Assembly: GCA_001724265.1 (NCBI GenBank)
Contig: MEDY01000225.1
Coordinates: 1-64,000 of the forward strand
Source of the DNA: Rhizaria sp. SCN 62-66
Taxonomy: Eukaryota
Reading direction: 5' to 3'
DNA: 64,000 nt
Shown here: positions 1-64,000 of the stretch, piece after piece
Numbering within the stretch: the first letter of the stretch is position 1
How the letters are laid out: each line of letters starts with the position of its first letter
Notes under the pieces: generated by a model
Told to the model about the DNA's origin: nothing
The model's input: only the letters and a program-made list of their open reading frames with translations
The model's database searches: none
Position numbers and translations under genes: made by a program

Positions 1-456
1 CACCTCAAGGATGTCGATCTGGTCCTCGGCAGGCACGATGGGCTCGGCCGCGGACGGGGGCTCCATGGTGAGGACCTGGGTGATGCGGTCCATCACCTCA
101 GCAGCCTCGGAGCCAGGGGCCTTGGCGAAGGGGTCGACGATGATCGGGACCTTAAGGGGCTTGCCGTTAAGGATGTCATTGTCGGGGCCCTGCACGCCGG
201 TCTCGACGAGCGAGGGGAAGGCAGGGACTGTCCATGGAGAAGGCGGGGCGAAGCAAAGAGGGGGAAAGAGGAACGTTGAAGAGAAGGGGAAGAGGGAGAG
301 GGTGAGCATGCAAAAGAGAGCTTCGTTTGGCAACATGGGGCGGCGGGAGTGAGACGAAAAGAGTGGATTCTGGTAAAATCACGTACGGTCACCAAACTGG
401 GCAAAGGCAGTGCCCAGGAAAGCGGCGACAGCCACAAGGACGAACGCCACACGCAT
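1..456 (-). CDS. Secreted protein of unknown function, running off the window start (exons 456-387, 227-<1)
   Basis: ATG at 456 gives a signal-peptide-like MRVAFVLVAVAAFLGTAFAQ. A GTACGT...CAG intron (386-228) joins in frame to LPAFPSLVETGVQGPDNDILNGKPLKVPIIVDPF... with strongly C/G-ending codons. Confidence 0.75.
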
Positions 457-1385
457 CTGCAAAGTCAAAGGAAAAAGGGGGGTCGAGTAGGGGTGAGCAG
501 GGGCTTCGTGCGGGGTCAATAGGACGTCACAGCGCACAGCATTCGCACATGATGTTGAAAAAGACCTCTATAATATATAACATTTATCAAAGAAGCACTC
601 CACCTTTACATTCGCGCAGAAAAGCTGTTTTCTCTCGGGCCTCAAAGGGGACTGACTGGGAGCCAGCCACCACTCATCCCGAATTTAGGCCGCATGGGGA
701 CTGACTGTGAGCAAGCGGAGCCAGCCAGTTGGACCAGCAGCTGGAGCAACACCGGCATAAAATATAATATAATTATCAGGATTGGGGGAGTTGCAATATT
801 TGCTAGAGTATTGTAAATTGTATTTGTTATTGGATCTCATAAAAGAGAGATTTATCTGCTCAGCGTCAGATTTCTCTGCGTATTTGAGTTGTTTTGCCCA
901 ATAAAAAGAACAGGGTCACACCCGTTATTCATAAAAAATATCATAAGTTGACCTTGTCTACTAAGTACGGTCGAACGGGGCTTCGTTGTTGTGTTCAATA
1001 AAGTGAGTATTGTTGTTGTTTTGGTAGTTTTGTTTCACTCTTGTCGGTCGGGCGCCCGTTCCCAGCCCGCATCTCCGGTCCCACAGTTGTCATCAGCATC
1101 AACTACCACATCAACTACCACGTCGAGATGTACGTGCCTCCACACTTAAGCGAGCACGCACACATTCGCACAATAGTAGCCAATCATAGTTACAAGATAG
1201 CCGTTGTCGCAATAGCTGAAGATGACGTGGTGAGACGTAAGACGTTGTGCTATGTTTGTTGTCTTCATTGTCATTTTGTTTCTTCAACAGTTCATACGAT
1301 TATAGTAAAGCACAACGCCGCTCTTTGAGAGAGCACACGTTGTTGCTAACATCACACCACATAGTTGTCGTCGCTGTCCCCACGC

Positions 1386-2367
1386 TTAATGGCGGATGAC
1401 CTTAGACTCGTAGGTGGGGATCATGTACTTAATGTTGATGAAGGCGTCGGGGCCGCCGTGAACCTCAAAGGCCTCGAGCGTCTCCTCGATAAGGTCGCCG
1501 ACGTTGCCGCGCTTCTGCTGCGAGTAGTCGATGCGGTCGCCGATGTTGACGTTGCGCGCCTTGAGCTGATTGAAGACGGGCAGGATCTGGCGGTAGTAGG
1601 GCACCAACGCCTCGCCGATCATCTCGCCGGAGACAACGAGGCGCTGCAGCACCTTGAGCATCTCGCACACGATCTCGGGGTCCTTCGTGTTGAGCGCCGT
1701 CTTGATCGGGATGATGAGCTGCGGCACGACCGAGAGGATCTTCTTGCCGCCCTTGGCCAGCAGGTCGTAGGTGCCCTGGCGGGCGAGGAACTTGTAAGGC
1801 TCCGTGCGCTCGCGGATGCCGTCGAAAAAGATCGGCAGGTAGTGGTGGTAGTCCAGGAAGTCAAATTGCACCTTCCACTGCACCTTGCGCTGCGCGCCGT
1901 CAAAGGCGACCTGCAGGGGGAGGTCGCCGCGGTCGTAGAAGCGGCGGAACTCGGTCGGCTTGTCAGCTGCAACCGACGCGGCCGCGACGGGACGCGCCGA
2001 GACCGAGTACGGGTTCGCCTGGGGCTTCGAGGCCGTGGCAGAGAGAGAACCCGTGCGGCCCGCGGTGCGCGTCGCAGACGTGGCGGCAGAGGCGGAGGTC
2101 GTCGTGGCAGAGGCGGCGCCAGAGGAGCGCTGCGTCGCGGCGAGGGACGAGTTGGCACCGCCCTTGCCGGCCATGGTGCGCTTCAGCGTCGCGGCTGTGC
2201 GTGGCGAGAGCAAATGAGGCATAATAATGTGTTGTTGTGAGCAGGGTACTTTGATGTTTTAATGATACAAAGAGGTTGTGTTGAGATACTGAAGGATATA
2301 GTAGCAAGGCGGATAACTGTAGCGTACCCTTGGTCTCGATGACAGGAGGACGGCTCAGGGACGTCAT
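1386..2367 (-). CDS. PACRG: Parkin co-regulated gene protein, axonemal inner junction (exons 2367-2328, 2194-1386)
   Basis: Contains the PACRG motifs [37 protein letters not shown] and [19 protein letters not shown] phase-1 GTACGC..CAG intron supplies the N-terminus [13 protein letters not shown]. Stop is TAA. Confidence 0.95.
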
Positions 2368-3019
2368 GTCTGAAGACTGTGGAGGGGAAGCCAACATAGG
2401 GAGTTATGACACAAGATGAGGTGGGATTAGCGGTTAAGGAACATGTGAATGCGGGAGAATTAGTGTGTCTGTGACAGTGAGAGTGCTGATGGGATTTGTG
2501 GTCGAGAGCAACATCGCCTGGGGGCCAGTGCCAAGAGGATACAGGTTGAAGGTTTGCATGCACAGGCATAAACAAGCTGGTTCCTATTAACACGCAGTCT
2601 ATGTCAACAACTTTGCCCAAGTAAAGTCTGTTTTACGATCAGGAGCGGACGCTAGACCATACAAAATGTCGCTGCTAGGAGTCGAGAAACGGTCCCCGAC
2701 TTCGTCTCTGGGCCGACATAAAAGGCGCTCTACTGAAACACCTCAGGCACCAGCAGACCGTTTCATTTAACATTCTATATAATCACAAAATGCAGTACGT
2801 GTGCACAAAGATGCAGTTGCGCTTCACGTTGTTAATGCATGATTTGAGACGCTTTTTTGTTCCCAACCGCATTTTACCCCAACGCGTCTGTCCCGATTTT
2901 TTGCGAACTTTTTCCGTGGCCACCACCGCCTGTGAACGAAGCGCGGTGGACCGAGAGGTTGATTAGTGATAGTCTGGAGTGACTCTTGTGTCCATTGGAT
3001 TCAAACCCCAAAGTCGTCA

Positions 3020-3651
3020 ATGTCTGGTATTAACGCCCCCGACCCCACCGAGCATTTCCTTCTTGCTCCTGGTGAGAAGATGTACGTCAACGACCCTGAC
3101 TCTGTAGCCCTCATTCACACTGCTCCCGAGGAGCCGTTGCGTTCCCTATGCCCCCACTACTCTACAGCGATCAACCCTCGCTCTAGGCCTTCTATCTTAT
3201 GACATCGGCCTCACATATTTCACCTTATGCCACACTGCTGTCTTGTCCTGCGCTTAGGGTGAACGCCGAGAACGACTCGCGCTCCGTCAACACGGTGTTG
3301 CTGACGATCAACAAGGAAGACCACACGATTGGCAACCTGCTGCGTACCAAGCTGCTCGCCGACGAGCGCACAATCTTCGCTGGCTACCGCATGCCCCACC
3401 CCCTGATTAACCACACTCTTGTCCGCGTACGTTCCTTTTGTCTCTGCAGTCATAATCCCGCATCTTTACCCAAGTTCGACGCTCACCACACATCCCTTCC
3501 CTGTTTGCTTTCTTGACAGATTCGCGCGGTTGACTCTGTCGCGCCACTGACACTGGCTGTGGAGGCCGTGGATGCGCTGATGAGCGAGGTCTCGTCGATT
3601 GAGGCTCAGTTCGACGCCGACATCGAGCGCTACCGCCAGGAGATGGCTTGA
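3020..3651 (+). CDS. RPB11: RNA polymerase II subunit RPB11 (exons 3020-3081, 3258-3426, 3520-3651)
   Basis: NAPDPTEHFLL N-terminus, INKEDHTIGNLLR and FAGYRMPHPL motifs. Two GTACGT..YAG introns restore the frame. Stop is TGA. Confidence 0.93.
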
Positions 3652-4666
3652 TCACCGCAACTCCGCCCACATCCTCACTCTCTGCGGTACCCGGGACGGA
3701 CCTTATACGACTCTAGCTGCTATCCTGTACGTGATACACGGCTGTTATGCAGGTTGTTTTGCACTGCAATGTGCGTGACGCCGTGCGTGGAGCATGTTGG
3801 CGCGCGTGGTGAGCTGCGCTGTGCTGTCAAGCCGCGCCAGGGCCAGGATTGTCGGCTTCACTGCCGGACGGATAGCTCGATATAAAGTACTTTCTTGATA
3901 TAACACTCACTATTTATAACTATAACAAAACTTAAAGTATGATATACTTAAGTCAATCCCAGATACAACATAATCTTTGCTTGGAATGCACTTTATAAGT
4001 GACCTATGCGAGGATACTCGCGTGACAGCAGTCGGTGAGAAGCGAAAAACGCTTCCTTGGAGGCAAACGAGGAGACGTGATTTCAAAGGTCTGCAGCGCC
4101 GTCAGAGGACGGGGAAACGCAAATGCTATTGAATTTACGGGCGCATTCTTGAGTACTGCATTCTGTTTTATATTTATTGATTTACTGGTTGCGCTGATGG
4201 CTGAATCTTTGAGCTGATCTAGCACGTCGAATCAACAGCTTACATACCTCCCGTGACACTCGCAGAATCTTGCCAGATTTCTTTACTCATGCTTTGTGAG
4301 AGGTGCCGACCTGCGGTTTTTGACACATTGCTTGCCATCAATTTCGTTCCATAATGAAAATTTGATGAACTCTTTGATTTGCGCTCGTAATGTGTCGTTT
4401 CAGTTCTCACCCTCCGCTCGACGCGCGCTCACTTACGTCCTCCTTTCGTCTACTCTCTTGCCTTTCTGTCTCATGCACTCTCTCTGTACAGGCCCTTCTT
4501 TGAAGCTTTAGCGACTACCAGACCACCTCCGCTACCATCCGCTGCCCTCGCAGTCGCTGCCGTCGCCGCCGTCGCTGCCGCCGCTGTCGCGTCGTCGTCG
4601 CCGCCGCCACAGCTTTTCCTTTTCCACTCTCGTCTCTACGTCACTAATAACACTAAGAGACAACAG

Positions 4667-6909
4667 ATGCAGCAACCCATTGCCGCGCCCGCGCCTTCCG
4701 CACCCACGGACGACCACGCGCCCGCGCCCGCCGCTGCTACGGCGCCGCTCCCGGTGGACAGCACCGCCCTGTCTGCGCTGGCAGCCGCGCTCGACACCAT
4801 GTCCTCACAGGAGCTCCTGGTCGAAGTCGTCGAGGGCGTCGAGACCCTGCTCGTGTACGCCACAAACCTGCTGAAGCACCACGCGGAGCCGCGTTTCCAC
4901 GTTGTCTCGGCCGTGAACGTCCACTTTCAGGCACGCCTGGGTCACCTGGCCGGCTCCGACGCCGCCATGCGCGCGCTGGGCTACCGCCGTGACGGCGCCG
5001 CGTACGTGGCCGCCCCCGCCGCGCTGCGCCCCGAGGCCGTGGCCACACGCACGGCGCTGGTGGAGCTGCTGGCGAAGCGCCGCGGCGAGCTTGAGGACGC
5101 GTTCCGCAAGCTCCCCGCGCGCCCGCCGCTGCCGGCGCACCAGTTCTCGGCCGTCACGGGCGTTGGTGTCGCCAGCGACTGTGGACAGCGCCAGCTCATG
5201 GAGGACGACGACATTGTGCTCGACAACTTCCAGGTACGGAGCAGGAAGCGTCCATGTGACCAACGACTTATTCCCGATGCTTTTATGCAGCTGTCTCCTG
5301 ATCTCTCTAATTTTAGGTTCGCTTGAAGTCTCATGTCTCACCATGCATTTGGAATCATATCTCTCTTTGTTTCATTACCTCGCAACAGGGCGACCCGTCC
5401 GCGCTGTTCCTGGGCGTGTACGACGGCCACGGCGGACGCGAGACGGTTGACTTCGTCGTCCGCGCGCTCCACGCCAACTTCCTCCGCGCCCTCGAGACGT
5501 GCACCGCCGCGGCGCCCGCGCTCGCCGCGGGGCTGCCGCTGCCGCCCGCCGCCGCTGCCTCGCACTACACCGCGCTCGCCGCCGCCGTCGCCGCCGCGGG
5601 CTCCACCGCAGACAACCTCGCCTGCAGCGCCAAGCCCTCCAGCAGCACCGACAGCAACGGCACCGGTACCAATGGTTCTGGTACCAATGTCTCTGAGGCC
5701 TCGCTGGTGGCGGGCGAGGCGGCTGAGAACGCCGAGGCGCTGGCGGCCGCGCTGGCGCTCGAATCACCCTTCTCGCCGCTGCACGATAGCAGCGCTTGCA
5801 ACGGCACGGGCAACGCGGCCACCCCCAGCGCACTCACGGTCACCCTGACCGATACGGCGGGCTCGGTCAACGCTCCCGGCGGCCACCCGCCGCTGCAGAC
5901 GCCCGCCTCGCCCTCCAGCACCTCCAGCGCCGCCGCAAACGCAACGGCCGCCGCGACCGCCGAGAATGGCAGTGACAGCGCCGGCGCTGTCAGTGTGCCT
6001 GAGCCCCCCGGCGCGGCGTTGTATCGCACGGCGTTCACGCACGCGTACCTGCGCACCGACGCGCAGCTGCGGCGCGCCAACGTGCTGCGCTCGGGCACCA
6101 CGAGCGTGACCTGCCTCATCCGCAACGTACCCGTGCCCGCGCCCGCGTCCGTCTCCCCCAGGGGCGACGCCGCCGCTGACACCGCGGCGGCAGACGACGC
6201 TGCTTCCTCCGCTGCTGGCGCGGCTGCTGGCGGTGCAGTGCAGCGCGTGCTGTACTGCGCCAACGTTGGCGACTCGCGCGCGGTCCTGCTTCGCGGCGCC
6301 ACGGCCGTGCGTCTGACGGTGGACCACAAAGCCACCTGCGCGCTCGAGGAGGCGCGCGTGCACCTGGCCGGCGGCGTCGTCGTCTCTGGGCGCGTCGCCG
6401 GCATGCTCGCCGTCTCGCGCGCGCTGGGCGACCACCTGCTCAAGGGCCGCGGTGACGTCGTACTGGCGGCGCCGCATACGGCCGCCGTGCCACTGACGCG
6501 CGGCGACAAGCTGCTGCTGCTGGCGTGCGACGGCGTGTGGGACGTTATGACGGACCAGGCCGCGGCCGAGCTCGCCGCGGCCGCGCTGTACCGCCAGGTT
6601 GAGGCCGCGGCCGTGCAGGCTAACAGCCGCGCCGAGTCGGCCGCCGCCGAGGCCGGCGAGAAGGTCAAGCCGGGGGACCTGCTGCCCGAGGCGCCCGCGG
6701 CGCCGACGCGCGCCGAGGCCGAGGCGCGCGGGCGCGAGTGCGGGGACCTGCTGTGGTGGACGAGCGAAGCGCCCTGGGGGCAGTGGCTGCGCGCGCTGCC
6801 CGGCGCCATAGTCAACCAGGGGCTTGCGGGCGTTGCCAGGGCCGTGGTTAACGAGGCGCTCGGCCGCAGGAGCAAGGACAACCTCACCTGCGTCGTCGTG
6901 CTCCTGTGA
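4667..6909 (+). CDS. PP2C/PPM protein phosphatase with N-terminal PUB-like domain (exons 4667-5233, 5389-6909)
   Basis: PP2C motifs MEDD, GVYDGHGG, ANVGDSRAVL, DHK, LAVSRALGD, LACDGVWDV and SKDNLT. The N-terminal TLLVYATNLLKH..EPRFH...NVHFQARL..MRALGY resembles a PUB domain. Phase-0 GTACGG..CAG intron. Stop is TGA. Confidence 0.9.
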
Positions 6910-7604
6910 GAGACAACAAAAGCGTGGCGCTGCAGTGCGCGTTGCACGATGAGTGACGAGGCGTAGGTCACAGATGCGATGGAGTCCAGTCGTAAAGAGG
7001 TATATTAAGAGGCAGTGTGGGGTGCAAGGTCTCAGTCATGGTCACAGTGCATGTTGTGGATTGCGAATCGTGTTATGTGACTGAAAATGTTTTGTATAGG
7101 CCTAGTATTGTTACGTGTATGTGACGGTGTTGGTTGCACTGTCACTGCGCAGCCTACAACACAGCAAACCAAATGCAGAGCAGACTTTGTGCATTGCTGG
7201 CCTAATGATGCTGAGCGTTGAAACAGGTTCATGATTTGACGCATCATTGGTCTGCACACGCACATCACAATTCTTATTGGGCCATTTAATGAGTATAATT
7301 GTCAATTACACACTTCTATATACTCACAATGACACTGATTATACGCGTAATACAATAGAAGAGTATTAACATCCGCATTAAAATCTTGTTTATGATCAGA
7401 ATGCCTTTTATCAGCCGCACAAGCTGGTCTGAAGTTGAGTTCGGTCCACCAGCTCGTCGCGAAGCTCCCATTGAGAAGCGCCGAGAGCACATTTCAGAGA
7501 CATTAAGAGGTCATTTCAGATCATAGAGCAATACGAAAGAATTGCGTGTGTTTGTGTGATTAAAGCACTACGATTAGTCTGTATGGAGAGGAAACAAAAA
7601 CTGC

Positions 7605-8494
7605 TTACTCGGAGATGTTGTCACCGTTCTCGGTGGTGAGGCCTGAGAGGGAAAGAGAAGGGCGCGGAACAAAGAAAAGAGAGGGGAGAGAAAGAAAAAG
7701 GACGTGAGCGAAATGTTGAGAGGCTAATAAAGCAGGAACACGTAGTGGGCAGCGTGGATGATGCGGTTAAGCGCGGTGCGCAACGTACCCTTGAAGGACT
7801 CGACGTTGACGTGGGAGACGAGGGTGTAGAAGGGCTCAGCAGCATCCTCCTCCTCGTTGCGCTTGCGCTCGAGGCGGACGCGGATGCGGAAGGGGACGGA
7901 CGCAATGCCACGGGCCCAGATGAACTTGTTGAGGCCGGTGTCAATGCGGACATCGCTGGTGGCCATGGTGCGCTTAGCGAAGGAGAGGACCTCCTTGATG
8001 GCACGGGGAGCGCGCTTCTTGGAGTACCTATACAGCGTGACATATACGTCAGTTCGTTGTGTGGCAAGGGTAAGAGGATGCAGAAAGTAAGCGAGATTCG
8101 AGAAAAGAGGATGCGCAAAGGAGCACAGGGCGAAAGGGGCAAGGCCGGAAGGGGAAAAGGGAAGCGGGCGAAGGGCAAGAGTGAGCGGACTGGGGTAAGA
8201 ACCAACACGGATTTAAGCTAGCGCAGCGCGGAAACGGAAGCACTAGGGATAGCGCTCCGAGCACAAGAGAATTGAAGAATAGTGCAACCTATTGACGGAG
8301 TGCGAGACTCCCTCGACGCGCTGGCACAGAGAGGCAGGCAGTCGCAGGTCGTCGCAGCACTCGGTCGGTCGGCGAAGTGGGTGTGGGGGGTGAACGTACA
8401 CGTTGTACAGGCGCTTGTGCAGGTTGATGGTGCACTCAGTGGAAGCGACGCTGACGTCCTTCTTGGAAGAAACCTTCTTAGCAGCCTTGGCCAT
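7605..8494 (-). CDS. RPL31: 60S ribosomal protein eL31 (exons 8494-8400, 8027-7789, 7642-7605)
   Basis: [10 protein letters not shown] / [11 protein letters not shown] / [35 protein letters not shown]. Two GTACGT introns. Stop is TAA. Confidence 0.96.
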
Positions 8495-8704
8495 TTTGAT
8501 TGATCCAGACTAACGCAAAGCGATAGAACAAAACCTTTTCCTCGTCGCCGAGAGGTCTTGACCGGGACAGTGGAGCCCCAGCGCCCGGCTTGGCGACCTA
8601 ACTTCCGTGCGGCCCCCTGCCTGCTACTATGGCTGGGGGGGCCGGTCTCGACCTCATCTTGACCGGGTAAAACCTTTTGATCTCCGTTTGCAGAGCTAGA
8701 CAAA
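8495..8704. promoter_or_regulatory. Putative bidirectional promoter shared by RPL31 and RPL35
   Basis: Only 210 bp lie between the two divergent start codons. The spacer contains repeated YGACC words. Confidence 0.6.
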
Positions 8705-9538
8705 ATGGGTACGTCTTTTAGTATTCGCATATCATTCTACACGCCATATTCTTTACTGCTGTTTATTTCACGTCTTCCGCTTTCGATGGAATTGGTTCAA
8801 ACGAATGTGCTTTTATGGCTCCGCTCGATTGGTGCTGTGGGCTTGCTTCCGACTCCGCTCACCGCTTTCCCCTCTCGCTTGCTCCTGTGTCACTCGCTTT
8901 GCGTCCTTTACCCCCATGAGTAGTCCAGATCAAGGCTAAGGAACTCCACTCCAAGACCACCGAGGAGCTTAAGACCAAGCTTGCGTCCCTCAAGAACGAC
9001 CTCATGCAGCTCCGTGTTGCTAAGGTCTCCGGCAAGGGCGGACCCACCAAGCTCTCCCAGCTCAAGGTTGTCCGTCGCGGCGTCGCTCGCGTCCTCACTA
9101 TCGTCCACTCCAAGGAGCGCAAGGCTGTTGCTGCTGCCTACGATGGCAAGAAGTACCTCCCCAAGGACCTCCGTGCCAAGAGTACGTCAAACAATCCCTC
9201 CTAGCTTAGCTTGTACACTGCGGACGGCAAATTCTTAACGCCGCACACGCTGCGTAGACCGCTCGTCGATCCGCGCAGATTTGTTTCAATTAGGATACGC
9301 TTCTAGACACTTTTCTACTACTGCGCTACCAGCTCCTATGTCTGCGCTTTTCATTTTGTGTCATTTACTCATCATATCTTTCCCTCCGTGCGTCGCTCTC
9401 GCCCCACTTCCCACCCCCACAGAGACTCGCGCTCTCCGCCGTGCTCTTTCCAAGGAGGATGCTTCCCGCAAGACTCTCCGCCAGAAGAAGGCCGACTCCC
9501 TCTACCCCCGCCGCCTCTCCATCGTCGTCAAGGCGTAA
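8705..9538 (+). CDS. RPL35: 60S ribosomal protein uL29/L35 (exons 8705-8708, 8924-9181, 9423-9538)
   Basis: Spliced product MVQIKAKELHSKTTEEL...QLRVAKVSG...KLSQLKVVRRGVARVLT...KKYLPKDLRAKKTRALRRAL. The first coding exon is 4 nt. Stop is TAA. Confidence 0.96.
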
Positions 9539-10089
9539 ATTGAGTGACGTTACACTCGTTCAATACAAAGCTTTGCTCTGCTAATCCACAGACCGCTTCC
9601 CTTCAATTTTCATCGCTCTACTCCTCTCTTCACTCTTACTTGACTGAACTGCACTGATCTACGACACACAATGTTCTTTTGTTTATTGGCGCATTGTTAA
9701 ATTTTGACCGCCGACCCATTTACCGCAGCATTTCTCCTCTAATGTGTGCCGATCGATAACCAGCAAACCTGTCGGTCAGCTGGTGGTTGGTTGATCGACC
9801 GGCTTAACTTTCGCCGTTCAGAGGCGATTTGAGGCTCGAATGGCATTCAGGAAACGATTAGATGTGCACTTTGTCGTTCGTCAGTCATCGTTTCTCTGGC
9901 ATATTCAAGAAATCGAGTTGGATCGACATCGTTTTATTATATTTATTTCGTTGCAGAACTTGCTTTTGTCTCTCCAAGACCCGTTTCAAATCGGGCGACG
10001 TCGACCTTGATTCCAGTGCCTCATCCTACTCTTCCCACTGCCACCTTCGCCCCTGCTGATCTCCCTCTTGCGCACCTGTACAGATAGCC

Positions 10090-10870
10090 ATGAAGTTCTT
10101 CGCCGTTCTTGTCCTTGCTGCCCTTGCCGTCCTCGGCGCCGCCGTTGATGTCCCCTTCACCAACTGCGCGTACGTCTCACCCCATTGTGCTCGTCATCGC
10201 TTTCCCTGCCAATGCTCAATACATGGTACTCTAAGCTCAGCTTTGAGTCGCTATGACCACGTCTTGACACGCCACTTAACCAAAACGCTGTATGCATCTT
10301 CTTACACATTTTTTCGCCTTTTTTTCCTCTCTCTATATTGCTCTTTCTTCTGCTTATTTATGCTTGGTTGTACAGTGAGAACTCGATCATCAAGCTCGAG
10401 ACGCTCACCGCCACCATGTGGCCCCCCAAGAAGGAGACCGACTTCGCCATGACCACCACTGGCTCCGCCTCCAAGGCGATTGCTGGCGGCGAGTTCAAGA
10501 TGGCCACTAAGTTCTCCGGCATCGACGTCGACACCAAGACCGGCCCCCTCTGCGAGTTCGGTGATGTCGCCTGCCCCATCAAGGTACGAACAATATTTTC
10601 ACCCTACTACTCTCACAGAGGGTCGTTTACTTGAATTATTGTGTCCCATGTCATTGTGGTTATTGTTACAACTTCTTGTCTCTAACCTTTCGTATTTGTA
10701 TTGTACTTTGCTCTTTTACTCGTTCTCGTGTCCAGGCTGGTGCTGTCACCATCGTCAACGAGGGCGTGCTGCCCGGCAACGCCCCCGCCGGCCAGTACTC
10801 CCTCAAGACCTCGGCCACCTCCGCCGACGGCGAGGTCGTTTTCTGCTACACCGTCACCTTCTCCCTCTAA
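10090..10870 (+). CDS. Secreted ML-domain (NPC2/MD-2-like) lipid-binding protein (exons 10090-10169, 10376-10583, 10736-10870)
   Basis: Signal peptide MKFFAVLVLAALAVLG, then VPFTNC, LC....CPIKAG, P..APAGQYSLK and VVFC, a Cys spacing typical of ML domains. Stop is TAA. Confidence 0.85.
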
Positions 10871-11408
10871 GTGCCTTGCTGAGCTGAGCTGAGATTGACA
10901 CCGTGTTTGGGAGGGATTGATGCACTGTTTGGTTGAGCGATCAGCTCGACTTTTTCGTAATCTGACATTATGCGATTAAAGAGCTTCTACGGAGCGCTTT
11001 TAAGCGATTATTTGCGCACGTACCATGGCGTTTTGTAATAAAACAGCGTAATTATACCTACACTTTTTTACCAGGTAGCAGCTGGACCGATAAAATAGTC
11101 TGGCTGCAGCAAATTACAAGAAGGCAATAGTTTCAGTTTAGCTCAATACGTATCTTTATTAAGTTGTGAGCCTTGTACCGGATAGCATGTCAGTGAATAT
11201 GCTCATTTTACCGAGGAAGTAAGTATGCTGTGAGTATGAACGGTGAGAACATCGCCGAAACCATTTACTGTAAGCTTAATAGTATTTAAGATCCTTTGGG
11301 ATCGCGTTAGTCGAAGGCTTAAGCCTGTTCCTTCGCGGCGCCGTGGTCCCGGGAATCCACAGCAGTCAAGACCAACACTTCAGGAGGGAGGAGAACGTCT
11401 ATTAATAG

Positions 11409-11973
11409 AGGTTGCTCCGCGAAAACTTTGCGAGTAACCTCTACCTCGAGATTGGCCAGACAGTGCGCCGCAACAACCCCGACGCCCGTCACGGCTTGGA
11501 GCCGCACAACTTCTGGACGGCCATGTACGACAACTACCGCGTGCAAATGAGGCAGCAGTCTAACGACGCGCAGGTTCTGCTCGACGCATACAGGGCCGAC
11601 GGCACCAAGTCGCTAAGACGCACATAATACCAGTGAGTTTGTCGATCTCGCACACACGTGCAAGTCAACCGACGTCGTCCGCCTCATGGAGACCTACTAC
11701 AGCTCGTTCGACCGCGGGGTCCAGGTCGCCATGGCAGGCACCTATGGCGAACTGCGCAAAGCCTACGGTCTCGCCAGCGACACGTACGGCTCCGACAACA
11801 ACAACATCGAGTTCCTCCGCGCGTTGTCTATGCTCAAGACACTCAAGAGCCTCCAGACGAGTTCGAAGAGTGTCAGAACGACAACAACAACAGCTGTACA
11901 ACAGCGCCGTTAGTCAGAGCGCAAGATGATGTCACCGTCTGTGACGCAGCATGACAGCGTCCGACACCTTTGA
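11409..11973 (+). pseudogene. Frameshifted coding-like segment (degenerate gene or mobile-element remnant)
   Basis: Two adjacent protein-like stretches with C/G-ending codons (LRENFASNLYLEIGQ...DGTKS and DAHNTSEFVDLAHTCKSTDVVRLMETYYSSFDRG...) lie in different frames, switching near 11610-11627. No GTAC donor or clear start codon. Confidence 0.35.
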
Positions 11974-12215
11974 CCGGGATATGACACAAACGAAGAGCAG
12001 ATATAAAACCGTTGAAGAGTTGCATGGCAAGGCAGCTGCTGGGCCGCTGAAATAGCCTGACTGTCTCAGATTACGAGAAGACTACCCCAATACACTTGTT
12101 CCAGTTTAGCTCTAAGGGTATCTTTATGAAGTCGAGCGAGGGGCAAAGCAAGAGACAAGAGGAGCCTTCGAGTCGGTCTCTTCTGATCAAACGGCACAAC
12201 ACACTTTCCGATAGA

Positions 12216-13150
12216 ATGGGTTTGTGCGATTGTTTTGACAACTCGTCAACTGCACGTTATGTGGTACGTATTTAAAATCCGCACTCTACTGCGAGTTGAC
12301 CGTCTATTACGTTCCTCACACAACACGTCCCTGAAGTGGCTTCTTCACCTGTGATGAACGCCACGGTTCTGCCTGCCACCTCGATGCCTCCTCATTGACT
12401 CACCGCAATTTCTTCACTCCATAACTTGTTGTACTACCCTTCTAACGTCTTTTACCGCGCTTTTTTCGCCGTGCGGTGTAGCTGGCGGGCTTCCTGGGCG
12501 CGCTCATCGGCGTCACCGCTGCCTTCACGGTCAACTGCACGCTGGTGGAGATCTCGATCAACGGCTTCTTCGCCGTCTACTTCGGGCTCCTCTTCATGCT
12601 CATTGCCGCGATAATCTTCTGGCGCGTCCGTGCGGGTACGCACCCCAAGCCGTTCCTGCTACTGTCGTTCGCGAGCCTGGTGTTTGTGTCAGGCGTGCTG
12701 TGTTTCTTCCTTCAGAAGGACTGGTTCGTGCGCCTGCACTGGCTCTCCAAAGCGCCAGTCTTTGTTCTGCTGGGCATGTCCGTCACCTTTGCGCTGCTCT
12801 TCGCACTCGTTGACCTGCTCAACTACTGCTCAGGCCAGTGCTGCGTGGGCCCCACGGGCGCGGCCAAGCCTGTGGTCGACACCGAGACGCAGGTCTACTT
12901 GGTCGTGCTCGCTGCCATCGCCATGGGCGCGCTGTTCGGGCTCGTCTTCGGGCTGCTCGACGTCGGCGACGCGACCGCGGGCGCCAAGGTTGCGCTGTTG
13001 CGCCAGGGCAGTATCACGTACCCGCTGGGCGCGGCCGTCGCGATGGCGGCCGCGGTCGGCAACCAGTACCTCCGCGAGCGCAACGACAAGGACAAGGGCT
13101 ACGCCTTCGACCCGCTCCGCGACGACGACCTCGACGACAACGACTTCTGA
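12216..13150 (+). CDS. Multi-pass membrane protein of unknown function (exons 12216-12263, 12482-13150)
   Basis: MGLCDCFDNSSTARYV spliced (GTACGT..TAG, phase 0) to about six hydrophobic segments and an acidic tail DDDLDDNDF. Stop is TGA. Confidence 0.85.
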
Positions 13151-14010
13151 GCATCGCGGCGGCGCGTATCCACTCATCTGCCACATTCGGAGATGCCGAT
13201 CTAGCGCTGTGTTGTACGCACTACAGGTGAGGTGAGCACGCGTGTGAAGTACTTGTGAGTGACTGTGAGCGAAGCTCGAGTCTCGGAGACACGGAGGGTC
13301 CCGTCGTTCCTGCTCTCCCACACGGGACAGCCTGCTTATTGCCGGCGAGTCTGCGGGATGTGGCGCGAGGGGCTGAGCGAATGGCGGGCCAATGGGCGAG
13401 CGAGCTCTGGGAGAGTGCACAAACTCGGTGAGAGTTGGATGATGCGATCTCTCGACACTATCACGCTCTGCTTTCTTTCGCGTTGTTTCTGTTTTTGTTC
13501 CTTTAAGACTACACACAGACTACGAATATTACTATGAGTACTATTGATAATATCTTATTTCTTATACCTAAACTCAGCATAATTCATCTCGACCTCGACA
13601 ACAGTGCATGTCTTGCCCACCATGATTCATGGATCTCAAAACATCAATACATGCGAACTTTACGAACTCCGTGTTTTGTACTACTGAAATAACTGATCTT
13701 TGTGCATGTATTTGGGCGCTGCATTACAACATGCATTAAGAATAATAATCACGGGCCTTCATTGTGTATTTGGTGCCAGGTCTTCTTGATCAGATAAAAC
13801 GAAACATAGTAGTCACAATCATCAGCGTCATCAAAGAAGCCGCGATGCGCCGTGAGGGGACTTCGAGAGGTCTTGCGCGCGCTTCCACAACGCACGCATC
13901 TCCCTGACATACCATAATCAATTCACACATGTTTTTCACGTTAAGTCATTTCAGTTCTCACTTCATTAATCAGCGATCTCTGCGGCCAGGGCAGGCAATC
14001 ACGCGCGGCT

Positions 14011-15047
14011 TCACTTCTTGGGCTGCGTGAGGTTCGCGGTGAGCCACGCCATGCCCTCCTTAATGCCCTCGCCGGTGGTGGCTGAGGTGGCGACGACGGA
14101 CCAGGGCCGCGTGCCGCATGCATCGGCCGCGCGCAGCGTGGTCGCGATCTGGACCTTGCTCAGCGCCGTCGGCAGGTCAGACTTGTTGCACAGGATCAGG
14201 ATCGGCACGCCTGCGGGCGCAAGTTCTGCAGCGGGTGGATAGAGGCAGAGTGTGTTGTGGCGTGTGGAACAAAGAAGAGAGACGTAACACAGACAGGAGA
14301 TGACGATAAATAAGGTTTTTGCCGGCAGATGAAGAGAGGTCAGACATAAATCACAAGTTAATAGAATATGACAGTAGTAAGATTATAGACATGGAACACC
14401 AATGTCATGTGGCGATTTGTTGATGTCGTTGTCGCTGCGATTGGACGTACGCGCGGCCTCGTTGAGCTCTGACTCGGCGACGACAACGCGGAGGTGGTCG
14501 GCGGCGTCGATGACGAAGATGAGCCCGTTGGCGTCTGCGAAGTTCTCTTTCCACAGCGTGCGGTACTGCTTTGCACCGGACATGTCGTGCACTACGGGAT
14601 ATGCGAAATGTTGTGAAGCGGGGATTCAAGTGAAGTGAGATGGTGCGAAATGCAGGAGGGTATCAACAGGCGAACTACTAGAGATTCTTATGTCGGTCGA
14701 CGTACCAGTAAGATTGATGCTACCGTAGCGGAACTTCTCAGTGTTAAAGCCAACCGTAGGCACGATGTCATCGACCTGAAGAGCGCGTACAAGGCGACAG
14801 CGAATAAAGAGCGGACATTGCCGAGATAGGCGACGAAAGTGAGTGATTTGCAGCAACAACGGATAGATTGGAAGGAAAGTAGTCATAGAGAAGACCAGTC
14901 ACAGGGCACAGCTACACAACCGCGGGGATAGAAATATAAACGTACACGCTCGCGCTCAGGCTTGAGCTGATTGACAATGGTCGTCTTGCCAGCATTGTCC
15001 AGGCCGATGCAGACGATGTTAGACGGTTTGCTCTTGGCAGAACCCAT
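14011..15047 (-). CDS. ARL6: ARF-like GTPase ARL6/BBS3 (exons 15047-14946, 14775-14706, 14591-14451, 14225-14011)
   Basis: MG start, GLDNAGKTT, IVPTVGF, DMSG (ARL6-type switch II), NKSD and SATTGEG. Three GTACGT introns. Stop is TGA. Confidence 0.88.
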
Positions 15048-15558
15048 GTGCTTCTGAGAGACGCGAGTATAGTGACAAGAAGATATGATTGAGAAAAATA
15101 ATATAGAATATACGGAGATCCGCACTATAAATAGCTACTCAAAGAGTCTGAAACCGTATTAGCGGATGGTGTAGATATTTTGCCTCTCTACAAAACTTCG
15201 GTCGTTCGCTGCTCGCGCGACGCTTGCCGACTGCCCCCAAAATAACGGTTTCGGTATCCCACTTTTCTCAGATCAAATCTGCGACTTCCATTCGTACTAG
15301 GTGACCCATTGCTCAATTTTTGAATTAAACGATAGTTATTTTGCTTGAATCTATAATTAAAATGCTGATCATGCTGATCACGTTTCTCTACACTCCTGAA
15401 CTGATCATAAGCACTGTCTTAGCAAGTGTCCTTTGAAGCTATCACACCCCGAGGCTTGCTGCTGCCATATCCTATATTGTCGCTCACAATTCATCGCACA
15501 TGGTGAAATCTGTTGTTTTATACCTCCCCATTTGTACACCATTGCTTATGTATAGCTA

Positions 15559-17868
15559 ATGGAGTCCCGCTCGCAGCTTGCACAGACGCGGCGCAGCCCC
15601 GGCTCCGGCGCCTTCAACGACACGCAGTCGCAGTCGCGCGCAGTGGCCGTCTCGGGCCAGCAGCAGGGCCCCAGCGCGGCGGACGACGAACAGATGCGGC
15701 GCCAGCTGGCGACGCTGCGCAAGATCGACGAGCTGAGCGAGCAGCTGCAGAGCGACGGCAAGCTGATGGAGTCGCTGCAGACTATGGAGCGCTCGCTGGT
15801 GCTGCGCGGCCACTGCTTCGGGCTCGACTCGATCGAGGTCCACAACGCCTGCAAGAGCGTCGGCGAGATGTGCAACTTCCTCGCCATGGCGTGCATGCAG
15901 CAGGACAACGCGCCGCTGGCGCTCGAGATGCTCAAGAAGGCCGAGGTGCTGACGGAGCGACACCCCGTCGTGCGCGCCGTCACCTTCAACAACCTGGCGT
16001 GCTACTATCGCAAGGTCGGCAAGCAGCGCACGGCGCTGAGTTACGTGGAGCGCGCGATCAAGATTGAGGCGCGCTTCCCGCTCGGCGCCAAGGGCGTCAA
16101 GGCTGCGGACACGCACCTAAACGCGTGCACCATCTACTCGGAGCTGCACCGTCACGAGCGCGCATACGCGCACGCGCGCACCGCGCTCAAGCTGCTGCTG
16201 CTCGAGCTTTTCGGCGGCGCCGACGGCGACAAGGATGGCAAGGCCGGCGGCAGCAAGAAGAGCGGCGGCGGCGGCGGAGACGGCGACGACGACGAGGGCG
16301 GCGACGGTGACGATGACGGTGAGGGCGGCGGCGGCAAGAAGGGCGGCGACGACGGCGGGCTGCCCGGGGACCGCGTGGCGGTACTGGCGATTGCGTACCA
16401 CAACGCGGCTGTGCAGCTCGAGTACCTGCGACGCTACGAGGACGCGCTGGCGGCGTACGAGAAGGCGCGCGAGGTCGTGCGCGCGCACCTGGGCGAGGGC
16501 CATGAACTCTTCGCAAAGATGGGCGCCTCGCTTGCCGACGCGCAGCGCAAGCTCAACCCCAAGATCAAGCAGTACTACGCGCTCAACAGCACGAAGCGGC
16601 GCCAGGTGGTGCGCGGGCCGCGCGCGGCGCCGACGCTGCTGACGCGCGGCGAGCTCGGCGCGCTGCAGAAGAGTCTTGGCGTCCGGGTCACCGACGAGGA
16701 CGTCGCGCGCGAGGCCGAGGGGCAGGACGGCAACGGTGATCACGGTGGCCACGGCGGCGACGGATACGGCGACGACGGGCACGGCCACGGTGACCATGAC
16801 GACCACGGCGACCACGATGACGACGGCCACGGGCGCGGCGGCGGCCACGGCGGCAACGGTCAGCCGCAGCTGCAGCAACGGCCGCCGCAGCAGTACGACG
16901 ACCACGGCGACGACCACGGCGACGACCACGGCGACGGCGAGGACGACGAGCACGAGCCTGAGCCTGCGAAGCCGGCCCCGGCTCCTGCGCCTGCCGCGAA
17001 GCCCGCACCTGCGCCCGCGCCGGCGCCTGTAGTGACTGCCCCGAAGCCCGCCGCCGCCGCCGCGGCCCCGCACAAGGCGGCCTCGCGCTCGGGCTCCCGC
17101 TCCGCCTCGCCCTCCCCGCGCCATGGCGCCGGGGCCGGCCACGGTGCCGCGGCCAAGAGCGCGACCACGTCTCCGAAGCACACCGCGTCGCCCAAGCACC
17201 CCGCGTCTCCTAAGCACGCGACGTCGCCCAAGCACGCTTCTAGTCCCAAGACCTCGCCCGCCAAGCCCGCAGCCGCCTCCACTGCTGCTGCCGCTGCCCC
17301 CGCTGCGGCTGCTGAGGCCGAGGCGGAGGATCAGGACGGTGACGGCGAGGCGGACAAGAGCGCTGAGCCTGCGAAAGCTGAGGCGCCCGCAGCCGCCAAG
17401 GTCGAGGAGGAGGACGCCGATGCTGAGCCTGCCGTTGCCGCTGCCGCCGTTGCTGAGCCCGAGGCTTCTGCCGATGCCGCCGAGTCAGAGGCCGCCGCAC
17501 CTGAGGCCGAGGCCGAGGCCGCGCCTGCTGCCGCTGATGCTGCCGCTGATGCTGATGCTGATGCTGATGCTGATGCTGATGCTGATGCTGATGCTGATGC
17601 TGATGCTGATGCTGATGCTGCCGCGGCCGACGCTCCCCAGGCCGAAGCCGCTGCGGCGGCGAGCCCCGTGGTGGGCGCGGAGCCGCCGCGGCCGATGGAT
17701 CTGTCGGCGAGCCAGGCCGAGCTCCTGCGCGAGCAGAACGGCGAGGTCGAGAAGACAGACTCAGAGGCCGCGGCGGTCGCGGCGGCCGAGGCCGAGGCCG
17801 AGGCGGCTGCCGCCGCTGCCGCCGCTGCTGCAAAGGCCGCGGGTGGAGAGGAAGAGGAAGAGGATTGA
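15559..17868 (+). CDS. TPR-repeat protein with long acidic/Ala-rich tail
   Basis: Single 769-aa ORF with TPR-like helices (AVTFNNLACYYRKVG, ADTHLNAC, AIAYHNAAVQLEYL). Stop is TGA. Confidence 0.85.
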   Translation: MESRSQLAQTRRSPGSGAFNDTQSQSRAVAVSGQQQGPSAADDEQMRRQLATLRKIDELSEQLQSDGKLMESLQTMERSLVLRGHCFGLDSIEVHNACKSVGEMCNFLAMACMQQDNAPLALEMLKKAEVLTERHPVVRAVTFNNLACYYRKVGKQRTALSYVERAIKIEARFPLGAKGVKAADTHLNACTIYSELHRHERAYAHARTALKLLLLELFGGADGDKDGKAGGSKKSGGGGGDGDDDEGGDGDDDGEGGGGKKGGDDGGLPGDRVAVLAIAYHNAAVQLEYLRRYEDALAAYEKAREVVRAHLGEGHELFAKMGASLADAQRKLNPKIKQYYALNSTKRRQVVRGPRAAPTLLTRGELGALQKSLGVRVTDEDVAREAEGQDGNGDHGGHGGDGYGDDGHGHGDHDDHGDHDDDGHGRGGGHGGNGQPQLQQRPPQQYDDHGDDHGDDHGDGEDDEHEPEPAKPAPAPAPAAKPAPAPAPAPVVTAPKPAAAAAAPHKAASRSGSRSASPSPRHGAGAGHGAAAKSATTSPKHTASPKHPASPKHATSPKHASSPKTSPAKPAAASTAAAAAPAAAAEAEAEDQDGDGEADKSAEPAKAEAPAAAKVEEEDADAEPAVAAAAVAEPEASADAAESEAAAPEAEAEAAPAAADAAADADADADADADADADADADADADAAAADAPQAEAAAAASPVVGAEPPRPMDLSASQAELLREQNGEVEKTDSEAAAVAAAEAEAEAAAAAAAAAAKAAGGEEEEED
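17545..17616 (+). repeat. (GCTGAT)12 coding minisatellite encoding (AD)12
   Basis: Perfect tandem hexamer read directly from the sequence. Confidence 0.95.
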
Positions 17869-18508
17869 GCAGGTAAATTGCGACTTCGTGCGCTTACAAC
17901 TTGGTAGACAGGGCCAGTTTACAGCATCATGATAAGGGCGTCACACTGGGCGGAAGACGCGTGGAAGCAATGACGGCGGGCTCCTGACTCGCGACAACTC
18001 AAGTGGATAAGGTTTTGCGCACAATTAAGTTCCAACGCGTTTTCGCATTTTTCTCTCTTTCTAAATTAAGTACTACTGGTAAGAAGTGATTTTTGCGGAT
18101 ATCTGTGCCGGATTTGCGTTTTGACTCAAGATGTGTTGTCAAGGTATATGTGTATGCTACGTACGAAATCTTGTTAATTGTTGTCATATATAGTCAATTT
18201 TGGTATTTTCTTAATACCACGAGTTAATAGATAAAACCTATGCTAAATATTATCGTACGGACGTAATTTTATTTATTTTTATTTATCCTAGTACATTGTA
18301 CTTTTACAACCAGATTGTCAGGATCGATCAGTTGATTTGCAGAGATTTTTTTGACCTATCCATTGTGGCATGCTTAAAAGGCCATATCGAGATAAAGCAC
18401 TCGACCACGAATCAACAGATGCTAGGATGCCTCGACCTGTTTGCGACTCGGATATAAACTCGGGAAATCAACGTTTGTCATGGACAAATCGATGGGTCGA
18501 TATGACAT

Positions 18509-20888
18509 TCAAATATCAGTAAACGCTGCACAGTGAGAGTCCGCCGCGTAGGCCGCGACGAGCGCGGCGGCCCAGTGCCCGAGCCCCGGCGCGGCGGGCA
18601 TCGTGGCCAGCCACGAGGGCGGCTGCCGCGTGAGCTGCGTGCGCGCCCACATGCCCGCCGCGGCCACGGCGGCCGGCGCCGTCGCCGCGTCACCGCCCAC
18701 GGGCAGCGAGAAGCCCGCGGGGAACGGGCCCGCCGCAGACACAGATGACGGCGAGCGGGCGTGTGAGAGCGCGAGCGCGGCGCCGAGCCAGTCCGCGCCA
18801 GGCATGTCTAAGTACCTCTTGCCCCGGCCACTTGCACCGGGCGCCGCGGGCGACACGGGCGACACTGGTGACTGCGCACCGCAGCCGTCGCCGTCGGGCG
18901 ACTGCGCCGCGTCCATGCGCGAGGTGAGCTCGAAGGCCGCGGCGCCGTAGCCGTCAAGCTCGTAGTTCTCGTCAGGCGCGACCCGCTCGCTGCCGTCGAG
19001 CTCCACGTCGCTCTCGCTGTCACTGTCGCTGCCGCAGCCGTTGCGCACGGCCTCCTTCGTGTTCTTGCGAGCAGCGCCCTTCGGGCTGCTGCTCGCGACG
19101 GCGTCGACGGGGGTGTTGGTGGCGGCGGCGATGGCGCCGAGCACGCTGCGCAGCGGCAGCATCACGGCGCCCTGCCACGCGCTGCTCAGCGGACGCACAT
19201 CACCGCTGCTCGCAGCCATCGCAGTTGCAGTCGCGGGAACAATGCGGGGCACGGGGGCACCGAAGAGCTGCGTGCGCACCAGGTCTCCAACAACATCCGC
19301 GTTCACACCGTCGGTGCAATCCGCCCGCTGCGTGCGGCGCTGGCCAAGCATGGCGGCGGCGTTTCCGTAGCCGACAAGCGCGGCGAGCGCCAGCCTGCGC
19401 GCCGCGGCCGCGGGCGCCAGCGGGCCCGTCGCGGCGCAGTAGTACCGCCCGGCCTCGGGCGCAAACACAACCGGCGAGTCGGCGCCGCTGCTGTTGCTGC
19501 AGCTGTCGGTGACGAAGAGGAAAGGGACTGTGGGCGCGTCGTCGCCGGGCTGCGCCTGCGCCTGCACGTGCAGGTGCGGCTCGGGTGCGAAGCCCGCAGC
19601 GCCTGAGAGCCCCAGTAGCGCGCCCGCGGGCAGCACGTCGCCCACGGCGACCGCGGCGGCGGACAGGTGCACGAAGTCCACCCACACCGCGCCCACCGCA
19701 CCCACAGTGCCAGTGCCAGTGCTGTTGCTGTCGTCGGTGGGCGCGGCGAAAACGGTGAGGTCGGCGGGGTCGATGCGCACGGTGACGCCGCACCAGTCCC
19801 ACAGGTTGCTCACCGCGGCGCCGGACCCGCAGCACGCGCCGCGGCCCCTGCACTGCGCCGCAGAGGCGCTTGCACGCGCAGCGCCGCCGCGGCCGCCCTT
19901 CTTGCTGCCGTTGCCGCCGCTGTTGCTGTTGTTGGCGGCGGTGTCGGCGCCGGAACGCGTGACGGCGGTGACGGTGCAGCGCGCGGGCGCGAGCACGGGC
20001 GTGCCGGGTGGCGCGCGCAGATCCGCGGCCCACCACGTCTGCGGCGTGTGGTGAGTCAGCGCGCCGCCAAAGCCCTGCGAACACGGGTACGCGCCCGCGG
20101 GGAACGGGAACCGCAGCAGTGGCACGGCGGCCGCGCCGCCGGTCGCGCCGCCGACGGCACCGGTAGAGCCGGCCGTGTTGGCGTTGGCGGAGGCGGCGAA
20201 GAGGGTCGCCAGCGATACCGATGTAGGCGCGATCACAGTTTCAGTGACGGCGGCAGTTGCGTCAGAGCTGGCACACGCAGTCGCGTTTTGCACCGAGGCA
20301 GTCACAGCAGGCACGGACGCTGCCGGCGCCGGCTGCGGCAGCGGGAGCGGGAGGTTCGTGACGTTCGACTCGATGCAGTCTTCAAGGAGCTCGGTGGGCA
20401 GCGGGTCGTCGCCCGTGGCGGCAACGGCGTCCTGGCTGAAAGGGACTGCCGCGCCCGCCACGCCCCAGCCGAACGCCTGCGCAGGCGGCGCACCGCACGC
20501 GGTGACGCCCACGCTCGAGCCAGAGCTCGAGCTAGCGGCGCAGAGGGCAGGGATGACGACGGGCGGGGGCTGCGGCAGGTGCGCGAGCAGCACGGGCGCC
20601 GTGAGCGCCTGCATCGTGTAGCCCATGAGCGCGTGGCGCCGCGCCTCGACGGCCCCATCCACCGCGCTCTCCCGCTCGACCGCAGTCCGGGCCGCGGAGG
20701 TGACCGTGAGCGGGGGCAGCGCGGCGAGCGCCTCGGCGGCCCAGGCGTCGAGGTAAGGCCGCGGAAGCACGCCGCCCGCGACCAGGTCGCGCCGCCGCGC
20801 CAGCGGGGTCGCGAGCCGCGCGCGCAGCCGCGCAACATCCTCGCTCTCGTTCTCATTCTCGCTCTCACCCACAGTGGGCGATGCACCG

Positions 20889-20979
<91 letters not shown>

Positions 20980-22740
20980 GTTGTTGTTGTTGTTGTTGTT
21001 GTTGGCGTCGGATGCGCGCGCGAGGGCGCGCGTGAGCAGAGCGCGCGCGCGTGCGCAGTGCGCGTCGAGGTGCGCCTCCACAGCGGCGGCGTCCGCGGCG
21101 CCAGTGAGCAGCGTGTCGTCGTGGTAGTACAGGTAGCACACGTCGGCGACGCTGTGTGGGGGCAGCAAGACCGAAAAAGTCGTCGCCACCTGCGAGCACA
21201 CCACCGAGACTTCCACGCCGCCGGGAGGGCTCTCGTTGTTGACGTTCACCGCCGAGTTCGCGTCAGCGTCCTGGGCCTGGCTGCAGTAGACGGTGACGAG
21301 CGAGGAGACGTCCGTGACGCCGGCGAGGCCCGCCTTGTCGTCGCTGCCCACGGTTACGCTCACAGTCATTTTGGTGTTCGCGTCGGCACTCGCAGCACCG
21401 GTGCCCATCTCGTCCCCGGGCCCCTGCGCCTGCCCGGCGGCGGCGGCGGCGGCCCTGCGCTCGGCGGCGGCATCCTCCGCGGCGGCGGCGGCCACGGCGG
21501 CGGCGCGCGTGGCAGTCCGCAGCGCGGGGTTGGCCGTGCTGAGCGCGGCGCGCAGGGGCCGGAAGTCCTGGTCGAGTGCGACGAGCGGGCGGCGCACGGC
21601 CACGGCGACGCAGCGCGGGCGCGCGAAGGGGTTGAACACCGACAACAGGTGCGAGTCCGGGTCGACAGACACGTCTGGCGGCACCGGGGACCCGTCCGCG
21701 CAGCACGCCTCATCGCCGCCGCCGGCGGCAACGCGGGAGCCCGGCGGGAGCGCCTCCAGCGCCACGAGCCACGACGGCAGCAGTGGGGGCTGCGTCTTGA
21801 GCATGGAGCCAGTGTCCGTCGCAATGACCGCAGTGCTGCTGCAACTCACTGTCTCTGCAGCGCTGTTGGCCGCAGCCGCCGCAGGCGCGGGCTTGACGAC
21901 CTTGGCGGGGGCCGCAGCGGACTTAGCGCCGCGGCGCGTGGCGGCGGCCTTGCCCTTGGGCTTGGCGCCGCCCGCCTTGCCGCCCTTCTTCGCCGCGTGC
22001 GCAGCCGCCTTGGGCAGAGCAGGCGCGAAGACCACGTGCACGCCCGGCAGCGCGCTGGGCATCACGCCACCGGGCAGGGCGCCGCTCTTGCTCTTCACTG
22101 AAGATGACGCGGCGGCAGAGGCGTGAGAGAGCGCGGCGGCGGGGGCGCGGAGGACAAGGCCCGGGGCTGCGGGGGCAGGCACTGCGGCGGCGGCGGCGGC
22201 GGCGGCGGCGGTAACCGCGCGGGAAGGAGGCTTGGCAGGCGTAATGCCGGCCACGCCCTTCTTCGCAAACGTAAACAGCGGCGCGTCGTCGTCGTCGTCA
22301 TCATCGTCGTCATACGCGGCCTGAGGCTGGGGCTGTGTGGAGGCCTGGGTGGGCGAGAGCGGGGATAGCGCGAACGAACTGCCGGGCATGTAGAAAGGGC
22401 CAATCGGGGCCGACGCGGCGGCGACAGCGCGCGCAGCGGCGGTGCTCGCGCTTGGCACAGGCGCGGGCACGGCTGCAGATGCTGTGGCAGAGACAGGGGC
22501 TGTGGGCGAAACACTGTCCGATACAGGAATTGCGGGAAAGGCGATGGCTGCGACAGCTGCGGACGACGCGGGGTCTGCGTTACCGTGTGTGGAAGGCGGG
22601 GGTCCGCCAAAATTAAAGGAAAATGGCGACGGGGCGGCACCACCAGCGCCAGCGCCTGCGGCGCCAGCCGGGACAGCAGCCGCGGAAGCGGGTGCGCGTT
22701 GGCGGCGCACAGCTGTGGGGTTGACTACACCACGACGCAT
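18509..22740 (-). CDS. Large low-complexity protein with a peptidase M23 (LytM-like) domain; frameshift at about 20979
   Basis: M23-like motifs SQGFGGALTH, AADLRAPPGTPVLA, FVHL and VGDVLPAGALLGLSGAAGFAPEPHLHVQ. ORF 22740-20302 and ORF 21199-18509 join if one base is restored in the AAC repeat. Stop is TGA. The 5' end is uncertain. Confidence 0.7.
20888..21003. repeat. (GTT/AAC)~39 microsatellite (poly-Asn) with one base missing near 20979
   Basis: 116 bp equals 39 units minus 1 nt. The single interruption ...GTTGTGTTG... is at 20978-20980. Confidence 0.95.
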
Positions 22741-23148
22741 CTACAGAGCGACAGACAGTAGCAATCATAAAATCAATTTAGTAAAATATACACATCAACA
22801 TTAAAAATCACATCAAATGTGCTGCGTGTTATTCAGCGGTCAAAACACAGATATCTGGCATATGCAGTAATGGCTTTTGCGCATCTTGACTGGGCTGACC
22901 ATACATTGTTATCGAACTCCACAATTTGCGAGACAGCTCTTCGAGATCAAGTTGTACGGAGGAGCAAATATCGAAAAGCTGTATTAATACATCGCATTAT
23001 ACCAGGTTTCATACCGTTGTATCACCAAAACGTATCCCCCTTCCGGCCTGGCCTTTTTCTCTAATTCGCCCTGACAGCTTACAACTTGAACAGATGCCGC
23101 GGCGCACTCGGCGCACCGGCGGCGCATCAACAGCCACCGACGGCGCAC

Positions 23149-24306
23149 TCACGCGAGGTCGACGGTCTCGCTGGCGGTTTTCTCGACGCCGTCGGCGCCG
23201 ACCTTGACGGCGGGCCCGTCGCCGGCGACGACCTTCTTGACCTTGTAGAGCAGCGCCTGCGACCACGAGTCGAGGCGGTAGATGGAGTCGTACTTGTGGA
23301 GCGCGCCGACGAACTGCTGCTCGTCGCGCGCGTTGTAGGCCGCGATGAGGTCCAGCACCAGCTTGATCTCCTTCGAGTCGCGCATGCGCGGGTGGTTGTC
23401 CTGGTACTCCTCGGCCTTCTGCGCCGTCTTGTCCAGGTTATCCGCCTCGGCCTGAGCACAAGAGTCACACAAACAGATATGAAGGCGAAAAGTGGGTGTG
23501 ATGGATGCATGAAGAGATAAATGCAGGACATCGGATTCATTAAACCTATATCTATGCATCGCAATAGAATGAGCGCCATATGAAGCAATAAATGTTCTCA
23601 TATCGCAGATTATATGTCAAGGTCATAGATAGCATTTGACACGACGTACCTGGGCCTCGAGGGTCATCTGGCAGAGGAGCGCCTTGTAGAGGTTGTCGCG
23701 CACGGTGTATGCCACGGACGCGTTGTCGGTCTGCGCGTCGGCGACGGCCTCGTAAATGACGATGGCCTTGGCGTACTCGCCCTCGAGCGAGAGCATCTCG
23801 GCCGCCTTCAGCTGCATGCTCTGCGACGTCACCATCGAGTTGCTCGCGCGGTACGCGTCCGCCGCGGTCACGTACGCCGTGTACGCCGCGCGGCGGTCCA
23901 GATTTGCCTCGGCCTCCATGTCGCCGATCTCGGACCAGATCTTGGCGGCCGGCGCGAAGCGGTTGTCGTCCATGAGCATGCCCGCGACCTGGGTGAAGGC
24001 CGCGATGGCCTCGGCGGGGCGAGTCGCTTTGTACGCGCGGCCCACCTCGGTCAGCGCCGCGATGCCGTCCGTGCGGTTGTTCAGCTTCTTAAGGTGCAGG
24101 TCCGCGGCCTGCTGGTACGCCGCGCCGGCCTTGTCCCACGCCTGGGCGATCTTAAACTGCGCGCCGGCGGCAGAGTAGCACTCGGCCGCGTCCTCAGACT
24201 TGGACGAGTCGTTGAGACCGAACCAGCCGAACGAGGAAAGCTTCTTCTTGGCGAGCGCCAGCTGCTCGTCGCCCTTCTTCTCAGCCGCAACGCGGATAGC
24301 GGACAT
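23149..24306 (-). CDS. SEC17: Alpha-soluble NSF attachment protein (exons 24306-23650, 23451-23149)
   Basis: AKKKLSSFGWFG..SKSEDAAECYSAAGAQFKIAQAWDKAG, RFAPAAK, YDSIYRLDSW..LL.VKK and the C-terminal DLA typical of SNAP. Stop is TGA. Confidence 0.92.
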
Positions 24307-25011
24307 TGACTGCTGTGGGACGACGCGGATGGCCCGAAGAACGCAGGGGGACGTCGGGAAGGCGTGATAAGATTGATGGATAGGGAATCAAACAGAAGAT
24401 GAGATATACACACACAAAGATGGCATTTGACGCAGCATGAAAATAGTATCCATAGATAGACTCACATATAAAATCCTTCACCCATTGGAGGGGCGTACTG
24501 GCCGACGGGGTTGTGGGGATTTACGTCCCTTCGCTCACGATTGACCATCTCCATCGCTTCGTCACACCATGAGGCTTCGCACGACTTAATTACGGCAGAT
24601 CCCGAAGTGCATAAGCACAAAATGACTTTGCATCAAAGGTGACCGCAATTACAAGTTAATGCAATAACATATGCAGCTATGATTGTCAGCGACTGCACAA
24701 TATAACTACGTTAATACTTCCAAATAAGCGTCTTCATGTCACTCAGCCACGAACTCGTTTTGGGCGTGCACAGTCAGCGAAAACAATAATGTTGCATTTT
24801 TATTGGATTCACAATTCACTGGTTGAATAAACTCAATCATGTTTGTTATATCTCTACTTAAACTAGTATATATCATTGGTTCTCAAGCGCTTCTGATTAT
24901 CAGCACGTAGATCCCGCAGCTAAAGCTAAGTCCACTTTGTTACGCCATAACCTTGACGAACCAAGGCCCCTCAGCGTCCCGTGTCCAGTCTGTGACCATC
25001 AACGATCAGGC

Positions 25012-28000
25012 TCAGATCAGCTCAAAGCCCTCGTCGCTGCCACTGCTAAGCATGGCGCGCACTCCCGGCGCCGCCCCGTCGCCATCCCCGGTCGGCGACC
25101 GGGACTGCGACAGCGCCAGCGACAGGTCAGGCACACTTCGCTCCTGACCTTGCTCAGGCTGTTGCGCCTGCGCCTGCTGCAAGTCTAGCTCGCGCGGCGG
25201 GCGCGAGTGCGACTGCGAGCGCACGTGCGCCTGCGTCGCCCCCTTGGCCTCGGCGTCGGCGCTGGTGCGAGCGGCGCCAGCGTCCGAGTCGGCGGCCGGC
25301 GGCTGCGACAGTGAGACTGACAGCGCGGGCGCTTGTCCGAGGCCCCTCTGTTGCTGCAGCGGCTGCTGCTGCGGAGCCCGCGACAGCGACTGCGCCTGCG
25401 AGAGCAGGGGCGACAGCGACTGCGAGAACGACAGCCCCGTCGCGTCGGACACGAGCTCGAACCCGAGACTGGGGCTTCCGCTCTGCTCAGCGGGAGCGGC
25501 AGCTGAACCGGCGCCAACGCCGGGCCTAGCACCGGCGGCTCGGGGGCTCATGCCAGAGCTGGAACCGGAGCTGATGCTAAAGCCAGAGCTCAGGCTAGCG
25601 CCAGTGCCAGAGCGAGAGTCGGAGCCAACGGGGAACGCAGGCACGGGACAAGGCGCCGCGGGACAAGGCGCCGCGTTGCCGGTGGCAGCCGCAGCGGCCG
25701 CCGCTTGCTGACGTCCCATCTGCACCTGCTTCTGTAACTGCGCCTTCGCCTGCGACTGCGCATGTGCGCCAAGCGACCGCGAGCCGAGCGGCTGGGAGGC
25801 GGGGCTTGATAGCGCGGCGTCGCTGCTCAGCGCAAAGACGTCGCTGCCGTTGGCCAGCGCGTCATCGCTGCCGCCGCTGGCCGCGGGGCCGTCGCTGCTC
25901 GCCGCAAGCACGCCGCTGAGCGTCGCGCTAATCACCGTGGCGCAGTCAGCGTCCCCGTCGGCGTCGCCGCCCTTATCGCTCTCCTTGTCGCCCGAGCCGG
26001 TGCGCCGCGCGGTCAGCGTCGGAACAGGCGCGGCCAGATCGGCGGCGCGGTCCCCTGCGCGGTCCGCGGGGGCGACGGGCGGCGTGACGCTGAGCGCGCC
26101 GTCGAACGGCGAGTCCAGGCCTGCCTCCACCGGCCCGAAGACGCCGGGGAACGCACCGGCGCCGTACGCACCGAGCGGGGGGCTGGCGTCGGACTCGGTC
26201 AGCGTGGCGCTCAGAGACACGGCGGCGGCGACGGCAGCGGAGGCTGCGCCGTCGGTCGTGGGGCTCAGGCCGGAGTCGGCGCGGTGCGAGTCGCTGAGCG
26301 AGGAGGCGAAGAGACTGGCGCCCACGCTCGTGGGTGACTGCGAGTGTCCGTGGGCGAGGCCGTGTCCGTGGCTCTGGCTGTGCACCGAGGGACTGGTCGC
26401 CGCCTGGCTGTGCGTCGACTGGCTGTGCGCTGAGTGACTATGCGCGAGAGGGTCGGAGGACAGGTCCGCCGTGCCCACGGTCGCAGCTGCGTTCATGTTC
26501 GCTATTGCAGCGGCAGGCGCCGTCACTGACGAACCCGCAGTCGCAGTCGCAGCGGGCTCCGTCGCTGCAGCAGATGCTGCAGCGGGTGCCGCAGCAGAAA
26601 CGAAGACAGGAGCGGTGATCGGCACGGGCGCGAGCGTCGCAGCACTGGTCGTTGCAGCAACATGCGCAGCGACAGCGACAGGGGGAGTGCCCGACGACGG
26701 CGAAGTGAGGCCGCGTTGTTGCGGCTGGGCCACACTTCCGCTGAAGTTGTAACCACCAGTGCCGTTGCTGATGCCGTTGCTGTTGTAGCCCGCGCCGAAG
26801 GGCGCCGCGTAGGCGCGCACGTCGCTGGCGTCGCTGAGCCCGCGGCGGCGTGTGGCCACCGGCGGCAGCGGGGGTGTCGCAGCCGCAGCGCCCAGCGCAG
26901 TCATCGCCGTGGCTGCGGCAGTGCTCGATGAGGCGAAGGACAGCGTCGTCGCTGCGGCGCCGGCAGCAGCGCCGCGCGAGCCCGATAGCGGCAGCGGTGG
27001 CGCGCCGCCGCGGGCGCCGCCGCCGCCGTGCTTGGAGGGCGAGCCGAGGGTGCCGGTGGCGGTGCCAGGCACACGCAGTGTGGGCAGCGGCGTTGACGGC
27101 GCGGGGATGCCGACGCTCGAGGGCACGCCGTCCAGCTCCAACTCCAGCTCGGCCTCGGAGGCGCTCCCGAGCACGCTCTCGGGCGCCACCGAGGCGGCGG
27201 CCGCGCGCAGGCCACCGGCGGGCGCAAAGGGAGCCTGCGAGAGGGCCGGCGACAGCGGCTGCACCGGGCCCGGCGACGGCGACGACGCGAGCGCCAGCGC
27301 CAGCGGCTCAGCGGCCAGCGCGGCAAGATGCGCCTGCGGCTGCTGACTCGACTTCAGCGCGGGCGCGGGCAGCAGCGGCGCCGGAGCGGCGGCGGGTCCG
27401 TGTCCGGGTCCCTGCGCGCTGGCAGGGCCGAACCAGTAGGGCGAGGGCTGGCCCGCGGCGTTGATGGGCGGCGAGTCGTCGGCGCTGTTGTCGTCGTCAA
27501 GTCCGCTGCCGTGACCGCGCCCGTGACCGTGGGCAGCGCGACTGCCGGGGCTGCGGATGTGCGCGGACGGGACTTGCGCGCGCGCGCGTTGCGGGCGCGG
27601 GACGCCTGCTGCGGCCGCGGCCGCAGCAGCCTTGGCGGCGCCCGCGCTCGGCCGGCCCGCGCCGCCCGCGAGCAGGTGCATCTGCGTCTGCGAGTGTGAG
27701 TGCGTCAGCGCCTGCGCGCCGCTGTGCGGCACGGGGTCCAGCGCGGGCGTGCCGCTGCCACCGCCGCGCCCGCCGCGCGCAAGGCTCAGCCCCACGCCCA
27801 GCCGCGCCGCGCCGCTGCCGCCGTGGTCGTGGCCGTGGCAGTGGGGCGCAAGCGGCGCGCCGTGGCCGGTGGTGACCGTGGGCGCCGCCGCGGGGGCCGC
27901 GAAGAGCAGCCCCGCGTCGTCGTCGTCGCCGTGGCTGTGCTCGTGGGCGTAGTCGCCGTCGCCGTGCTCGTCGCCGTGGTATCCGTAGTCGAGGCTGTCG

Positions 28001-31000
28001 TCAAGCGCATTCCCGTGCTCCGCCCCGCCGCGCTGACCGGCGTTGGCCGAAGACATCGTGGGCGCATGTCCGTGTGCGTGCGCGGCGCCGATGACGCTGC
28101 TCGCAACCGCGGCGCCGAGTCCGTGGCCGCCGGCGTGCGCGTAGTCGAAGTCCGAATGGCTGTCCAAGTCGCCCACGGCGCTGCGCCAGTCGAGCTCGAA
28201 CGCGCTGTCGGCGCCGCGCACGTGTGCCATGTCCTCTTCTTCTTCCTCCTCCGCGTCCGCACCGGCGCCAGTGCCGCGCGCGCGGCCGCTGGCGAGGCCG
28301 CCGGCATGGCCGCCGTGGACGACGCTGTGCGCGTGCGCTGCTGGGGGCGCGCGTCCAAAGCCGAAACCGTGGCCGTGCGCGGCGACGGGCACGATGATCG
28401 GGGCGGCGTTCGCCGGCACGACAATAGCGGCGACGCCGGTGTCCGCATTATTCGCGCTGCTGCTAGTAATGTTGTTGTTCGCGTTGTAGTAGTCGGCGAT
28501 GTCGCTGTGCGCGTACTGATACACCCCGTTGTACTGCTGCTGCAGCGGCACTGACTGCTGCTTAGGCAGCGACTGCTGCTGCGTCAGCGTGAGCGAGGCC
28601 GCCGACCGCAGCAAGTCCATCGCGGGCGGCGCCAGCGCGAGCGGCAGCGCGGACTCTGCTCTCGCGTCGGCGTCGGCGTCGGCGTCAGCGGCACCGTTGC
28701 TGGGGCCGAATAGGGGCGTCACGAACGGCAGGCTTGCAACATCGGCCTCGGCACTGTGCTGGCGCTGACGCTGTTCCTGGGCAATTGCAGTCGCAGCGGT
28801 GCGGCGCGGAGGCTGCGACTTCGCATGTGCCTGCACGAACGCGGGAGCAAGCGAGGACGACTCAGCGACGCTGAGGGCGAGGCCACCGGGCACAAATCGA
28901 GCAGGTGCATGGTGCGCAGCAGAAACAGCGTTGGCAGCTGCCGCGGAAGCAAGCACGGGGCCAGCCAGCGTCACGACTGGCGTCATCGCCGCGCCCACAA
29001 TCACTACATTCCCAGACACACTGGCGCTGCTACTGCTGCTGGTGTGGGTAGGCAGCGCGTCTGTGCTAGCCTCGGTCGCTGTCGCTAGAGGGGCAGGCTT
29101 GGCGACAGAAAGTGAGAGCTCGTTCACATGAGGACTGCCATCGTTGCTGCTGCTAACAGCTTTGCTGCCATCGTCCGCGTTTACGATAACAGAGCCCACG
29201 GCTGCGCCTTCCACCGCGATTAACTACACTTGATGACGCTACAACTGCTGCTGCTTCTGCTGTTGCTGTTGCGGCGGCTGTTGCTGCGGAGCGGGGCGCA
29301 CCGAGCCCGCGGACATGACTGAGAGCGCGAGTCCGCCGGGCGCACCGAAGGCACGCGGCTGGCGCTGCTGCTGCTGCTGCTGCTGTTTCGCCTGCGTCTG
29401 CGTCTTCGCCGCCGCACCCGACGCCGCAGCGAGCGCCGTGGGTGAGGCGGCTGTGACCGCAGCGGCGATCGCAGCCGCCACAGTCATGTCTTCGGAGGCG
29501 TCTGGCGAGGCGGGCCGCGACATGTCGACGCGCACGCCCACGGCGCACTCGAGCGCGTGGCCGCACGCGCACTCGCACTGCGCAGCGCTGCCCGCCGTGG
29601 TCGCGTGCGAAGCGGACGCAGCCGCGCAGCAGCAGCCGGGGACCGCCGCGAGCGGCGCGGCGGGAGCAGGGTCCACACCAGTCGCGGCCGCGACGACGGA
29701 GGCCGCGATGGGCGAAAAGGGCAGCGCAGCCGCCGCAGTCGCGTTTGCAGGCGCAGGCGCGGTCACGCCGGCGTTGGCGTTGTGCGCGGCGGCGAACGGG
29801 GCAGCGCTGCTGGCGCGAGCGAGCGAGGTCCCGACGCCAGAGTTGGCGCCGCAAGCGCCGACACCATTCTCAGCCGCCGCAGTGACCGCAGCAGCCGCGT
29901 CACAGTTAGTTGCGGCGCCATTGCCCGTACCGGCGACCGGCGCGCGCGACTGCTCTGCAGCGTTGTGCGCGGACACGGCGAGACCCGCGTGCGCAGCGGT
30001 GGCGGCGGACATGGTCAGCGACGTCGTGAGCGTAACGGTGCGCCGCGGGGCCGTCTTGAAGGCGCCCGCGCCGCCCGAGGCCACGATCGCGGCGGCCGCG
30101 GCGGGATCCACGCGAGGACCGCAGCCCGCAGCCGCCGCAGCGACGGGGGCGCCGCTGTCGCCCATGCTATCGCTGTCGCCGTCGCCGAGACTGTTGTTGT
30201 TGCTCCGGCCGGCGCCCGCGCCCTGTCCGTTGCCGTTGCCGTTGTCGTGGGTGAGGCCGTACAGGAAGCCGGGGCTGGGGGCCGCGGAGGGACCGAGGCT
30301 TGCGCGCGAGGTCCGGTGGCGGCGCACGCCTGAGGCCAAGCCAGCCCCGCTCCCGCTACCATTTGCGGGCTCGGCGCCAAAGCCAATGGCAGATCCAGCA
30401 GTGGCAGCGGCGGCAGCGGTCGGCGCGGGCGTCTGCGCCGTGGCAGGGGCGATGCCGAGGACCCGCCCGTGACCGTGGGCGCGGCCGTTGGCGTGGTTGA
30501 GGCCGTGGCCGGCGGAGACGATGGGCAGCACAACAGTGCTGCTGACGCCGCTGACGCCACTGTAGTGGCTCGCGGCGGGGCTGTAGTACGACCCGTCTTC
30601 CTGCTCGCCGTCGTGCTCACGGTCAGCCTCGCGACCGAGCTCTTGCTGGTCCTGCGCGGGCACATTCGCAGACGTAACATTCCCGGCGTTCTCGACACGG
30701 GCGTCGCCGGCGACACCAACTCTGAGCCCAAGGCCGAGTCCGGTGTCGTGAGCGTTGTATGCAATGTTGTTGTTGTTCGCCGTTGGCGGGAGCACGCAGA
30801 TCGTGGAGGCCGTCTCGCCCTCGCTGTCAGCCCACCGCGCCGCGCCCTCCAGTTCGGACGCCGTGATCGACTCGCAGTAGCCACGCGCGCGCACTGCACC
30901 CGCGTCCAGGTTGGACCCAACTTGGGCGCCGACGGTCGCGCTCGCGTCGGGCATAGCTGCGTTGCCGTTGCTGCTATCGTTGTCCGAGAAGATGCGCGCA

Positions 31001-33131
31001 ATGTTCGCGTAGGCGGCTTCATCATCGTCGTCGACATCGACGTCAAACGCAATTCGGCCACCATTGCCGTTTCTAACAGTTGCAGTATTCGGGCGACCGT
31101 TTCCGTTCGCGTTGGCCTGCCTCTTTGCACTAGTATTATTGCCGGCAGTGTGGGCAGTCGCGAGGTGCGCGAACGGGTTTTGCGCGTCACCATCGAGACT
31201 GCGCCGGGGCCCATGCACCCCGTGTCCGTGACCGTGGGCGTGGGCGTGACTGTGCGCACTGGCTGTACCGGCGATACCCGTGCCACCGTGGTCGCGGTCA
31301 ATGCGCTGCTCACGGTCACGTTCGTGGTAGCGGGCGCCATCGGCAGACTCGCCGTCGCCGTGCTGCTGCTGCTGCTGGGTGTCGTGGTAGTGCTACTCGT
31401 GCATGATGACGCTGTGCGCCTGGCTGTGGCCGAACTCGCTGCCGCTCTCGCCGACGCCGTCACAGTAGCCGTCGCTGTCGCCGCCGTGCCCGAAGTCGCC
31501 GTCGCCGTCGCCCGCAAGGAACTCGCTCGGCACGTCCGTCAGCGAGCAGCCGGGCCCGCCGTCGCCGAGGCCGAGGCCCAGTGCAGCGGCGCCGCCGTGG
31601 CCCGCGGCCGCTGGGTCGCGGCCTACGAGGACGAGACTCCCTCTCCCGCCGCCGCCGCCGTTGCTGTTGCTGCACGCGCTGGCGTTGACGCCCGTGCTGC
31701 GCTGCAACGACCGCAACTGCAACGTGTTGGCGTCTTCGCCACCGCCATAGCCCAGCAGCGCGTGGACGCTGCCGGCGCGGGGGACCGCGCCCCCACCGCC
31801 GCTGCCGCCGCTGCCGCTGCTCACGGTCGTCGTGGCCGCGGCGGCTGCGGAGGCCGCCGGGGGCACCTGCGGTCCAAGGCCCGCGTACTGGCTGGGGCTG
31901 CCCGTGTAGGTGGCCGCGCCGACGCCGGCCGAGGCGGGCCGCGCCGGGTACGCTGCAGACTGCGACTGCGGGCTCAGCGACTGCGGCCCCTGCGGGTGAG
32001 TCTGTTGCTGACTCTGCAGCTGCTGCAGCTGGCGCTGGCGCTGGTAGCTCTGCGCGGCGCGGCGCGCGTCGGCGTAGTAGTCGTCGCTGCTGCTCCCGCT
32101 GCCGTCGGCGTCGTTGCCGTCGGCGTTGCCGCTGTTATTGAGGCTGCCATTGCCGGCGGCCGCGGCGTGCTGCCGCGCCTGGCCGTAAGAGGCCAGCGCC
32201 GAGAGCCGGTTGGACATCTTCTGCAGCAGGTCCTGAATGTGCGCGTCATACCCGCTCTCCACCGCCGCGGCGTCGCTGTTGCTGTTGTTGCCGTTGCCGT
32301 TCGCTTGCGCGCTGTCGTCGGCGTCGCTGTAGGCGTTCGCGAGGGGGTTCACGGTCGTGCTGCTGGCGCGGGCGCGGGCGCGCGTGTTGCGCGAAGCCCG
32401 GCCGGCACCGCTGTTGGTGCTGTTGGCCCCGTTCAGACTGCCCGTGCAGTCGTTGGCGCTCGCGGTCGGCGGGAGGCCGAGCAAAGAAGACGAAGGAGCG
32501 AACGCGCCAGTTGTCGCAGCCGCCGCGCCAGCGGCAGCAGCTGGGCCCGTGCCGCCCAGCTGAAGACTCAGACCAAGCGTGGCGGCCTTGCGGCGGTCCG
32601 CCTCGTTGTCCTCGCAGTCGTCCTCGTCCTCGTCGTCGCCGCCGCGGCCGTGCAGGTAGTGGCTCTCGCTGTGAGTTTGGCTGCCGGCGCCGCCGTGGCC
32701 GTGGCCGGAGCCGTGGAGGCCGTGGCGCGGCGCAGCGCGCTCGTCCTCGTCCAGTGACAAGCCGCCATCGTCGTCGGTAAGCAGTGCTGTGCTCGGGCAG
32801 AGGGTCGAAACGGGCGGAGACCGTTGACAGTGCGGGTGATGAGAGAAGGGTCAAGGCAGGCAGTAAAGGAGAAGAATGCGAGTTGTAAAGGCAAATTAGG
32901 GGATAGGAGAGCATCGACAGACAAATAGATACAATATGTACGCGTGCTCACGGTACTGCTATTGCGATTCCATGAACGATATTTGTGTTGATATCTCGCA
33001 TCAAATGTGCTTGTGTGCGTAGACGTACGGTCGATTGAATCGTCCTCATCGGTGCGCGCGACTCCGCGACGGCGATGAGCCAGCGGACAGCACCAACGTG
33101 CGCACCAGCAACGCGCAAGCCAACCGCTCAT
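25012..33131 (-). CDS. Very large (about 2650 aa) low-complexity protein with three in-frame TAG codons (exons 33131-32942, 32786-25012)
   Basis: ORFs 32760-31393, 31218-29239 and 29214-25012 share one frame and are separated only by TAG (31393-5, 29239-41, 29224-6). A phase-1 GTACAT..CAG intron adds a Cys-rich N-terminal exon. Stop is TGA. Confidence 0.72.
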
Positions 33132-33915
33132 GACGCAGAGAGGACGGAGGCGGGGCGGAGCGGAGATAAAAGACGGGGGTCTGCGTAGAGTCGAGCAGGG
33201 AGGAGCAACCAGAGATTGGGTCAGAAGGAGGCGACAGGAAGGAAAGTCGGGTTTAGTGAGGCGTCCCAGGAATAATAGTTCAGAAATGTGTTTCATGGTC
33301 ATGGTCAATATCGGAATCGGTCTTAGTACAAACAAATCTGCTCATGGCGTTGTGCTATAGCGAACAAAAACAACTGACCACACACCGATTTTTTGGCTAC
33401 ATTAACCCCTGCGACGTTGCCAATTCGATCGTCAAAAAGATTGCCACAGAGGATATAATTAGAAAGTGGCGCGTAAAACTGTGTGACTTATATGGCTGTA
33501 AAAAAACATATCCCATTGTCGTTCAGACTGTCGCATACAAACTGATTTCTTGTCTATTGAGTCAAGCGCGTCTACCCACGGTCGCCGAAGGTAACACACT
33601 TGGCAGAATATTTCGTTGGGGTGTTCTCTGTGTTCTCAACGTCATATTCGATTTTACGATTGATACTGTTTTTCATCATCTATATAATCTTGTATGCATC
33701 AATATTTATTTTAAAATTGCCGAACTGCTGCTACAGTGCGTACTTTTACGATCTCTCATTTGTGTGCTGTTCTGCAACGGCTTCTTCCCCAATTAAATCC
33801 GCTCTAGCTCCTTGCAGTCGTAATCTTTAATAATTCGACACGCTGATCAGAGTGTATTACTGAATTTTAACCTATTGATAGCACACCCGATTGGCTCTAC
33901 ACCTTGTTACTCAAC

Positions 33916-36377
33916 ATGTCAGGTACGTTTTCGTTTCCAAGCATTTGCAAAACTTTGGTCGCTTTCAAACTTCCCTCTCCCTTACCATGATGACTACTTG
34001 CGCTTTGATCCTCCACAGCCCCCGCGGTCCCCATTCGCGTGAACGTGTCGAGTAGCGCGGCCGCACCCGCAGTGCCCCATCGCTCCGTGAACTCGCCTAC
34101 CTCCAAAGAGGCTCCCACTCCCTCATCTTCGACAGCAGCTGCTGCGTCTGCGTCGGGCCCTGCAAACGATGACACGGCACCCTCGACCCACGCGCCCGCG
34201 ACGAGTTCTACTGCGGAGCCTGTGAACACTGTGGCCGCAGGCACCGTGTCGCCGACGACGCCCGCGACGCTGCAGCTGCGCCCGCGCGGCGCGCTCAACG
34301 GCCAGATCTTCGACCTGTACACGCAGTCGCAGTTCGACGACTGCCTGCGCCTCATCGACCGCGCGCTCGCGCTCCCCACGCCGCCCAACTCGCTCTCCAC
34401 CGGCGCCGGCGCTGCGTCCGCAGCGACCGCGGCCGTGGCCGCGGGGGTGACGGCGACCGCGAGTTCGCCCGACGTGAGCGCCATGACGAGCGGCGTGCTC
34501 TCATCGCCCTTCACCGCGCCGGCCGCGGTCGACTCGGATTACCCGCTCTTCGTGCGCGGGCTAATCTTGCGCCAGCGCGGACAAGTTGCGCGCGCGCTGG
34601 AGGCGTTCCAGGCGGCGCTGCGGCTGAACCCGCGCTCGGCCGACAACGCCAAGCACGTTGCGCGCTGTCTATACTTGTTGGGCCACGTACCGCGCGCGCT
34701 TGAGGTCTACGACAAGGTCGTTGCCATGCTTGGTGGCGCGGCAGGCGCGGCCGCGGGCGACGCTGACGTGCTGCTCGGCGTCGGCGAGTGCTACATGCGC
34801 CAGGGCCGCTTTGCCGAGGCCGCCAAGGTGCTGCGCGACTCGATCGCGTAGCGGCCCAGCGACGCCGCCTACCTCGCGCTATGCCAGGCGCTCACGCTCG
34901 GCGGCGACACACCCGGCGCGCTCCAGGCGCACACCGACGCGCTCGACTTCAGCCCCGAAAACGCAGAGGTACGTTCGCAGCAGTTTGAAATATGTTCAAT
35001 TTACCCATCATCCATTCTCACAATCTCTCATTATCACACACTCACACATCTCTTTCTTGTCTTTGCATTGCTTTTTTCTCATCACACAGCTGCTGACCCG
35101 GCTGGGCGCTCTGTACCTGCGCGCGGGCGCGCCGCGTCAGGCGTTTGACCTGCTGGGCACGGCGCTGACGCATGTGCCCGAGCACGCAGAGGCGAACTTC
35201 GCCGCCGCAGCAATCACGCTCCAGCACAAGGAGTTCGACGCTGCGCTGCTCAAGTACCGGTACGCTTTGTGAATTGTCCACCTGATTATTTGTGTAGGAT
35301 GCGTAAAAGTCATCGGAAAAACACAAAACTATTTTGTTCTTGTACTTATGTCTCATTGTCATTCTGTCGTTCTATTGTTGTCCTGCGCATTCTTACAGTG
35401 TCGTTGCGCACGCTGACCCTGACAGCGCCGAGTTGTGGACGGATATTGGTCTGTGTCTCTGGGGCAAGGGCCGCGCTTCTGCCGCGGCGGCGTGCCTCAA
35501 CCGCGCGCTTTTCATCTGCCCCACGCTGTGGTCCGCGGCCTACAACCGCGCGCTGGTGGCGCTGACGGCCGCGCAGTACGCCACGGCGTGTCACCACCTC
35601 ACGGCCGCAGTCGCGCTCAATCCCACGCACGCGCCCTCGTTCGCCGCGCTCGGCGTCGCGCTTGGCCGCATGGGCGATGTGACGAACGCGTCGGCGGCGT
35701 ACGACCGCTCTCTGCGTCTGGCGCCGCACTCGGCGCCAGTGTACCTCAACTACGCCGCGATGCTGCTTAACGCCGCGGCCGCGGACCCGGAGACCGCGCG
35801 CAGCGCCGGCGGCGCGCTAACACCCCAGGAGACCAAAGCCGCGGCGTTGTGGGACCGCTACCGCTCGCTGTTCGCCACGGCGACGGCGGCCGCGGACGCC
35901 GCCTCTGCATCTGCCTCAGCCGCCGCGGTGCGTGGGTCCGGCGCTGCGGCTGCGCCCACGGGGTCGCCCGCCGCGCTGGCGGCCGCGGCGCTGGCGCCCT
36001 ATTCGCGCGCCGAGATTGAGCTCACCGCACAGCAGGTCGCGACTGCGCTGCAGCACGCGCGCGGGCGTGCCGCCGCCGACGCTGCGGTCGCCGCGGCCGC
36101 CGCGGGCGCCATGGCCGCCAACAGCAGCTCGCCCGGCGCGCCCGTAGGGCCGCACAGCATGATGCCCGCGCCGCCACAGACGCGCGCTACGCCCGCTGCG
36201 CCGCCGCGCCCTGTCAAGATCAGCAGCGGCGGCAGCGGCAGCGGCGGCGGCAGGCACTCGAACGCCCTTGAAGACAGCTTCGAGGCTGACAATAACAAAG
36301 CCGGTGGAGGGCTGCCACCGCCGGTGCTGCGGCCGCCGCCCAGGACTAAGCCCGAGGAAGACGATGCTGCAGTTTGA
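33916..36377 (+). CDS. BBS4: BBSome subunit BBS4 with an in-frame TAG at 34849-34851 (exons 33916-33922, 34019-34968, 35090-35259, 35399-36377)
   Basis: YPLFVRGLILRQRG, ALRLNPRSADNAKHVARCLYLLG, ALDFSPENAE|LLTRLGALYL, AFDLLGTALTH, FDAALLKYR|VVA and SAELWTDIGLCLWGK match the BBS4 TPR series as I recall it. Stop is TGA. Confidence 0.9.
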
Positions 36378-36718
36378 ACTGGGAGAGTTAATACATCGTA
36401 ACTCTTGGTATGACTAGAGTTGCGAGTTTATTTTTTAAGTTCGGCCACTGAGTGGCCAATTTCTATGAGGTGCGTTGTTATAACACAATCGGTTGGCCTT
36501 TATTGGCGTATCTTCAAAGTTGTTATTCAGTAATCACAAATATAAAATCAATTAACAGACACAAGTTCAAGTAGCCATGCTACCTGCTTGTACTCTGGCA
36601 TGCATATGTCGGCACCGTCAAACCACTTTCTGCAGACAACAATGTGTCACTTATGTTCGTCACAACGCCATCTTCAGGACAAACACCGTCGTTTTCCTGG
36701 ACATCTCATTTCCCGTGC

Positions 36719-39700
36719 TCAATCATATGTTTCAGCAGCACCGTAGCCACCTCGAAACCCCGCTGAGAGCGCGGCCGCAGAGGCCGCAGCCGCAGCCGCG
36801 GCAGCCGCAGCCGCCGCAGAGGAGGACGGCGACGCTAACAGGGCCTGGCGCTCCGAAGCGCGGCCTGCGTACTCAGCCGCGCCGGCGCCCAGCGAGCCCG
36901 CGTGATAAATGTCGCCGCCGTCGTCATCGTCGTCGTCACCGCTCACGCTCTGGCTGCTGCCGCGCGTGACGACCAGCGGCGTCGCGCCGGGCCCGCGCGC
37001 GGTGAGCGAGAACGCGCCTCCCGCGGCCGCCGCAGCGTCGGCGTCGCCTGCCCAGCCGCCGCCGGCGCCCCAGGTGTCGCTGTTGCCGCTGCTGCCGCCG
37101 CTGCTGCTGCCGCCGCTGCTGCTGCCGCCGCTATTGTTGTTGTCGCCGCTGGTGGTCGGCGCCGCGGTCGAGCCGCCGTTAAGGCTGCTGCAGTCGCCGG
37201 CCTGGTAGAACGCACCGCTGTCGCTACCATTGTAGCTGTCAGCGGCAGCGTCGTCGCCGCAGTTGCTCTCCGTGCAGGAGCCGCTGGCGGCGGCGCGGGG
37301 GCGGCGCACGAGGCGCGAGAGCAGCAGCGTGGCGGGCGAGCGCACCGAGTGGCCCGCCGCGCCCAGCGCCACGCAGCCGCGCGCGATGATCGCCGCGCCG
37401 CTGTGCGCGCCGACCGGCGAGGACCCGGGGCAGTTGTCGGCGTCGGCGTCGCAGCAGTCGGCGCGAGAAGGCGAGCCGGGGCTGCGCGGCGAAGCGATGG
37501 GGCAGCACGGCGCGGTCTCGCAGCACTCAGCATCACCGCCGCTCCCAACGACTTGGCCCCTGCTCGTGGCGCCCGCGGCGGTACCGAGGTGGTCGCCGTG
37601 GTTGTTGGCGCTGTAGACGCAGATGCCCGCGACGGCGATGGCCCACGCGGCGGCCACGCCGGCGCCCGCCAGCAGCGTCAGCACCCAGTAGTAATCGAGC
37701 GCCTCCTTGAGTGCGTCGGCCTCGGCCGCGGACAGCGCGACGCCGCGCGCGGTAGTGTTAAACGAAACGGACGGCGCGCGCGTGCGGGAGGCGCCGCGCC
37801 GCGCCTTGCCGCCGCGGCCCGCCTTGGCGTCGGTCTCAGCGCCAGACTCTACAGCGGCATCTGCAGTAGCAGTGATGGCGCTGTCCGTATCGACCTTGTT
37901 CTTTGACTCGGTGTCGGTGGCAGCACCAGCGACTACGACGGCGTCGACGTCGTTCTCAGTCGCGACAACAAACGCAGCATTGGCGGCGTCAGCGGAGGCG
38001 CGCGCGGCGGCCTTGGCCTTCGTCGCGAGAGCCTGCTTGCTGGCGCGCACAGCGGCGAGCGCGGCGGCCGCGGCGGCGTCAGCGGCGGCCTGCGCCTCCC
38101 TGGCCTTCGCCGCCAGCGCGCCAAGCTCCGCAGCCTCGTCAGCAGGGCTGCCAGCGGCGGCACCGGCGCTGGTGCTGGGGGGCAGGTGCAGGTGCGTCGC
38201 GAGGTCGGCGCGCGCGGCCGCGGCCAGCGCAGCGCGGCGGGCCTCGGACGCCGCGGCCGCGGAGGCGCGCGCCGCCCTGGCCACTGCGGCGTCCAGCGGC
38301 GAGTCCTTGCTCTCACTTTTGCTGTCATGCTCGCCGTCACTGCCGGCGTCCGCGCCGTCTAAGGGGTACTTAGCGTGGTCGAGCGGGGAGAGCAGGTCGA
38401 GCGCGCGCTGGTGCTCGGCGCGGGCGAGCCAGTCGGGCGAGATAGCCCAGGGCAGCAGGTTCACGTCGTGCACCATGGCGCCCAGTGCGAACGTCACGTC
38501 GGTCCCTGACAGAGAGCGCACAAACGTCACCGTGGGGCCGCTCTGCGCCTGCGCGCCAGGCTGCGCAGCGTCCGCGCTCGCAGTGCTACTGCTGCTGTTG
38601 TTGTTGTTCGAGGCAGGCGCGTTGCCCTTGTTCGCGGTACTGGCGCCAGCGCGCGGCTCGAGAGGGATGCCGATGCCGTCGTGGAGCAGCGCGACAGTGT
38701 AGGCGGCGAGCCAGCAGTAGGAGCGCAGGTAGTACTTGTTGGCCGTGGGGTAGCGCCGCAGCAGCTCGGCCCAAGGTACGGCGCAGAAGTCGCGGCCCGC
38801 GCGCGCGAGGTCCGCCAGCGAGGCGTCGGCGGGCAGCCCGATGAAGTCGGGGAAGTAGGAGAAGCCCGAGAAGGCGTAGAAGGAGCGCACCTCGGCCAGC
38901 GGCGGCCGGTACAGCCCGAAGAAGGACGTGCACTGGCCGGGGAACGGCGACGACAGCGACTTGGTCTCCGAGTGACACGGGCCGGTCAGGCTGTGCAGCG
39001 ATATGCGAATGTGGGACAAGAATAGAGGAGAGAACCGATGTGTGAGTGACATGTGGAATTGTGCGAGATAAATTAGAGATAAGCCTGGACATTTTTCGAG
39101 CATTATTGTTACGCTACAAGGCAAGTTGCTCGTAATCTGCGTTACTGTGTCGCCGTACCGTGTGTTGACAAGCTCCGTGGCGAGCGCGTAGCAGCGGTCA
39201 AAGTCCGCCTTGCCCTCGACCACGACCTCGAGCTCCTCGCTGTCGTCGTAGTCGGAGTCGTCGCCGCCGCCGCTAGCGTTGGCAGCAGCGCTGCCACCCG
39301 CGGCGTCGCTCGTTGCGGCCCTCGCCGTCTTCGCCCGGCCGCCGCTCTCGTCGCGCACCGGCCGGATGGGACTCGCGCCCGCAGCGTCAGCGTCGCTGTC
39401 GTCGTCGCCGACGTCGACGCCGCGCGCGCTCTGGCCCGGGCGCCCCGCGCCGCCCTCCTTGACGGTCACGGGCACCCCGCCACCAGCACCACTCCCACCA
39501 CCACCACCAGCAGCCGCAGCAACGCCATGGCTGCGGGGGCGGCGGCGCAGCGGGTGCGTGGCGGCCAGACCCATGGGCCCGGGGCCCAGGCGCGGCAGCA
39601 CGCCCGGCGCGTACACGGCCTCGTACCCCGTCGGCAGGCACGGCGACTGGAACACTGGGTCCAGCTCGGCCTCCGCCCCGTCACTATGGGCCCCTGCGTC

Positions 39701-42600
39701 GCTCGGGGCGGACTGGCGGTCGTGCCAGGCGCGGTGGCCCGGGCGCGCCGCCAACTCGGGGTGCGCGCCAGATGATTTGGCCACCGGGTCTGCGCCCACC
39801 CCGTGCGGCGCGCCAGCGCCAGCACCAGCACTGGCACTGGCACTGGCATTGGCAGTGGGACTCGTAGCGTCTTTGTTGTTGCTGACACTGGCACTGTTGC
39901 TGTTGTAGTTGCCGGTGTCGATGTTCTCGTCAGCGTGGTGTTTATGGTCCGCGCGCGTCGAGTTCACCGGCAGCGTCCACTCGAACGGCACCGCAGGGTG
40001 CTGTCGCGTCTGCTTGCGCGCGCGCTTCGCCGCCTTCTCGCCGTCTTTGTCGAGCTCCCCAACACCGACACCGGCAGCGCTGTCGTCGGCACCGGCGCCG
40101 GCGTCGGCGCTGGCCTCGGCAAGCGCAGCCATGGCGGCGGCCTGCTGGCGCGGCGCGAGGTCGTAGTAGCCGCGCGGCAGCCCGTAGGCCTCGGGGAAGG
40201 AGCGCGCGAAGAGCACCGAGTGCAGGCGCCACAGCGCGGCGTCCTTGCCGTAGTACCAGAAGCACTCGACGTAGAGGCGGTGGCGCGTGTAGGCGAGCTG
40301 CAGCGGGTACTGGTGTGCGAGCAGCGCCGTGTGCGCGGGCGGCCGGAACGTCAGCTGCATGCTCGCGCCGCCCAGGTCCAGCACGGCCACCGTCTCGTCG
40401 CCCTCGGCCCCGCTGTCCGCGTCCAGCCCCCAGACCGCGCCGCTGGCGCGGGCACCGGAGCCGCTAGCGCCAGCGCCGCGGCTAGCAGACGGCTGCTGTG
40501 TGCCGTTCGCGGTGAGCGGGGAGAGCGCGGCGACGGCAGCCGAAGGGTCAGCGCCGGCCGCGGGCTCGGCCCAGAAGAGCGTCTTGTTGGAGAGTAGGTA
40601 GTTGACAGTGAGCCAGCCGAAGACGCCCTCTTCCTCGCCGCTGATGACGGCGGCGTAGGCCGCGGGGCGGAAGCGGAAGCCCGTCGTGGCGAGGTACGCA
40701 GAGACCTCGCGCATCACGGCCTCGCGCGCGCCGTCGGGCAGCCCGCGCATGCCGCCTGTCGCCTGCGCGTGAGCAGCAGCAATTACAACAATAAAGGACC
40801 AGGATTAGTTATATGAGACAACCGTTGGAGTGCAAATAATAGAATATAACCGTCCGTAGAAGTAACATAGCGCCAATAAGAGAATACATGCAATTTCATG
40901 TTTCGTGACAGTTATTGCAGTGTTTGCGCTGCAGAGTGTGCGCGCCACGCGTACCTTGAGGTAGATGGGCGTCTCGGGGATCTTGGCCTCGACGCCAACC
41001 TGGCGCATAACGGAGATGACGAAAGCGACGAGCGGGCGCAACGCCTCAGCCACGCGCGCGGGCGCGGCGGCGTAGTCGCTGAGTCCGGGCATGGTCTTGA
41101 CGGACCAACCGGGGAGCGTGTCAGGCCGCGAGAAGGGCCGCCGCGGCGCCGGCGAGGGCGACGACAGCGACGAGTAGAGCGTGCGGATGCGCGGGTGCCA
41201 ACGGTAGAGGTACGCGCGCGAGCCCGTGGAGCCGGCGTCGATGAGCACGCCGTAGTGGTACTGGTGCGCGGGCAGGATCTCGGTGCCTGTGTGGGGAGGC
41301 GACAACAAAATAAATTGTGAGACAGATTGAGAGAATAAAGTAACATGACTGATTGAAGCTATAACATTGAGAATGACATTGAAATGGTGCGTTTGGTTTT
41401 AGATGATTGACAGGTGATTGATTAGCACCACGTACCGATACGGCGCTGGCGCGGGTAGGCCTGCAGCATCGACGCTGCGTCCTCCGTCGCCCCGCCCTTG
41501 TACAATGCGCCACTGGCACTGCCGCTGGAGCCGCCTGCGACAGTGGCGGAGCCGTTGGCGCCCACGGTCACCTCGGGCGGCGCGGCCCACCAGTCGCCGC
41601 TCCAACCCTGGCCCTTGGTCGTGGCCACGCCGCCGCCGCCCGTGGTGCCTGCGGTGCCCGCGGCGACCGCAGCAGCCGCGGCGGCGGCGGCGGTGTCGAG
41701 CACTGCGAGCGGCAGCAGCGGCGGGAGCGCAACCGCGGGTGGCGGCTTCGTATAGCCATCGCGGTCCAGCGCCGCCACGGGCACCGGCGACACCAGCACC
41801 GACCGCGGCACAGCGCGGCTCTTGCCGGCGTCGACACCGCCATCGTTATCGTCGCTGTCGTCGTCGTCGTCGTCGAGGTCGCTGAAGGTGTCGCCGAAGT
41901 GCGTGCTGTCGCCCTCGTAGTCCCAGTCCCAGCTGCTCGCGCCGCTGCCACTGCCGCTGTCGGCGTTCGCGTTTGCAGTGTCCGCGTCCGCGTTCAGGTT
42001 GGTGTTCATGAGCGGCGGCGGAGGGAGCTCAGAGTACTTGACCGTGTAGCCCTGCGCCTGCAGCGACTGCGCCGCAGCGCGCGCCACGCCGGACGCCGCG
42101 CGCCGCGTCAGCCACTTGGTCGGCGCGCCCGCCGATGCAGCAGCGCCGGCGGCTGTCGCACCCCCGTTGCTGCTGCTGGCCTTAGTCTTCTTGATCGCAT
42201 TACGCTGCTTCGTGAGAGGCGTGGCGGCGGCAAATGAGCTGGTCTCAATGAGTTCAACGCGCGGCAGCGATGGTGGGGGGCGGGTGAAGTAGCGCCGGCG
42301 CAGGTGAGTGCTTCCAACCGCATCGTTGGCGGCCGCGGCGGCAGCGCCAGCTGCAGCTGAGGCGGTGTCCTTGACGGTGTCAACAGCCGCAGCAGTATCG
42401 TCGGGCGGCAAAATCGCGTGCGCACGGTTCAGCATGCGCATGAAGTAGTCGCCGACGTCATCAGCGCGCGCCGTAGGCAGCAGCGTCGGCGCAGTGGTGG
42501 CAAGCGCGATGGCCAGCCACAGAATCGCAAGCATGCGGTGGTTGCGACGCTGGTGCGGCGGGACTGAGCACGCAGCGTGCGCGACTGCGCGAGGTGGCAT
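36719..42600 (-). CDS. GDA1/CD39-family NTPDase (apyrase), about 1790 aa (exons 42600-41436, 41286-40955, 40762-39159, 38990-36719)
   Basis: Apyrase conserved regions DAGSTGSR, ATGGMR (across a splice), ISGEEEGVFGWLTVNYL, DLGGASMQ, FYAFSGF and VTFALG. Hydrophobic segments near the N-terminus and in the C-terminal part. The start may instead be ATG 42534. Stop is TGA. Confidence 0.88.
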
Positions 42601-43053
42601 ACCTAAGATAGTAATCTGCCCAATTCCTGACTTCACTTGTGTAGTTTAAAGAACAGAGGCGCTGTGACGAGTAACATTGACGGCGATGGAGGCGGATGAG
42701 GGTCGAACCAGGTCAGGTCGTTACAGACACACGTAGATCGCCGAGATAGCATGGTATAGCTTAGTTAAATTAACATTATATTTGCACGCCTAAATCACAT
42801 ATCATACGTCCAATGTGATATCATTGATACATCAAGAATGATCGGAATTATGTTGCAACAAATCCGACATTGACTGGCGACTGGTGAGGAAAAAACAAAC
42901 TGTATTCGGTGCTGTTATGATGCGCAAATTAGTCAAACATGTTAAGTTTTGACTCGGGAGATAATCACTGACCGCGTTGATTCAATAATATGTAGAGTGG
43001 CAAACTAGTTAATCGATGATTATGTTCGTATTTTGGGTCCTGCTACTGAGATA

Positions 43054-46000
43054 TCATCCGTAATGCACGATCCCTCTTGACAACGACGATGGTGGTTCTT
43101 CGCGCACTGTGGCCGCCGCAGCTGCGGCAGCCAACCCTGCAACTGACTGAGCGTGTGGTGTCATGCCCACAGCCACACTAGGCGGTGTCTGAAAGAACCG
43201 ATGCCCCCCAGTCCGCTTGCCCACGGCTACTCCCGCGGCGTCGCTGTTGCTGTTGATGCTGGTGGAGGTGGAACGTACAGTGTCGAGTGTGCGTGCGCTA
43301 GGACGCTCACTAGGGCTCGCAAGAGCAACAAAAGTTGTAGTCGCCGCGGTGTTCTGGGGCGAGCGCACGTGCGTTTGCGTGAACGGATCCTCATATTTGT
43401 TCTCAACAGTTTGAGGGGCAGTGCGGTTAACATAAGAGCTATTCCGATTCCCACTGTTGTGAGCGTAGGGACTCTGCAACATCTTACTAGGGACAGCAAT
43501 GTTTACATAGCAAGGCGTGCTTGATCGCGCTTGTGCTTGTGCATGCGTGTGCGTGTACGCGTGCGCGGGCGACGGCGACGCAAGCTGCAGAGCGCGCGGC
43601 CGCAGCGGAGTCCAGCCGTCACCTTCGCCCGCGCCCGTGTCCGCGTACGTCTCCGCGCACGACTCAGCGAGCGGGTCCGTCACTGTCGCGTTGCCGATCG
43701 ATGCCGCGGGGGCGACGGTGGGTGCCGGCAGCGGACTGAGCTCGGGTCGCGGCGCTGCAAACGCGATGCCCCCGTGACTGCGATGCCGGGTGTCGTTAGT
43801 GACATCACCGCTCTGGTGGGTTCCATCGTACGCCCTGCGAGCGCTTCTCGCTGTTGCACCAGCGGTTCCACGCGGCGCAAAGGCAGACGAGCCCGAGGCA
43901 AAGGCAACAGGAACTGCTGGAACAGCCGTGATGGGTGACGCGACGCGGACTGAAAATGCATCTTGGCCATCTGTCGCGTGGTGAGGACTAACGTATCTGT
44001 TCATGGTGTGTGCGTGCAGACTGCTGACAAACGCGTTGGGGCGTTCAGGCTTGAACGCCGACGCGGGGATAGGCACTGGGGCAGGTGCAGGTGTGAAGGC
44101 GTAGTTGGTGACAGTTGCTCCAGTGTGAGTAGAGAAAAATCGATTAGGGGTTTTAAATAACGCTTGATTCGACCGTAGCTCATGCTGTTGAAGTGAGGGT
44201 TTAAGCTGTTCTGTCAACTGCGGTGTAGAAGATTCTGGGTAGATGCGTGAAGAAAAAAGATACGGTTCATCAACATCCGTAGATTCAATCCCATTTGCAG
44301 CAACGGGCGCGGTGTACACTGTCTCACCGCCACTGTGCTCCGAAGCATTTTGACTTGCACCAGCCTCCGCGTCACTTCGTGAGAATGAAGCACTCTCCAG
44401 TTGACACTCTTCTTGCACGTTCCGCCGGTCCAGCTCGCGCTCTTGTTGTTCCCACCAGTGCTGCCACACAACGCGTCCCTGCTCCTCGGCAGCGGCGCGG
44501 GCATCCGCAGCGCCCGACGCGGCCGCCGCGCGCACCGCCGAGCCGACCTCGCCGGGGCGGGTCGTGGCCGCCAGCGCGCGCGGCGTGCGCAGCCCGCGCT
44601 CCAGTGACGCCACCAGCGGCCTGCTCACAGCTGCCCCGCCCCGACCACTCGCGTCGAAGGTCACTTGGCTTTCAGGCACAGGCCAAAACGCGGAGGCGGC
44701 AACAGCCGACGTCACACCGGCAGCGGCGGTGGCGGCTAGCGCGCGCGCGGCTGCTGCGGACGCCTCCGCTGCAGCCGTGGCGGCAGCGGAGTCGCCGCCG
44801 GCCAGCGCAGCGGCAACGGCCCGGTTCGCCCGGTCCAGCGCGTGGTGCCGCGGCGACAGGTACACGGCGTCGCGAGCGCCGCGGCCGGAAGGGCTCGCGC
44901 TGCCCGTGAACTGTCTGTTGAGGTGCGAAAGCGGGCTCGTACGCGACGGCGGCGGCAAAACCTCTGGACGCGCACGGAGTGACTCCGCGTACACTGACCG
45001 CGAGCGGGGGTCGTGGTACGGAGACAAATACACCACGTTCGCGCGGTGGCCTGGCCCGAAGCCATGTTGTACGCCAAGATCAAGACTGTCGCCGTCAATG
45101 TTGTCGTGATTCGCGACTGTTAGGTCTTGATGTCCCCAAGGCAGCTGCGGACCAATATCGCTGCAAACAGCTCTTCCTTGAAGGTGGGTGTCATTTCCAG
45201 ATTCATTAAGCGAACTATTCTCGATTCCAGCGGCTTTGCTGCGGTGCCAGCGACTGTTTGCAGGCAAGCCTGCGACCGCACCCACAAATGCATGGCTCGA
45301 AAAGAAGTTCGCTGCGTTGCCATCATCATCCAAGCCGATATGATCGACGCCACAACCAAGAATAACACCTTTTGCATCAACATCATCGTCGTTGTGGCCG
45401 ACATTGTGGTTTCCAGCGCCACCGTGATCGTGGTCATCATCGCTAATACTGTCGCTGCCACTGCCATCAAAGTGACCATCAGCGCGCCGGCGCAGACGCT
45501 TGATCTCAACAAGACGTTGCTGGCGGCGTTCACGATCACCCTGATCGCGCTCCTGCTGCTCTATCTCTTGCTGCAGACGTCCCTCGCGCCCGTGCGCATT
45601 TACGGCGTCTGCATTACGCACGTAGCTCTCGGACGACGCCAAGAACGTCGCTGCGGCTGCAGCAGCGTTCGCTCGCGCTTCAGCATCAGCCGCCTCCGCC
45701 TCGGCAGCTGCATCGGCCTCAGCCTCGGCGAGCCCCTGTGCCCAGTCTGCGTCCAGCAGCGCCGCCACCGCGGCAACCGCCGCGGCGCGAGCGCGGGCCG
45801 CGGCGGCCGCAAGACGCGTGTAGTGCGCGCCCGCTGCCGCACACGCACGCGCGACCGCGTTCACTGTCCCCGCCGCGCTTGCCTGCGCGTTCGCACCGAC
45901 GGGGGCGGTGAGCGCGACAGAGACCGTGGGCGCTGCGGACGCGGGCGACTGCGGGCCGGCTGACACGGAGACAGAGACGTGCGCGGGCGAGGGTGCGAGA

Positions 46001-48636
46001 GGCAGCGCAGCGGGCAGAAACCCGGGCACAAGGTACCCGCGCCAACCAAGCACGGGAGGCGTCACGGGTGTGCTGCTGTCATTGAAGCTCACATTTGTAG
46101 AACTACTGCTGCTGCCAGGCGTGGTTCTGTGCGCGCCGATACTGACGCTCGCGTTAGGGCGGCTGTCACTCCTGTGTGCGCTGGCGTTGTGGCGCAGTGT
46201 AAGGCCAGCTCCGGTGCGCGGCGTTTGGACCGGCGTCGTCACCGGTGTGCGCGATCGAGACTGAGACAACTGACGCACAGCTCGCGCAGTTTGCCCCGCT
46301 GAAGACTACAAAGCGCGCCCTGCTGCGAAAACACCGGCCCGCGCGCCGAACACCGTTCCAGCGACGCTGTCACGTTCGCCGCCAGCAGCAGCGTCGCTCA
46401 CACCGGCTGCTCCGGTCGCAAACGTGCCGGCGGAACGTGCAGCGGCGGCACGCGCAGCGTTGGCGCGCGCGGCGGAGTCCATGAAGAGCAGCAGCGACTC
46501 GAGCGCTCGCGCAGCGACCGCGGCGGCGGCGGCAGGCGGCACCGCGGCCACCGCGCAGTGCGGCAAGCGCAGCAGCGGGTCTTGCAGATGCGGCAGCTGC
46601 TGCGACACAGGCGCAGCGAGGCTCGTGCTGGCCACGGACTGGGACCAGGATTCATACACGCGTTGCTGCTGCTGCTGTCCAGTTGGACCTCTTGATTGGG
46701 GCGAAAGTGCGGTTTTAGACTCATCTTGCAAGTAATCGGGCAAATATTTCTGCCAGTCAAACGCTTTACTAAAAGCTGGTGCAGTAACGCTTGTCGCTTC
46801 GCCGATGGAAGATGTTGCACCAAACCCAGGGGCGCTTTGCTGCCGTTGCAACTGCAGCGGCGGCGGTGGCAGCGACGGGCGCGCGCCAACGGGCAGCGCG
46901 AGAACAGGCACGCCTTTCGCCAACGCTAGCGCGTTTATCGCGCCAAGCCGATGCGCTCCAAGCCTGGGCGCGGCACTGCTATTGCAGTTGATGCTCCCAT
47001 TGCCGGAGGGCGGGAACAGAGCGCAGCGCTCGCGGTCGCTGGCGGCAACCTCGCCCAGACACCAGCGGCGCCACAGCTCCGGCACCGACGCCGACGCCAA
47101 AGCTGGCACTGACACCGGCACCGACGCACCGGCCGTCTGCGCGCACGCGGTTGCCGGTGCGGACTAGTCACTGTCGCCAGCGCCGTCGCCGCCGCCGCCG
47201 GCGCGGACGCTATCCGGGGACGGGAAGCTGGGGTCCAGCGCGGGGTCCGGGATCGCGACGCAGCCCCAGCGCTCGCCGAGCTCGTGCTGCCGCGACTGTA
47301 ATGCCGTTGCGGCGGTAGCGGGCGAGGGGCAGCAGTACGGGTACAGCGGAGACTGCAGAAGCAGCGTGGCAGCCACAACCGACCAGTGCGCGCCGTCGCC
47401 CCTGGGAGGCTGTTGTCCGCCGACGTCGCCGCTACATGTCTCGCCCACGCCGGATGAGACAGTTGCGAGCTGTGGGTACACCGCGGGCAGCAGCGGCGCG
47501 AACGCGAAGGCGACGCCGCCCGTGCTCGCGCTGCGCGCACCGCCGCCGTGGCTGTAGTGCACACCGCTGCCGCCGCCGTCACCGCCGCAGAGTGCGCTGC
47601 TGTCATGCGGGCTGGGCGCCGCGGCGGGCGCCGGACGAGTGAGGCCTTGCGCGACGCGCGGGCTCAGCGCCACCAGCTGCAGCGCCGCGCAAAAGGCCGG
47701 GAAAGTCAGTCCGCGCGGCGGCGGCGGCGGCGCGCGGCCGGCGCGCGCCAGGCTGTCAGCCAGCGCGGGCGGCGGCCAGATGCGCGTCTCGCTCCCCGTC
47801 TCGCTCTGCTGCAGTGCTCCGCTCGCTGCGCCGTCACCGTCACCGTCGTCAGCGTCAGCGCCAGCGGGACTGGCGCGACGTGGGCGCAGCGAGAGCGCTG
47901 CGGCGAAGACCGCGGCGGCGTCTGCGCGCGAGAGCGCGGCCGGGAAGAGCCCGTACGCGGCGCAGAAGCGCACGAAGCCGCCCTCGCTCAGCACCAGCGC
48001 CAGCGGGGCGCGGCCGCACTGGGACGGCGGCGAGGCCTGCCGGTCACCAGTGCGAGCGTGGCCGTGACCGTGGCCGTGGCTAAAACTGTGGCCGTGGCTG
48101 AAACTGTGGCTGTGGCTGTGGCTATGGTTGTGGGGGCTGCTGCGACTGAGGGTTGTGCGTTGGGGCGACGACACAACGGGCAGCGGGACGGAGGCAATAG
48201 CGGCAAGGACAGCGTGGAACGGGAAAATGGACGCCGAGTCAGCATCGTATCCACTAGCCACCGACACAACGCAGTCGCCTGGGGCTTCTTTCGCGCCATT
48301 GGCATCACCGGTTCTACTGTTTGTGCCAAGTACATCGTGAGAAGTGGCCCCGCTGAGTGACGCTAACGGGGACAACACGGGCTGCAGTGACGCAAACGCG
48401 GCGAAGGCGGCGTGGAGCCCGCGCGCGTGGTGCGCGAGCACGGCGGCGGGCGACGGCGGCAGCGCCAACGGGTGCGCCAGCACGGCCGTGTCGTAGGTCG
48501 CGGCCCAGGCCTGCAAACTGGGGCGAGCAGGCCAGGGCCCCGGAGCTAACGGAGGAAGCGAGGAAAACTGTTGTGCATAGAAGGCAGACTCTGGTGCCAG
48601 GCCGAGCGCGGCAGCGGCCGCGGCAGGGGCGGGCAT
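43054..48636 (-). CDS. Large (about 1860 aa) low-complexity protein with two in-frame TAG codons and a small EF-hand/p25-like helical motif
   Basis: ORFs 48762-47164, 47121-46306 and 46278-43054 share one frame and are separated only by TAG (47164-6, 46306-8). Motif LSEGGFVRFCAAYGLFPAALSR...LTFPAFCAALQLVA. The 5' end is uncertain. Stop is TGA. Confidence 0.7.
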
Positions 48637-48959
48637 GAGGCGCACGCAAGGCTGGTTGTTACTTGCCTGGGGTGAGATCGACAAACGAGTGCAGGAGAGC
48701 GGGAACGCAAATTCATAGGGTATTATTAGAATATAATCTGCAAATCCACGGTTTAGAAACAATATTCAAAGTATGTATCTCGCAACGGATTTTACACCGA
48801 GACTCATTCAATCAAAGAACAAACACCAAGACCCGACGAATCTGGACCTCCTTCAACGAATACATATTTCCTCGGATTACAGTGGCCCTATTCATGCAGT
48901 AACCAGTCAAACAAGCTCAACATATAAATATAACAACCACACCTTTCTTAGTGAAGCTA

Positions 48960-49370
48960 TCACTCATCAATCTTCTTCTTGAGCGCGGGGTTCTCGTACG
49001 GGATGTCGTAGCGCTCGAGACACTTCTGCAGCTTGCCAAACACGCCCGCGCACGCCAGCGGGTCGTGGGGCGCGTTCCAGCGCAGCGCCTTCTTAACCAC
49101 GCGGTTGTGGCACGTAACAGCGCTGAGCAGCGTGGGCCCGCACGGCCCGTCACGGATGTGATCGACGCAGTCGCAGTTGATGTCCATGAGCTCGAGCCGC
49201 GTCGGCAGAAGCGTGGGAATGGTCGCCGGCGGTGCGGCGGGCGCGCGAGCCCACGCGTGCATGCGCTCCGCCGCGCTCGGCGTAGGCTCGTACGCAAACT
49301 GCTCCGGCGGCGGCAGCACGGTCTCAGTGGATGGCGCAGCAGATGGGCGCGACGACGGTGACGGGTCCAT
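48960..49370 (-). CDS. Mia40/CHCHD4-like twin CX9C protein
   Basis: DINCDCVDHIRDGPC-x9-C ... C-x9-C followed by LERYDIPY. This parallels the Mia40 pattern CPC..GPC-x9-C..C-x9-C..Y. Stop is TGA. Confidence 0.7.
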   Translation of the reverse strand: MDPSPSSRPSAAPSTETVLPPPEQFAYEPTPSAAERMHAWARAPAAPPATIPTLLPTRLELMDINCDCVDHIRDGPCGPTLLSAVTCHNRVVKKALRWNAPHDPLACAGVFGKLQKCLERYDIPYENPALKKKIDE

Positions 49371-50081
49371 GTCTCAACACTACAAGAGGCGGAGAAAATT
49401 CAGAGAGATAGATCAGGCGTAAACGAGGTGTCTTACAGAAATAGATTCATACAGGTATATACATTACCGTTTCTACAGCGTTGCTACCGTGTGAGTTGTC
49501 GATGAGTGGTCGGAAGTATCAAGATCAGCTTGATATGAAAACAATTCGCATCAGACCCAAGACTCAAATGACGTTGAAGGTAAAAGAAAGCAATGCATTA
49601 TTGCATTGGAAAGTGATTGAAGTTAGTTGTGTATAGTTTGTAGATTGTGATCTTCCCAAATTACTAAAATATAAGGCATATGAATCACATTCAATGACCA
49701 CTGTACACTCAAAAATATAACTTATTGAGCAGTGATGCGAGCACGTGTCACCCGCTCACGCTCACGCTCGCCTGAGTCCTCGCGCTTTCACGGCCGCGGG
49801 CGGACACACAAGTAAGCTTTCTGGGCTGGTTAGAGCTCTTGACCAGAGCTTTCCCTCGCGGAAACCTTCCATGTTTCCACAAACGTGTGCGATATTCTAC
49901 CACGCATATCATGGATCGTGTTCAACATAAGAAAGTAAGACGCCACACACACTGCCGTTGAACACATACTGAGACCGCAGACATGGCTTAAGTCAACAGT
50001 GCGTGCTTATATCCGCGTGCGATACCTGTTTCGGACGCACAGCTCACCGCATCCGCGCGCGCACGCTCAGCTGCCACCCGG

Positions 50082-51641
50082 TCAGTTGCCGCCTTTCTTG
50101 GCTGCGCTGAGGAACTTGTCGTACGCCTCGCAGGAAGGCATCTTCTCCGCGTAGGCCGCGCGCATGCGCTCCGAGGCACCTGTGTCCTTGGCGGCGCGCG
50201 CCTCCTCCATCTTGCCGCGCTTGGCCTTGCGCTGCGCCGCGCACTCGTCCTGCAGGCGCGCCGAGAACTGCTCGTTGACGGCCTCCTCGAACTTGCCCAG
50301 CGCGCGCGGGTCGCGGCCGTAAGTCCACTTGAACTCGTTGTTGACGAAGTAGGGCGCACCCTGCGCTGTTTCACGCGCGTGCGGGAAGGCGTGCGCGCGC
50401 TGCAGCGAGAATGGGTACTGCGGCGCCGTCGACGTGCTGGCCGAGTTGAGCATCGTGAAGAGGAACAGGAGCACGAGCGGCAGGAAATGCACCATCTGCA
50501 GCAGCGACGTGCCCGCGCCCTCGCCACCGCCGCCGCCGCGCTGCTGCTGCTGCTGCTGGTAGCCCGCGGCCGAGGGCCCACGCCGGTAGCCCTGTTGCTG
50601 CTGCTGTTGCTGCTGGGCGCGGCGGCGGGGCCCCGCGGCGTCGGCGCCCGCGAAGACGGAGCCGAAGATGTTGCGGAAGAGCATGTCCGGGGTCATTTCC
50701 TCGAAGCCGCCGTGCATGCCGCCGCCGCCGAAGCCCTGGTGGAAGCCGAAGCCGCCGCCGGGCCCGTAGCGCGCGCCCTGTGCGGCGCGGCGCTGATGCT
50801 GCTGCTGTGCGTAAGCGTTCTCATCGTCGACGCCTGTCATGTCGTACATGCGCCGCTTGGCGGGATCGGAGAGCGTGAGGTAGGCGGCCGTCACGGCCTT
50901 GAAGGCCTCCTCGGCCTCGGGCGCCTTGTTCTTGTCGGGGTGGATGCGCAGCGCGAGCTTGCGGTACGCCGACTTGATCACAACGTCGTCAGCCGTCTTG
51001 GCCACGCCTAGGATCTCATACTTGCACTTGATCTTGGTGATGCGCCGCGCCGCCGTCTGCTGCTCCACCGTGTACTCGTTGTCGCCGCTGCCGCCGCCGG
51101 TCGCGTTGCTATTCGAGCTGCTCGCGCCGCTGCTCGCGCTGTTGCTGTTGCTGTTGGAGTTGGCGGCCGGGGGCGGGCGCGGGGACGAGGCATTGGACGC
51201 GGGCGGCGGGCGCGGGGCCTGCTGCTGCTGCTGTTGCTGCTGCTGCTGTTGATACTGTTGGTACGAGGAGGACGAAGCCTGGGGCTGGGGGCGCGGCGGG
51301 GGCGAGTTAGGCTGCGGCGCGGGGCCCTGGGGGCGCGGCGGCGGCGCCTGCTGCTGGTACTGCTGCTGGGGGCGCGGCGGCGGCGGGGCCTGTTGCTGCT
51401 GTTGTGGCTGCGGCTGAGGTTGCGGACGCGGCGGGGGCGGCGACGCGGCGGCGGGGCGCGCGCTGCCGCCGCGCTGGATGCGCGCCTCGACACGCTGTAG
51501 CATGTCGGTGGCGCGTGTGGTGTCGAAGAGCGAGAGCGATTTCTCGAGCAGGATGCGCGCGTCCTCAAGGCGGCCCTGCTCCACGCAGGCCTCGGCGCGC
51601 GCGATCAGCGCCTGCGACGTGGCGCGGGCCTCGTCGGACAT
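50082..51641 (-). CDS. DNAJB12/DNAJB14-like ER membrane J-domain co-chaperone
   Basis: N-terminal TPR-like helices, J domain ([33 protein letters not shown]), G/F-rich region, one TM segment, and a DUF1977-like C-terminus with two Cys. Stop is TGA. Confidence 0.9.
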
Positions 51642-52661
51642 CGGCTAGACGTGGGCGACGGGACGGGCTGGTGCGGTGGGAAAGCGCGGACGGGCAGCGG
51701 AGAACGAGACGGGGCCGGAGCAAGCGACGGGGTTGGCTCGGGACGGGGAGGAGCTTTGCGACGGAGGTTTAGCTCAGATAGCGAGCCAGTGGCAGCAAAA
51801 AAGAAGAAAAGCTACATATGTACGTCATAGGCGCGGTTAAAATCAGAGAACGAGTTGTGAGCAGAGAACAGACGGGGTGCGAGGGAGGGGGGGAAGAGAG
51901 ACGCGTCAGCGCTTTCGGAGCTTCAGGATGCCAAGTCTATCAGGTCATCTTGACCTTTGTTTAGAACAGAGCAAACTATATAATATACACGCAACATGGA
52001 AAATTCTACTGTAAAATTATTCATCCAGGTATGGTGCTTAACCTGTCCAACGAGACAGAAAGATATCGACACCACACCTCGTTGACCGTAGCTGTCTGCG
52101 GCCTAACTTTGCAGCCCACCACATCACTCATCTAAAACGCAATTATATCATCACAGATACATTTTCAGATAACTTGTTATCAAGGCCCTATTTTAACGCG
52201 TTATTTCAACATTATACTATAAGGTGTCGTCATGGGCTAACCGTATCTACTAATAAAAACGAATTCAAAGATTGAAATGCATGAGTACACACTGGTGGAT
52301 GTATGCAGCTAAGTATAAAAATATTACTAAAATATGCAAGACATAATTCCAGACATTTAACCGGCTGGTGATGTGCATATCCAATAATCATACCTTACTT
52401 TGATATGATTAAGTACACTGGCGAGACCAGCATTGCTTCTCTCTGGCTCACGTGTAGTCACATCGAAGTTCAAGCTGAATTCATTCATTTGATCGTCAAG
52501 ATGAGAGATGTGCATTCGATGGCATAAAAATACATGGCATATGTATTATATTTGATTTGCAATATGCTTCGCTGATTATATCTGTCACCTACTCTAATCC
52601 CGAATCCGCTCAACTCAACGGCTACTTCACCTTCTCCTATGTCTGATTGTACAAGTAGTGC

Positions 52662-55067
52662 ATGCACTCGCGAGGTCCTCCCCGCAGCACAGTGCCTGCA
52701 GTGGCGGCAGCCGCGGCGGCGTCGCGCGCGCAGCCTTCCATAGCATTGCAGCTGGGGTCGCAGGCGTCAGAGCTCGCTCCACGCATGGGGCTGCCCTTAA
52801 CAGTCAACACTCAGATGGGCAACCTGTGGCGCGAGCTCGAGGCCGAAAACCGTCGTCTGCTGCTTGAGCACCGCGCGCTGGAGCATGAGAACTCCCAGCT
52901 TAAGGAGCTTCAAGCTCAGGCTCTCTGTCAGCATGCCAGCAGTCTCGCCCAGATCCAGGTACGTGCCGATCTCCATTGTACACATTGACATGCTGCTCTT
53001 TGTCATCACACATCAAGCAAAGCTATAACGTCCTGCTGTGCATTGCGTCCTCATGTTTGTTTCACGCGTCCGTTTTTTCTATTTCCCAGCAACTCGAGTC
53101 GCAGCTTGCTGACGAGCGCGCCAAGGTGCGCGCCGCTGCGTCGCACTCAGTGTCTCAGGCCGCCGCCCTGCAGCAGCTCTCGCTCGCGGCCGAGGGCCAG
53201 AAGCAGCACGCCGCGACGCTGCAGGCCGCAGCCGACGCCCTGCGCGCGCGCAACGAGGCAACCGCGCTCGAGCGCGACACGGCGGCGCTGTCGGCGTCGT
53301 CGACCGCGGCGGAGCTCAAGGCGCTGCGCCGCGAGCACGGCGCCGCTCTCGAGCGCAACGTCGCGCTGCAGACGAAGATGGACGCAACCGAGGCCGCTGT
53401 GACGCGGCTGCGCGCGGACGCCGAGGTGCTGGCGAACGCGGCTAAGTCGCGCGCGGCGCAGAGCGCGCGGCTGCTGCGCGAGCGCGCGGCGCTGCTGGGC
53501 GCGCTGGCCGAGGCGCGCGAGTTCGTCGCCGCGCGCGGCATCGCCGTCGGCGGGGCCCGCTTCAGGAAGGAGCTACTTGAGTTCTTGGCCGCCGCGGAGG
53601 CGGGCGCCGGTGCCGCGCCCGCGCCGCAGGGCGCCGTGTCGGCCGTGAGCGAGGCCGTCGCCGCCTCGCGCGCGCGAGCGCAGCGCCGCGAGGCCGGCGA
53701 CGCCAGCGACGCCGAGGGCGACGACGACGACGGGCTCTACGAGCGGGAGCCCGGGTCCGCGCGCGGCCGCAGCAGCAGCGCCCGCGGCCACTCGCGCGGA
53801 CGCCAGTCTGCTGGTGCGGACGCTGCCGCTGCGCCGCTGGTGACTGCTCTCGAGGCTGCCGCAGCGACGGCGGCGAAGGCGCAAGCGCCGGTCGGCGGCC
53901 CGGCGGCGAGCGGCGAGCCGCGCGCGCGCGCGTGGACTGCGGCGGCGCAGATTAAGGCGCAGCAGGAGTACATTGCGCAGCTGGAGACGACTGTCGGCCA
54001 GTGCCGCGAGAAGATCCGCACGCTCACGCACCGCTTCCGCACCGCGGCCGGGGAGCGCGAAAAGGTGCGATCAACATTTAGATTAGAACATGATATTTGG
54101 GTTTGTTTTCTCCGATTTATTTTTATTGACATGACATGTGCTCTTTTCCTTTTCTAACCACGTCTTTTTTATTCTATACGCCTTGATTTATGTATAAATA
54201 TATTCCCACAGGCCATGAAGCAGGTCGACGCCCTCCGTGAAGGTTCTGCCTACCCGTCGTTTGTTTCGTCCGGCCCGGCCTCAGCGCCGACCGCGACGAC
54301 CACCAGCGCCGTGGCCGCCGCCCCCGCGCGTGGCGGGCTAGGCAGCAGCGCCGAGGACCCCCTCAACACTTCTGCGTCGTATCTTCCGGCTCGCCGCGCC
54401 GCGGCCGGAGCGGGATCCTCTGGGACCCGTGCCGCGAGCGCGGGCGGCGTGTTCTCGCCCTCGCGCGCGACTCCGCAGCCGGTTGGGCTCCACGCCCGCG
54501 GCGGGCCCTATAGCAAGGATGCGGGGGCTGCTGCCAGTGCCAGCGAGGACCCGCGGCTCGTGCACGTCTCGCCCGCGCGCGTGCGCCCTACGGCTGCCAC
54601 TGCGCACAGTACCCATGGTGCGCATGGTGCCCATGGTCAGCAGACTGCTCAGTACGCCGACGTGGGCGTGGACGTCGGCGCACTGTGGCAGAGCCAGCTC
54701 GACGACATCGACGACCTCGACGCAATGCACGGTCACTCCGCTGCTCAGGACCACCACGCGCCGGCTCTCCAGCAACCGCAGCAGCAGCAGCAGCAGCGGC
54801 TGACCGGCAGCTTTGCGCGCCGCGGCAGCACCTCTGAGGGCGTCCCCGCCCATACTGCCCATGGTCATGTTGGAGCGGGCGCCACGCCGCGCAAGCAGGC
54901 CGCGCAGGGCCACGACGCGCACCGCCATACTGTCCGCGGCCACGCTGTCCACGGCACGTCTGCGCATGGTCCCTCGACGAGTGCGGTCTTGGCCTCCAGC
55001 GGCGCTGGCGACGGCAATGGCGCTGAGGCCGACTACGCCGCTGCCGCCGCTGCGGGCGCCGCCGCGA

Positions 55068-55104
<37 letters not shown>

Positions 55105-55319
55105 TGCCGCAGTCGGCACTGACGGCGCCGGCGGAGAGGGCGCCGGCCAGGATGGAGGCTGGGGTTGGGATTACCGCAACAACGAAAGCGGCGATGGTTT
55201 CGGCCACGGTCACGGTGGCGGTTCAAGTGATCGCGGTCACGGTGACGTTGACGTGTACGATGCTAACAAAGGCGGTGCACACTACGACGACGACGACGAC
55301 GACGACGACAATGGTGTTC

Positions 55320-55382
<63 letters not shown>

Positions 55383-56158
55383 GCAATTACAACCCTGATA
55401 GCTATGACCATGAGCAGAGCTCTCACGCCCGTGTTGCGACTGCCTCCAGCCCTGCGGCTGCTGCCGAGCCCAAGCGCACTGCGGCGGCGCACGGCGGCCT
55501 GACGCTGATGCAGCGCATCCAAGGCATCTTGTCTGGAGCGCCCGAGTCCGCGCTCCCACACGCCAGCGCCAGCGCGAGTGCTGCTGCGGACGTTGCTGCG
55601 TTCAACTCGAATGTCAACGTGTATTCCTATGGCTTTACTCCCGCGCCTGCGATTGCTCCTGTGCCTGCGCCCGTCAAAGCGTCTGATTCAACCACGACGG
55701 ATGAGAGCAGTAGCAGCAGCAACTATAATGCAAGCAACAGCAACGCGGTGGACACTATGGCCGCGGCAGCAGCTGAGGCTGTTTTGGCGCGTAGCCGCGA
55801 GACGAATCCGCTGTGGGCTGCCGCGCTGTCTTACGAACAGCGTCAGCAACAGCAGCAACAACAACACCAGCAACAACAACAGCGGCGCTACTCGGGCGCG
55901 CAGCAGCAGTTGCAGTCGCAACTCAACGGCAGCTTTGCGCTTAACTCAAGTCGCGCGGCCGTGGGCGCCGGGGTCGATCTTGACTCGAGTCGCAGCAACG
56001 TCTTGTCTGGCCACAACAGCATCTTTATCGGAGCCAGTGCTGGAGCGGCTACCGACTTGAACTCAAGTCGCGCTGGTGCGGACCGCGCGGCTGGCGGCGT
56101 TGACTCGGGTGCGTATGTGAACAGGCTGCTGGCGCGTCTGCGGAACGGTGCTGTGTGA
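52662..56158 (+). CDS. Coiled-coil protein with low-complexity C-terminal half (exons 52662-52958, 53090-54064, 54212-56158)
   Basis: Heptad-rich segments (WRELEAENRRLLLEHRALEHENSQLKEL...). Two phase-0 introns (GTACGT..CAG, GTGCGA..CAG) link three ORFs in frame. Stop is TGA. Confidence 0.78.
55322..55381 (+). repeat. (AAC)20 coding microsatellite (poly-Asn), shortly after a (GAC)n poly-Asp run
   Basis: Read directly from the sequence; the reading frame is preserved. Confidence 0.93.
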
Positions 56159-56529
56159 GATGTGCTGTTTATCCCAATATGGTTCTCCTCATTCCTAATG
56201 TTTCAAACGCACTAAATTCGAGCTGTAAACTGGCCATAATACAATGAGTTAATTTATCATCTTTGAACGCAAGTATGATGTTAAATCACCACCGGTTTTC
56301 AGTTCATGCATTTTTGAGCGCGTCTGTTTGAGATCTATTGCTTTTTGGTTCTGACCACTTAAAAACTGACAAGGTTCAAAAGCTATGTGTTCTTCGAACC
56401 TTTTCGATTTTATCATTGATAATTAGTTAAAGTACACATTTAAATTTGATATATCAGTTTTATCATCGGTCACCATTATTGCGTGCTTTATAAATGCAGT
56501 CGTCCTAATCGCTTCAAGTTGGGCCAGCC

Positions 56530-58878
56530 ATGATGTCGGTCTCTGCCTCAGACCCATCAAAGAGCGCCATAAAAGAACATATAACAAACAGCGCCCAAAC
56601 CTCAGAAAGCACATCATCCACCCATACCTTAATGGTGAACCAGACCACTCCTAGCCCCATGGTTGTTTGTATGGGATCGATCCTTCTCGACGACAACGTC
56701 GTCTCCACGACATATGAGCCGCTGACGCTGTCCCTGAGTGAGTCCAGCCGCCGCGCGTCCGCCGAGTCACGAGCCAACGCAGAATCCGCCGGCGCGACAT
56801 TTGCCGGCGCGGTCTCCGCGCGCGGGGGCTCCGCGCCGGGCCCGCCGCGTAACGTGCGCTACGCGCTCTTCCCGGCGCTGCTGCGGCTGTATCTAGTGCG
56901 CTCGGAGAGCGGCCGGCGCGTGCGCAACGTCTACGATATGGTCGCCGAAGACTTCGCGCGCTTTATCCCGGCCGCGACCGGTGCCCCCGGGCTAGAGCGC
57001 GTGTGTGGCGTGAGCGCGCGCGAGCTGCAGCGGTACGGCGCGTGGCTGCGGACCGCGCGCGGCGTCGGGCTGGTGCTGCGCTAGTGCATGGCCTTCGTGG
57101 GCGACCTCTGGTACCGTCACCACGACTGGGACACGCTGCGCCCGCGCGCCGGCATGGGTCTCGACCCCGACGCGGGCGACGCGGGCGGCGCGCCGCTGCC
57201 GCCGGAAACGTGGCGCCAGATCGCAGAGAAGTACGTTGCTTCACGTTGATTGCCGATGAAAACAGCTTTGAGTCCCGTGTCTTCCTAGAATCGCCAATGC
57301 GTATCAGTACATGATACATCTCACATAATTTAGATATGATAACAAACTTAAAAACTAGAATCTTCATCACACTGCCATCTTTCTTACTTCAGTTATGCGC
57401 CGTACAACAAGAGTTCGTGCAGCAACTTCAAGCACATGGCCGACGGCTCGTGCTGGCACGACCAAATTGGACTCAACTACCGCGCCGCGTTCGCTCTTCT
57501 GCGCGAGTTTAATGCGGCACCAGGGAACCACGCGGCGGTTGCTGCGCACCGCAACGTGCCCATGGTGTTCCCTATCTCAGCCGACGCGCGCGTCAATGGC
57601 GACAATAGCCGCAACCGCGGCAACGGCAGCTACTCCGGGTCTCCGGCGGAGAACGGTAGGCGCGGCGCCGCGGCTGCTTTGCCCAGCGCCGTCGCGCACA
57701 CTGGCGCGGACGCGGGTCAGCTCCTTCGCACTGCTGCCGCGGCGGTCACCCCCAGCGCCACACCAGCAAGCGCTGCAGGAACAAGCGCAGCTGGCCCACG
57801 CTCACCGCTGCACACAATGCTACTAAGCCTCGCCGCACAGGCGAGTCCCCCTGCTGCGGGCGTGATAGTAAAGGTCGGGTCCGTTGCCACTCAGGCTTCT
57901 GCAACCTGTGCCGAAGCGGACACAAGCCCTGCCGGGAGCCGTCCTCCCGGGAGCCGTCTTCCCGGCGCCGCCGCCCAAATCAGCCCCGCGGACCGCAGCA
58001 ACCCGGCCGCGTTTCACTAGCCATTGACGTTCTCCCCGACGGCGCCCGCCTTCGCGGCCGAGTCCACCTCCGCCTCCGCCACCGCCCCGTCACCCGAGAT
58101 GCAGGTTGCGACCGCGCCACGCAAAGCTATTGCCGAGTCACATGACGCGATTGCAACTGCGTCGCACGAGGCGCTGGTGACCGCGCCGCGCGACGGGGGC
58201 GGGTCGCTGGCACGGCAGCAGATCGCGGACGCCGTCGCGGAGTCCTTTCTGCGCAGCGAACGTCTGGCCGCCGTCCTGCCGGGGCTGCTCCAGGAGGGGC
58301 TTACGCAGGTCCGGCGCTCGCAACCGCGCGGCGCGACGCCCGCCGAGACCGATGCGGCGCTGACGCGCGCGCGGGCCGCGATCTCTGTCATGGTACAGAC
58401 CGAGGTCGCCGCCGAGACCGCGTGGTTTTGCGCAGAGGCGCGCGTCAGGGCCGCGCAGGCGCACTCGCGCGCGCTCGGGCCCGTGCGCGCGGCCGACGCG
58501 GCGCGGCTGCAATGCGCGAGTGCGGCGATGGCGAAGCTCGTGGCGACCGCGAAGCACGCGGCAGCCACGGCGCCGAAGCGCGGGGCCTCGGGGGCCGAGG
58601 TGGGCCGGTGGGCCGAGGTAAGCCGGCGGGCCGAGTCTCAGCAGCCGGCGGCCGCGCCGCAAAGCGCGGTCCTGATGCCGGTCAGCGCGGCAGGCAGGGC
58701 CGCGCTGGCGGGCGTGCACGCGTTCTGGCGGCAGCAGAGCGTCTTCGCGCGCGAGTACGCACTGGGGCACTGGCCGCGCGTCCGGCGCACGAGACTCAGC
58801 TGCAGCGACCCGCCGGCGCGCGAACATCCGCCGGCTAGCTAGGCGCTGAAGTCGTGGTCTGTGTCGGTCTTCAGCTCG

Positions 58879-58912
<34 letters not shown>

Positions 58913-59028
58913 GGCGAGGGACGTTGCGAGTCTTCAAACCGTAGGAGACATTGAGCTCCGGTAAAGGCACAAGCAGCGCGGTGGTACATATGTGCGACAA
59001 TGATAGGAGCCAACTGGGTGACGCTTAA
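56530..59028 (+). CDS. Hypothetical protein (about 780 aa) with four in-frame TAG codons (exons 56530-57230, 57393-59028)
   Basis: TAG at 57082-4, 58018-20, 58840-2 and 58942-4. A phase-2 GTACGT..CAG intron links the frame downstream of the first TAG to ORF 57436. The first TAA/TGA in frame is TAA 59026-8. Confidence 0.7.
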
Positions 59029-60033
59029 ACACGATCGAAAATTCAAGTTTGACGGGGCAGAACGCTCGGGTCTGCTGTGACTGTAGTGTGACAAGTTGCG
59101 ACAATGAACGAGATATGCAAAGAAATTAAGTCGCAATAGCACTAATCAAATCAGATACATCAACTATAACTCCTTTTGGGAAGCATCTGAAAATTCAAAG
59201 CCACATGCATCATGAAGTCATACAACAGAAGAATATGTCTTTCTTAGAGCTTGCAGTTACCAGGTTACATTTGTGGTGGCAACCGGAGCCAAGATGTGCC
59301 TGCCACATGCCTTCCGCAAAATCGATAATGTTCGAAGAGAGTATCGTCAAACATTATGCTGGTGCAGCTAACGTTTAGTATGATTGCGCATGTATTCATT
59401 TTTATAATAATACCCTCTTAAAGCTGATTTGGCGTGCTGTCTCAACCTCCCAGCTGGTGACCTTCTCGAAGCGCTGTCCGACATGCTCTTATTGTGGAGC
59501 GGAGTCGATGCACGGCTCCGAAACTCAACGTTATACTTGTGCAATTTGTTGTCCGATGTGAAGACCTCCTGTTCTTTACATGGATTGTTTTCCTCATCTT
59601 AGATCACTTCTATGGAGGGGGTACTCCGTTAGACGTGCACACGTTTGTCATGTAGATAACCCAACGACAGCCTATCTCATCGAACAAGCTCAAGAGAAAA
59701 GCATGAGCATATGTCATATTCTATAGCATGCTTGCTTGGCGTGTGCTTTAGCTCTGTCCGAAGCAGCTTTAGTTTGCGTTGAATGTCTCTTCTTTAGTAT
59801 CATTGACCCCGTTATGATTACATCATCGATTGGCAGGCAATTGTGCTCGAAAATTCAATGTGCTGTTCTAGACTCACTCAATGTTCCTTGTGAATATGTA
59901 TATGTTTTCTATGTATAGAACACATCTAATCCATCCCAACGAACGGGATTTGGAACCCTTCCGATCTTCTTTAGTGCCCAGACTCGTCTGGTTTCGTCAT
60001 TTTTACCTACTGGGCAGCAAGCCCTGTGATGCA

Positions 60034-63000
60034 ATGAACCTTACCCCCGCAACGTCATCGCACTCAGCCAGCATTGCGGCCCTCGCAGCGGCCGCCGCGG
60101 CTGCCGCAGCCGCTGCCACGGCCCCCGTCGACATCCCCCAGCTGATCGCCCCGCGCCCTCTCGCCCAGCCCGCTGCCCAGGTAGACCAGTCAGTCCCGTC
60201 CTTGGCCAAGGCCCCAGGCGCAGTGCCGCGTCGCAAGCGCGCCGCGGACTCAGCGTTCTCTGTTGGCGCGGCCCCGCGCGGCGCGGCCGCCAAGGGCAGG
60301 CGCGGCGCCGGCGCTGGCTTAGGTCCCGGCGCTGGCTTAGGTCCCGGCGCTGGCGGTGCTGGCGCTGGCTTAGGCGATGCTGGCGCAGCGGCCAGGGCGC
60401 CGCGCGCGCAGTCGCAGGCCGCAGCGCCGCGCACGAAGCGGGTTGCCGCGTCGACGCGGGTGAAGCGCGAGGCCTCAAGAAGCGGCGACTCCACTCGCGG
60501 CCGTGCCGGACCCGTCGCCGTCACTGGAGCCGGCTCCTAGCACAACGCGATCGAGCTGAGCAGTGATGACAGCGACGACGATAACGGTAACGATGGCGGC
60601 GACAAGAAGAAGGCGCCAGCGAGGAGGGCGGTGCGCAAAACTGGCATAAGCGGCCGCAAGAACTCGCTCCGCGCGGGCGCCGCCGGTGCCGCCAACGACG
60701 GCGACGAGGACGACTTAAGTGGCGACAGCGGTCAGAGCGGGAGCGGCGGCAACGGGAGCGAGAGCGACTCCGATGGGAGCGGCAAGCAGCCGCGCGCGAA
60801 GCGGCCCCGCGCGGCCCCGGGCGCTGGGAGGCCGCCGGCGTCGCCCTCCGCGGCACGGATGGTGACCGTGGCACGCTACCAGCCGCCGCCGCGGCCGGCG
60901 TCGGCGCCGGGTGCGCTGCCGCCGTGCCCCTGGGCGCCGCGCTCGCTGATCGTGCCCGCCTCTACGCCCAGCCCGGTGCCGACTGCGCACAGCAACAACA
61001 ACAACAATAACAACAATGTCGGCCGTGTCGCCGGCGCGAGGAACGCCCGTGCGGGCGCGCCCGCCGGCGCCGTCATTCTCGCCGCCGCCGCAGCCGAGGC
61101 AGCAACGCGCGCGACAGAGGCGGAACACTTCGTCGCGGCCGCGGCCGCCGCGGACGCCGCCGCGCAAAGCGACGAGGTGACGCACGACGACGTGCCGTTC
61201 GTCGAGGCGCGGCTGCCCGCGGCGCGCGTGACGACCGTGACGTACGCTCGCCCGATGCCGCTGCCGACGCTGGCGTCGGCGCGCGCGGCGCTGCGCGAGG
61301 CCCGCGCGGGGCTGGGCCGCATGGTGACCGTTCACCGCTTTACGCCCTCGCCGCCGCACACGCAGCCGCCCTCGGCGGGCGCCGACGCGACAGTCTTCGC
61401 CGCCGTGTCCGGCTACGGGTGGATGAGCACCCGCATCACGCCTGTGCCGACCGACGGCGTGCCGCTCAACTCCGTCACGGGCACCGAGTACAATTCGGGC
61501 AGGAAGCCCGTGCCGGTCGCGGCGAAGCTACGCGCGCTGGCCGCCACGGAGCGCGAGGCCGACGCGGCCCAGCCCTCGGAGGCCGAGATCGCGGCGGCCA
61601 TTGTCAGCACTGTGACCGAGACGGCGCCCTCGGTCGAGGCGTGCGGCGGACAGCGGCTTGTGTTCGTGCGGCCCTCGCACACGCACATGTTTCCCGGCCC
61701 TGCCTTCGCCCGCGTCCCGATTCCGGAGGCCGTTGCCAAGCGCCGGGAAGGCATTGCAAAGAAGATGTTGATCAGTCAGAAAGATGACCCAACAACGACA
61801 GTTGCCATTTCTGGTGATACTATCGTTGCTGCCACTACTATTGCTACTGACGCCGCGGCCGCCGCTTCCTCCGGCGACCGCGCCGCACCGAAGCCCCGCC
61901 GAAAGTCCGCCGCCTCGTCGAATGCGGCCGTGGCCGTCTCTGCTGCGCCGGCGTCCGACGGCGCAACCCCCGCGTCGCCGGCGTCGCCCTCGGCCGCTTC
62001 GTCCTCGGCCGCGTCGCCGGCGGTCGCGTCGCCGGCAGTCGCGTCGCTGGCGGTCGCGCGCCCGCGCCGCGTCCTGGGGCCCGGCGGCGAGGACCTGGCC
62101 AAGGCGCTGCGCAAGGCCGTGAAGCGCGCCGAGGACGCGCGCCTGGCCGTGGGGCCCGCGCAGACCGTGGCGCAGTCCGCGGCCAGCGACGTGGCCGAGG
62201 CCGAGGAGGGCGGCGGCTCGGCGAGCTAGGTCGCCGGCCTGCGCAAGGCGTTCGAGGTCGCCCAGTCGTGGCTCGTGGCCAAGCGGCAGGCCGTGCTCGC
62301 CGCCGAGACCGACGTCGCCGCCAAGACCGCCGCGCTGGACGCGGCTCGGGGCGCGAGAGCGGGGACCATGGCGTTGATGCTGGCAGAGGACGGTACGCGT
62401 GATGCGGACGCGAGCGATATTCACGAAGCTTATCACGATGTCATCCCAATGAACGACTCAGACGGCGCATCTGCTTCTAGTGTAGCGCCCGCAGCTGCCA
62501 TTTCTGCTGCCGCCGCTGCTGCCGCTGCCGCTGCAGCCGCAGCTGCTACAACTGCGACACCAGATGTCGGGCGTAAGCAGAAACTCGCAATGAACAAGGC
62601 ACCTACACCCGCGCCCAGCTCAGCTACTGAGTCACGCATAGTCCCCGCATTGGGTCATGCGTCCACGGTGAAGCCGGTGAAGGCGGCGGCCCTTCCCGTG
62701 GCTGCGCCGCAAAATTCCGCGGGTGCGCCTGACCTGCAGACGCGCGCACTGCGCGAATGGCTGGCCGTCGCGCGCGCGCAAGGCTGTGACGTGCACAGCT
62801 CATGCGCGCGCACGGTGCTCTGCAGCGACTTTATCGCGGCCCGCCTCGGCGCGCTGCTGGACCAGTTTCAGCCCTACGTCACTTTCGCCTAGTACGACGA
62901 CCTGTGTGCCGCGCTGCGCCGCATGCCGCTGCACGCGCTGCAGGCCGCCGCGCGCTCGCTGGCGCTGCACGCGCGCGCGCGCGACCTGAGCACCTTCCTC

Positions 63001-64000
63001 GCTGTTGCCTTTGGCGTGCCAGTGGGCGTGACTTCGCTCCAGCGCCTGCCCGAGGCCGTCAGACATCAGGTGTGGGCGCTCGCCGCGCTTTTTGATCTCG
63101 AGCGCAACATCAACGCGGCCGCCAACAGCGCAGCCGCTTCTGCGGGGGCGCCGATGGCGCCGCTCGCCCCCGCACTGCTGCTGGCACCAGTTCCCTTGGC
63201 GACAAGCGCTGCTGAGCCTGGCCAGCCCAAGTCTGTGAAGAGGCCGCGGAAGAAGCGCGTTTCGCTCGACGGCCCCACGGCGCAGCCCATTGACCTCGCT
63301 TCGCCAGTGCTGGCCGCGCTCGCGGACCGCTTGGTCGGCGAGGCCGCGCCCCCACCGCTGGAGCCGTTCAAGCCGATCGCGGTGCCCAGCGCGGCGGGGT
63401 TTAAGTCCCGCGCTGCGTCGCTGGCGCGCGATGCGCACGTAAAGCTGGAGCACTCTGCTGACCAGAGCGTTTTCACCCGACCGCTGCCGATGTCTCGCCT
63501 CACCCCGATGCGCGTCCACGCGGTGACCCCTCTCCGCACAGACGCGGCCGCAGCGCTCCCGGTGGCGCCTGCTGGCGTGATACCGTCCTCTACGGCGGCG
63601 TCCTCTGCAGCGTCCTCCACTGCGGCGCTGTCCGCGCTATCGCGGCCGCAGACGCCATCGGCTCTGGCACTGGCCGCGCAGGCGCAGCGCGTAGCCGAGA
63701 TGGCGCAGGCCGTGGCGCAGCTGCAGCGGCAGAACCAGCAGCAGCAGCTCCAGCTCAAGGCCCGCGCGCAGGCGGTCTCGCAGGCCCAGTCGCAGGCGCA
63801 CTCGCGGGCGCAGTCGCGGATGGGGACGCCACTGCGCCACCACAGCCCCGCCAGCGTCTCCGCCAGCGTGCCGCCCTCCGCGGCCGCGAGTGCCGCTGCG
63901 GTCGCGAGCGCTGCCGCGAATGCCGCTGCGCACGTCGCAGCGCCGACGCCGACGCAGTCTAGCTCAGAGGCGCCACCGCAACGGCAGCCGCAGCCGCAGC
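60034..64000 (+). CDS. Large Ala/Pro-rich hypothetical protein with three in-frame TAG codons, running off the window end
   Basis: ORFs 59881-60540, 60631-62229, 62275-62892 and the open frame to 64000 share one frame, separated only by TAG (60538-40, 62227-9, 62890-2). Basic NLS-like motifs PRRKR and KRPRKKR. The start is uncertain. Confidence 0.7.

Follow-up and report, generated by a model that had tools for sequence, protein, structure and literature searches.

A probable UAG-only reassignment, with UGA and UAA as terminators, in a GC-rich uncultured eukaryote

The cited parts of PMC5304391 and PMC11687900 describe nuclear genetic codes that separate UAG from UAA in roughly six lineages. 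For example, in the insect-dwelling rhizarian exLh (Sainouroidea), UAG encodes leucine and both UAA and UGA terminate, with 384 UAG codons in 71 transcripts, stops divided into 56 UAA vs 15 UGA, and a tRNA-Leu(CUA) predicted to derive from tRNA-Leu(CAA) (Panek et al. 2017, PMC5304391). Leucine is also the assignment, backed by conserved sites, in phyllopharyngean ciliate MAGs from TARA Oceans, which carry tRNA-Sup(CUA) genes, use UAG for 6.5-10% of their Leu codons and in 81-91% of their genes, and have UAA as the fixed, preferred stop (McGowan et al. 2024, PMC11687900). UAG is read as glutamine, with UAA as a stop, in Iotanema spirale, Protocruzia tuzeti, Hartmannula sinica, and Trochilia petrani (PMC5304391, PMC11687900), and as serine, again with UAA as a stop, in the green alga Scotinosphaera (Li et al. 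2021 as cited in PMC11687900). The list of such codes given in an earlier note on the present DNA was correct but incomplete, as Scotinosphaera, Protocruzia, Hartmannula, and Trochilia are also reported in the cited part of PMC11687900.

The DNA analyzed here is a stretch of 64 kb (referred to as the window), in the nuclear genes of which UAG appears, with a probability of roughly 0.82, to be a rare sense codon, used about once in 1000 codons (13 of the 12,843 modelled), with UGA as the main terminator and UAA as the other. This reading is favoured by each of the tests run within the window, and the UAG-only reassignment proposed in the earlier note is borne out by the continuity of the frames, a codon model, a TAG in the conserved domain of a BBS4-like gene, the retention of that codon in a second strain, and the absence of TAG from the 15 modelled gene ends. 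No report of UAG reassignment in the present organism was found in the literature searched.

In-frame TAG codons and the genes that carry them

The earlier note had placed 13 in-frame TAGs in five genes, and all of them were recovered, in GC-rich exon sequence, as follows:

25012-32850, minus strand: giant low-complexity ORF of 2612 codons, ending in TGA, with three TAGs (31393-31395, 29239-29241, 29224-29226)
33916-36377, plus strand: BBS4-like TPR gene (Pfam TPR families), ending in TGA, with exons read from the sequence at 33916-33922, 34019-34968, 35090-35259, and 35399-36377, and one TAG (34849-34851) in exon 2
43054-48765, minus strand: giant ORF of 1903 codons, ending in TGA, with two TAGs (47164-47166, 46306-46308)
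56530-59028, plus strand: two-exon gene (exons 56530-57230 and 57393-59028, intron 57231-57392), ending in TAA, with four TAGs (57082-57084, 58018-58020, 58840-58842, 58942-58944)
60034-63999, plus strand: ORF running off the window, with three TAGs (60538-60540, 62227-62229, 62890-62892)

The 93 bases around each TAG have an exon-like GC content of 0.53-0.78, and the four introns that were read have a GC content near 0.4. None of the 13 TAGs lies inside any intron-like span (GTRHG..YAG with a GC content of at most 0.50), which argues against their being spliced out. Beyond the TAGs, the frame persists in the modelled genes for 33-717 open codons with a GC3 of 0.60-0.85, with the exception of the pair at 29239 and 29224, whose two TAGs are separated by 4 codons and followed by 1403 more; past the TGA and TAA gene ends, there are 1-33 open codons with a GC3 of 0.25-0.67. 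As had also been claimed, neither TAA nor TGA was flagged in frame among the 12,843 codons of the modelled exons, the segments having been picked as TAA- and TGA-free ORFs, and the off frames of the same ORFs hold 155 and 208 TGA and 32 and 49 TAA codons.

Long open frames prove little in the present DNA, given that an open frame of 808 codons (30334-32757) runs antisense to the first gene and in phase with it, and that the reading of TGA as sense yields more ORFs of at least 300 codons than that of TAG (99 vs 48). The gain in ORF length was dropped as a test of TAG as sense because of this larger gain with TGA. A six-frame codon model was trained only on the homology-supported genes of the window, and the following genes served as controls, the first of them also for training:

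36719-42645, minus strand: GDA1/CD39 nucleoside phosphatase gene with at least three exons, TGA at 36719, and no in-frame TAG
50082-51641, minus strand: DnaJ + DUF1977 gene that stops at TGA and is free of in-frame TAG downstream of its start codon

In-frame sense was the best label for 15 of the 16 stretches before, between, or after the TAGs, with one tie. All three stretches of ORF 25012-32850 (GC1/2/3 of 0.72/0.62/0.82) and all four of the ORF that runs off the window are best explained in this way. The model also labelled the 808-codon antisense ORF correctly as antisense, and the UTR controls, which have no clear frame, scored far lower (-4.85 to -5.1 per codon) than the coding sequence (-3.5 to -4.1).

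In the two-exon gene, the intron has a GTACGT donor and a TTCAG acceptor and keeps the phase (AA/T), so that TAG 57082 is internal to the gene. TAGs 58840 and 58942 precede the TAA at 59026 by 62 and 28 codons, in a region where the coding signal fades, and the second of them could be a true terminator, the first less so. Context-dependent codes have been reported in Condylostoma, in the karyorelicts, and for the UAA of Blastocrithidia, and UAG might have a comparable dual meaning here, i.e., sense inside genes and termination of some of them near their 3' ends. This would agree with the rarity of TAG and with the drop in GC3 and in score after TAG 58942, to -4.38 per codon, between the coding and UTR values, but the 28-codon tail is still best in frame, each of the remaining TAGs is separated from the nearest 3' end by hundreds of codons, and none of the 15 modelled ends is a TAG, which makes a dual meaning quite unlikely. 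Of the 13 in-frame sites, 10-11 are robust, with 58840 and especially 58942 being the ambiguous ones.

Alternatively, the TAGs could be defects or artefacts, with decaying genes having acquired nonsense mutations, the consensus being in error, or the mRNA losing these sites through removal or editing. As might be expected in this case, every TAG-bearing gene but the BBS4-like one, i.e., four of the five, is a low-complexity orphan for which no homologues were found. A metagenome scan with ORF 60031-63999 returned no relatives, and a search with the 62650-63249 domain returned no matches. Even so, every one of the 13 interruptions is a TAG, and across the five genes, which total approximately 8,400 codons, neither TGA nor TAA nor a frameshift occurs.

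The comparison of strains and RNA covered assembled contigs only, and the 6,500 pieces consist mostly of low-complexity cross-matches, with spurious listed joints. In a second strain (run X4, an unspliced DNA contig over 34736-35488), TAG 34849 is unchanged and the 4 differences in 753 bases are all elsewhere, which also argues against an artefact; the exon differences in the BBS4-like gene number three, all synonymous, and two of them are downstream of the TAG. In ORF 43054-48765, 6 of the 10 strain differences listed downstream of both TAGs are synonymous. The few differences listed for ORF 25012-32850 (2 synonymous vs 7 non-synonymous) have no synonymous excess and give no sign of purifying selection, as would be expected of a decaying gene, and some of them may derive from cross-mapped low-complexity contigs. 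The contigs of run X3, which may be the source sample, have no differences over 45320-49199 and 29891-35435, which again goes against an artefact. A polyA-library contig (46169-46533) spans TAG 46306 with 4 differences at unlisted places, so that the TAG is unconfirmed there, and none of the RNA contigs listed lies over 34849, 31393, 29224, or 29239. The polyA metatranscriptome run X6 covers 34962 and 35242, yet its depth is zero at 34973, a position within intron 2 of the BBS4-like gene, which hints at the splicing of this intron. Taken together, these observations make defects or artefacts a highly improbable source of the TAGs and favour a genuine sense codon.

Gene ends and the role of UAA

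The earlier note had counted 19 gene ends, 14 of them TGA, five TAA, and none TAG. The absence of TAG stands, in what is a small sample, but the counts do not, with 15 modelled ends comprising 13 TGA and two TAA; the TAAs at 41422 and 54155 are intronic rather than gene ends. On sequence comparison, the best-anchored candidate UAA terminator is that of the following gene:

1386-2222, minus strand: PACRG gene (Pfam ParcG, 5e-80), with its TAA at 1386-1388

The C-terminus set by this TAA coincides with that of the PACRG homologues, which finish in ...YESKVIRH or ...YESKVIRQ, and the 33 codons after the stop have a GC3 of 0.42. The second TAA end is that of gene 56530-59028, which is followed by AT-rich DNA. 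The case for UAA acting as a stop only is thin, and consists of these two ends, one of them homologue-anchored, and of the absence of in-frame TAA from 12,843 codons.

This has a bearing on the common UAR code, in which UAA and UAG would both be reassigned, with UAA either so infrequent in this GC-rich genome that none shows up in frame or in a dual role. If TAA were synonymous with TAG, approximately three in-frame TAAs would be expected by our own estimate from the A/G third-base ratios (CAA:CAG 93:462; TTA:TTG 16:60), so that a count of zero is only weakly surprising. The zero nevertheless counts against this code, as do the position of the PACRG TAA, exactly at the end of the homologues and ahead of codons of low GC3, and the AT-rich DNA beyond the other TAA end, and the reassignment of both codons is thus very unlikely. 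The reading of UAG alone as sense is preferred here too.

The host, an uncultured flagellated eukaryote of high GC content, was detected in metagenomes from bioreactors and wastewater. With PACRG as the query, a scan of genome contigs returned no matches and a scan of metagenomes returned 80 loci, one of which, with 100% identity over 2043 bases, belongs to the host itself. Among the others, the nearest long contig, with 70% protein identity and a GC content of 52%, hardly benefits from TAG as a sense codon, the number of ORFs with 200 codons or more being 9 against 10, and the relatives are therefore uninformative on the breadth of the code. As for the lineage, the Atlas yielded solely PACRG clusters dominated by animals, and the ranking of PACRG against PDB structures gave no guidance.

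The residue inserted at UAG

Of the 13 TAGs, that of the BBS4-like gene alone falls at a conserved position that can be aligned. No Pfam domains were found around the other 12, and no internal paralogue was found that covers a TAG. The introns of the BBS4-like gene begin with GTACG, end with ACAG, and have a GC content of approximately 0.4 (e.g., 33923-34018 and 35260-35398). The best matches of the gene among solved structures are bovine BBS4 (E 1.4e-20) and human BBS4 (4.4e-20), with OGT behind them at 1e-15, and it has 31-40% identity with 11 BBS4-sized representatives. The public gene call is a protein of 206 aa that stops at the TAG, which means that standard-code annotation breaks this gene, and a word-based search with exon 2 retrieved solely this truncated call from the window itself.

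TAG 34849 falls at position 30 of a TPR repeat, and the residues aligned with this codon are I,I,M,I,L,F,K,V,I,V,I across the 11 BBS4-like representatives and L in bovine BBS4 and in consensus TPR proteins. With bovine BBS4 included, the tally at this one site is five Ile, two Val, two Leu, and one each of Met, Phe, and Lys, i.e., 11 of the 12 orthologues are hydrophobic and none has Gln, Glu, or Ser, which favours leucine and, at this single testable site, departs from the pattern of a glutamine code. The likelihood of the neighbouring context singles out no residue (the top values, those of P, R, T, Y, and L, are all close to zero); it ranks Gln 17th of 20 at the TAG sites, in a test biased by polyQ tracts. 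Serine adjoins 5 of the 13 TAGs vs approximately 0.2 expected by chance from its frequency, which is not significant.

To judge from the aligned column, UAG most probably specifies leucine or another aliphatic residue, and leucine taken alone has somewhat better than even odds of being correct. Isoleucine and valine together account for 7 of the 12 residues in the column, and it is unlikely, albeit conceivable, that UAG specifies an aliphatic residue other than leucine in a GC-rich, flagellated lineage outside the ciliates, with no known code variant and with UGA as its main stop. Such a residue would be one never reported for UAG in nuclear codes, and would imply an independent origin outside the AT-rich, UAA-preferring pattern of the reported UAG-only codes.

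With leucine as the preferred assignment, UAG would represent approximately 1.4% of the Leu codons (13 of 909). A putative tRNA with the anticodon CUA would pair with UAG and not with UAA and insert the amino acid, and its simplest source would be a tRNA-Leu(CAA) converted to CUA through a single change in the anticodon; the eRF1 would have lost or weakened its recognition of UAG. SerRS ignores the anticodon, as LeuRS does. For LeuRS, this is established, and is discussed in the cited part of PMC5304391. No tRNA genes were found in the 64-kb window with ARAGORN or Rfam.

Comparison with described UAG-only codes

UAG is found mostly in the long, fast-evolving, low-complexity genes of the window and is absent from its well-conserved genes, from which a poorly used, recently captured codon would be expected to be missing. 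The split between UAG and UAA bears on the question of why these two codons almost always change together, and the combination of a GC-rich genome, UGA as the main stop, and a very rare UAG may represent an early phase of codon capture, which is seldom seen and would allow testing whether the tRNA(CUA) precedes or follows the change in eRF1. In practical terms, standard-code gene calling truncates genes here, and the eukaryote bins obtained from wastewater may be mis-annotated. To our knowledge, every reported UAG-only code keeps UAA as its preferred stop.

As far as the cited parts of the sources describe these codes, the present one resembles that of Scotinosphaera in being a UAG-only change outside the ciliates, but differs from it in that none of the 12 orthologues has serine at the conserved site. 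It shares the decoupling of UAG from UAA with Iotanema, Protocruzia, Hartmannula, and Trochilia, although, unlike in those glutamine codes, the conserved site is aliphatic in the orthologues, with no Gln or Glu in any of the 12.

The likeness to the TARA phyllopharyngeans consists of a UAG-only change in a metagenome-derived eukaryote that has kept UAA as a stop. The host nonetheless appears unlike these organisms, or ciliates in general, given its introns of 94-162 bases that start with GTACG, its exons of 65-75% GC, and the small share of UAG among the Leu codons.

Finally, in comparison with exLh, UAG is rare here rather than common, the main stop is UGA (13 of 15) instead of UAA, and the DNA is GC-rich and comes from bioreactors and wastewater. 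What the two have in common is a non-ciliate host in which UAG alone has become sense, UAA and UGA act as stops, and leucine is the residue to which the evidence points.

Gene content and organization of the window

The DNA of the window is eukaryotic, with a GC content of 0.53-0.72 in 4-kb steps, and encodes PACRG, a PP2C phosphatase, alpha-SNAP, a GDA1/CD39 phosphatase, a DnaJ/DUF1977 protein, an ARL6-like GTPase and a BBS4-like TPR protein. Exons have a GC content of 65-75%, whereas that of introns and intergenic DNA is about 35-45%, and the four introns inspected, which are 96-162 bases long, begin with GTACG at the 5' end and finish with ACAG or TCAG at the 3' end. Bioreactor and wastewater metagenome runs contain this DNA, and positions 603-2645 are matched without differences by a 2-kb contig from a JGI metagenome. 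Several cilium genes lie within 35 kb, from which it follows that the organism builds a BBSome and a cilium or flagellum.

Cilium genes and inspected introns of the window
1386-2222, minus strand: PACRG
14011-14625, minus strand: ARL6/BBS3-like GTPase, with ARL6 chains as its best PDB matches
15559-17868, plus strand: TPR protein, with nephrocystin-3 TPR as a weak match
33916-36377, plus strand: BBS4-like gene
33923-34018: intron
34969-35089: intron
35260-35398: intron
57231-57392: intron

Other features of the window include a eukaryote-style, low-complexity ORF of 917 codons (18509-21262, minus strand) with a long poly-Asn tract, which matches Peptidase_M23 at residues 527-569 (E 1e-07), a domain known mostly from bacteria, and which may be an acquired gene. 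At 7000-12400 the GC content is lower (about 0.53) and the coding-like ORFs are all short, apparently representing genes with many short exons; one of these ORFs (8213-8653, minus strand), which has no Pfam match, we take to resemble the N-terminus of ribosomal protein L31e. Long, pure trinucleotide tracts, either (GTT/AAC)n coding for poly-Asn or (CAG)n coding for poly-Gln, are found within genes at 20888-20978, 55312-55384 and 58881-58915, and draw cross-mapping contigs of other organisms in read placement.

In-frame TAG codons and coding continuity

The 13 in-frame TAGs listed in an earlier note were all recovered at the same coordinates, spread over five genes, with an exon-like GC content of 0.53-0.78 in the 93 bases around each. 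None of the 13 falls in an intron-like span, which in this DNA runs from GTRHG to YAG over 60-400 bases and has a GC content of at most 0.50. The ORFs at 56509-57249 and 57352-59028 are a single gene, joined in phase by an intron (donor GTACGT at 57231, acceptor TTCAG ending at 57392, with two bases before and one after), so that the TAG at 57082 is internal to the gene.

By itself, ORF length is a poor guide to coding in this DNA, where ORFs of at least 300 codons number 34 under the standard code, 48 with TAG as sense and 99 with TGA as sense, and three further tests were therefore used. The frame antisense and in phase to the first giant gene (25012-32850, minus strand) is itself open for 808 codons (30334-32757, plus strand), and further plus-strand ORFs of this kind lie within 25012-32850. 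These long, stop-free shadow ORFs of up to 808 codons, antisense and in phase to GC3-rich genes, would pass for genes if judged only by their length, and are antisense according to a six-frame codon model.

The first test concerns what follows a stop in a coding-like frame. Where a real gene ends in TGA or TAA, 1-33 open codons follow, with a GC3 of 0.25-0.67, whereas the TAGs are followed by 33-717 open codons with a GC3 of 0.60-0.85, except for the pair at 29239 and 29224, four codons apart, the second of which is followed by 1403 codons. In the second test, the codon model, trained on homology-supported genes only, was applied to the 16 stretches that precede, separate or follow TAGs, and placed the in-frame sense reading best of six in 15 of them, with a tie in the other; it correctly assigned the 808-codon ORF to the in-phase antisense, and three UTR controls scored much lower, with no clear frame. 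Finally, the 12,843 modelled coding codons include 13 TAGs and no TAA or TGA, a count that is circular by itself given that the segments were preselected as free of TAA and TGA, while the two other frames of the same ORFs hold 155 and 208 TGA, 32 and 49 TAA, and 34 and 59 TAG. This stop count by frame gains its weight from the other two tests.

Downstream of both TAGs of the second giant ORF (43054-48765, minus strand), ten strain differences are listed, six of them synonymous. In the first giant ORF only two of the nine listed are synonymous, and some of these nine are probably due to low-complexity cross-mapping. Contigs from a polyA-library run cover both giant genes, one of them spanning the TAG at 46306 with four differences at unlisted places.

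Terminators and the residue probably read at UAG

Modelled gene ends total 15, with 13 TGA, two TAA and no TAG, which upholds the absence of TAG ends claimed earlier, though not the counts (14 TGA and five TAA in 19 ends). The TAAs at 41422 and 54155 are intronic, in the GDA1 gene and the gene at 52904-56158, respectively, and the TAA of PACRG coincides with the C-terminal end of its homologues. Given the two TAA ends and the lack of in-frame TAA, UAA would be a stop only, with no more than about three in-frame TAAs expected if it were synonymous with TAG (CAA:CAG 93:462, TTA:TTG 16:60). The TAG at 58942, found 28 codons upstream of the TAA at 59026 in a zone of fading coding signal, may be a real stop, in which case UAG would have a dual role.

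The TAG at 34849 lies in exon 2 of the four-exon BBS4-like gene, whose public gene call is a 206-residue protein ending at this codon. The TPR array matches bovine and human BBS4 (E 1e-20), and the gene shares 31-40% identity with 11 proteins of BBS4 size. These were selected among the 150 top-ranking representatives for their length (291-621 aa) and for covering nearly the full query, and the 139 not used were mostly long proteins with multiple TPRs. An unspliced DNA contig of another strain (34736-35488) has four base differences, none in the TAG, and all three exon differences are synonymous, two of them downstream of it. Together with post-stop continuity, the codon model and the absence of TAG among 15 ends, this gene supports UAG as sense with UAA and UGA as stops.

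This is the only alignable TAG; no homologues of the other four TAG genes were found, nor internal paralogues covering a TAG. Its column reads I, I, M, I, L, F, K, V, I, V, I in the 11 representatives and L in bovine BBS4 and designed consensus TPR proteins, so that 11 of 12 natural sequences are hydrophobic and none has Gln, Glu or Ser. The codon occupies TPR repeat position 30, where the other repeats of the gene have, by eye, L, M, F, H, I, L and L. Leu is thus the favored reading (probability about 0.55-0.6), and would make TAG 13 of 909 Leu codons, near TTA (16). Gln is unlikely, another aliphatic residue is slightly less probable still, and other residues share the rest. A neighbor-context likelihood over the 13 sites singles out no residue: P, R, T, Y and L come first, every one of them close to zero, and Gln is 17th of 20 in this test, which polyQ tracts bias.

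Proposed mechanism and known UAG-only codes

A tRNA with a CUA anticodon would pair with UAG and not UAA, and eRF1 would spare UAG. Passages of PMC5304391 and PMC11687900 make this anticodon argument, and the latter reports tRNA genes with CUA anticodons; no tRNA genes were found within the 64-kb window.

Among the relatives recovered with PACRG, the nearest on a long contig is a 67-kb metagenome contig (L002:10001-10795), with 70% identity at the protein level and 79% at the DNA level over 574 bases. Its GC content is only 52%, and the 16.5 kb examined give no hint that TAG is used in frame. High GC and the changed code may both be restricted to a narrow lineage. A search of the full-text literature, covering few subscription journals, found no published GC-rich or wastewater eukaryote with a UAG-only code.

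According to passages of PMC5304391, UAG alone is read as Leu in the rhizarian exLh and as Gln in Iotanema, and passages of PMC11687900 give Leu in three TARA phyllopharyngean MAGs, Gln in Hartmannula, Trochilia and Protocruzia, and Ser in Scotinosphaera. In the cases for which these passages provide figures, UAG is common and UAA the favored terminator, whereas here UAG is rare and UGA dominant; unlike ciliates, the organism has a GC-rich genome and mid-sized introns, and given these four features, it is a non-ciliate. The evidence supports its UAG-only code as an addition to a known, rare type of code change.

Follow-up and report, generated by a model that had tools for sequence, protein, structure and literature searches.

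What does UAG mean in a genome where it lies within otherwise open reading frames? The question was raised by the first 64,000 nucleotides of contig MEDY01000225.1 (the window), from an uncultured wastewater protist, for which a sequence-only reading had proposed that UAG encodes glutamine, judged more likely than leucine. On the minus strand, a low-complexity frame of 2,612 codons (32850-25012) that ends in TGA and matches no Pfam family needs read-through of TAG to stay open; its only interruptions are three TAG codons, at residues 486 (31393-31395), 1204 (29239-29241, after a Gln run) and 1209 (29224-29226), all present in the poly-Gln contexts originally quoted. The other quoted contexts were also found as described (asterisk, TAG). 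These are the site in a BBS4-like TPR gene (34849-34851, plus strand); DSD*SAP (47164-47166, minus), which shares a 1,903-codon frame (48765-43054) with another TAG at 46306-46308 (minus); and, on the plus strand, LR*CMAF (57082-57084), with both flanks coding-like, FH*PLT (58018-58020) and KP*ETL (58942-58944) in frame 57352-59028, and GS*HNA (60538-60540) and FA*YDDL (62890-62892) in frame 59818-63999, which holds a further TAG at 62227-62229. Toward the end of frame 57352-59028, the TAG codons at 58840 and 58942 (within 58840-58944) are less certain, because the coding model missed both.

Continuation of coding sequence past each stop-type codon was scored with a codon-phase model over about 850 kb of genome, using strict and loose settings. 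Under the strict setting, coding was directly observed to continue after 10 of 15 TAG codons, but after none of 40 TAA and none of 23 TGA codons (Fisher p 2e-9), with a training set that consisted partly of the window ORFs under test and with some loci fetched for holding TAG; for TAG codons lying outside the window, this setting gave 5/8. The loose setting gave 22/44 for TAG, 0/81 for TAA and 1/92 for TGA, and no in-frame TAA followed by coding sequence was seen under either setting. Nine further 10-kb stretches, not picked for in-frame TAG, yielded 1/2, 0/15 and 0/12, respectively. Stop usage was likewise observed directly: the likely gene ends comprised 61 TAA, 41 TGA and 3 TAG, and one of the three TAG ends is intronic by eye, leaving at most two of about 104. 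UAA, the commonest stop, also ends eRF1 and the dyneins, and in 85 of 102 cases the base after a host stop is a purine. UAA and UGA remain stops here, and TAG is used as a sense codon, as had originally been proposed.

A different account would keep UAG mainly as a stop, with a weak suppressor giving low read-through and with many TAG-bearing genes being decaying copies. The three TAGs scored as possible gene ends fit such an account, as do a single CUA tRNA gene whose anticodon stem is closed by a G-T pair, a TAG opposite Trp in both paralogs (2/2) of a Sel1-like repeat (L172), and a TAG at a hydrophobic ankyrin column (L214). We nevertheless consider it highly improbable: TAG occurs in the only eRF1 gene found, as well as in SUV3, Ubc6 and BBS4, it terminates almost no likely genes, and neither TAA nor TGA breaks up genes when tested in this way.

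Across 39,662 codons of dynein heavy chains, no TAG proved exonic, the three first counted there lying, by eye, at pyrimidine-rich intron ends, and no TAG-bearing match was found in the family screens for ABC, WD40, AAA, RRM, tRNA-synt_1c and eEF1A_C. Individual inspection covered the matches that carry TAG, many of which (dynein, kinesin, DEAD, SNF2, two helicases, five kinases and one Ras) were rejected as intron edges and removed before counting. The coding DNA of this genome is GC-rich.

That so many TAGs in Pfam matches turned out to be intron ends favors an artefactual origin, in which misassembly, an unrecognized intron or editing of the RNA would remove the codon, but we hold this to be extremely improbable. 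An in-frame TAG in eRF1 is placed at human Glu107 by an alignment that is gap-free across it, and the codon is unchanged in DNA run X3, in the spliced contig of run X5 and in polyA RNA run X7, which represent three other studies. The eRF1 UAG is thus unedited in spliced contigs, a direct observation that largely refutes an artefact for this gene. (Runs X8-X22, with small word shares, were not used; among the pieces listed for X8, none crosses the site.) SUV3, in turn, is split at its TAG in public protein sets, a pattern seen on 7 and 4 contigs.

Conserved columns bear on which residue is inserted. The eRF1 column holds Glu in 106, Asp in 10 and Val in 1 of 117 homologs; the SUV3 column, Asp in 90 and Glu in 6 of 118 homologs; and the Ubc6 column, Asp in 93 and Glu in 19 of 150 homologs retrieved with Gln at the site in the query. 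A TAG at a kinase hinge occupies a column with Glu in 15, Asp in 2, Pro in 1 and His in 1 of 19 host kinases, and Pfam there gives Glu 2.4 bits over Gln; a PDB search for this site gave no match at 1e-12. Gln, the residue expected from the original proposal, is found at these four sharp columns in 0/117, 1/118, 2/150 and 0/19 sequences, respectively, and Glu and Asp dominate instead. Summed over 15 sites and expressed relative to Glu, Pfam scores were -3.8 bits for Gln, -5.6 for Lys, -13.1 for Ser, -19.6 for Tyr, -26.2 for Leu and -26.8 for Trp, with Asp at -11.4 over 14 sites (summed by hand). Leu, Trp and Tyr are excluded by these scores, and Glu is ahead of Gln by just the 3.8 bits; site by site, Glu exceeds Gln at 7, Gln exceeds Glu at 6 (by 0.1-0.3 bits) and 2 are tied. 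The BBS4 site at 34849 had been thought to point to Leu. Leu is indeed present in two mammalian BBS4 chains, on which this column depends because the homolog search gave only four unrelated TPR proteins; Pfam TPR_19, however, scores Leu below Gln and Glu (Gln 40.4, Glu 40.1, Leu 37.7). A USP site, Cys in human USP5 and at a gap edge, was uninformative.

A single tRNA with a CUA anticodon was found (G000:C84, ~76008-76080, minus), on a contig that also carries host kinesin and kinase genes. It was sought with two patterns for the anticodon and one search for the T arm, over an assembly that is a metagenome bin, and an intron-bearing or atypical CUA tRNA would escape the patterns. This tRNA scores 58 bits on the Rfam tRNA model, which labels it only as a generic tRNA; ARAGORN calls it Pyl from the anticodon. 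Read directly from its sequence, the acceptor and T arm match the two host Glu tRNAs at 26/32 and 25/32 positions, the next tRNA at 21/32, and the host Gln tRNAs at only 14/32 and 13/32. Its first five acceptor pairs are the same as those of both host Glu tRNAs, its T stem is identical to that of Glu(CTC) and it shares G73 with Glu(TTC), whereas free alignment over the whole length is not discriminating (Thr 48, Glu 47 and five others 46 of 73). The body is of tRNA-Glu rather than tRNA-Gln type. The long variable arm of a Leu-type tRNA is absent, the variable loop having 4 nt, and a UAG=Leu code was rejected on this feature together with the 26.2-bit deficit. No UUA anticodon was among the 28 anticodon types seen, with Rfam scoring 63 of 506 candidates.

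Taken on sequence evidence, the reading that we favor, with a probability of about 0.83, is a nuclear variant code in which UAG specifies glutamate and UAA and UGA are stops. The small number of informative sites (15 in Pfam domains) counts against it, as do the TAGs that align with Gln, Trp, Leu or a hydrophobic column and the Val of the nearest eRF1 relative. The single CUA tRNA would have derived from tRNA-Glu, would presumably be charged by glutamyl-tRNA synthetase, and would read UAG but not UAA. On the termination side, the host eRF1 sequence directly displays the changes T32S, G57S and T58K at positions where T32 and G57 are invariant in 117/117 homologs and T58 in 116/117, and it retains L69. 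T32 is described as contacting the G of UAG and as changed in Iotanema (PMC5304391); no paper on G57S or T58K in eRF1 was found in our literature search. With these and other substitutions, the factor may have largely ceased to recognize the third-position G of UAG while still terminating at UAA and UGA. Among eRF1 relatives the closest is P0005 (84%), which carries Val at 107, lacks T32S and G57S, and so may lie outside the code change. UAG is rare and presumably costly to decode: it is absent from dynein exons and commoner in low-complexity or divergent genes, where many copies would have arisen from CAG by transition.

Such an ancestry bears on the poly-Gln contexts from which glutamine had been proposed. 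The contexts are real, but their enrichment is weak: around 29 TAG sites, Gln accounts for 6.9% of the residues up to 5 codons away, versus 4.9% across the window ORFs (p 0.08). Since one transition turns CAG into TAG in unconstrained sequence, TAG within Gln runs is expected whatever UAG means, and these contexts are best read as footprints of CAG-to-TAG mutation. C follows 18 of 39 TAG sites (p 0.01-0.06), comprising 13 of 25 low-complexity sites and 5 of 14 domain sites, and follows CAG in 51% of cases in window ORFs. Selection for a leaky context after TAG was rejected, because the C excess is confined to low-complexity sites, is absent in domains and matches CAG ancestry.

A code of the Iotanema type, with UAG as Gln only, could claim this same C frequency, the TAGs in Gln runs (window 29241; L111; L173), the narrow Pfam margin, and two TAGs that face Gln, one in host ubiquitin and one in an internal repeat (L157). 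The contig with the ubiquitin copy is unusual: it has 49.5% GC across the 6 kb that were read, encodes an S74 chaperone domain and resembles an integrated mobile element. Apart from this copy, none of the 15 in-domain sites was found at a Gln-dominated family column. (As for lineage features, no head-to-tail polyubiquitin was seen, and the genome has eEF1A, not EFL.) With a Glu-type CUA tRNA and Glu/Asp columns almost devoid of Gln, the Gln identity is most likely wrong, and we rate this code very unlikely; the original preference over Leu stands only insofar as Leu is itself unlikely.

Ambiguous decoding would combine the two residues, a Glu-bodied CUA tRNA being charged mostly with Glu and partly with Gln, perhaps with a contribution from near-cognate Gln tRNAs. 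Partial Gln charging is conceivable because glutaminyl-tRNA synthetase also reads U35, and amber suppressors are mischarged with Gln in E. coli. The mixture of Glu columns in essential genes with Gln contexts elsewhere, and the extreme rarity of the codon, are consistent with it. The Gln contexts need nothing beyond mutation bias, however, and the presence of TAG at the hinge Glu of a kinase and in a single-copy eRF1 argues for reliable Glu; we therefore think ambiguity very unlikely.

The favored UAG=Glu code can be set beside known codes. UAG is Gln, with UAA a stop, in Iotanema spirale, Hartmannula sinica and Trochilia petrani, Leu in the rhizarian exLh and three phyllopharyngean MAGs, and Ser in Scotinosphaera (PMC5304391, PMC11687900). 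As in these, UAG alone is reassigned here, UAA and UGA are stops, and decoding is assigned to a CUA tRNA that was either predicted or found; unlike in these, the residue appears to be Glu and the tRNA Glu-derived (PMC5304391, PMC11687900). Internal UAG and terminal UAA/UGA thus agree with an Iotanema-type code, but Gln columns and a tRNA-Gln-derived CUA tRNA were not found. Iotanema eRF1 is also altered at T32, as T32G rather than T32S (PMC5304391); exLh eRF1 has Ala at position 69, where the host keeps Leu, and UAG is far rarer here than in Iotanema, where it makes up ~8% of Gln codons (PMC5304391, PMC11687900). Oligohymenophorea sp. PL0344 (UAA=Lys, UAG=Glu, UGA sole stop) likewise uncouples UAG from UAA through a Glu-like CUA tRNA, but it reads UAA as sense and has 10 CUA tRNA genes, whereas in the present genome UAA serves as the main stop and a single CUA tRNA gene was detected (PMC10553269). 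Blastocrithidia and peritrich ciliates read both UAA and UAG as Glu, with a tRNA-Glu(CUA) born from tRNA-Glu, and highly expressed Blastocrithidia genes avoid the reassigned codons, which we count as a likeness (PMC12153298, PMC11687900). Judged by sequence, UAG as Glu via tRNA-Glu(CUA) is common to both; UAA is not sense here, and Blastocrithidia lost GC, in contrast to the GC-rich coding DNA of this genome (PMC12153298, PMC11687900). We found no published description of a code that combines UAG=Glu with stops at both UAA and UGA.

The eRF1 TAG itself is followed by A and by the sole AAA codon of its exon; the exon is strongly biased (GC3 0.89), and no stable RNA structure was detected downstream (z +1.0). 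Bacterial RF2 and giant-virus factors are release factors with feedback on their own synthesis. By analogy, the eRF1 UAG might be a feedback sensor, a rise in eRF1 promoting termination at codon 107 of its own message and hence lowering eRF1, in a young or stalled code change in which one Glu-derived tRNA competes with a weakened eRF1; we offer this as a doubtful possibility. In favor of the idea, TAG is nearly absent from conserved genes, yet occurs in this strongly biased eRF1 exon, where the base after it is a purine, as after most host stops; from our rough estimate of 1 TAG per 9,000 domain codons screened, the chance of one in a gene this long is ~5%. Against the idea, a single site is involved, at which the nearest relative carries Val. 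An in-frame stop-type codon does lie in the release factor mRNA, as in the Mimivirus/Megavirus class-I release factor (PMC3521657) and the readthrough/NMD loop of plant eRF1-1 (PMC5397192), which are translated only if the termination machinery spares the stop codon; in the present case, by contrast, the stop-type codon lies within the ORF of a cellular eRF1 and is the very one reassigned, and regulation is hypothetical (PMC3521657, PMC5397192). Runs from the same species retain this TAG. If the idea were true, a cellular eukaryotic eRF1 would be gated by the very codon under reassignment.

To our knowledge, UAA and UAG are nearly always reassigned jointly; the few UAG-only codes we know of specify Leu, Gln or Ser, and the UAG=Glu codes known to us also reassign UAA. 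Reassignment to Glu is usually tied to an AT-rich setting. Standard gene callers cut genes of this organism at TAG, SUV3 being stored as two proteins. The genome would add a new code combination, outside an AT-rich setting, with its likely parts in view: one tRNA, and one eRF1 altered at near-invariant codon-reading residues, whose T32S/G57S/T58K variant is a test case for discrimination of the third-position G. The very low UAG count would suit an early stage of a code change.

In G000 (assembly GCA_001724265.1), UAG is an internal codon, and UAA and UGA are terminal. The TAGs quoted by the sequence-only reading are present on the minus strand of the window at 31395, 29241 and 29226, inside a 2,612-codon frame that ends in TGA, and its remaining TAG contexts were all located. 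Using a codon-phase model trained partly on window ORFs, over about 850 kb including some loci picked because they bear TAG, coding continued under strict settings past 10 of 15 TAGs, 0 of 40 TAAs and 0 of 23 TGAs (looser settings, 22/44, 0/81 and 1/92, respectively). Strict continuation past TAG was 5/8 outside the window; in nine further stretches, not picked for in-frame TAG, it was 1/2 for TAG, 0/15 for TAA and 0/12 for TGA. Likely gene ends, defined by coding upstream and GC below 52% downstream, comprised 61 TAA, 41 TGA and three TAG, one of the latter lying, by eye, in an intron. That UAG is a leaky stop is, beside these counts, very improbable. TAG is very rare: no exonic instance occurs in 39,662 dynein codons, whereas the window ORFs have 11 among 8,965. 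Also very rare in those dynein codons (L062-L079) are AGA (7), AGG (8), ATA (6) and TTA (13).

Conserved columns suggest that UAG encodes Glu (probability about 0.83). We screened 18 Pfam families genome-wide, listed stop-containing matches and discarded intron edges; the scored set held 15 in-domain TAG sites, including Ubc6 and BBS4, which were added via the coding model. The sharpest site, in eRF1 (contig C63, about 103463-103465; L082:1594-1596), aligns without gaps to human Glu107, a column of 106 Glu, 10 Asp and one Val among 117 homologs (3 of 120 matches, all long multi-copy entries, were omitted); the closest relative, P0005, has Val there. Three more columns were likewise acidic: Glu 15, Asp 2, Pro 1 and His 1 of 19 host kinases at the hinge Glu, where one kinase has TAG; Asp 90, Glu 6 and Gln 1 of 118 for SUV3 (two self fragments omitted); and Asp 93, Glu 19 and Gln 2 of 150 for Ubc6. 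These columns speak against the earlier proposal that UAG encodes Gln, which occurs 0/117, 0/19, 1/118 and 2/150 times, respectively. Relative to Glu, Pfam bits summed over the 15 sites were -3.8 for Gln, -5.6 for Lys, -13.1 for Ser, -19.6 for Tyr, -26.2 for Leu and -26.8 for Trp, with Asp at -11.4 over 14 sites; Leu, Tyr, Trp, Ser and Asp were rejected on these sums. Site by site, Pfam preferred Glu to Gln by 7 to 6; the preference for Glu over Gln derives from the family columns and the CUA tRNA more than from Pfam. A mixed Glu/Gln meaning seems unlikely.

Some sites point elsewhere. Two TAGs in a long repeat-ubiquitin-peptidase S74 ORF (L220:1-5390, contig C681, 49.5% GC) align to Gln of host ubiquitin and of an internal repeat, which favors Gln; however, C681 is atypical and presumably resembles an integrated polinton-like element, and Gln as the meaning of UAG is very unlikely. 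The 405-codon ORF on the opposite strand, with one TAG, returned no match in a Pfam search; we take it to be like a polinton-like capsid protein. Host ubiquitin copies (L155, L156) are divergent, with three residues beyond the diglycine, and no head-to-tail polyubiquitin was seen among them. Kinase and Sel1-like-repeat paralogs (L171, L172 and L173, on C9, C148 and C49) are rich in TAG; the C148 copy has three, one of them in a Sel1-like repeat at a column that is Trp in two of two paralogs. One ankyrin TAG falls in a hydrophobic column, and the BBS4 TAG faces Leu in two mammalian chains, with Pfam favoring Gln or Glu. Such TAGs would be expected from single transitions of CAG or TGG in relaxed sequence, whatever TAG means. 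The poly-Gln contexts first taken as evidence for Gln are real, but Gln near TAG was 6.9% versus 4.9% (p 0.08); the base following low-complexity TAGs resembles that following CAG, and these contexts are likewise attributed to CAG transitions.

An anticodon pattern search of the genome found a single CUA tRNA, on contig C84 (Rfam tRNA score, 58 bits); of 27 matches to a wider pattern, ARAGORN named only this one a CUA tRNA. Its 4-nt variable loop indicates that it is not of Leu or Ser type. Its T-arm and acceptor-end pattern occurs in nine places, itself and eight tRNA-Glu(CTC) genes. In a comparison with 33 distinct host tRNAs, made one position at a time across the acceptor stem, discriminator and T arm, it matched Glu(CTC) at 26 of 32 positions, Glu(TTC) at 25 and the next best at 21; rather than the Gln-type body expected if UAG were Gln (14 for Gln(CTG), 13 for Gln(TTG)), it has a Glu body. 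When whole tRNAs were aligned freely, the types were not told apart; its D and anticodon arms have diverged. The host tRNA-Gln(TTG) (L019:1500-1574) is itself strongly unlike tRNA-Gln(CTG) in those arms.

Just one eRF1 was found in G000, a second match being Pelota by eye. It carries T32S, G57S (Thr and Gly in 117/117 homologs) and T58K (Thr in 116/117), as well as M34V, L124M, L126M and K130Q; E55, NIKS, L69 and S70 are unchanged. Published work reports that the G of UAG is bonded by T32, a position taken by Gly in Iotanema (PMC5304391), that Lys58 occurs in Tetrahymena and Blepharisma and that Tetrahymena motifs raise UAG readthrough while sparing UAA and UGA (PMC4695839), and that yeast does not survive T32A, while its E107A mutant has half the readthrough (PMC4381064). 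The eRF1 TAG is kept in contigs that other studies produced, in runs X5 (record 9, span 1232-1828, no other letter, first intron joined across), X7 (record 15, polyA, 1166-1817) and X3 (record 2, DNA, 482-2107), which excludes editing, a hidden intron or assembly error at this site; that the TAGs at large are artefacts has a negligible probability. This TAG, a possible feedback site, precedes the sole AAA codon of its exon. By analogy, UAG within eRF1 might act as a feedback codon, a tentative and rather doubtful suggestion; excerpted precedents come from giant viruses (PMC3521657) and, by another route, plants (PMC5397192).

In G000 the CUA tRNA has a Glu body and the eRF1 is altered. GluRS would charge this tRNA with Glu; its anticodon should be unable to decode UAA (reasoning as in parts of PMC11687900 and PMC5304391), leaving UAA a stop. 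The eRF1 would largely disregard UAG, and one tRNA gene plus any residual competition could hold UAG rare.

The assembly (34.9 Mb, 714 contigs) is eukaryotic: its introns are spliceosomal, its exons are GC-rich and it encodes cilium proteins. Window positions 1-17900, 34000-35150 and 50085-51641 hold ordinary genes by eye (PACRG-like, RNA polymerase subunit, PP2C-like, ribosomal L31 and L35, NPC2-like, ARL6-like, TPR protein and DnaJ) and BBS4 by PDB match; an apyrase look-alike, by eye, occupies 36719-40804. A divergent eEF1A (L231:514-2112) extends into a long C-terminal tail rich in Lys and Asp and differs from the human protein by small indels. The host eRF1 also occurs in bioreactor, wastewater and activated-sludge metagenomes, among six runs with at least half of the query words, one possibly the source data. 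Searches with eRF1 and SUV3 did not place G000: they returned environmental relatives (P0005, 84%, and P0126, 73%, respectively) and, beyond them, eukaryotes at large. Contig C706, which may be co-binned, had no part in this attempt; its AT-rich 18S rDNA (L031:1501-5945) has four group I introns by Rfam. We take its exon signatures to be heterolobosean-like and the ORF in the first insertion to have a His-Cys-box-like motif.

Searches of an open-access library listed no description of a code in which UAG means Glu while UAA and UGA both end translation, and the UAG-only nuclear codes in the excerpted 2024 survey assign Leu, Gln or Ser (PMC11687900). The G000 code follows the pattern seen in Iotanema, exLh, phyllopharyngean ciliates and Scotinosphaera, where UAG alone is reassigned, but differs in the residue; it has UAG as Glu in common with PL0344 (PMC10553269), peritrichs (PMC11687900) and Blastocrithidia (PMC12153298), as excerpted, but differs from each at UAA. 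The P0005 eRF1 has T58K and M34V in common with the host, without T32S or G57S, and P0005 may represent an intermediate.

Follow-up and report, generated by a model that had tools for sequence, protein, structure and literature searches.

An in-frame TAG in a predicted BBS4 gene and the probable use of TAG as a sense codon in an uncultured eukaryote

Results

Structure of the BBS4-like gene

The 64-kb stretch of DNA that was analysed, referred to here as the window, contains a BBS4-like gene of four exons and 701 codons, in which codon 280 is an in-frame TAG at 34849-34851 on the + strand, with the flanks ...KVLRDSIA-TAG-RPSDAAYLALCQALTLGGDTPGALQAHTDALDFSPENAE. The features of the gene are as follows.

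33916-33922, + strand: exon 1 (ATG TCA G); ATGTCAG is followed by GTACGT, and the exon joins exon 2 in frame
33923-34018, + strand: intron 1, 96 nt, GC 0.45, splice signals GTACGT..CACAG
34019-34968, + strand: exon 2, low-complexity N-terminus and TPR repeats, containing the TAG (Pfam TPR_2, E 2.4e-18; BBS4 6vbu_4, E 1.4e-20)
34849-34851, + strand: codon 280, the in-frame TAG, at the final residue of a TPR helix B (the A-L-x-L-x-P position)
34969-35089, + strand: intron 2, 121 nt, GC 0.38, donor GTACGT at 34969-34974
35090-35259, + strand: exon 3, TPR (Pfam TPR_19, E 4.4e-05)
35260-35398, + strand: intron 3, 139 nt, GC 0.37, GTACGC..TACAG
35399-36374, + strand: exon 4, TPRs and an Ala-rich tail (BBS4 6xt9_D, E 2.7e-28; Pfam TPR_2, E 1.3e-12)
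36375-36377, + strand: TGA terminator of the gene

Gene callers stop the protein at the TAG (P0001, 206 aa). The 421 codons that follow the TAG, spread over three exons, contain no TAA, TGA or TAG; given how dense off-frame stops are in the window (438 in 22,668 codons), the probability of an open run of this length is about 3e-4. The four introns measured in the window were 96 to 146 nt long, and the three of the BBS4-like gene have a GC content of 0.37 to 0.45 and GTACG donors; the 300 bases preceding the TAG contain no consensus splice donor. The original prediction of KVLRDSIA-TAG in frame, followed by a GTACGT intron and two more exons, is reproduced exactly by the 701-codon model, and its claim that splicing does not remove the TAG agrees with the lack of a consensus donor within those 300 bases.

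Identity of the gene and its neighbours

All three large exons (2, 3 and 4) matched TPR families of Pfam. When exons 2 and 4 were searched against the PDB, BBS4 was the first among natural proteins in both cases, with E values of 1.4e-20 for exon 2 (OGT, 1.5e-15) and 2.7e-28 for exon 4 (OGT, 2.3e-19), and only engineered consensus TPRs scored higher. Residues 173-316 of the exon 2 query aligned to residues 67-203 of the 6vbu_4 chain and residues 2-156 of the exon 4 query to residues 270-419 of 6xt9_D. Overall, the match covers the BBS4 chain from 67 to 203 and then from 261 to 509, collinearly on both sides of the TAG. An AlphaFold model of the TPR part of exon 2 had a mean pLDDT of 92.2, and the TAG-encoded residue is the last of its helix 102-115. 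The first-ranked Foldseek match of this model was BBS4 (6vbv_4; E 3.3e-08, TM 0.83, rmsd 1.5 A over 142 columns), although the fold alone is weak evidence for BBS4 because designed TPRs and OGT rank close behind.

Compared with mammalian BBS4 (6xt9 chain D, 6vbu/6vbv chain 4), the predicted protein shares the TPR solenoid, collinear over 67-509, with approximately 33-35% identity and an rmsd of 1.5-1.9 A across the exon 2 part, and the mammalian protein has Leu where the gene described here has TAG. Unlike the mammalian protein, it has 701 residues, a low-complexity N-terminus of about 160 residues, an Ala/Gly insert within the TPR array and the Ala-rich tail. The original prediction had named an end of BBS4 homology at the TAG as a sign against itself; the homology instead runs across the TAG and far past it. 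From sequence comparison, the gene is a predicted BBS4 orthologue.

Also in the window are a gene of the Arf family (Pfam Arf, E 8.3e-22), whose best PDB match was 4v0k (Chlamydomonas ARL6), with ARL3 and ARF scoring nearly equally, and a PACRG gene (Pfam ParcG, E 8.3e-80). In the protein search with PACRG, the best non-self match was 98% identical and many others were 85-91% identical, most of them environmental proteins, while a PACRG scan of genome contigs confirmed none of 119 stretches.

The same TAG in other assemblies and in RNA

The BBS4 TAG is no assembly error. It is common to four assemblies: in addition to the window, it is kept in a separate metagenome contig (L001) without a difference in 3154 bases, in a DNA contig of run X3 (29891-35435) without a difference from the window, and in a contig of run X4 (34736-35488) from a slightly diverged strain, which has four differences elsewhere. 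All four of these exonic differences are synonymous and at third positions, two of them downstream of the TAG, and the gene therefore looks selected as far as strain comparison can tell. The claim that the remainder of BBS4 looks intact agrees with the synonymous differences and the stop-free codons after the TAG.

In a contig of run X6, which derives from polyA RNA of activated sludge, intron 2 is spliced out, as deduced from the record coordinates; this contig starts approximately 22 bases past the TAG and retains intron 3. None of the listed RNA pieces covers position 34849 or any of the three TAGs in the ORF at 25012-32850. The RNA contig differs from the window in the BBS4-like gene at 34962 and 35242, and these are strain differences rather than editing, because both are shared by the X4 DNA contig. 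A metagenome scan with exon 4 returned only the identical L001 and five distant TPR loci of 25-32% identity, and thus no close relative for a codon comparison at the TAG. The organism occurs in metagenomes from bioreactors, wastewater and activated sludge, and its contig is present in those of runs X1-X4.

In-frame TAGs across the window

In the likely coding frames (11,334 codons), we counted 10 in-frame TAG, 0 TAA and 0 TGA, the absence of TGA being partly by construction because TGA delimited the ORFs; the two other frames of the same stretches (22,668 codons) contained 74 TAG, 59 TAA and 305 TGA. With two added segments the count became 12 TAG, 0 TAA and 0 TGA in 11,509 codons, a frequency of approximately one TAG per 1000 codons. 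Besides the BBS4 TAG, there are 11 TAGs in five other ORFs, which are long open frames with coding-like GC3, with up to three in-frame TAGs per gene. These sites, and one further TAG, are as follows.

31393-31395, - strand: in-frame TAG in a low-complexity ORF of 2612 codons (25012-32850)
29239-29241, - strand: in-frame TAG, ORF 25012-32850, retained in the run X4 strain
29224-29226, - strand: in-frame TAG, ORF 25012-32850, retained in the run X4 strain
47164-47166, - strand: in-frame TAG in an ORF of 1903 codons (43054-48765)
46306-46308, - strand: in-frame TAG, ORF 43054-48765
57082-57084, + strand: in-frame TAG, ORF 56509-57249, followed by 54 open codons to a TGA
58018-58020, + strand: in-frame TAG, ORF 57340-59028
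58840-58842, + strand: in-frame TAG; the next 33 codons keep a GC3 of 0.85
58942-58944, + strand: TAG of uncertain meaning, the only candidate TAG terminator; GC3 then drops to 0.59, with a TAA 27 codons on
60538-60540, + strand: in-frame TAG in an ORF that starts at 59818 and runs off the window
62227-62229, + strand: in-frame TAG, ORF from 59818
62890-62892, + strand: in-frame TAG, ORF from 59818

The GC content around the 12 TAGs ranges from 0.49 to 0.76, and for nine of them the 300 bases upstream are free of a GTA[CA]G donor. The BBS4 TAG had been singled out beforehand as the only one in a conserved domain, and it is indeed the only one of the 12 whose protein has known relatives; the remaining 11 are in low-complexity or orphan ORFs. 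The ORFs of these 11 TAGs matched no Pfam family, the ORF at 56830-57246 matched only itself in a homologue search, and neither this ORF nor 62602-63321 had relatives in the PDB. When 151-nt stretches centred on the TAG were run through self-BLAST for 10 of the 12 sites, no paralogue emerged for codon comparison. In one TAG-carrying ORF, 9 of 12 strain differences are non-synonymous, and this ORF is therefore weakly constrained. Furthermore, the TAG-free conserved genes comprise approximately 4,200 codons, in which about 3.7 TAGs would be expected at the mean rate, and TAG use is therefore uneven. Three in-frame TAAs of the ORF at 36719-42028 were considered as sense codons and dropped, since they lie in AT-rich dips resembling introns.

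Terminators and tRNA genes

Eight genes have terminators anchored by homology, and these are TAA in three cases (PACRG, L31e and L29/RPL35), TGA in five (the ARL6-like gene, BBS4, PP2C, DnaJ and SNAP) and TAG in none. In addition to the terminator of the BBS4-like gene, the following were placed.

1386-1388, - strand: TAA terminator of PACRG, 5 codons past the end of the Pfam ParcG domain
7605-7607, - strand: TAA terminator of ribosomal protein L31e, by homology
9536-9538, + strand: TAA terminator of ribosomal protein L29/uL29 (RPL35), by homology
14011-14013, - strand: TGA terminator of the Arf-family (ARL6-like) gene, by homology

No tRNA gene of any kind and no Rfam match was found in the 64-kb window, and eRF1 is not among its genes.

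The residue at the TAG

The exhaustive protein search was dominated by long multi-TPR proteins, and from the 150 matches listed we chose 14 BBS4-like proteins by a length of 291-621 aa and a best stretch spanning almost the whole query, leaving out the query itself and 135 others. The alignment to these proteins has no gap at the TAG, and its column contains Ile in seven, Val in two, and Leu, Met, Phe, Ala and Lys in one each, while human and bovine BBS4 have Leu. One of I, V, L, M or F is thus present in 14 of the 16 BBS4 sequences, with Ile the commonest, and Gln in none. The profile emission at this column is 0.124 for Leu and 0.021 for Gln, or about 6 to 1, and the same TPR position in other repeats of the protein is occupied by L, F, H, L, L and I. 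The expectation, raised with the original prediction, that this hydrophobic TPR position would favour Leu over Gln is in line with these observations. Leucine is favoured over glutamine because the BBS4 column is hydrophobic and Leu is present in the human and bovine proteins, and the residue is most likely leucine, a modest preference that is drawn from one informative column.

Discussion

We consider it quite likely that the genes of the window are written in a nuclear code that keeps TAA and TGA as stops and uses TAG as a sense codon. The window would be a nuclear contig of an uncultured eukaryote with cilium genes, in which TAG would be an ordinary sense codon and translation would be ended by TAA and TGA; codon 280 of BBS4 would therefore be translated and the full-length protein of 701 residues made. 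The earlier interpretation of read-through at this site is supported by the pattern of the window as a whole, with TAG alone in frame and never as an anchored terminator. The reassignment could be brought about by a tRNA whose anticodon is CUA, which would pair with UAG but not with UAA, and an eRF1 that recognises UAG poorly would act alongside it. The anticodon is generally ignored by leucyl-tRNA synthetases, and it is therefore feasible that, if the residue is leucine, the tRNA(CUA) could derive from tRNA-Leu(CAA) by one anticodon change. TAG would then account for 1.4% of the Leu codons (12 in ~11,500 codons), and the window's conserved genes, which are probably highly expressed, contain none. 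Only tentatively do we go further and suggest that this may be an independent origin of UAG as leucine, in a GC-rich, flagellated, non-ciliate wastewater eukaryote with mostly TGA stops, at an early stage of codon capture in which TAG occurs about once per 1000 codons and is avoided in conserved, highly expressed genes.

Glutamine is the commonest meaning of a reassigned UAG, and the alternative that survives best is that TAG is a sense codon for glutamine or for another residue one anticodon change away (Glu, Lys, Tyr, Ser or Trp). UAG is glutamine, with UAA a stop, in Iotanema and two phyllopharyngean lineages according to the sections on these codes in PMC5304391 and PMC11687900, two of the 12 TAGs in the window adjoin poly-Q runs, and one BBS4 relative has Lys and one Ala at the TAG column. 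However, Q, E, Y, S and W are all missing from this column in the 16 BBS4 sequences, and both the profile emission and the residues of the sister repeats point away from Gln. This alternative as a whole is rather unlikely, and glutamine taken by itself is unlikely.

It is very unlikely that TAG has a dual meaning or is partly read through, being either a context-dependent stop and sense codon or the object of suppression by a near-cognate tRNA. The rarity of TAG and its absence from conserved, probably highly expressed genes would fit such a code, as would the fall in GC3 after the TAG at 58942, which could be a true terminator. In contrast, none of the eight homology-anchored terminators is TAG, leaky read-through of 12 internal TAGs, up to three in one gene, would leave little full-length product, and the BBS4 TAG, at the end of a TPR helix, falls midway through the array and not near a natural C-terminus.

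Removal or alteration of the TAG in RNA, by editing or by the excision of a tiny intron, is highly improbable. An in-frame stretch of 24 nt (34828-34851) does run from a GT at 34828-34829 to the AG with which the TAG itself ends, and the site is covered by none of the RNA pieces listed. However, this stretch is far shorter than the introns measured in the window, is GC-rich, with the donor GTGCTG, whereas the BBS4 introns are of lower GC with GTACG donors, and its loss would remove from a helix eight residues whose alignment to BBS4 relatives is ungapped. The two RNA differences offer nothing for editing, since they are also in the X4 DNA, and each of the 11 other TAGs would need an event of its own.

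The least probable alternative is that the BBS4 copy represents either a pseudogene or a nonsense allele, with the remaining in-frame TAGs acting as true stops in ORFs that were joined wrongly, and the truncated call of P0001 could be cited in its favour; this is opposed by the fixation of the TAG in four assemblies including a diverged strain, by the exclusively synonymous exonic differences, by the open codons and retained splice signals over three downstream exons, by the apparent splicing of the following intron in polyA RNA, and by frames that are interrupted by TAG and never by TAA or TGA. Programmed read-through involves one leaky stop near the natural C-terminus and an optional extension, and was rejected because the TAG is codon 280 of 701, falls within the TPR array and is accompanied by 11 more in five other ORFs. 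Codes of the Condylostoma and Blastocrithidia type have two or three stop codons in frame within genes, and an ambiguous code of this type was likewise rejected because only TAG is in frame here.

With TAG as a sense codon, the case would be a further example of the rare UAG-only reassignments that are already known. Nuclear codes that split the meanings of UAG and UAA are rare, being described, in the parts of PMC5304391 and PMC11687900 that treat them, from one rhizarian, one fornicate and a few ciliate lineages. In our search of the literature, supplements apart, no GC-rich non-ciliate protist or wastewater eukaryote with a reassigned UAG was found. If true, this would add an independent case, from an organism with exons of approximately 70% GC in which TGA is the main stop and TAG is used very little, that bears on whether the gain of a tRNA(CUA) or a change in eRF1 comes first in stop-codon capture, and it would show the state soon after capture. 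Since standard gene callers cut proteins at TAG, as with P0001 of 206 aa in place of BBS4 of 701, the proteome of this organism in public catalogues is fragmented.

In UAR = Gln codes, TAA likewise encodes an amino acid, which leaves TGA as the sole stop. Such codes (NCBI table 6, in many ciliates, Dasycladales and hexamitids, and also that of Amoeboaphelidium), as listed in PMC5304391, resemble the code inferred here in that TAG is sense and TGA a stop, but table 6 was rejected because TAA ends three homology-anchored genes and is never in frame in ~11,500 codons. Iotanema spirale (Fornicata), as summarised in the same source, reads UAG as Gln and keeps UAA and UGA as stops; the UAG-only reassignment is alike, while at the single informative column Gln is missing from all 16 BBS4 sequences. 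Among phyllopharyngean ciliates, the account of McGowan et al. 2024 (PMC11687900), in its main points, gives UAG = Leu for uncultivated forms and UAG = Gln for Hartmannula and Trochilia, with UAA the preferred stop and genes for suppressor tRNAs in two of three UAG = Leu genomes. These ciliates share with the present case a nuclear reassignment of UAG alone that was discovered in metagenome-derived assemblies. Unlike them, the window is a 64-kb multi-gene stretch with exons of ~70% GC, introns of 96-146 nt and TGA as the main stop, and the number of tRNA genes in it is zero.

A close parallel is Rhizaria sp. exLh (Sainouroidea), for which Panek et al. 2017 (PMC5304391) report, in the portions that describe its code, that UAG is Leu and UAA and UGA are stops. 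There, 56 of 71 terminators are UAA and 15 UGA, and UAG occurs 384 times in 71 genes and is the commonest Leu codon of the proteasome genes. As in exLh, so far as its code is described there, UAG alone appears to be reassigned here and both UAA and UGA are kept as stops (three and five of eight). UAG is scarce in the ribosomal-protein genes of exLh, and TAG is absent from L31e and L29 in the window; the Leu-like hydrophobic column of BBS4, a single site, also fits UAG = Leu as in exLh. In contrast to exLh, where those portions show UAG to be abundant and UAA the main stop, TAG in the window is present at only about one per 1000 codons and the main stop is TGA.

The TAG codon in the BBS4-like gene

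The TAG at 34849-34851 (+), read directly as GCG TAG CGG within ...KVLRDSIA-TAG-RPSDAAYLALCQALTLGGDTPGALQAHTDALDFSPENAE, is codon 280 of a BBS4-like gene of 701 codons. In this organism TAG is likely a sense codon, with TAA and TGA as the stops. This reading accounts for an intact BBS4, for TAG being the only stop codon found within frames, for the lack of TAG among anchored gene ends and for its retention between strains; it is based on 64 kb and 12 TAGs, one of which is informative. The gene model is as follows.

33916-33922 (+), exon 1
33923-34018 (+), intron 1, 96 nt
34019-34968 (+), exon 2
34969-35089 (+), intron 2, 121 nt, starting with GTACGT at 34969
35090-35259 (+), exon 3
35260-35398 (+), intron 3, 139 nt
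35399-36374 (+), exon 4
36375-36377 (+), TGA terminator

The sequence and this exact model agree with the original prediction in the position of the TAG, the reading frame, the GTACGT at 34969 and the length of 701 aa. The three introns have a GC content of 0.37-0.45 and the ends GTACG(T/C)...ACAG, and the exons have ~70% GC with a GC3 of 0.83-0.86. The 421 codons 3' of the TAG are entirely free of stops, for which the chance at the window's off-frame stop density is ~3e-4.

All three large exons matched TPR families of Pfam. In the PDB, the best natural match was BBS4 both for exon 2 (E 1.4e-20 and 4.2e-20; query 173-316 aligned to chain residues 67-203 in the bovine and 76-212 in the human protein) and for exon 4 (E 2.7e-28 and 5e-27; extending to chain residue 509/519); only engineered consensus TPR proteins ranked above it, and O-GlcNAc transferase came next. 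The TPR part of exon 2 (154 residues) was modelled with AlphaFold from an alignment of 14 relatives, the TAG being entered as L. The model had a mean pLDDT of 92.2, and its top Foldseek match was 6vbv_4, BBS4 from the bovine BBSome (TM 0.83; 33% identity; rmsd 1.5 A over 142 columns). The residue encoded by the TAG closes modelled helix 102-115 and falls in a block where pLDDT is about 98; it is thus predicted to sit where a TPR helix ends, midway along the repeat array. It had been proposed that BBS4 homology ending at the TAG would speak against read-through; since BBS4 is matched on either side and the TAG falls inside a modelled TPR helix, the homology does not stop there.

TAG and terminators across the window

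Among 11,334 codons of likely coding frames there were 10 TAG, no TAA and no TGA in frame, compared with 74 TAG, 59 TAA and 305 TGA in the remaining two frames of these segments. As TGA was used to define the ORF ends, its absence is in part built in; nothing in the method enforced the absence of TAA. Still, at an off-frame TGA frequency of 1.3% per codon, frames of 2612, 1903 and 1769 codons without TGA are not due to chance. With two further segments added, 12 in-frame TAGs were counted in 11,509 codons. All 12 have a local GC of 0.49-0.76 and frames that are open and coding-like on either side, and for nine of them the 300 bases upstream contain no GTA[CA]G donor. Their use is uneven, with none in conserved genes (~4,200 codons) versus ~3.7 expected at the mean rate. 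One ORF with in-frame TAGs, at 25012-32850 (-), spans 2612 codons without TAA or TGA and has no known domain; of its 12 strain differences nine are non-synonymous, and it is therefore weakly constrained, evolving almost neutrally. As originally predicted, the BBS4 site is the sole informative one among the 12 TAGs, the others giving no informative column.

Pfam scans identified further genes in the window.

1386-2354 (-), PACRG, ParcG E 8.3e-80
7605-8020 (-), ribosomal protein L31e, GTACGT intron, TAA terminator
8938-9538 (+), ribosomal protein L29/RPL35, GTACGT intron, TAA terminator
14011-15101 (-), ARL6-like Arf-family gene
15400-17868 (+), NPHP3-like TPR protein, weak NPHP3-TPR match (E 8.5e-05, below Pfam's cut-off)
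PUB-domain ORF and adjoining PP2C ORF, possibly one gene
M23-like protein
alpha-SNAP
GDA1/CD39
DnaJ/DUF1977 protein
Several low-complexity ORFs, very long and with no known relatives

None of the eight homology-anchored terminators is TAG: TAA ends PACRG (5 codons beyond the ParcG domain), L31e and L29/RPL35, and TGA ends the ARL6-like gene, BBS4, PP2C, DnaJ and SNAP. Seven more ORFs, with ends defined by the ORF alone, end in TGA with no earlier TAA. With an intact BBS4, TAG as the only stop codon in frames and none at anchored ends, the read-through interpretation of the original prediction is supported. At one place in the window, 58942-58944 (+), a TAG may be a terminator, as GC3 is 0.85 before and 0.59 after it and a TAA follows 27 codons on. 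This ambiguous site and the rarity of TAG are all that favours a dual-meaning or leaky TAG, which we consider improbable. Two other codes were ruled out, namely table 6 (UAR = Gln), as TAA ends three anchored genes, and an ambiguous code, as TAG is the only in-frame stop codon.

The L31e and L29/RPL35 genes lie head to head with about 900 bases between them, and they end in TAA versus TGA in most other genes. Four genes of the window are linked to cilia (PACRG, the ARL6-like gene, the weak NPHP3-TPR protein and BBS4), which suggests that the organism builds a cilium or flagellum. Homopolymer amino-acid runs sit within high-GC ORFs, where poly-Q, poly-A and His/Gly/Asp-rich tracts are common; for instance, a run of >30 Asn occurs at 20700-20900 in the M23-like ORF, which an overlapping ORF in a different frame of that strand reads as Thr, and one of about 20 Asn at 55300-55400 in ORF 52889-56158. 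Among environmental proteins, PACRG has many relatives of 85-91% identity and one of 98%; the latter comes from a 1.1-kb JGI contig and may represent a close relative, or a strain of this organism sampled in a different data set.

The locus in other assemblies, strains and RNA

The window was nearly complete in three bioreactor/wastewater metagenome runs and partial in others. A second metagenome contig with the same locus was identical over 3154/3154 bases, TAG included, and a DNA contig of run X3 spanning 29891-35435 had no differences. In run X4, whose contigs represent a slightly diverged strain, a contig spanning 34736-35488 had four differences (34812, 34962, 34973 and 35242) and kept the TAG, and a second contig added one in BBS4 at 34131. 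Four of these five differences are exonic, each a synonymous change at the third codon position, and two of the four lie 3' of the TAG; the remaining one is intronic. In the upstream intergenic stretch the same strain had 16 differences over about 1200 bases. The TAG is thus neither an assembly error nor the mark of a dead gene.

In run X6, a polyA metatranscriptome of activated sludge, letters 96-416 of a 416-nt contig fall on 35088-35408. A single X6 contig, of equal depth, carries the difference at 34962, which stands 5 letters before its piece ends; on this basis the first 95 letters map to about 34873-34967. From these record coordinates we infer that intron 2 was spliced out; the joint itself is absent among the 15 of 346 rows listed. 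The contig starts about 22 bases 3' of the TAG, and none of the RNA pieces listed lies over 34849. It keeps intron 3 (35260-35398, +), giving an in-frame TGA after 4 codons, and may be a partly processed transcript or a case of intron retention.

Removal or editing of the TAG in RNA is very unlikely. A 24-nt in-frame GT..AG stretch has the TAG as its end, but it is GC-rich, has no GTACG donor, is four to six times below the four measured introns in length, and its loss would remove 8 aligned helix residues. A pseudogene or nonsense allele is hardly credible, given a TAG fixed across assemblies, variation that is synonymous only, an open frame downstream and the splicing deduced for the RNA. 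Elsewhere, contigs of all four runs had a 3-base deletion variant at 36798, in a GCN-repeat (poly-Ala) tract in the tail of the GDA1/CD39 gene (- strand), a repeat to which contigs from other organisms may contribute.

The amino acid encoded by TAG

From 150 listed search matches, 14 BBS4-like relatives were picked (291-621 aa, best stretch covering almost the entire query), leaving out the self match and 135 long proteins with many TPRs. At the TAG position these relatives had I7 V2 L1 M1 F1 A1 K1, and human and bovine BBS4 had Leu, so that I, V, L, M or F occupied 14/16 and Q, E, Y, S or W 0/16; the original hint to Leu over Gln is supported. Profile emissions from the 14 relatives were I 0.21, V 0.15, L 0.12, K 0.043, S 0.040, Y 0.026, E 0.022, Q 0.021 and W 0.008, which puts Leu ahead of Gln by a factor of about 6. 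One change to the anticodon CUA is possible for tRNAs for Leu, Gln, Lys, Glu, Tyr, Ser and Trp, while Ile and Val are out of one-step reach. Among the reachable residues Leu would fit best. When the column fit is set against how often known cases involve Gln, TAG would on balance encode Leu, and Gln is an unlikely choice. If read as Leu, TAG would make up 12/828 Leu codons (1.4%).

Comparison with known codes

TAG as a sense codon would involve a tRNA with anticodon CUA, pairing with UAG and not UAA, alongside an eRF1 with weakened UAG recognition; neither tRNA genes nor Rfam matches were found within the 64-kb window. The same combination has been argued for other UAG-only codes (PMC5304391). 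According to that paper, exLh, a Rhizaria sp. (Sainouroidea), reads UAG as Leu; 71 of its genes contain 384 UAG in frame and end in UAA (56) or UGA (15), and UAG is rare in ribosomal-protein genes. Iotanema spirale, in the same paper, reads UAG as Gln. In phyllopharyngean ciliates UAG is Leu in one lineage and Gln in two, with UAA as the preferred stop (PMC11687900), and in another ciliate UAA and UAG stand for two different amino acids (PMC10553269). A literature search of main texts, without supplements, found no published description of an organism like the present one, whose genome specialists in genetic-code evolution would want. UAG-only nuclear reassignment is a known but rare kind of change, and the evidence supports this organism as a further case. 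It would work like the UAG-only codes of exLh, Iotanema and the phyllopharyngeans, and differs from them in its very low use of TAG, in TGA as the main stop, and in combining high-GC exons with introns that are AT-rich and 96-146 nt long.
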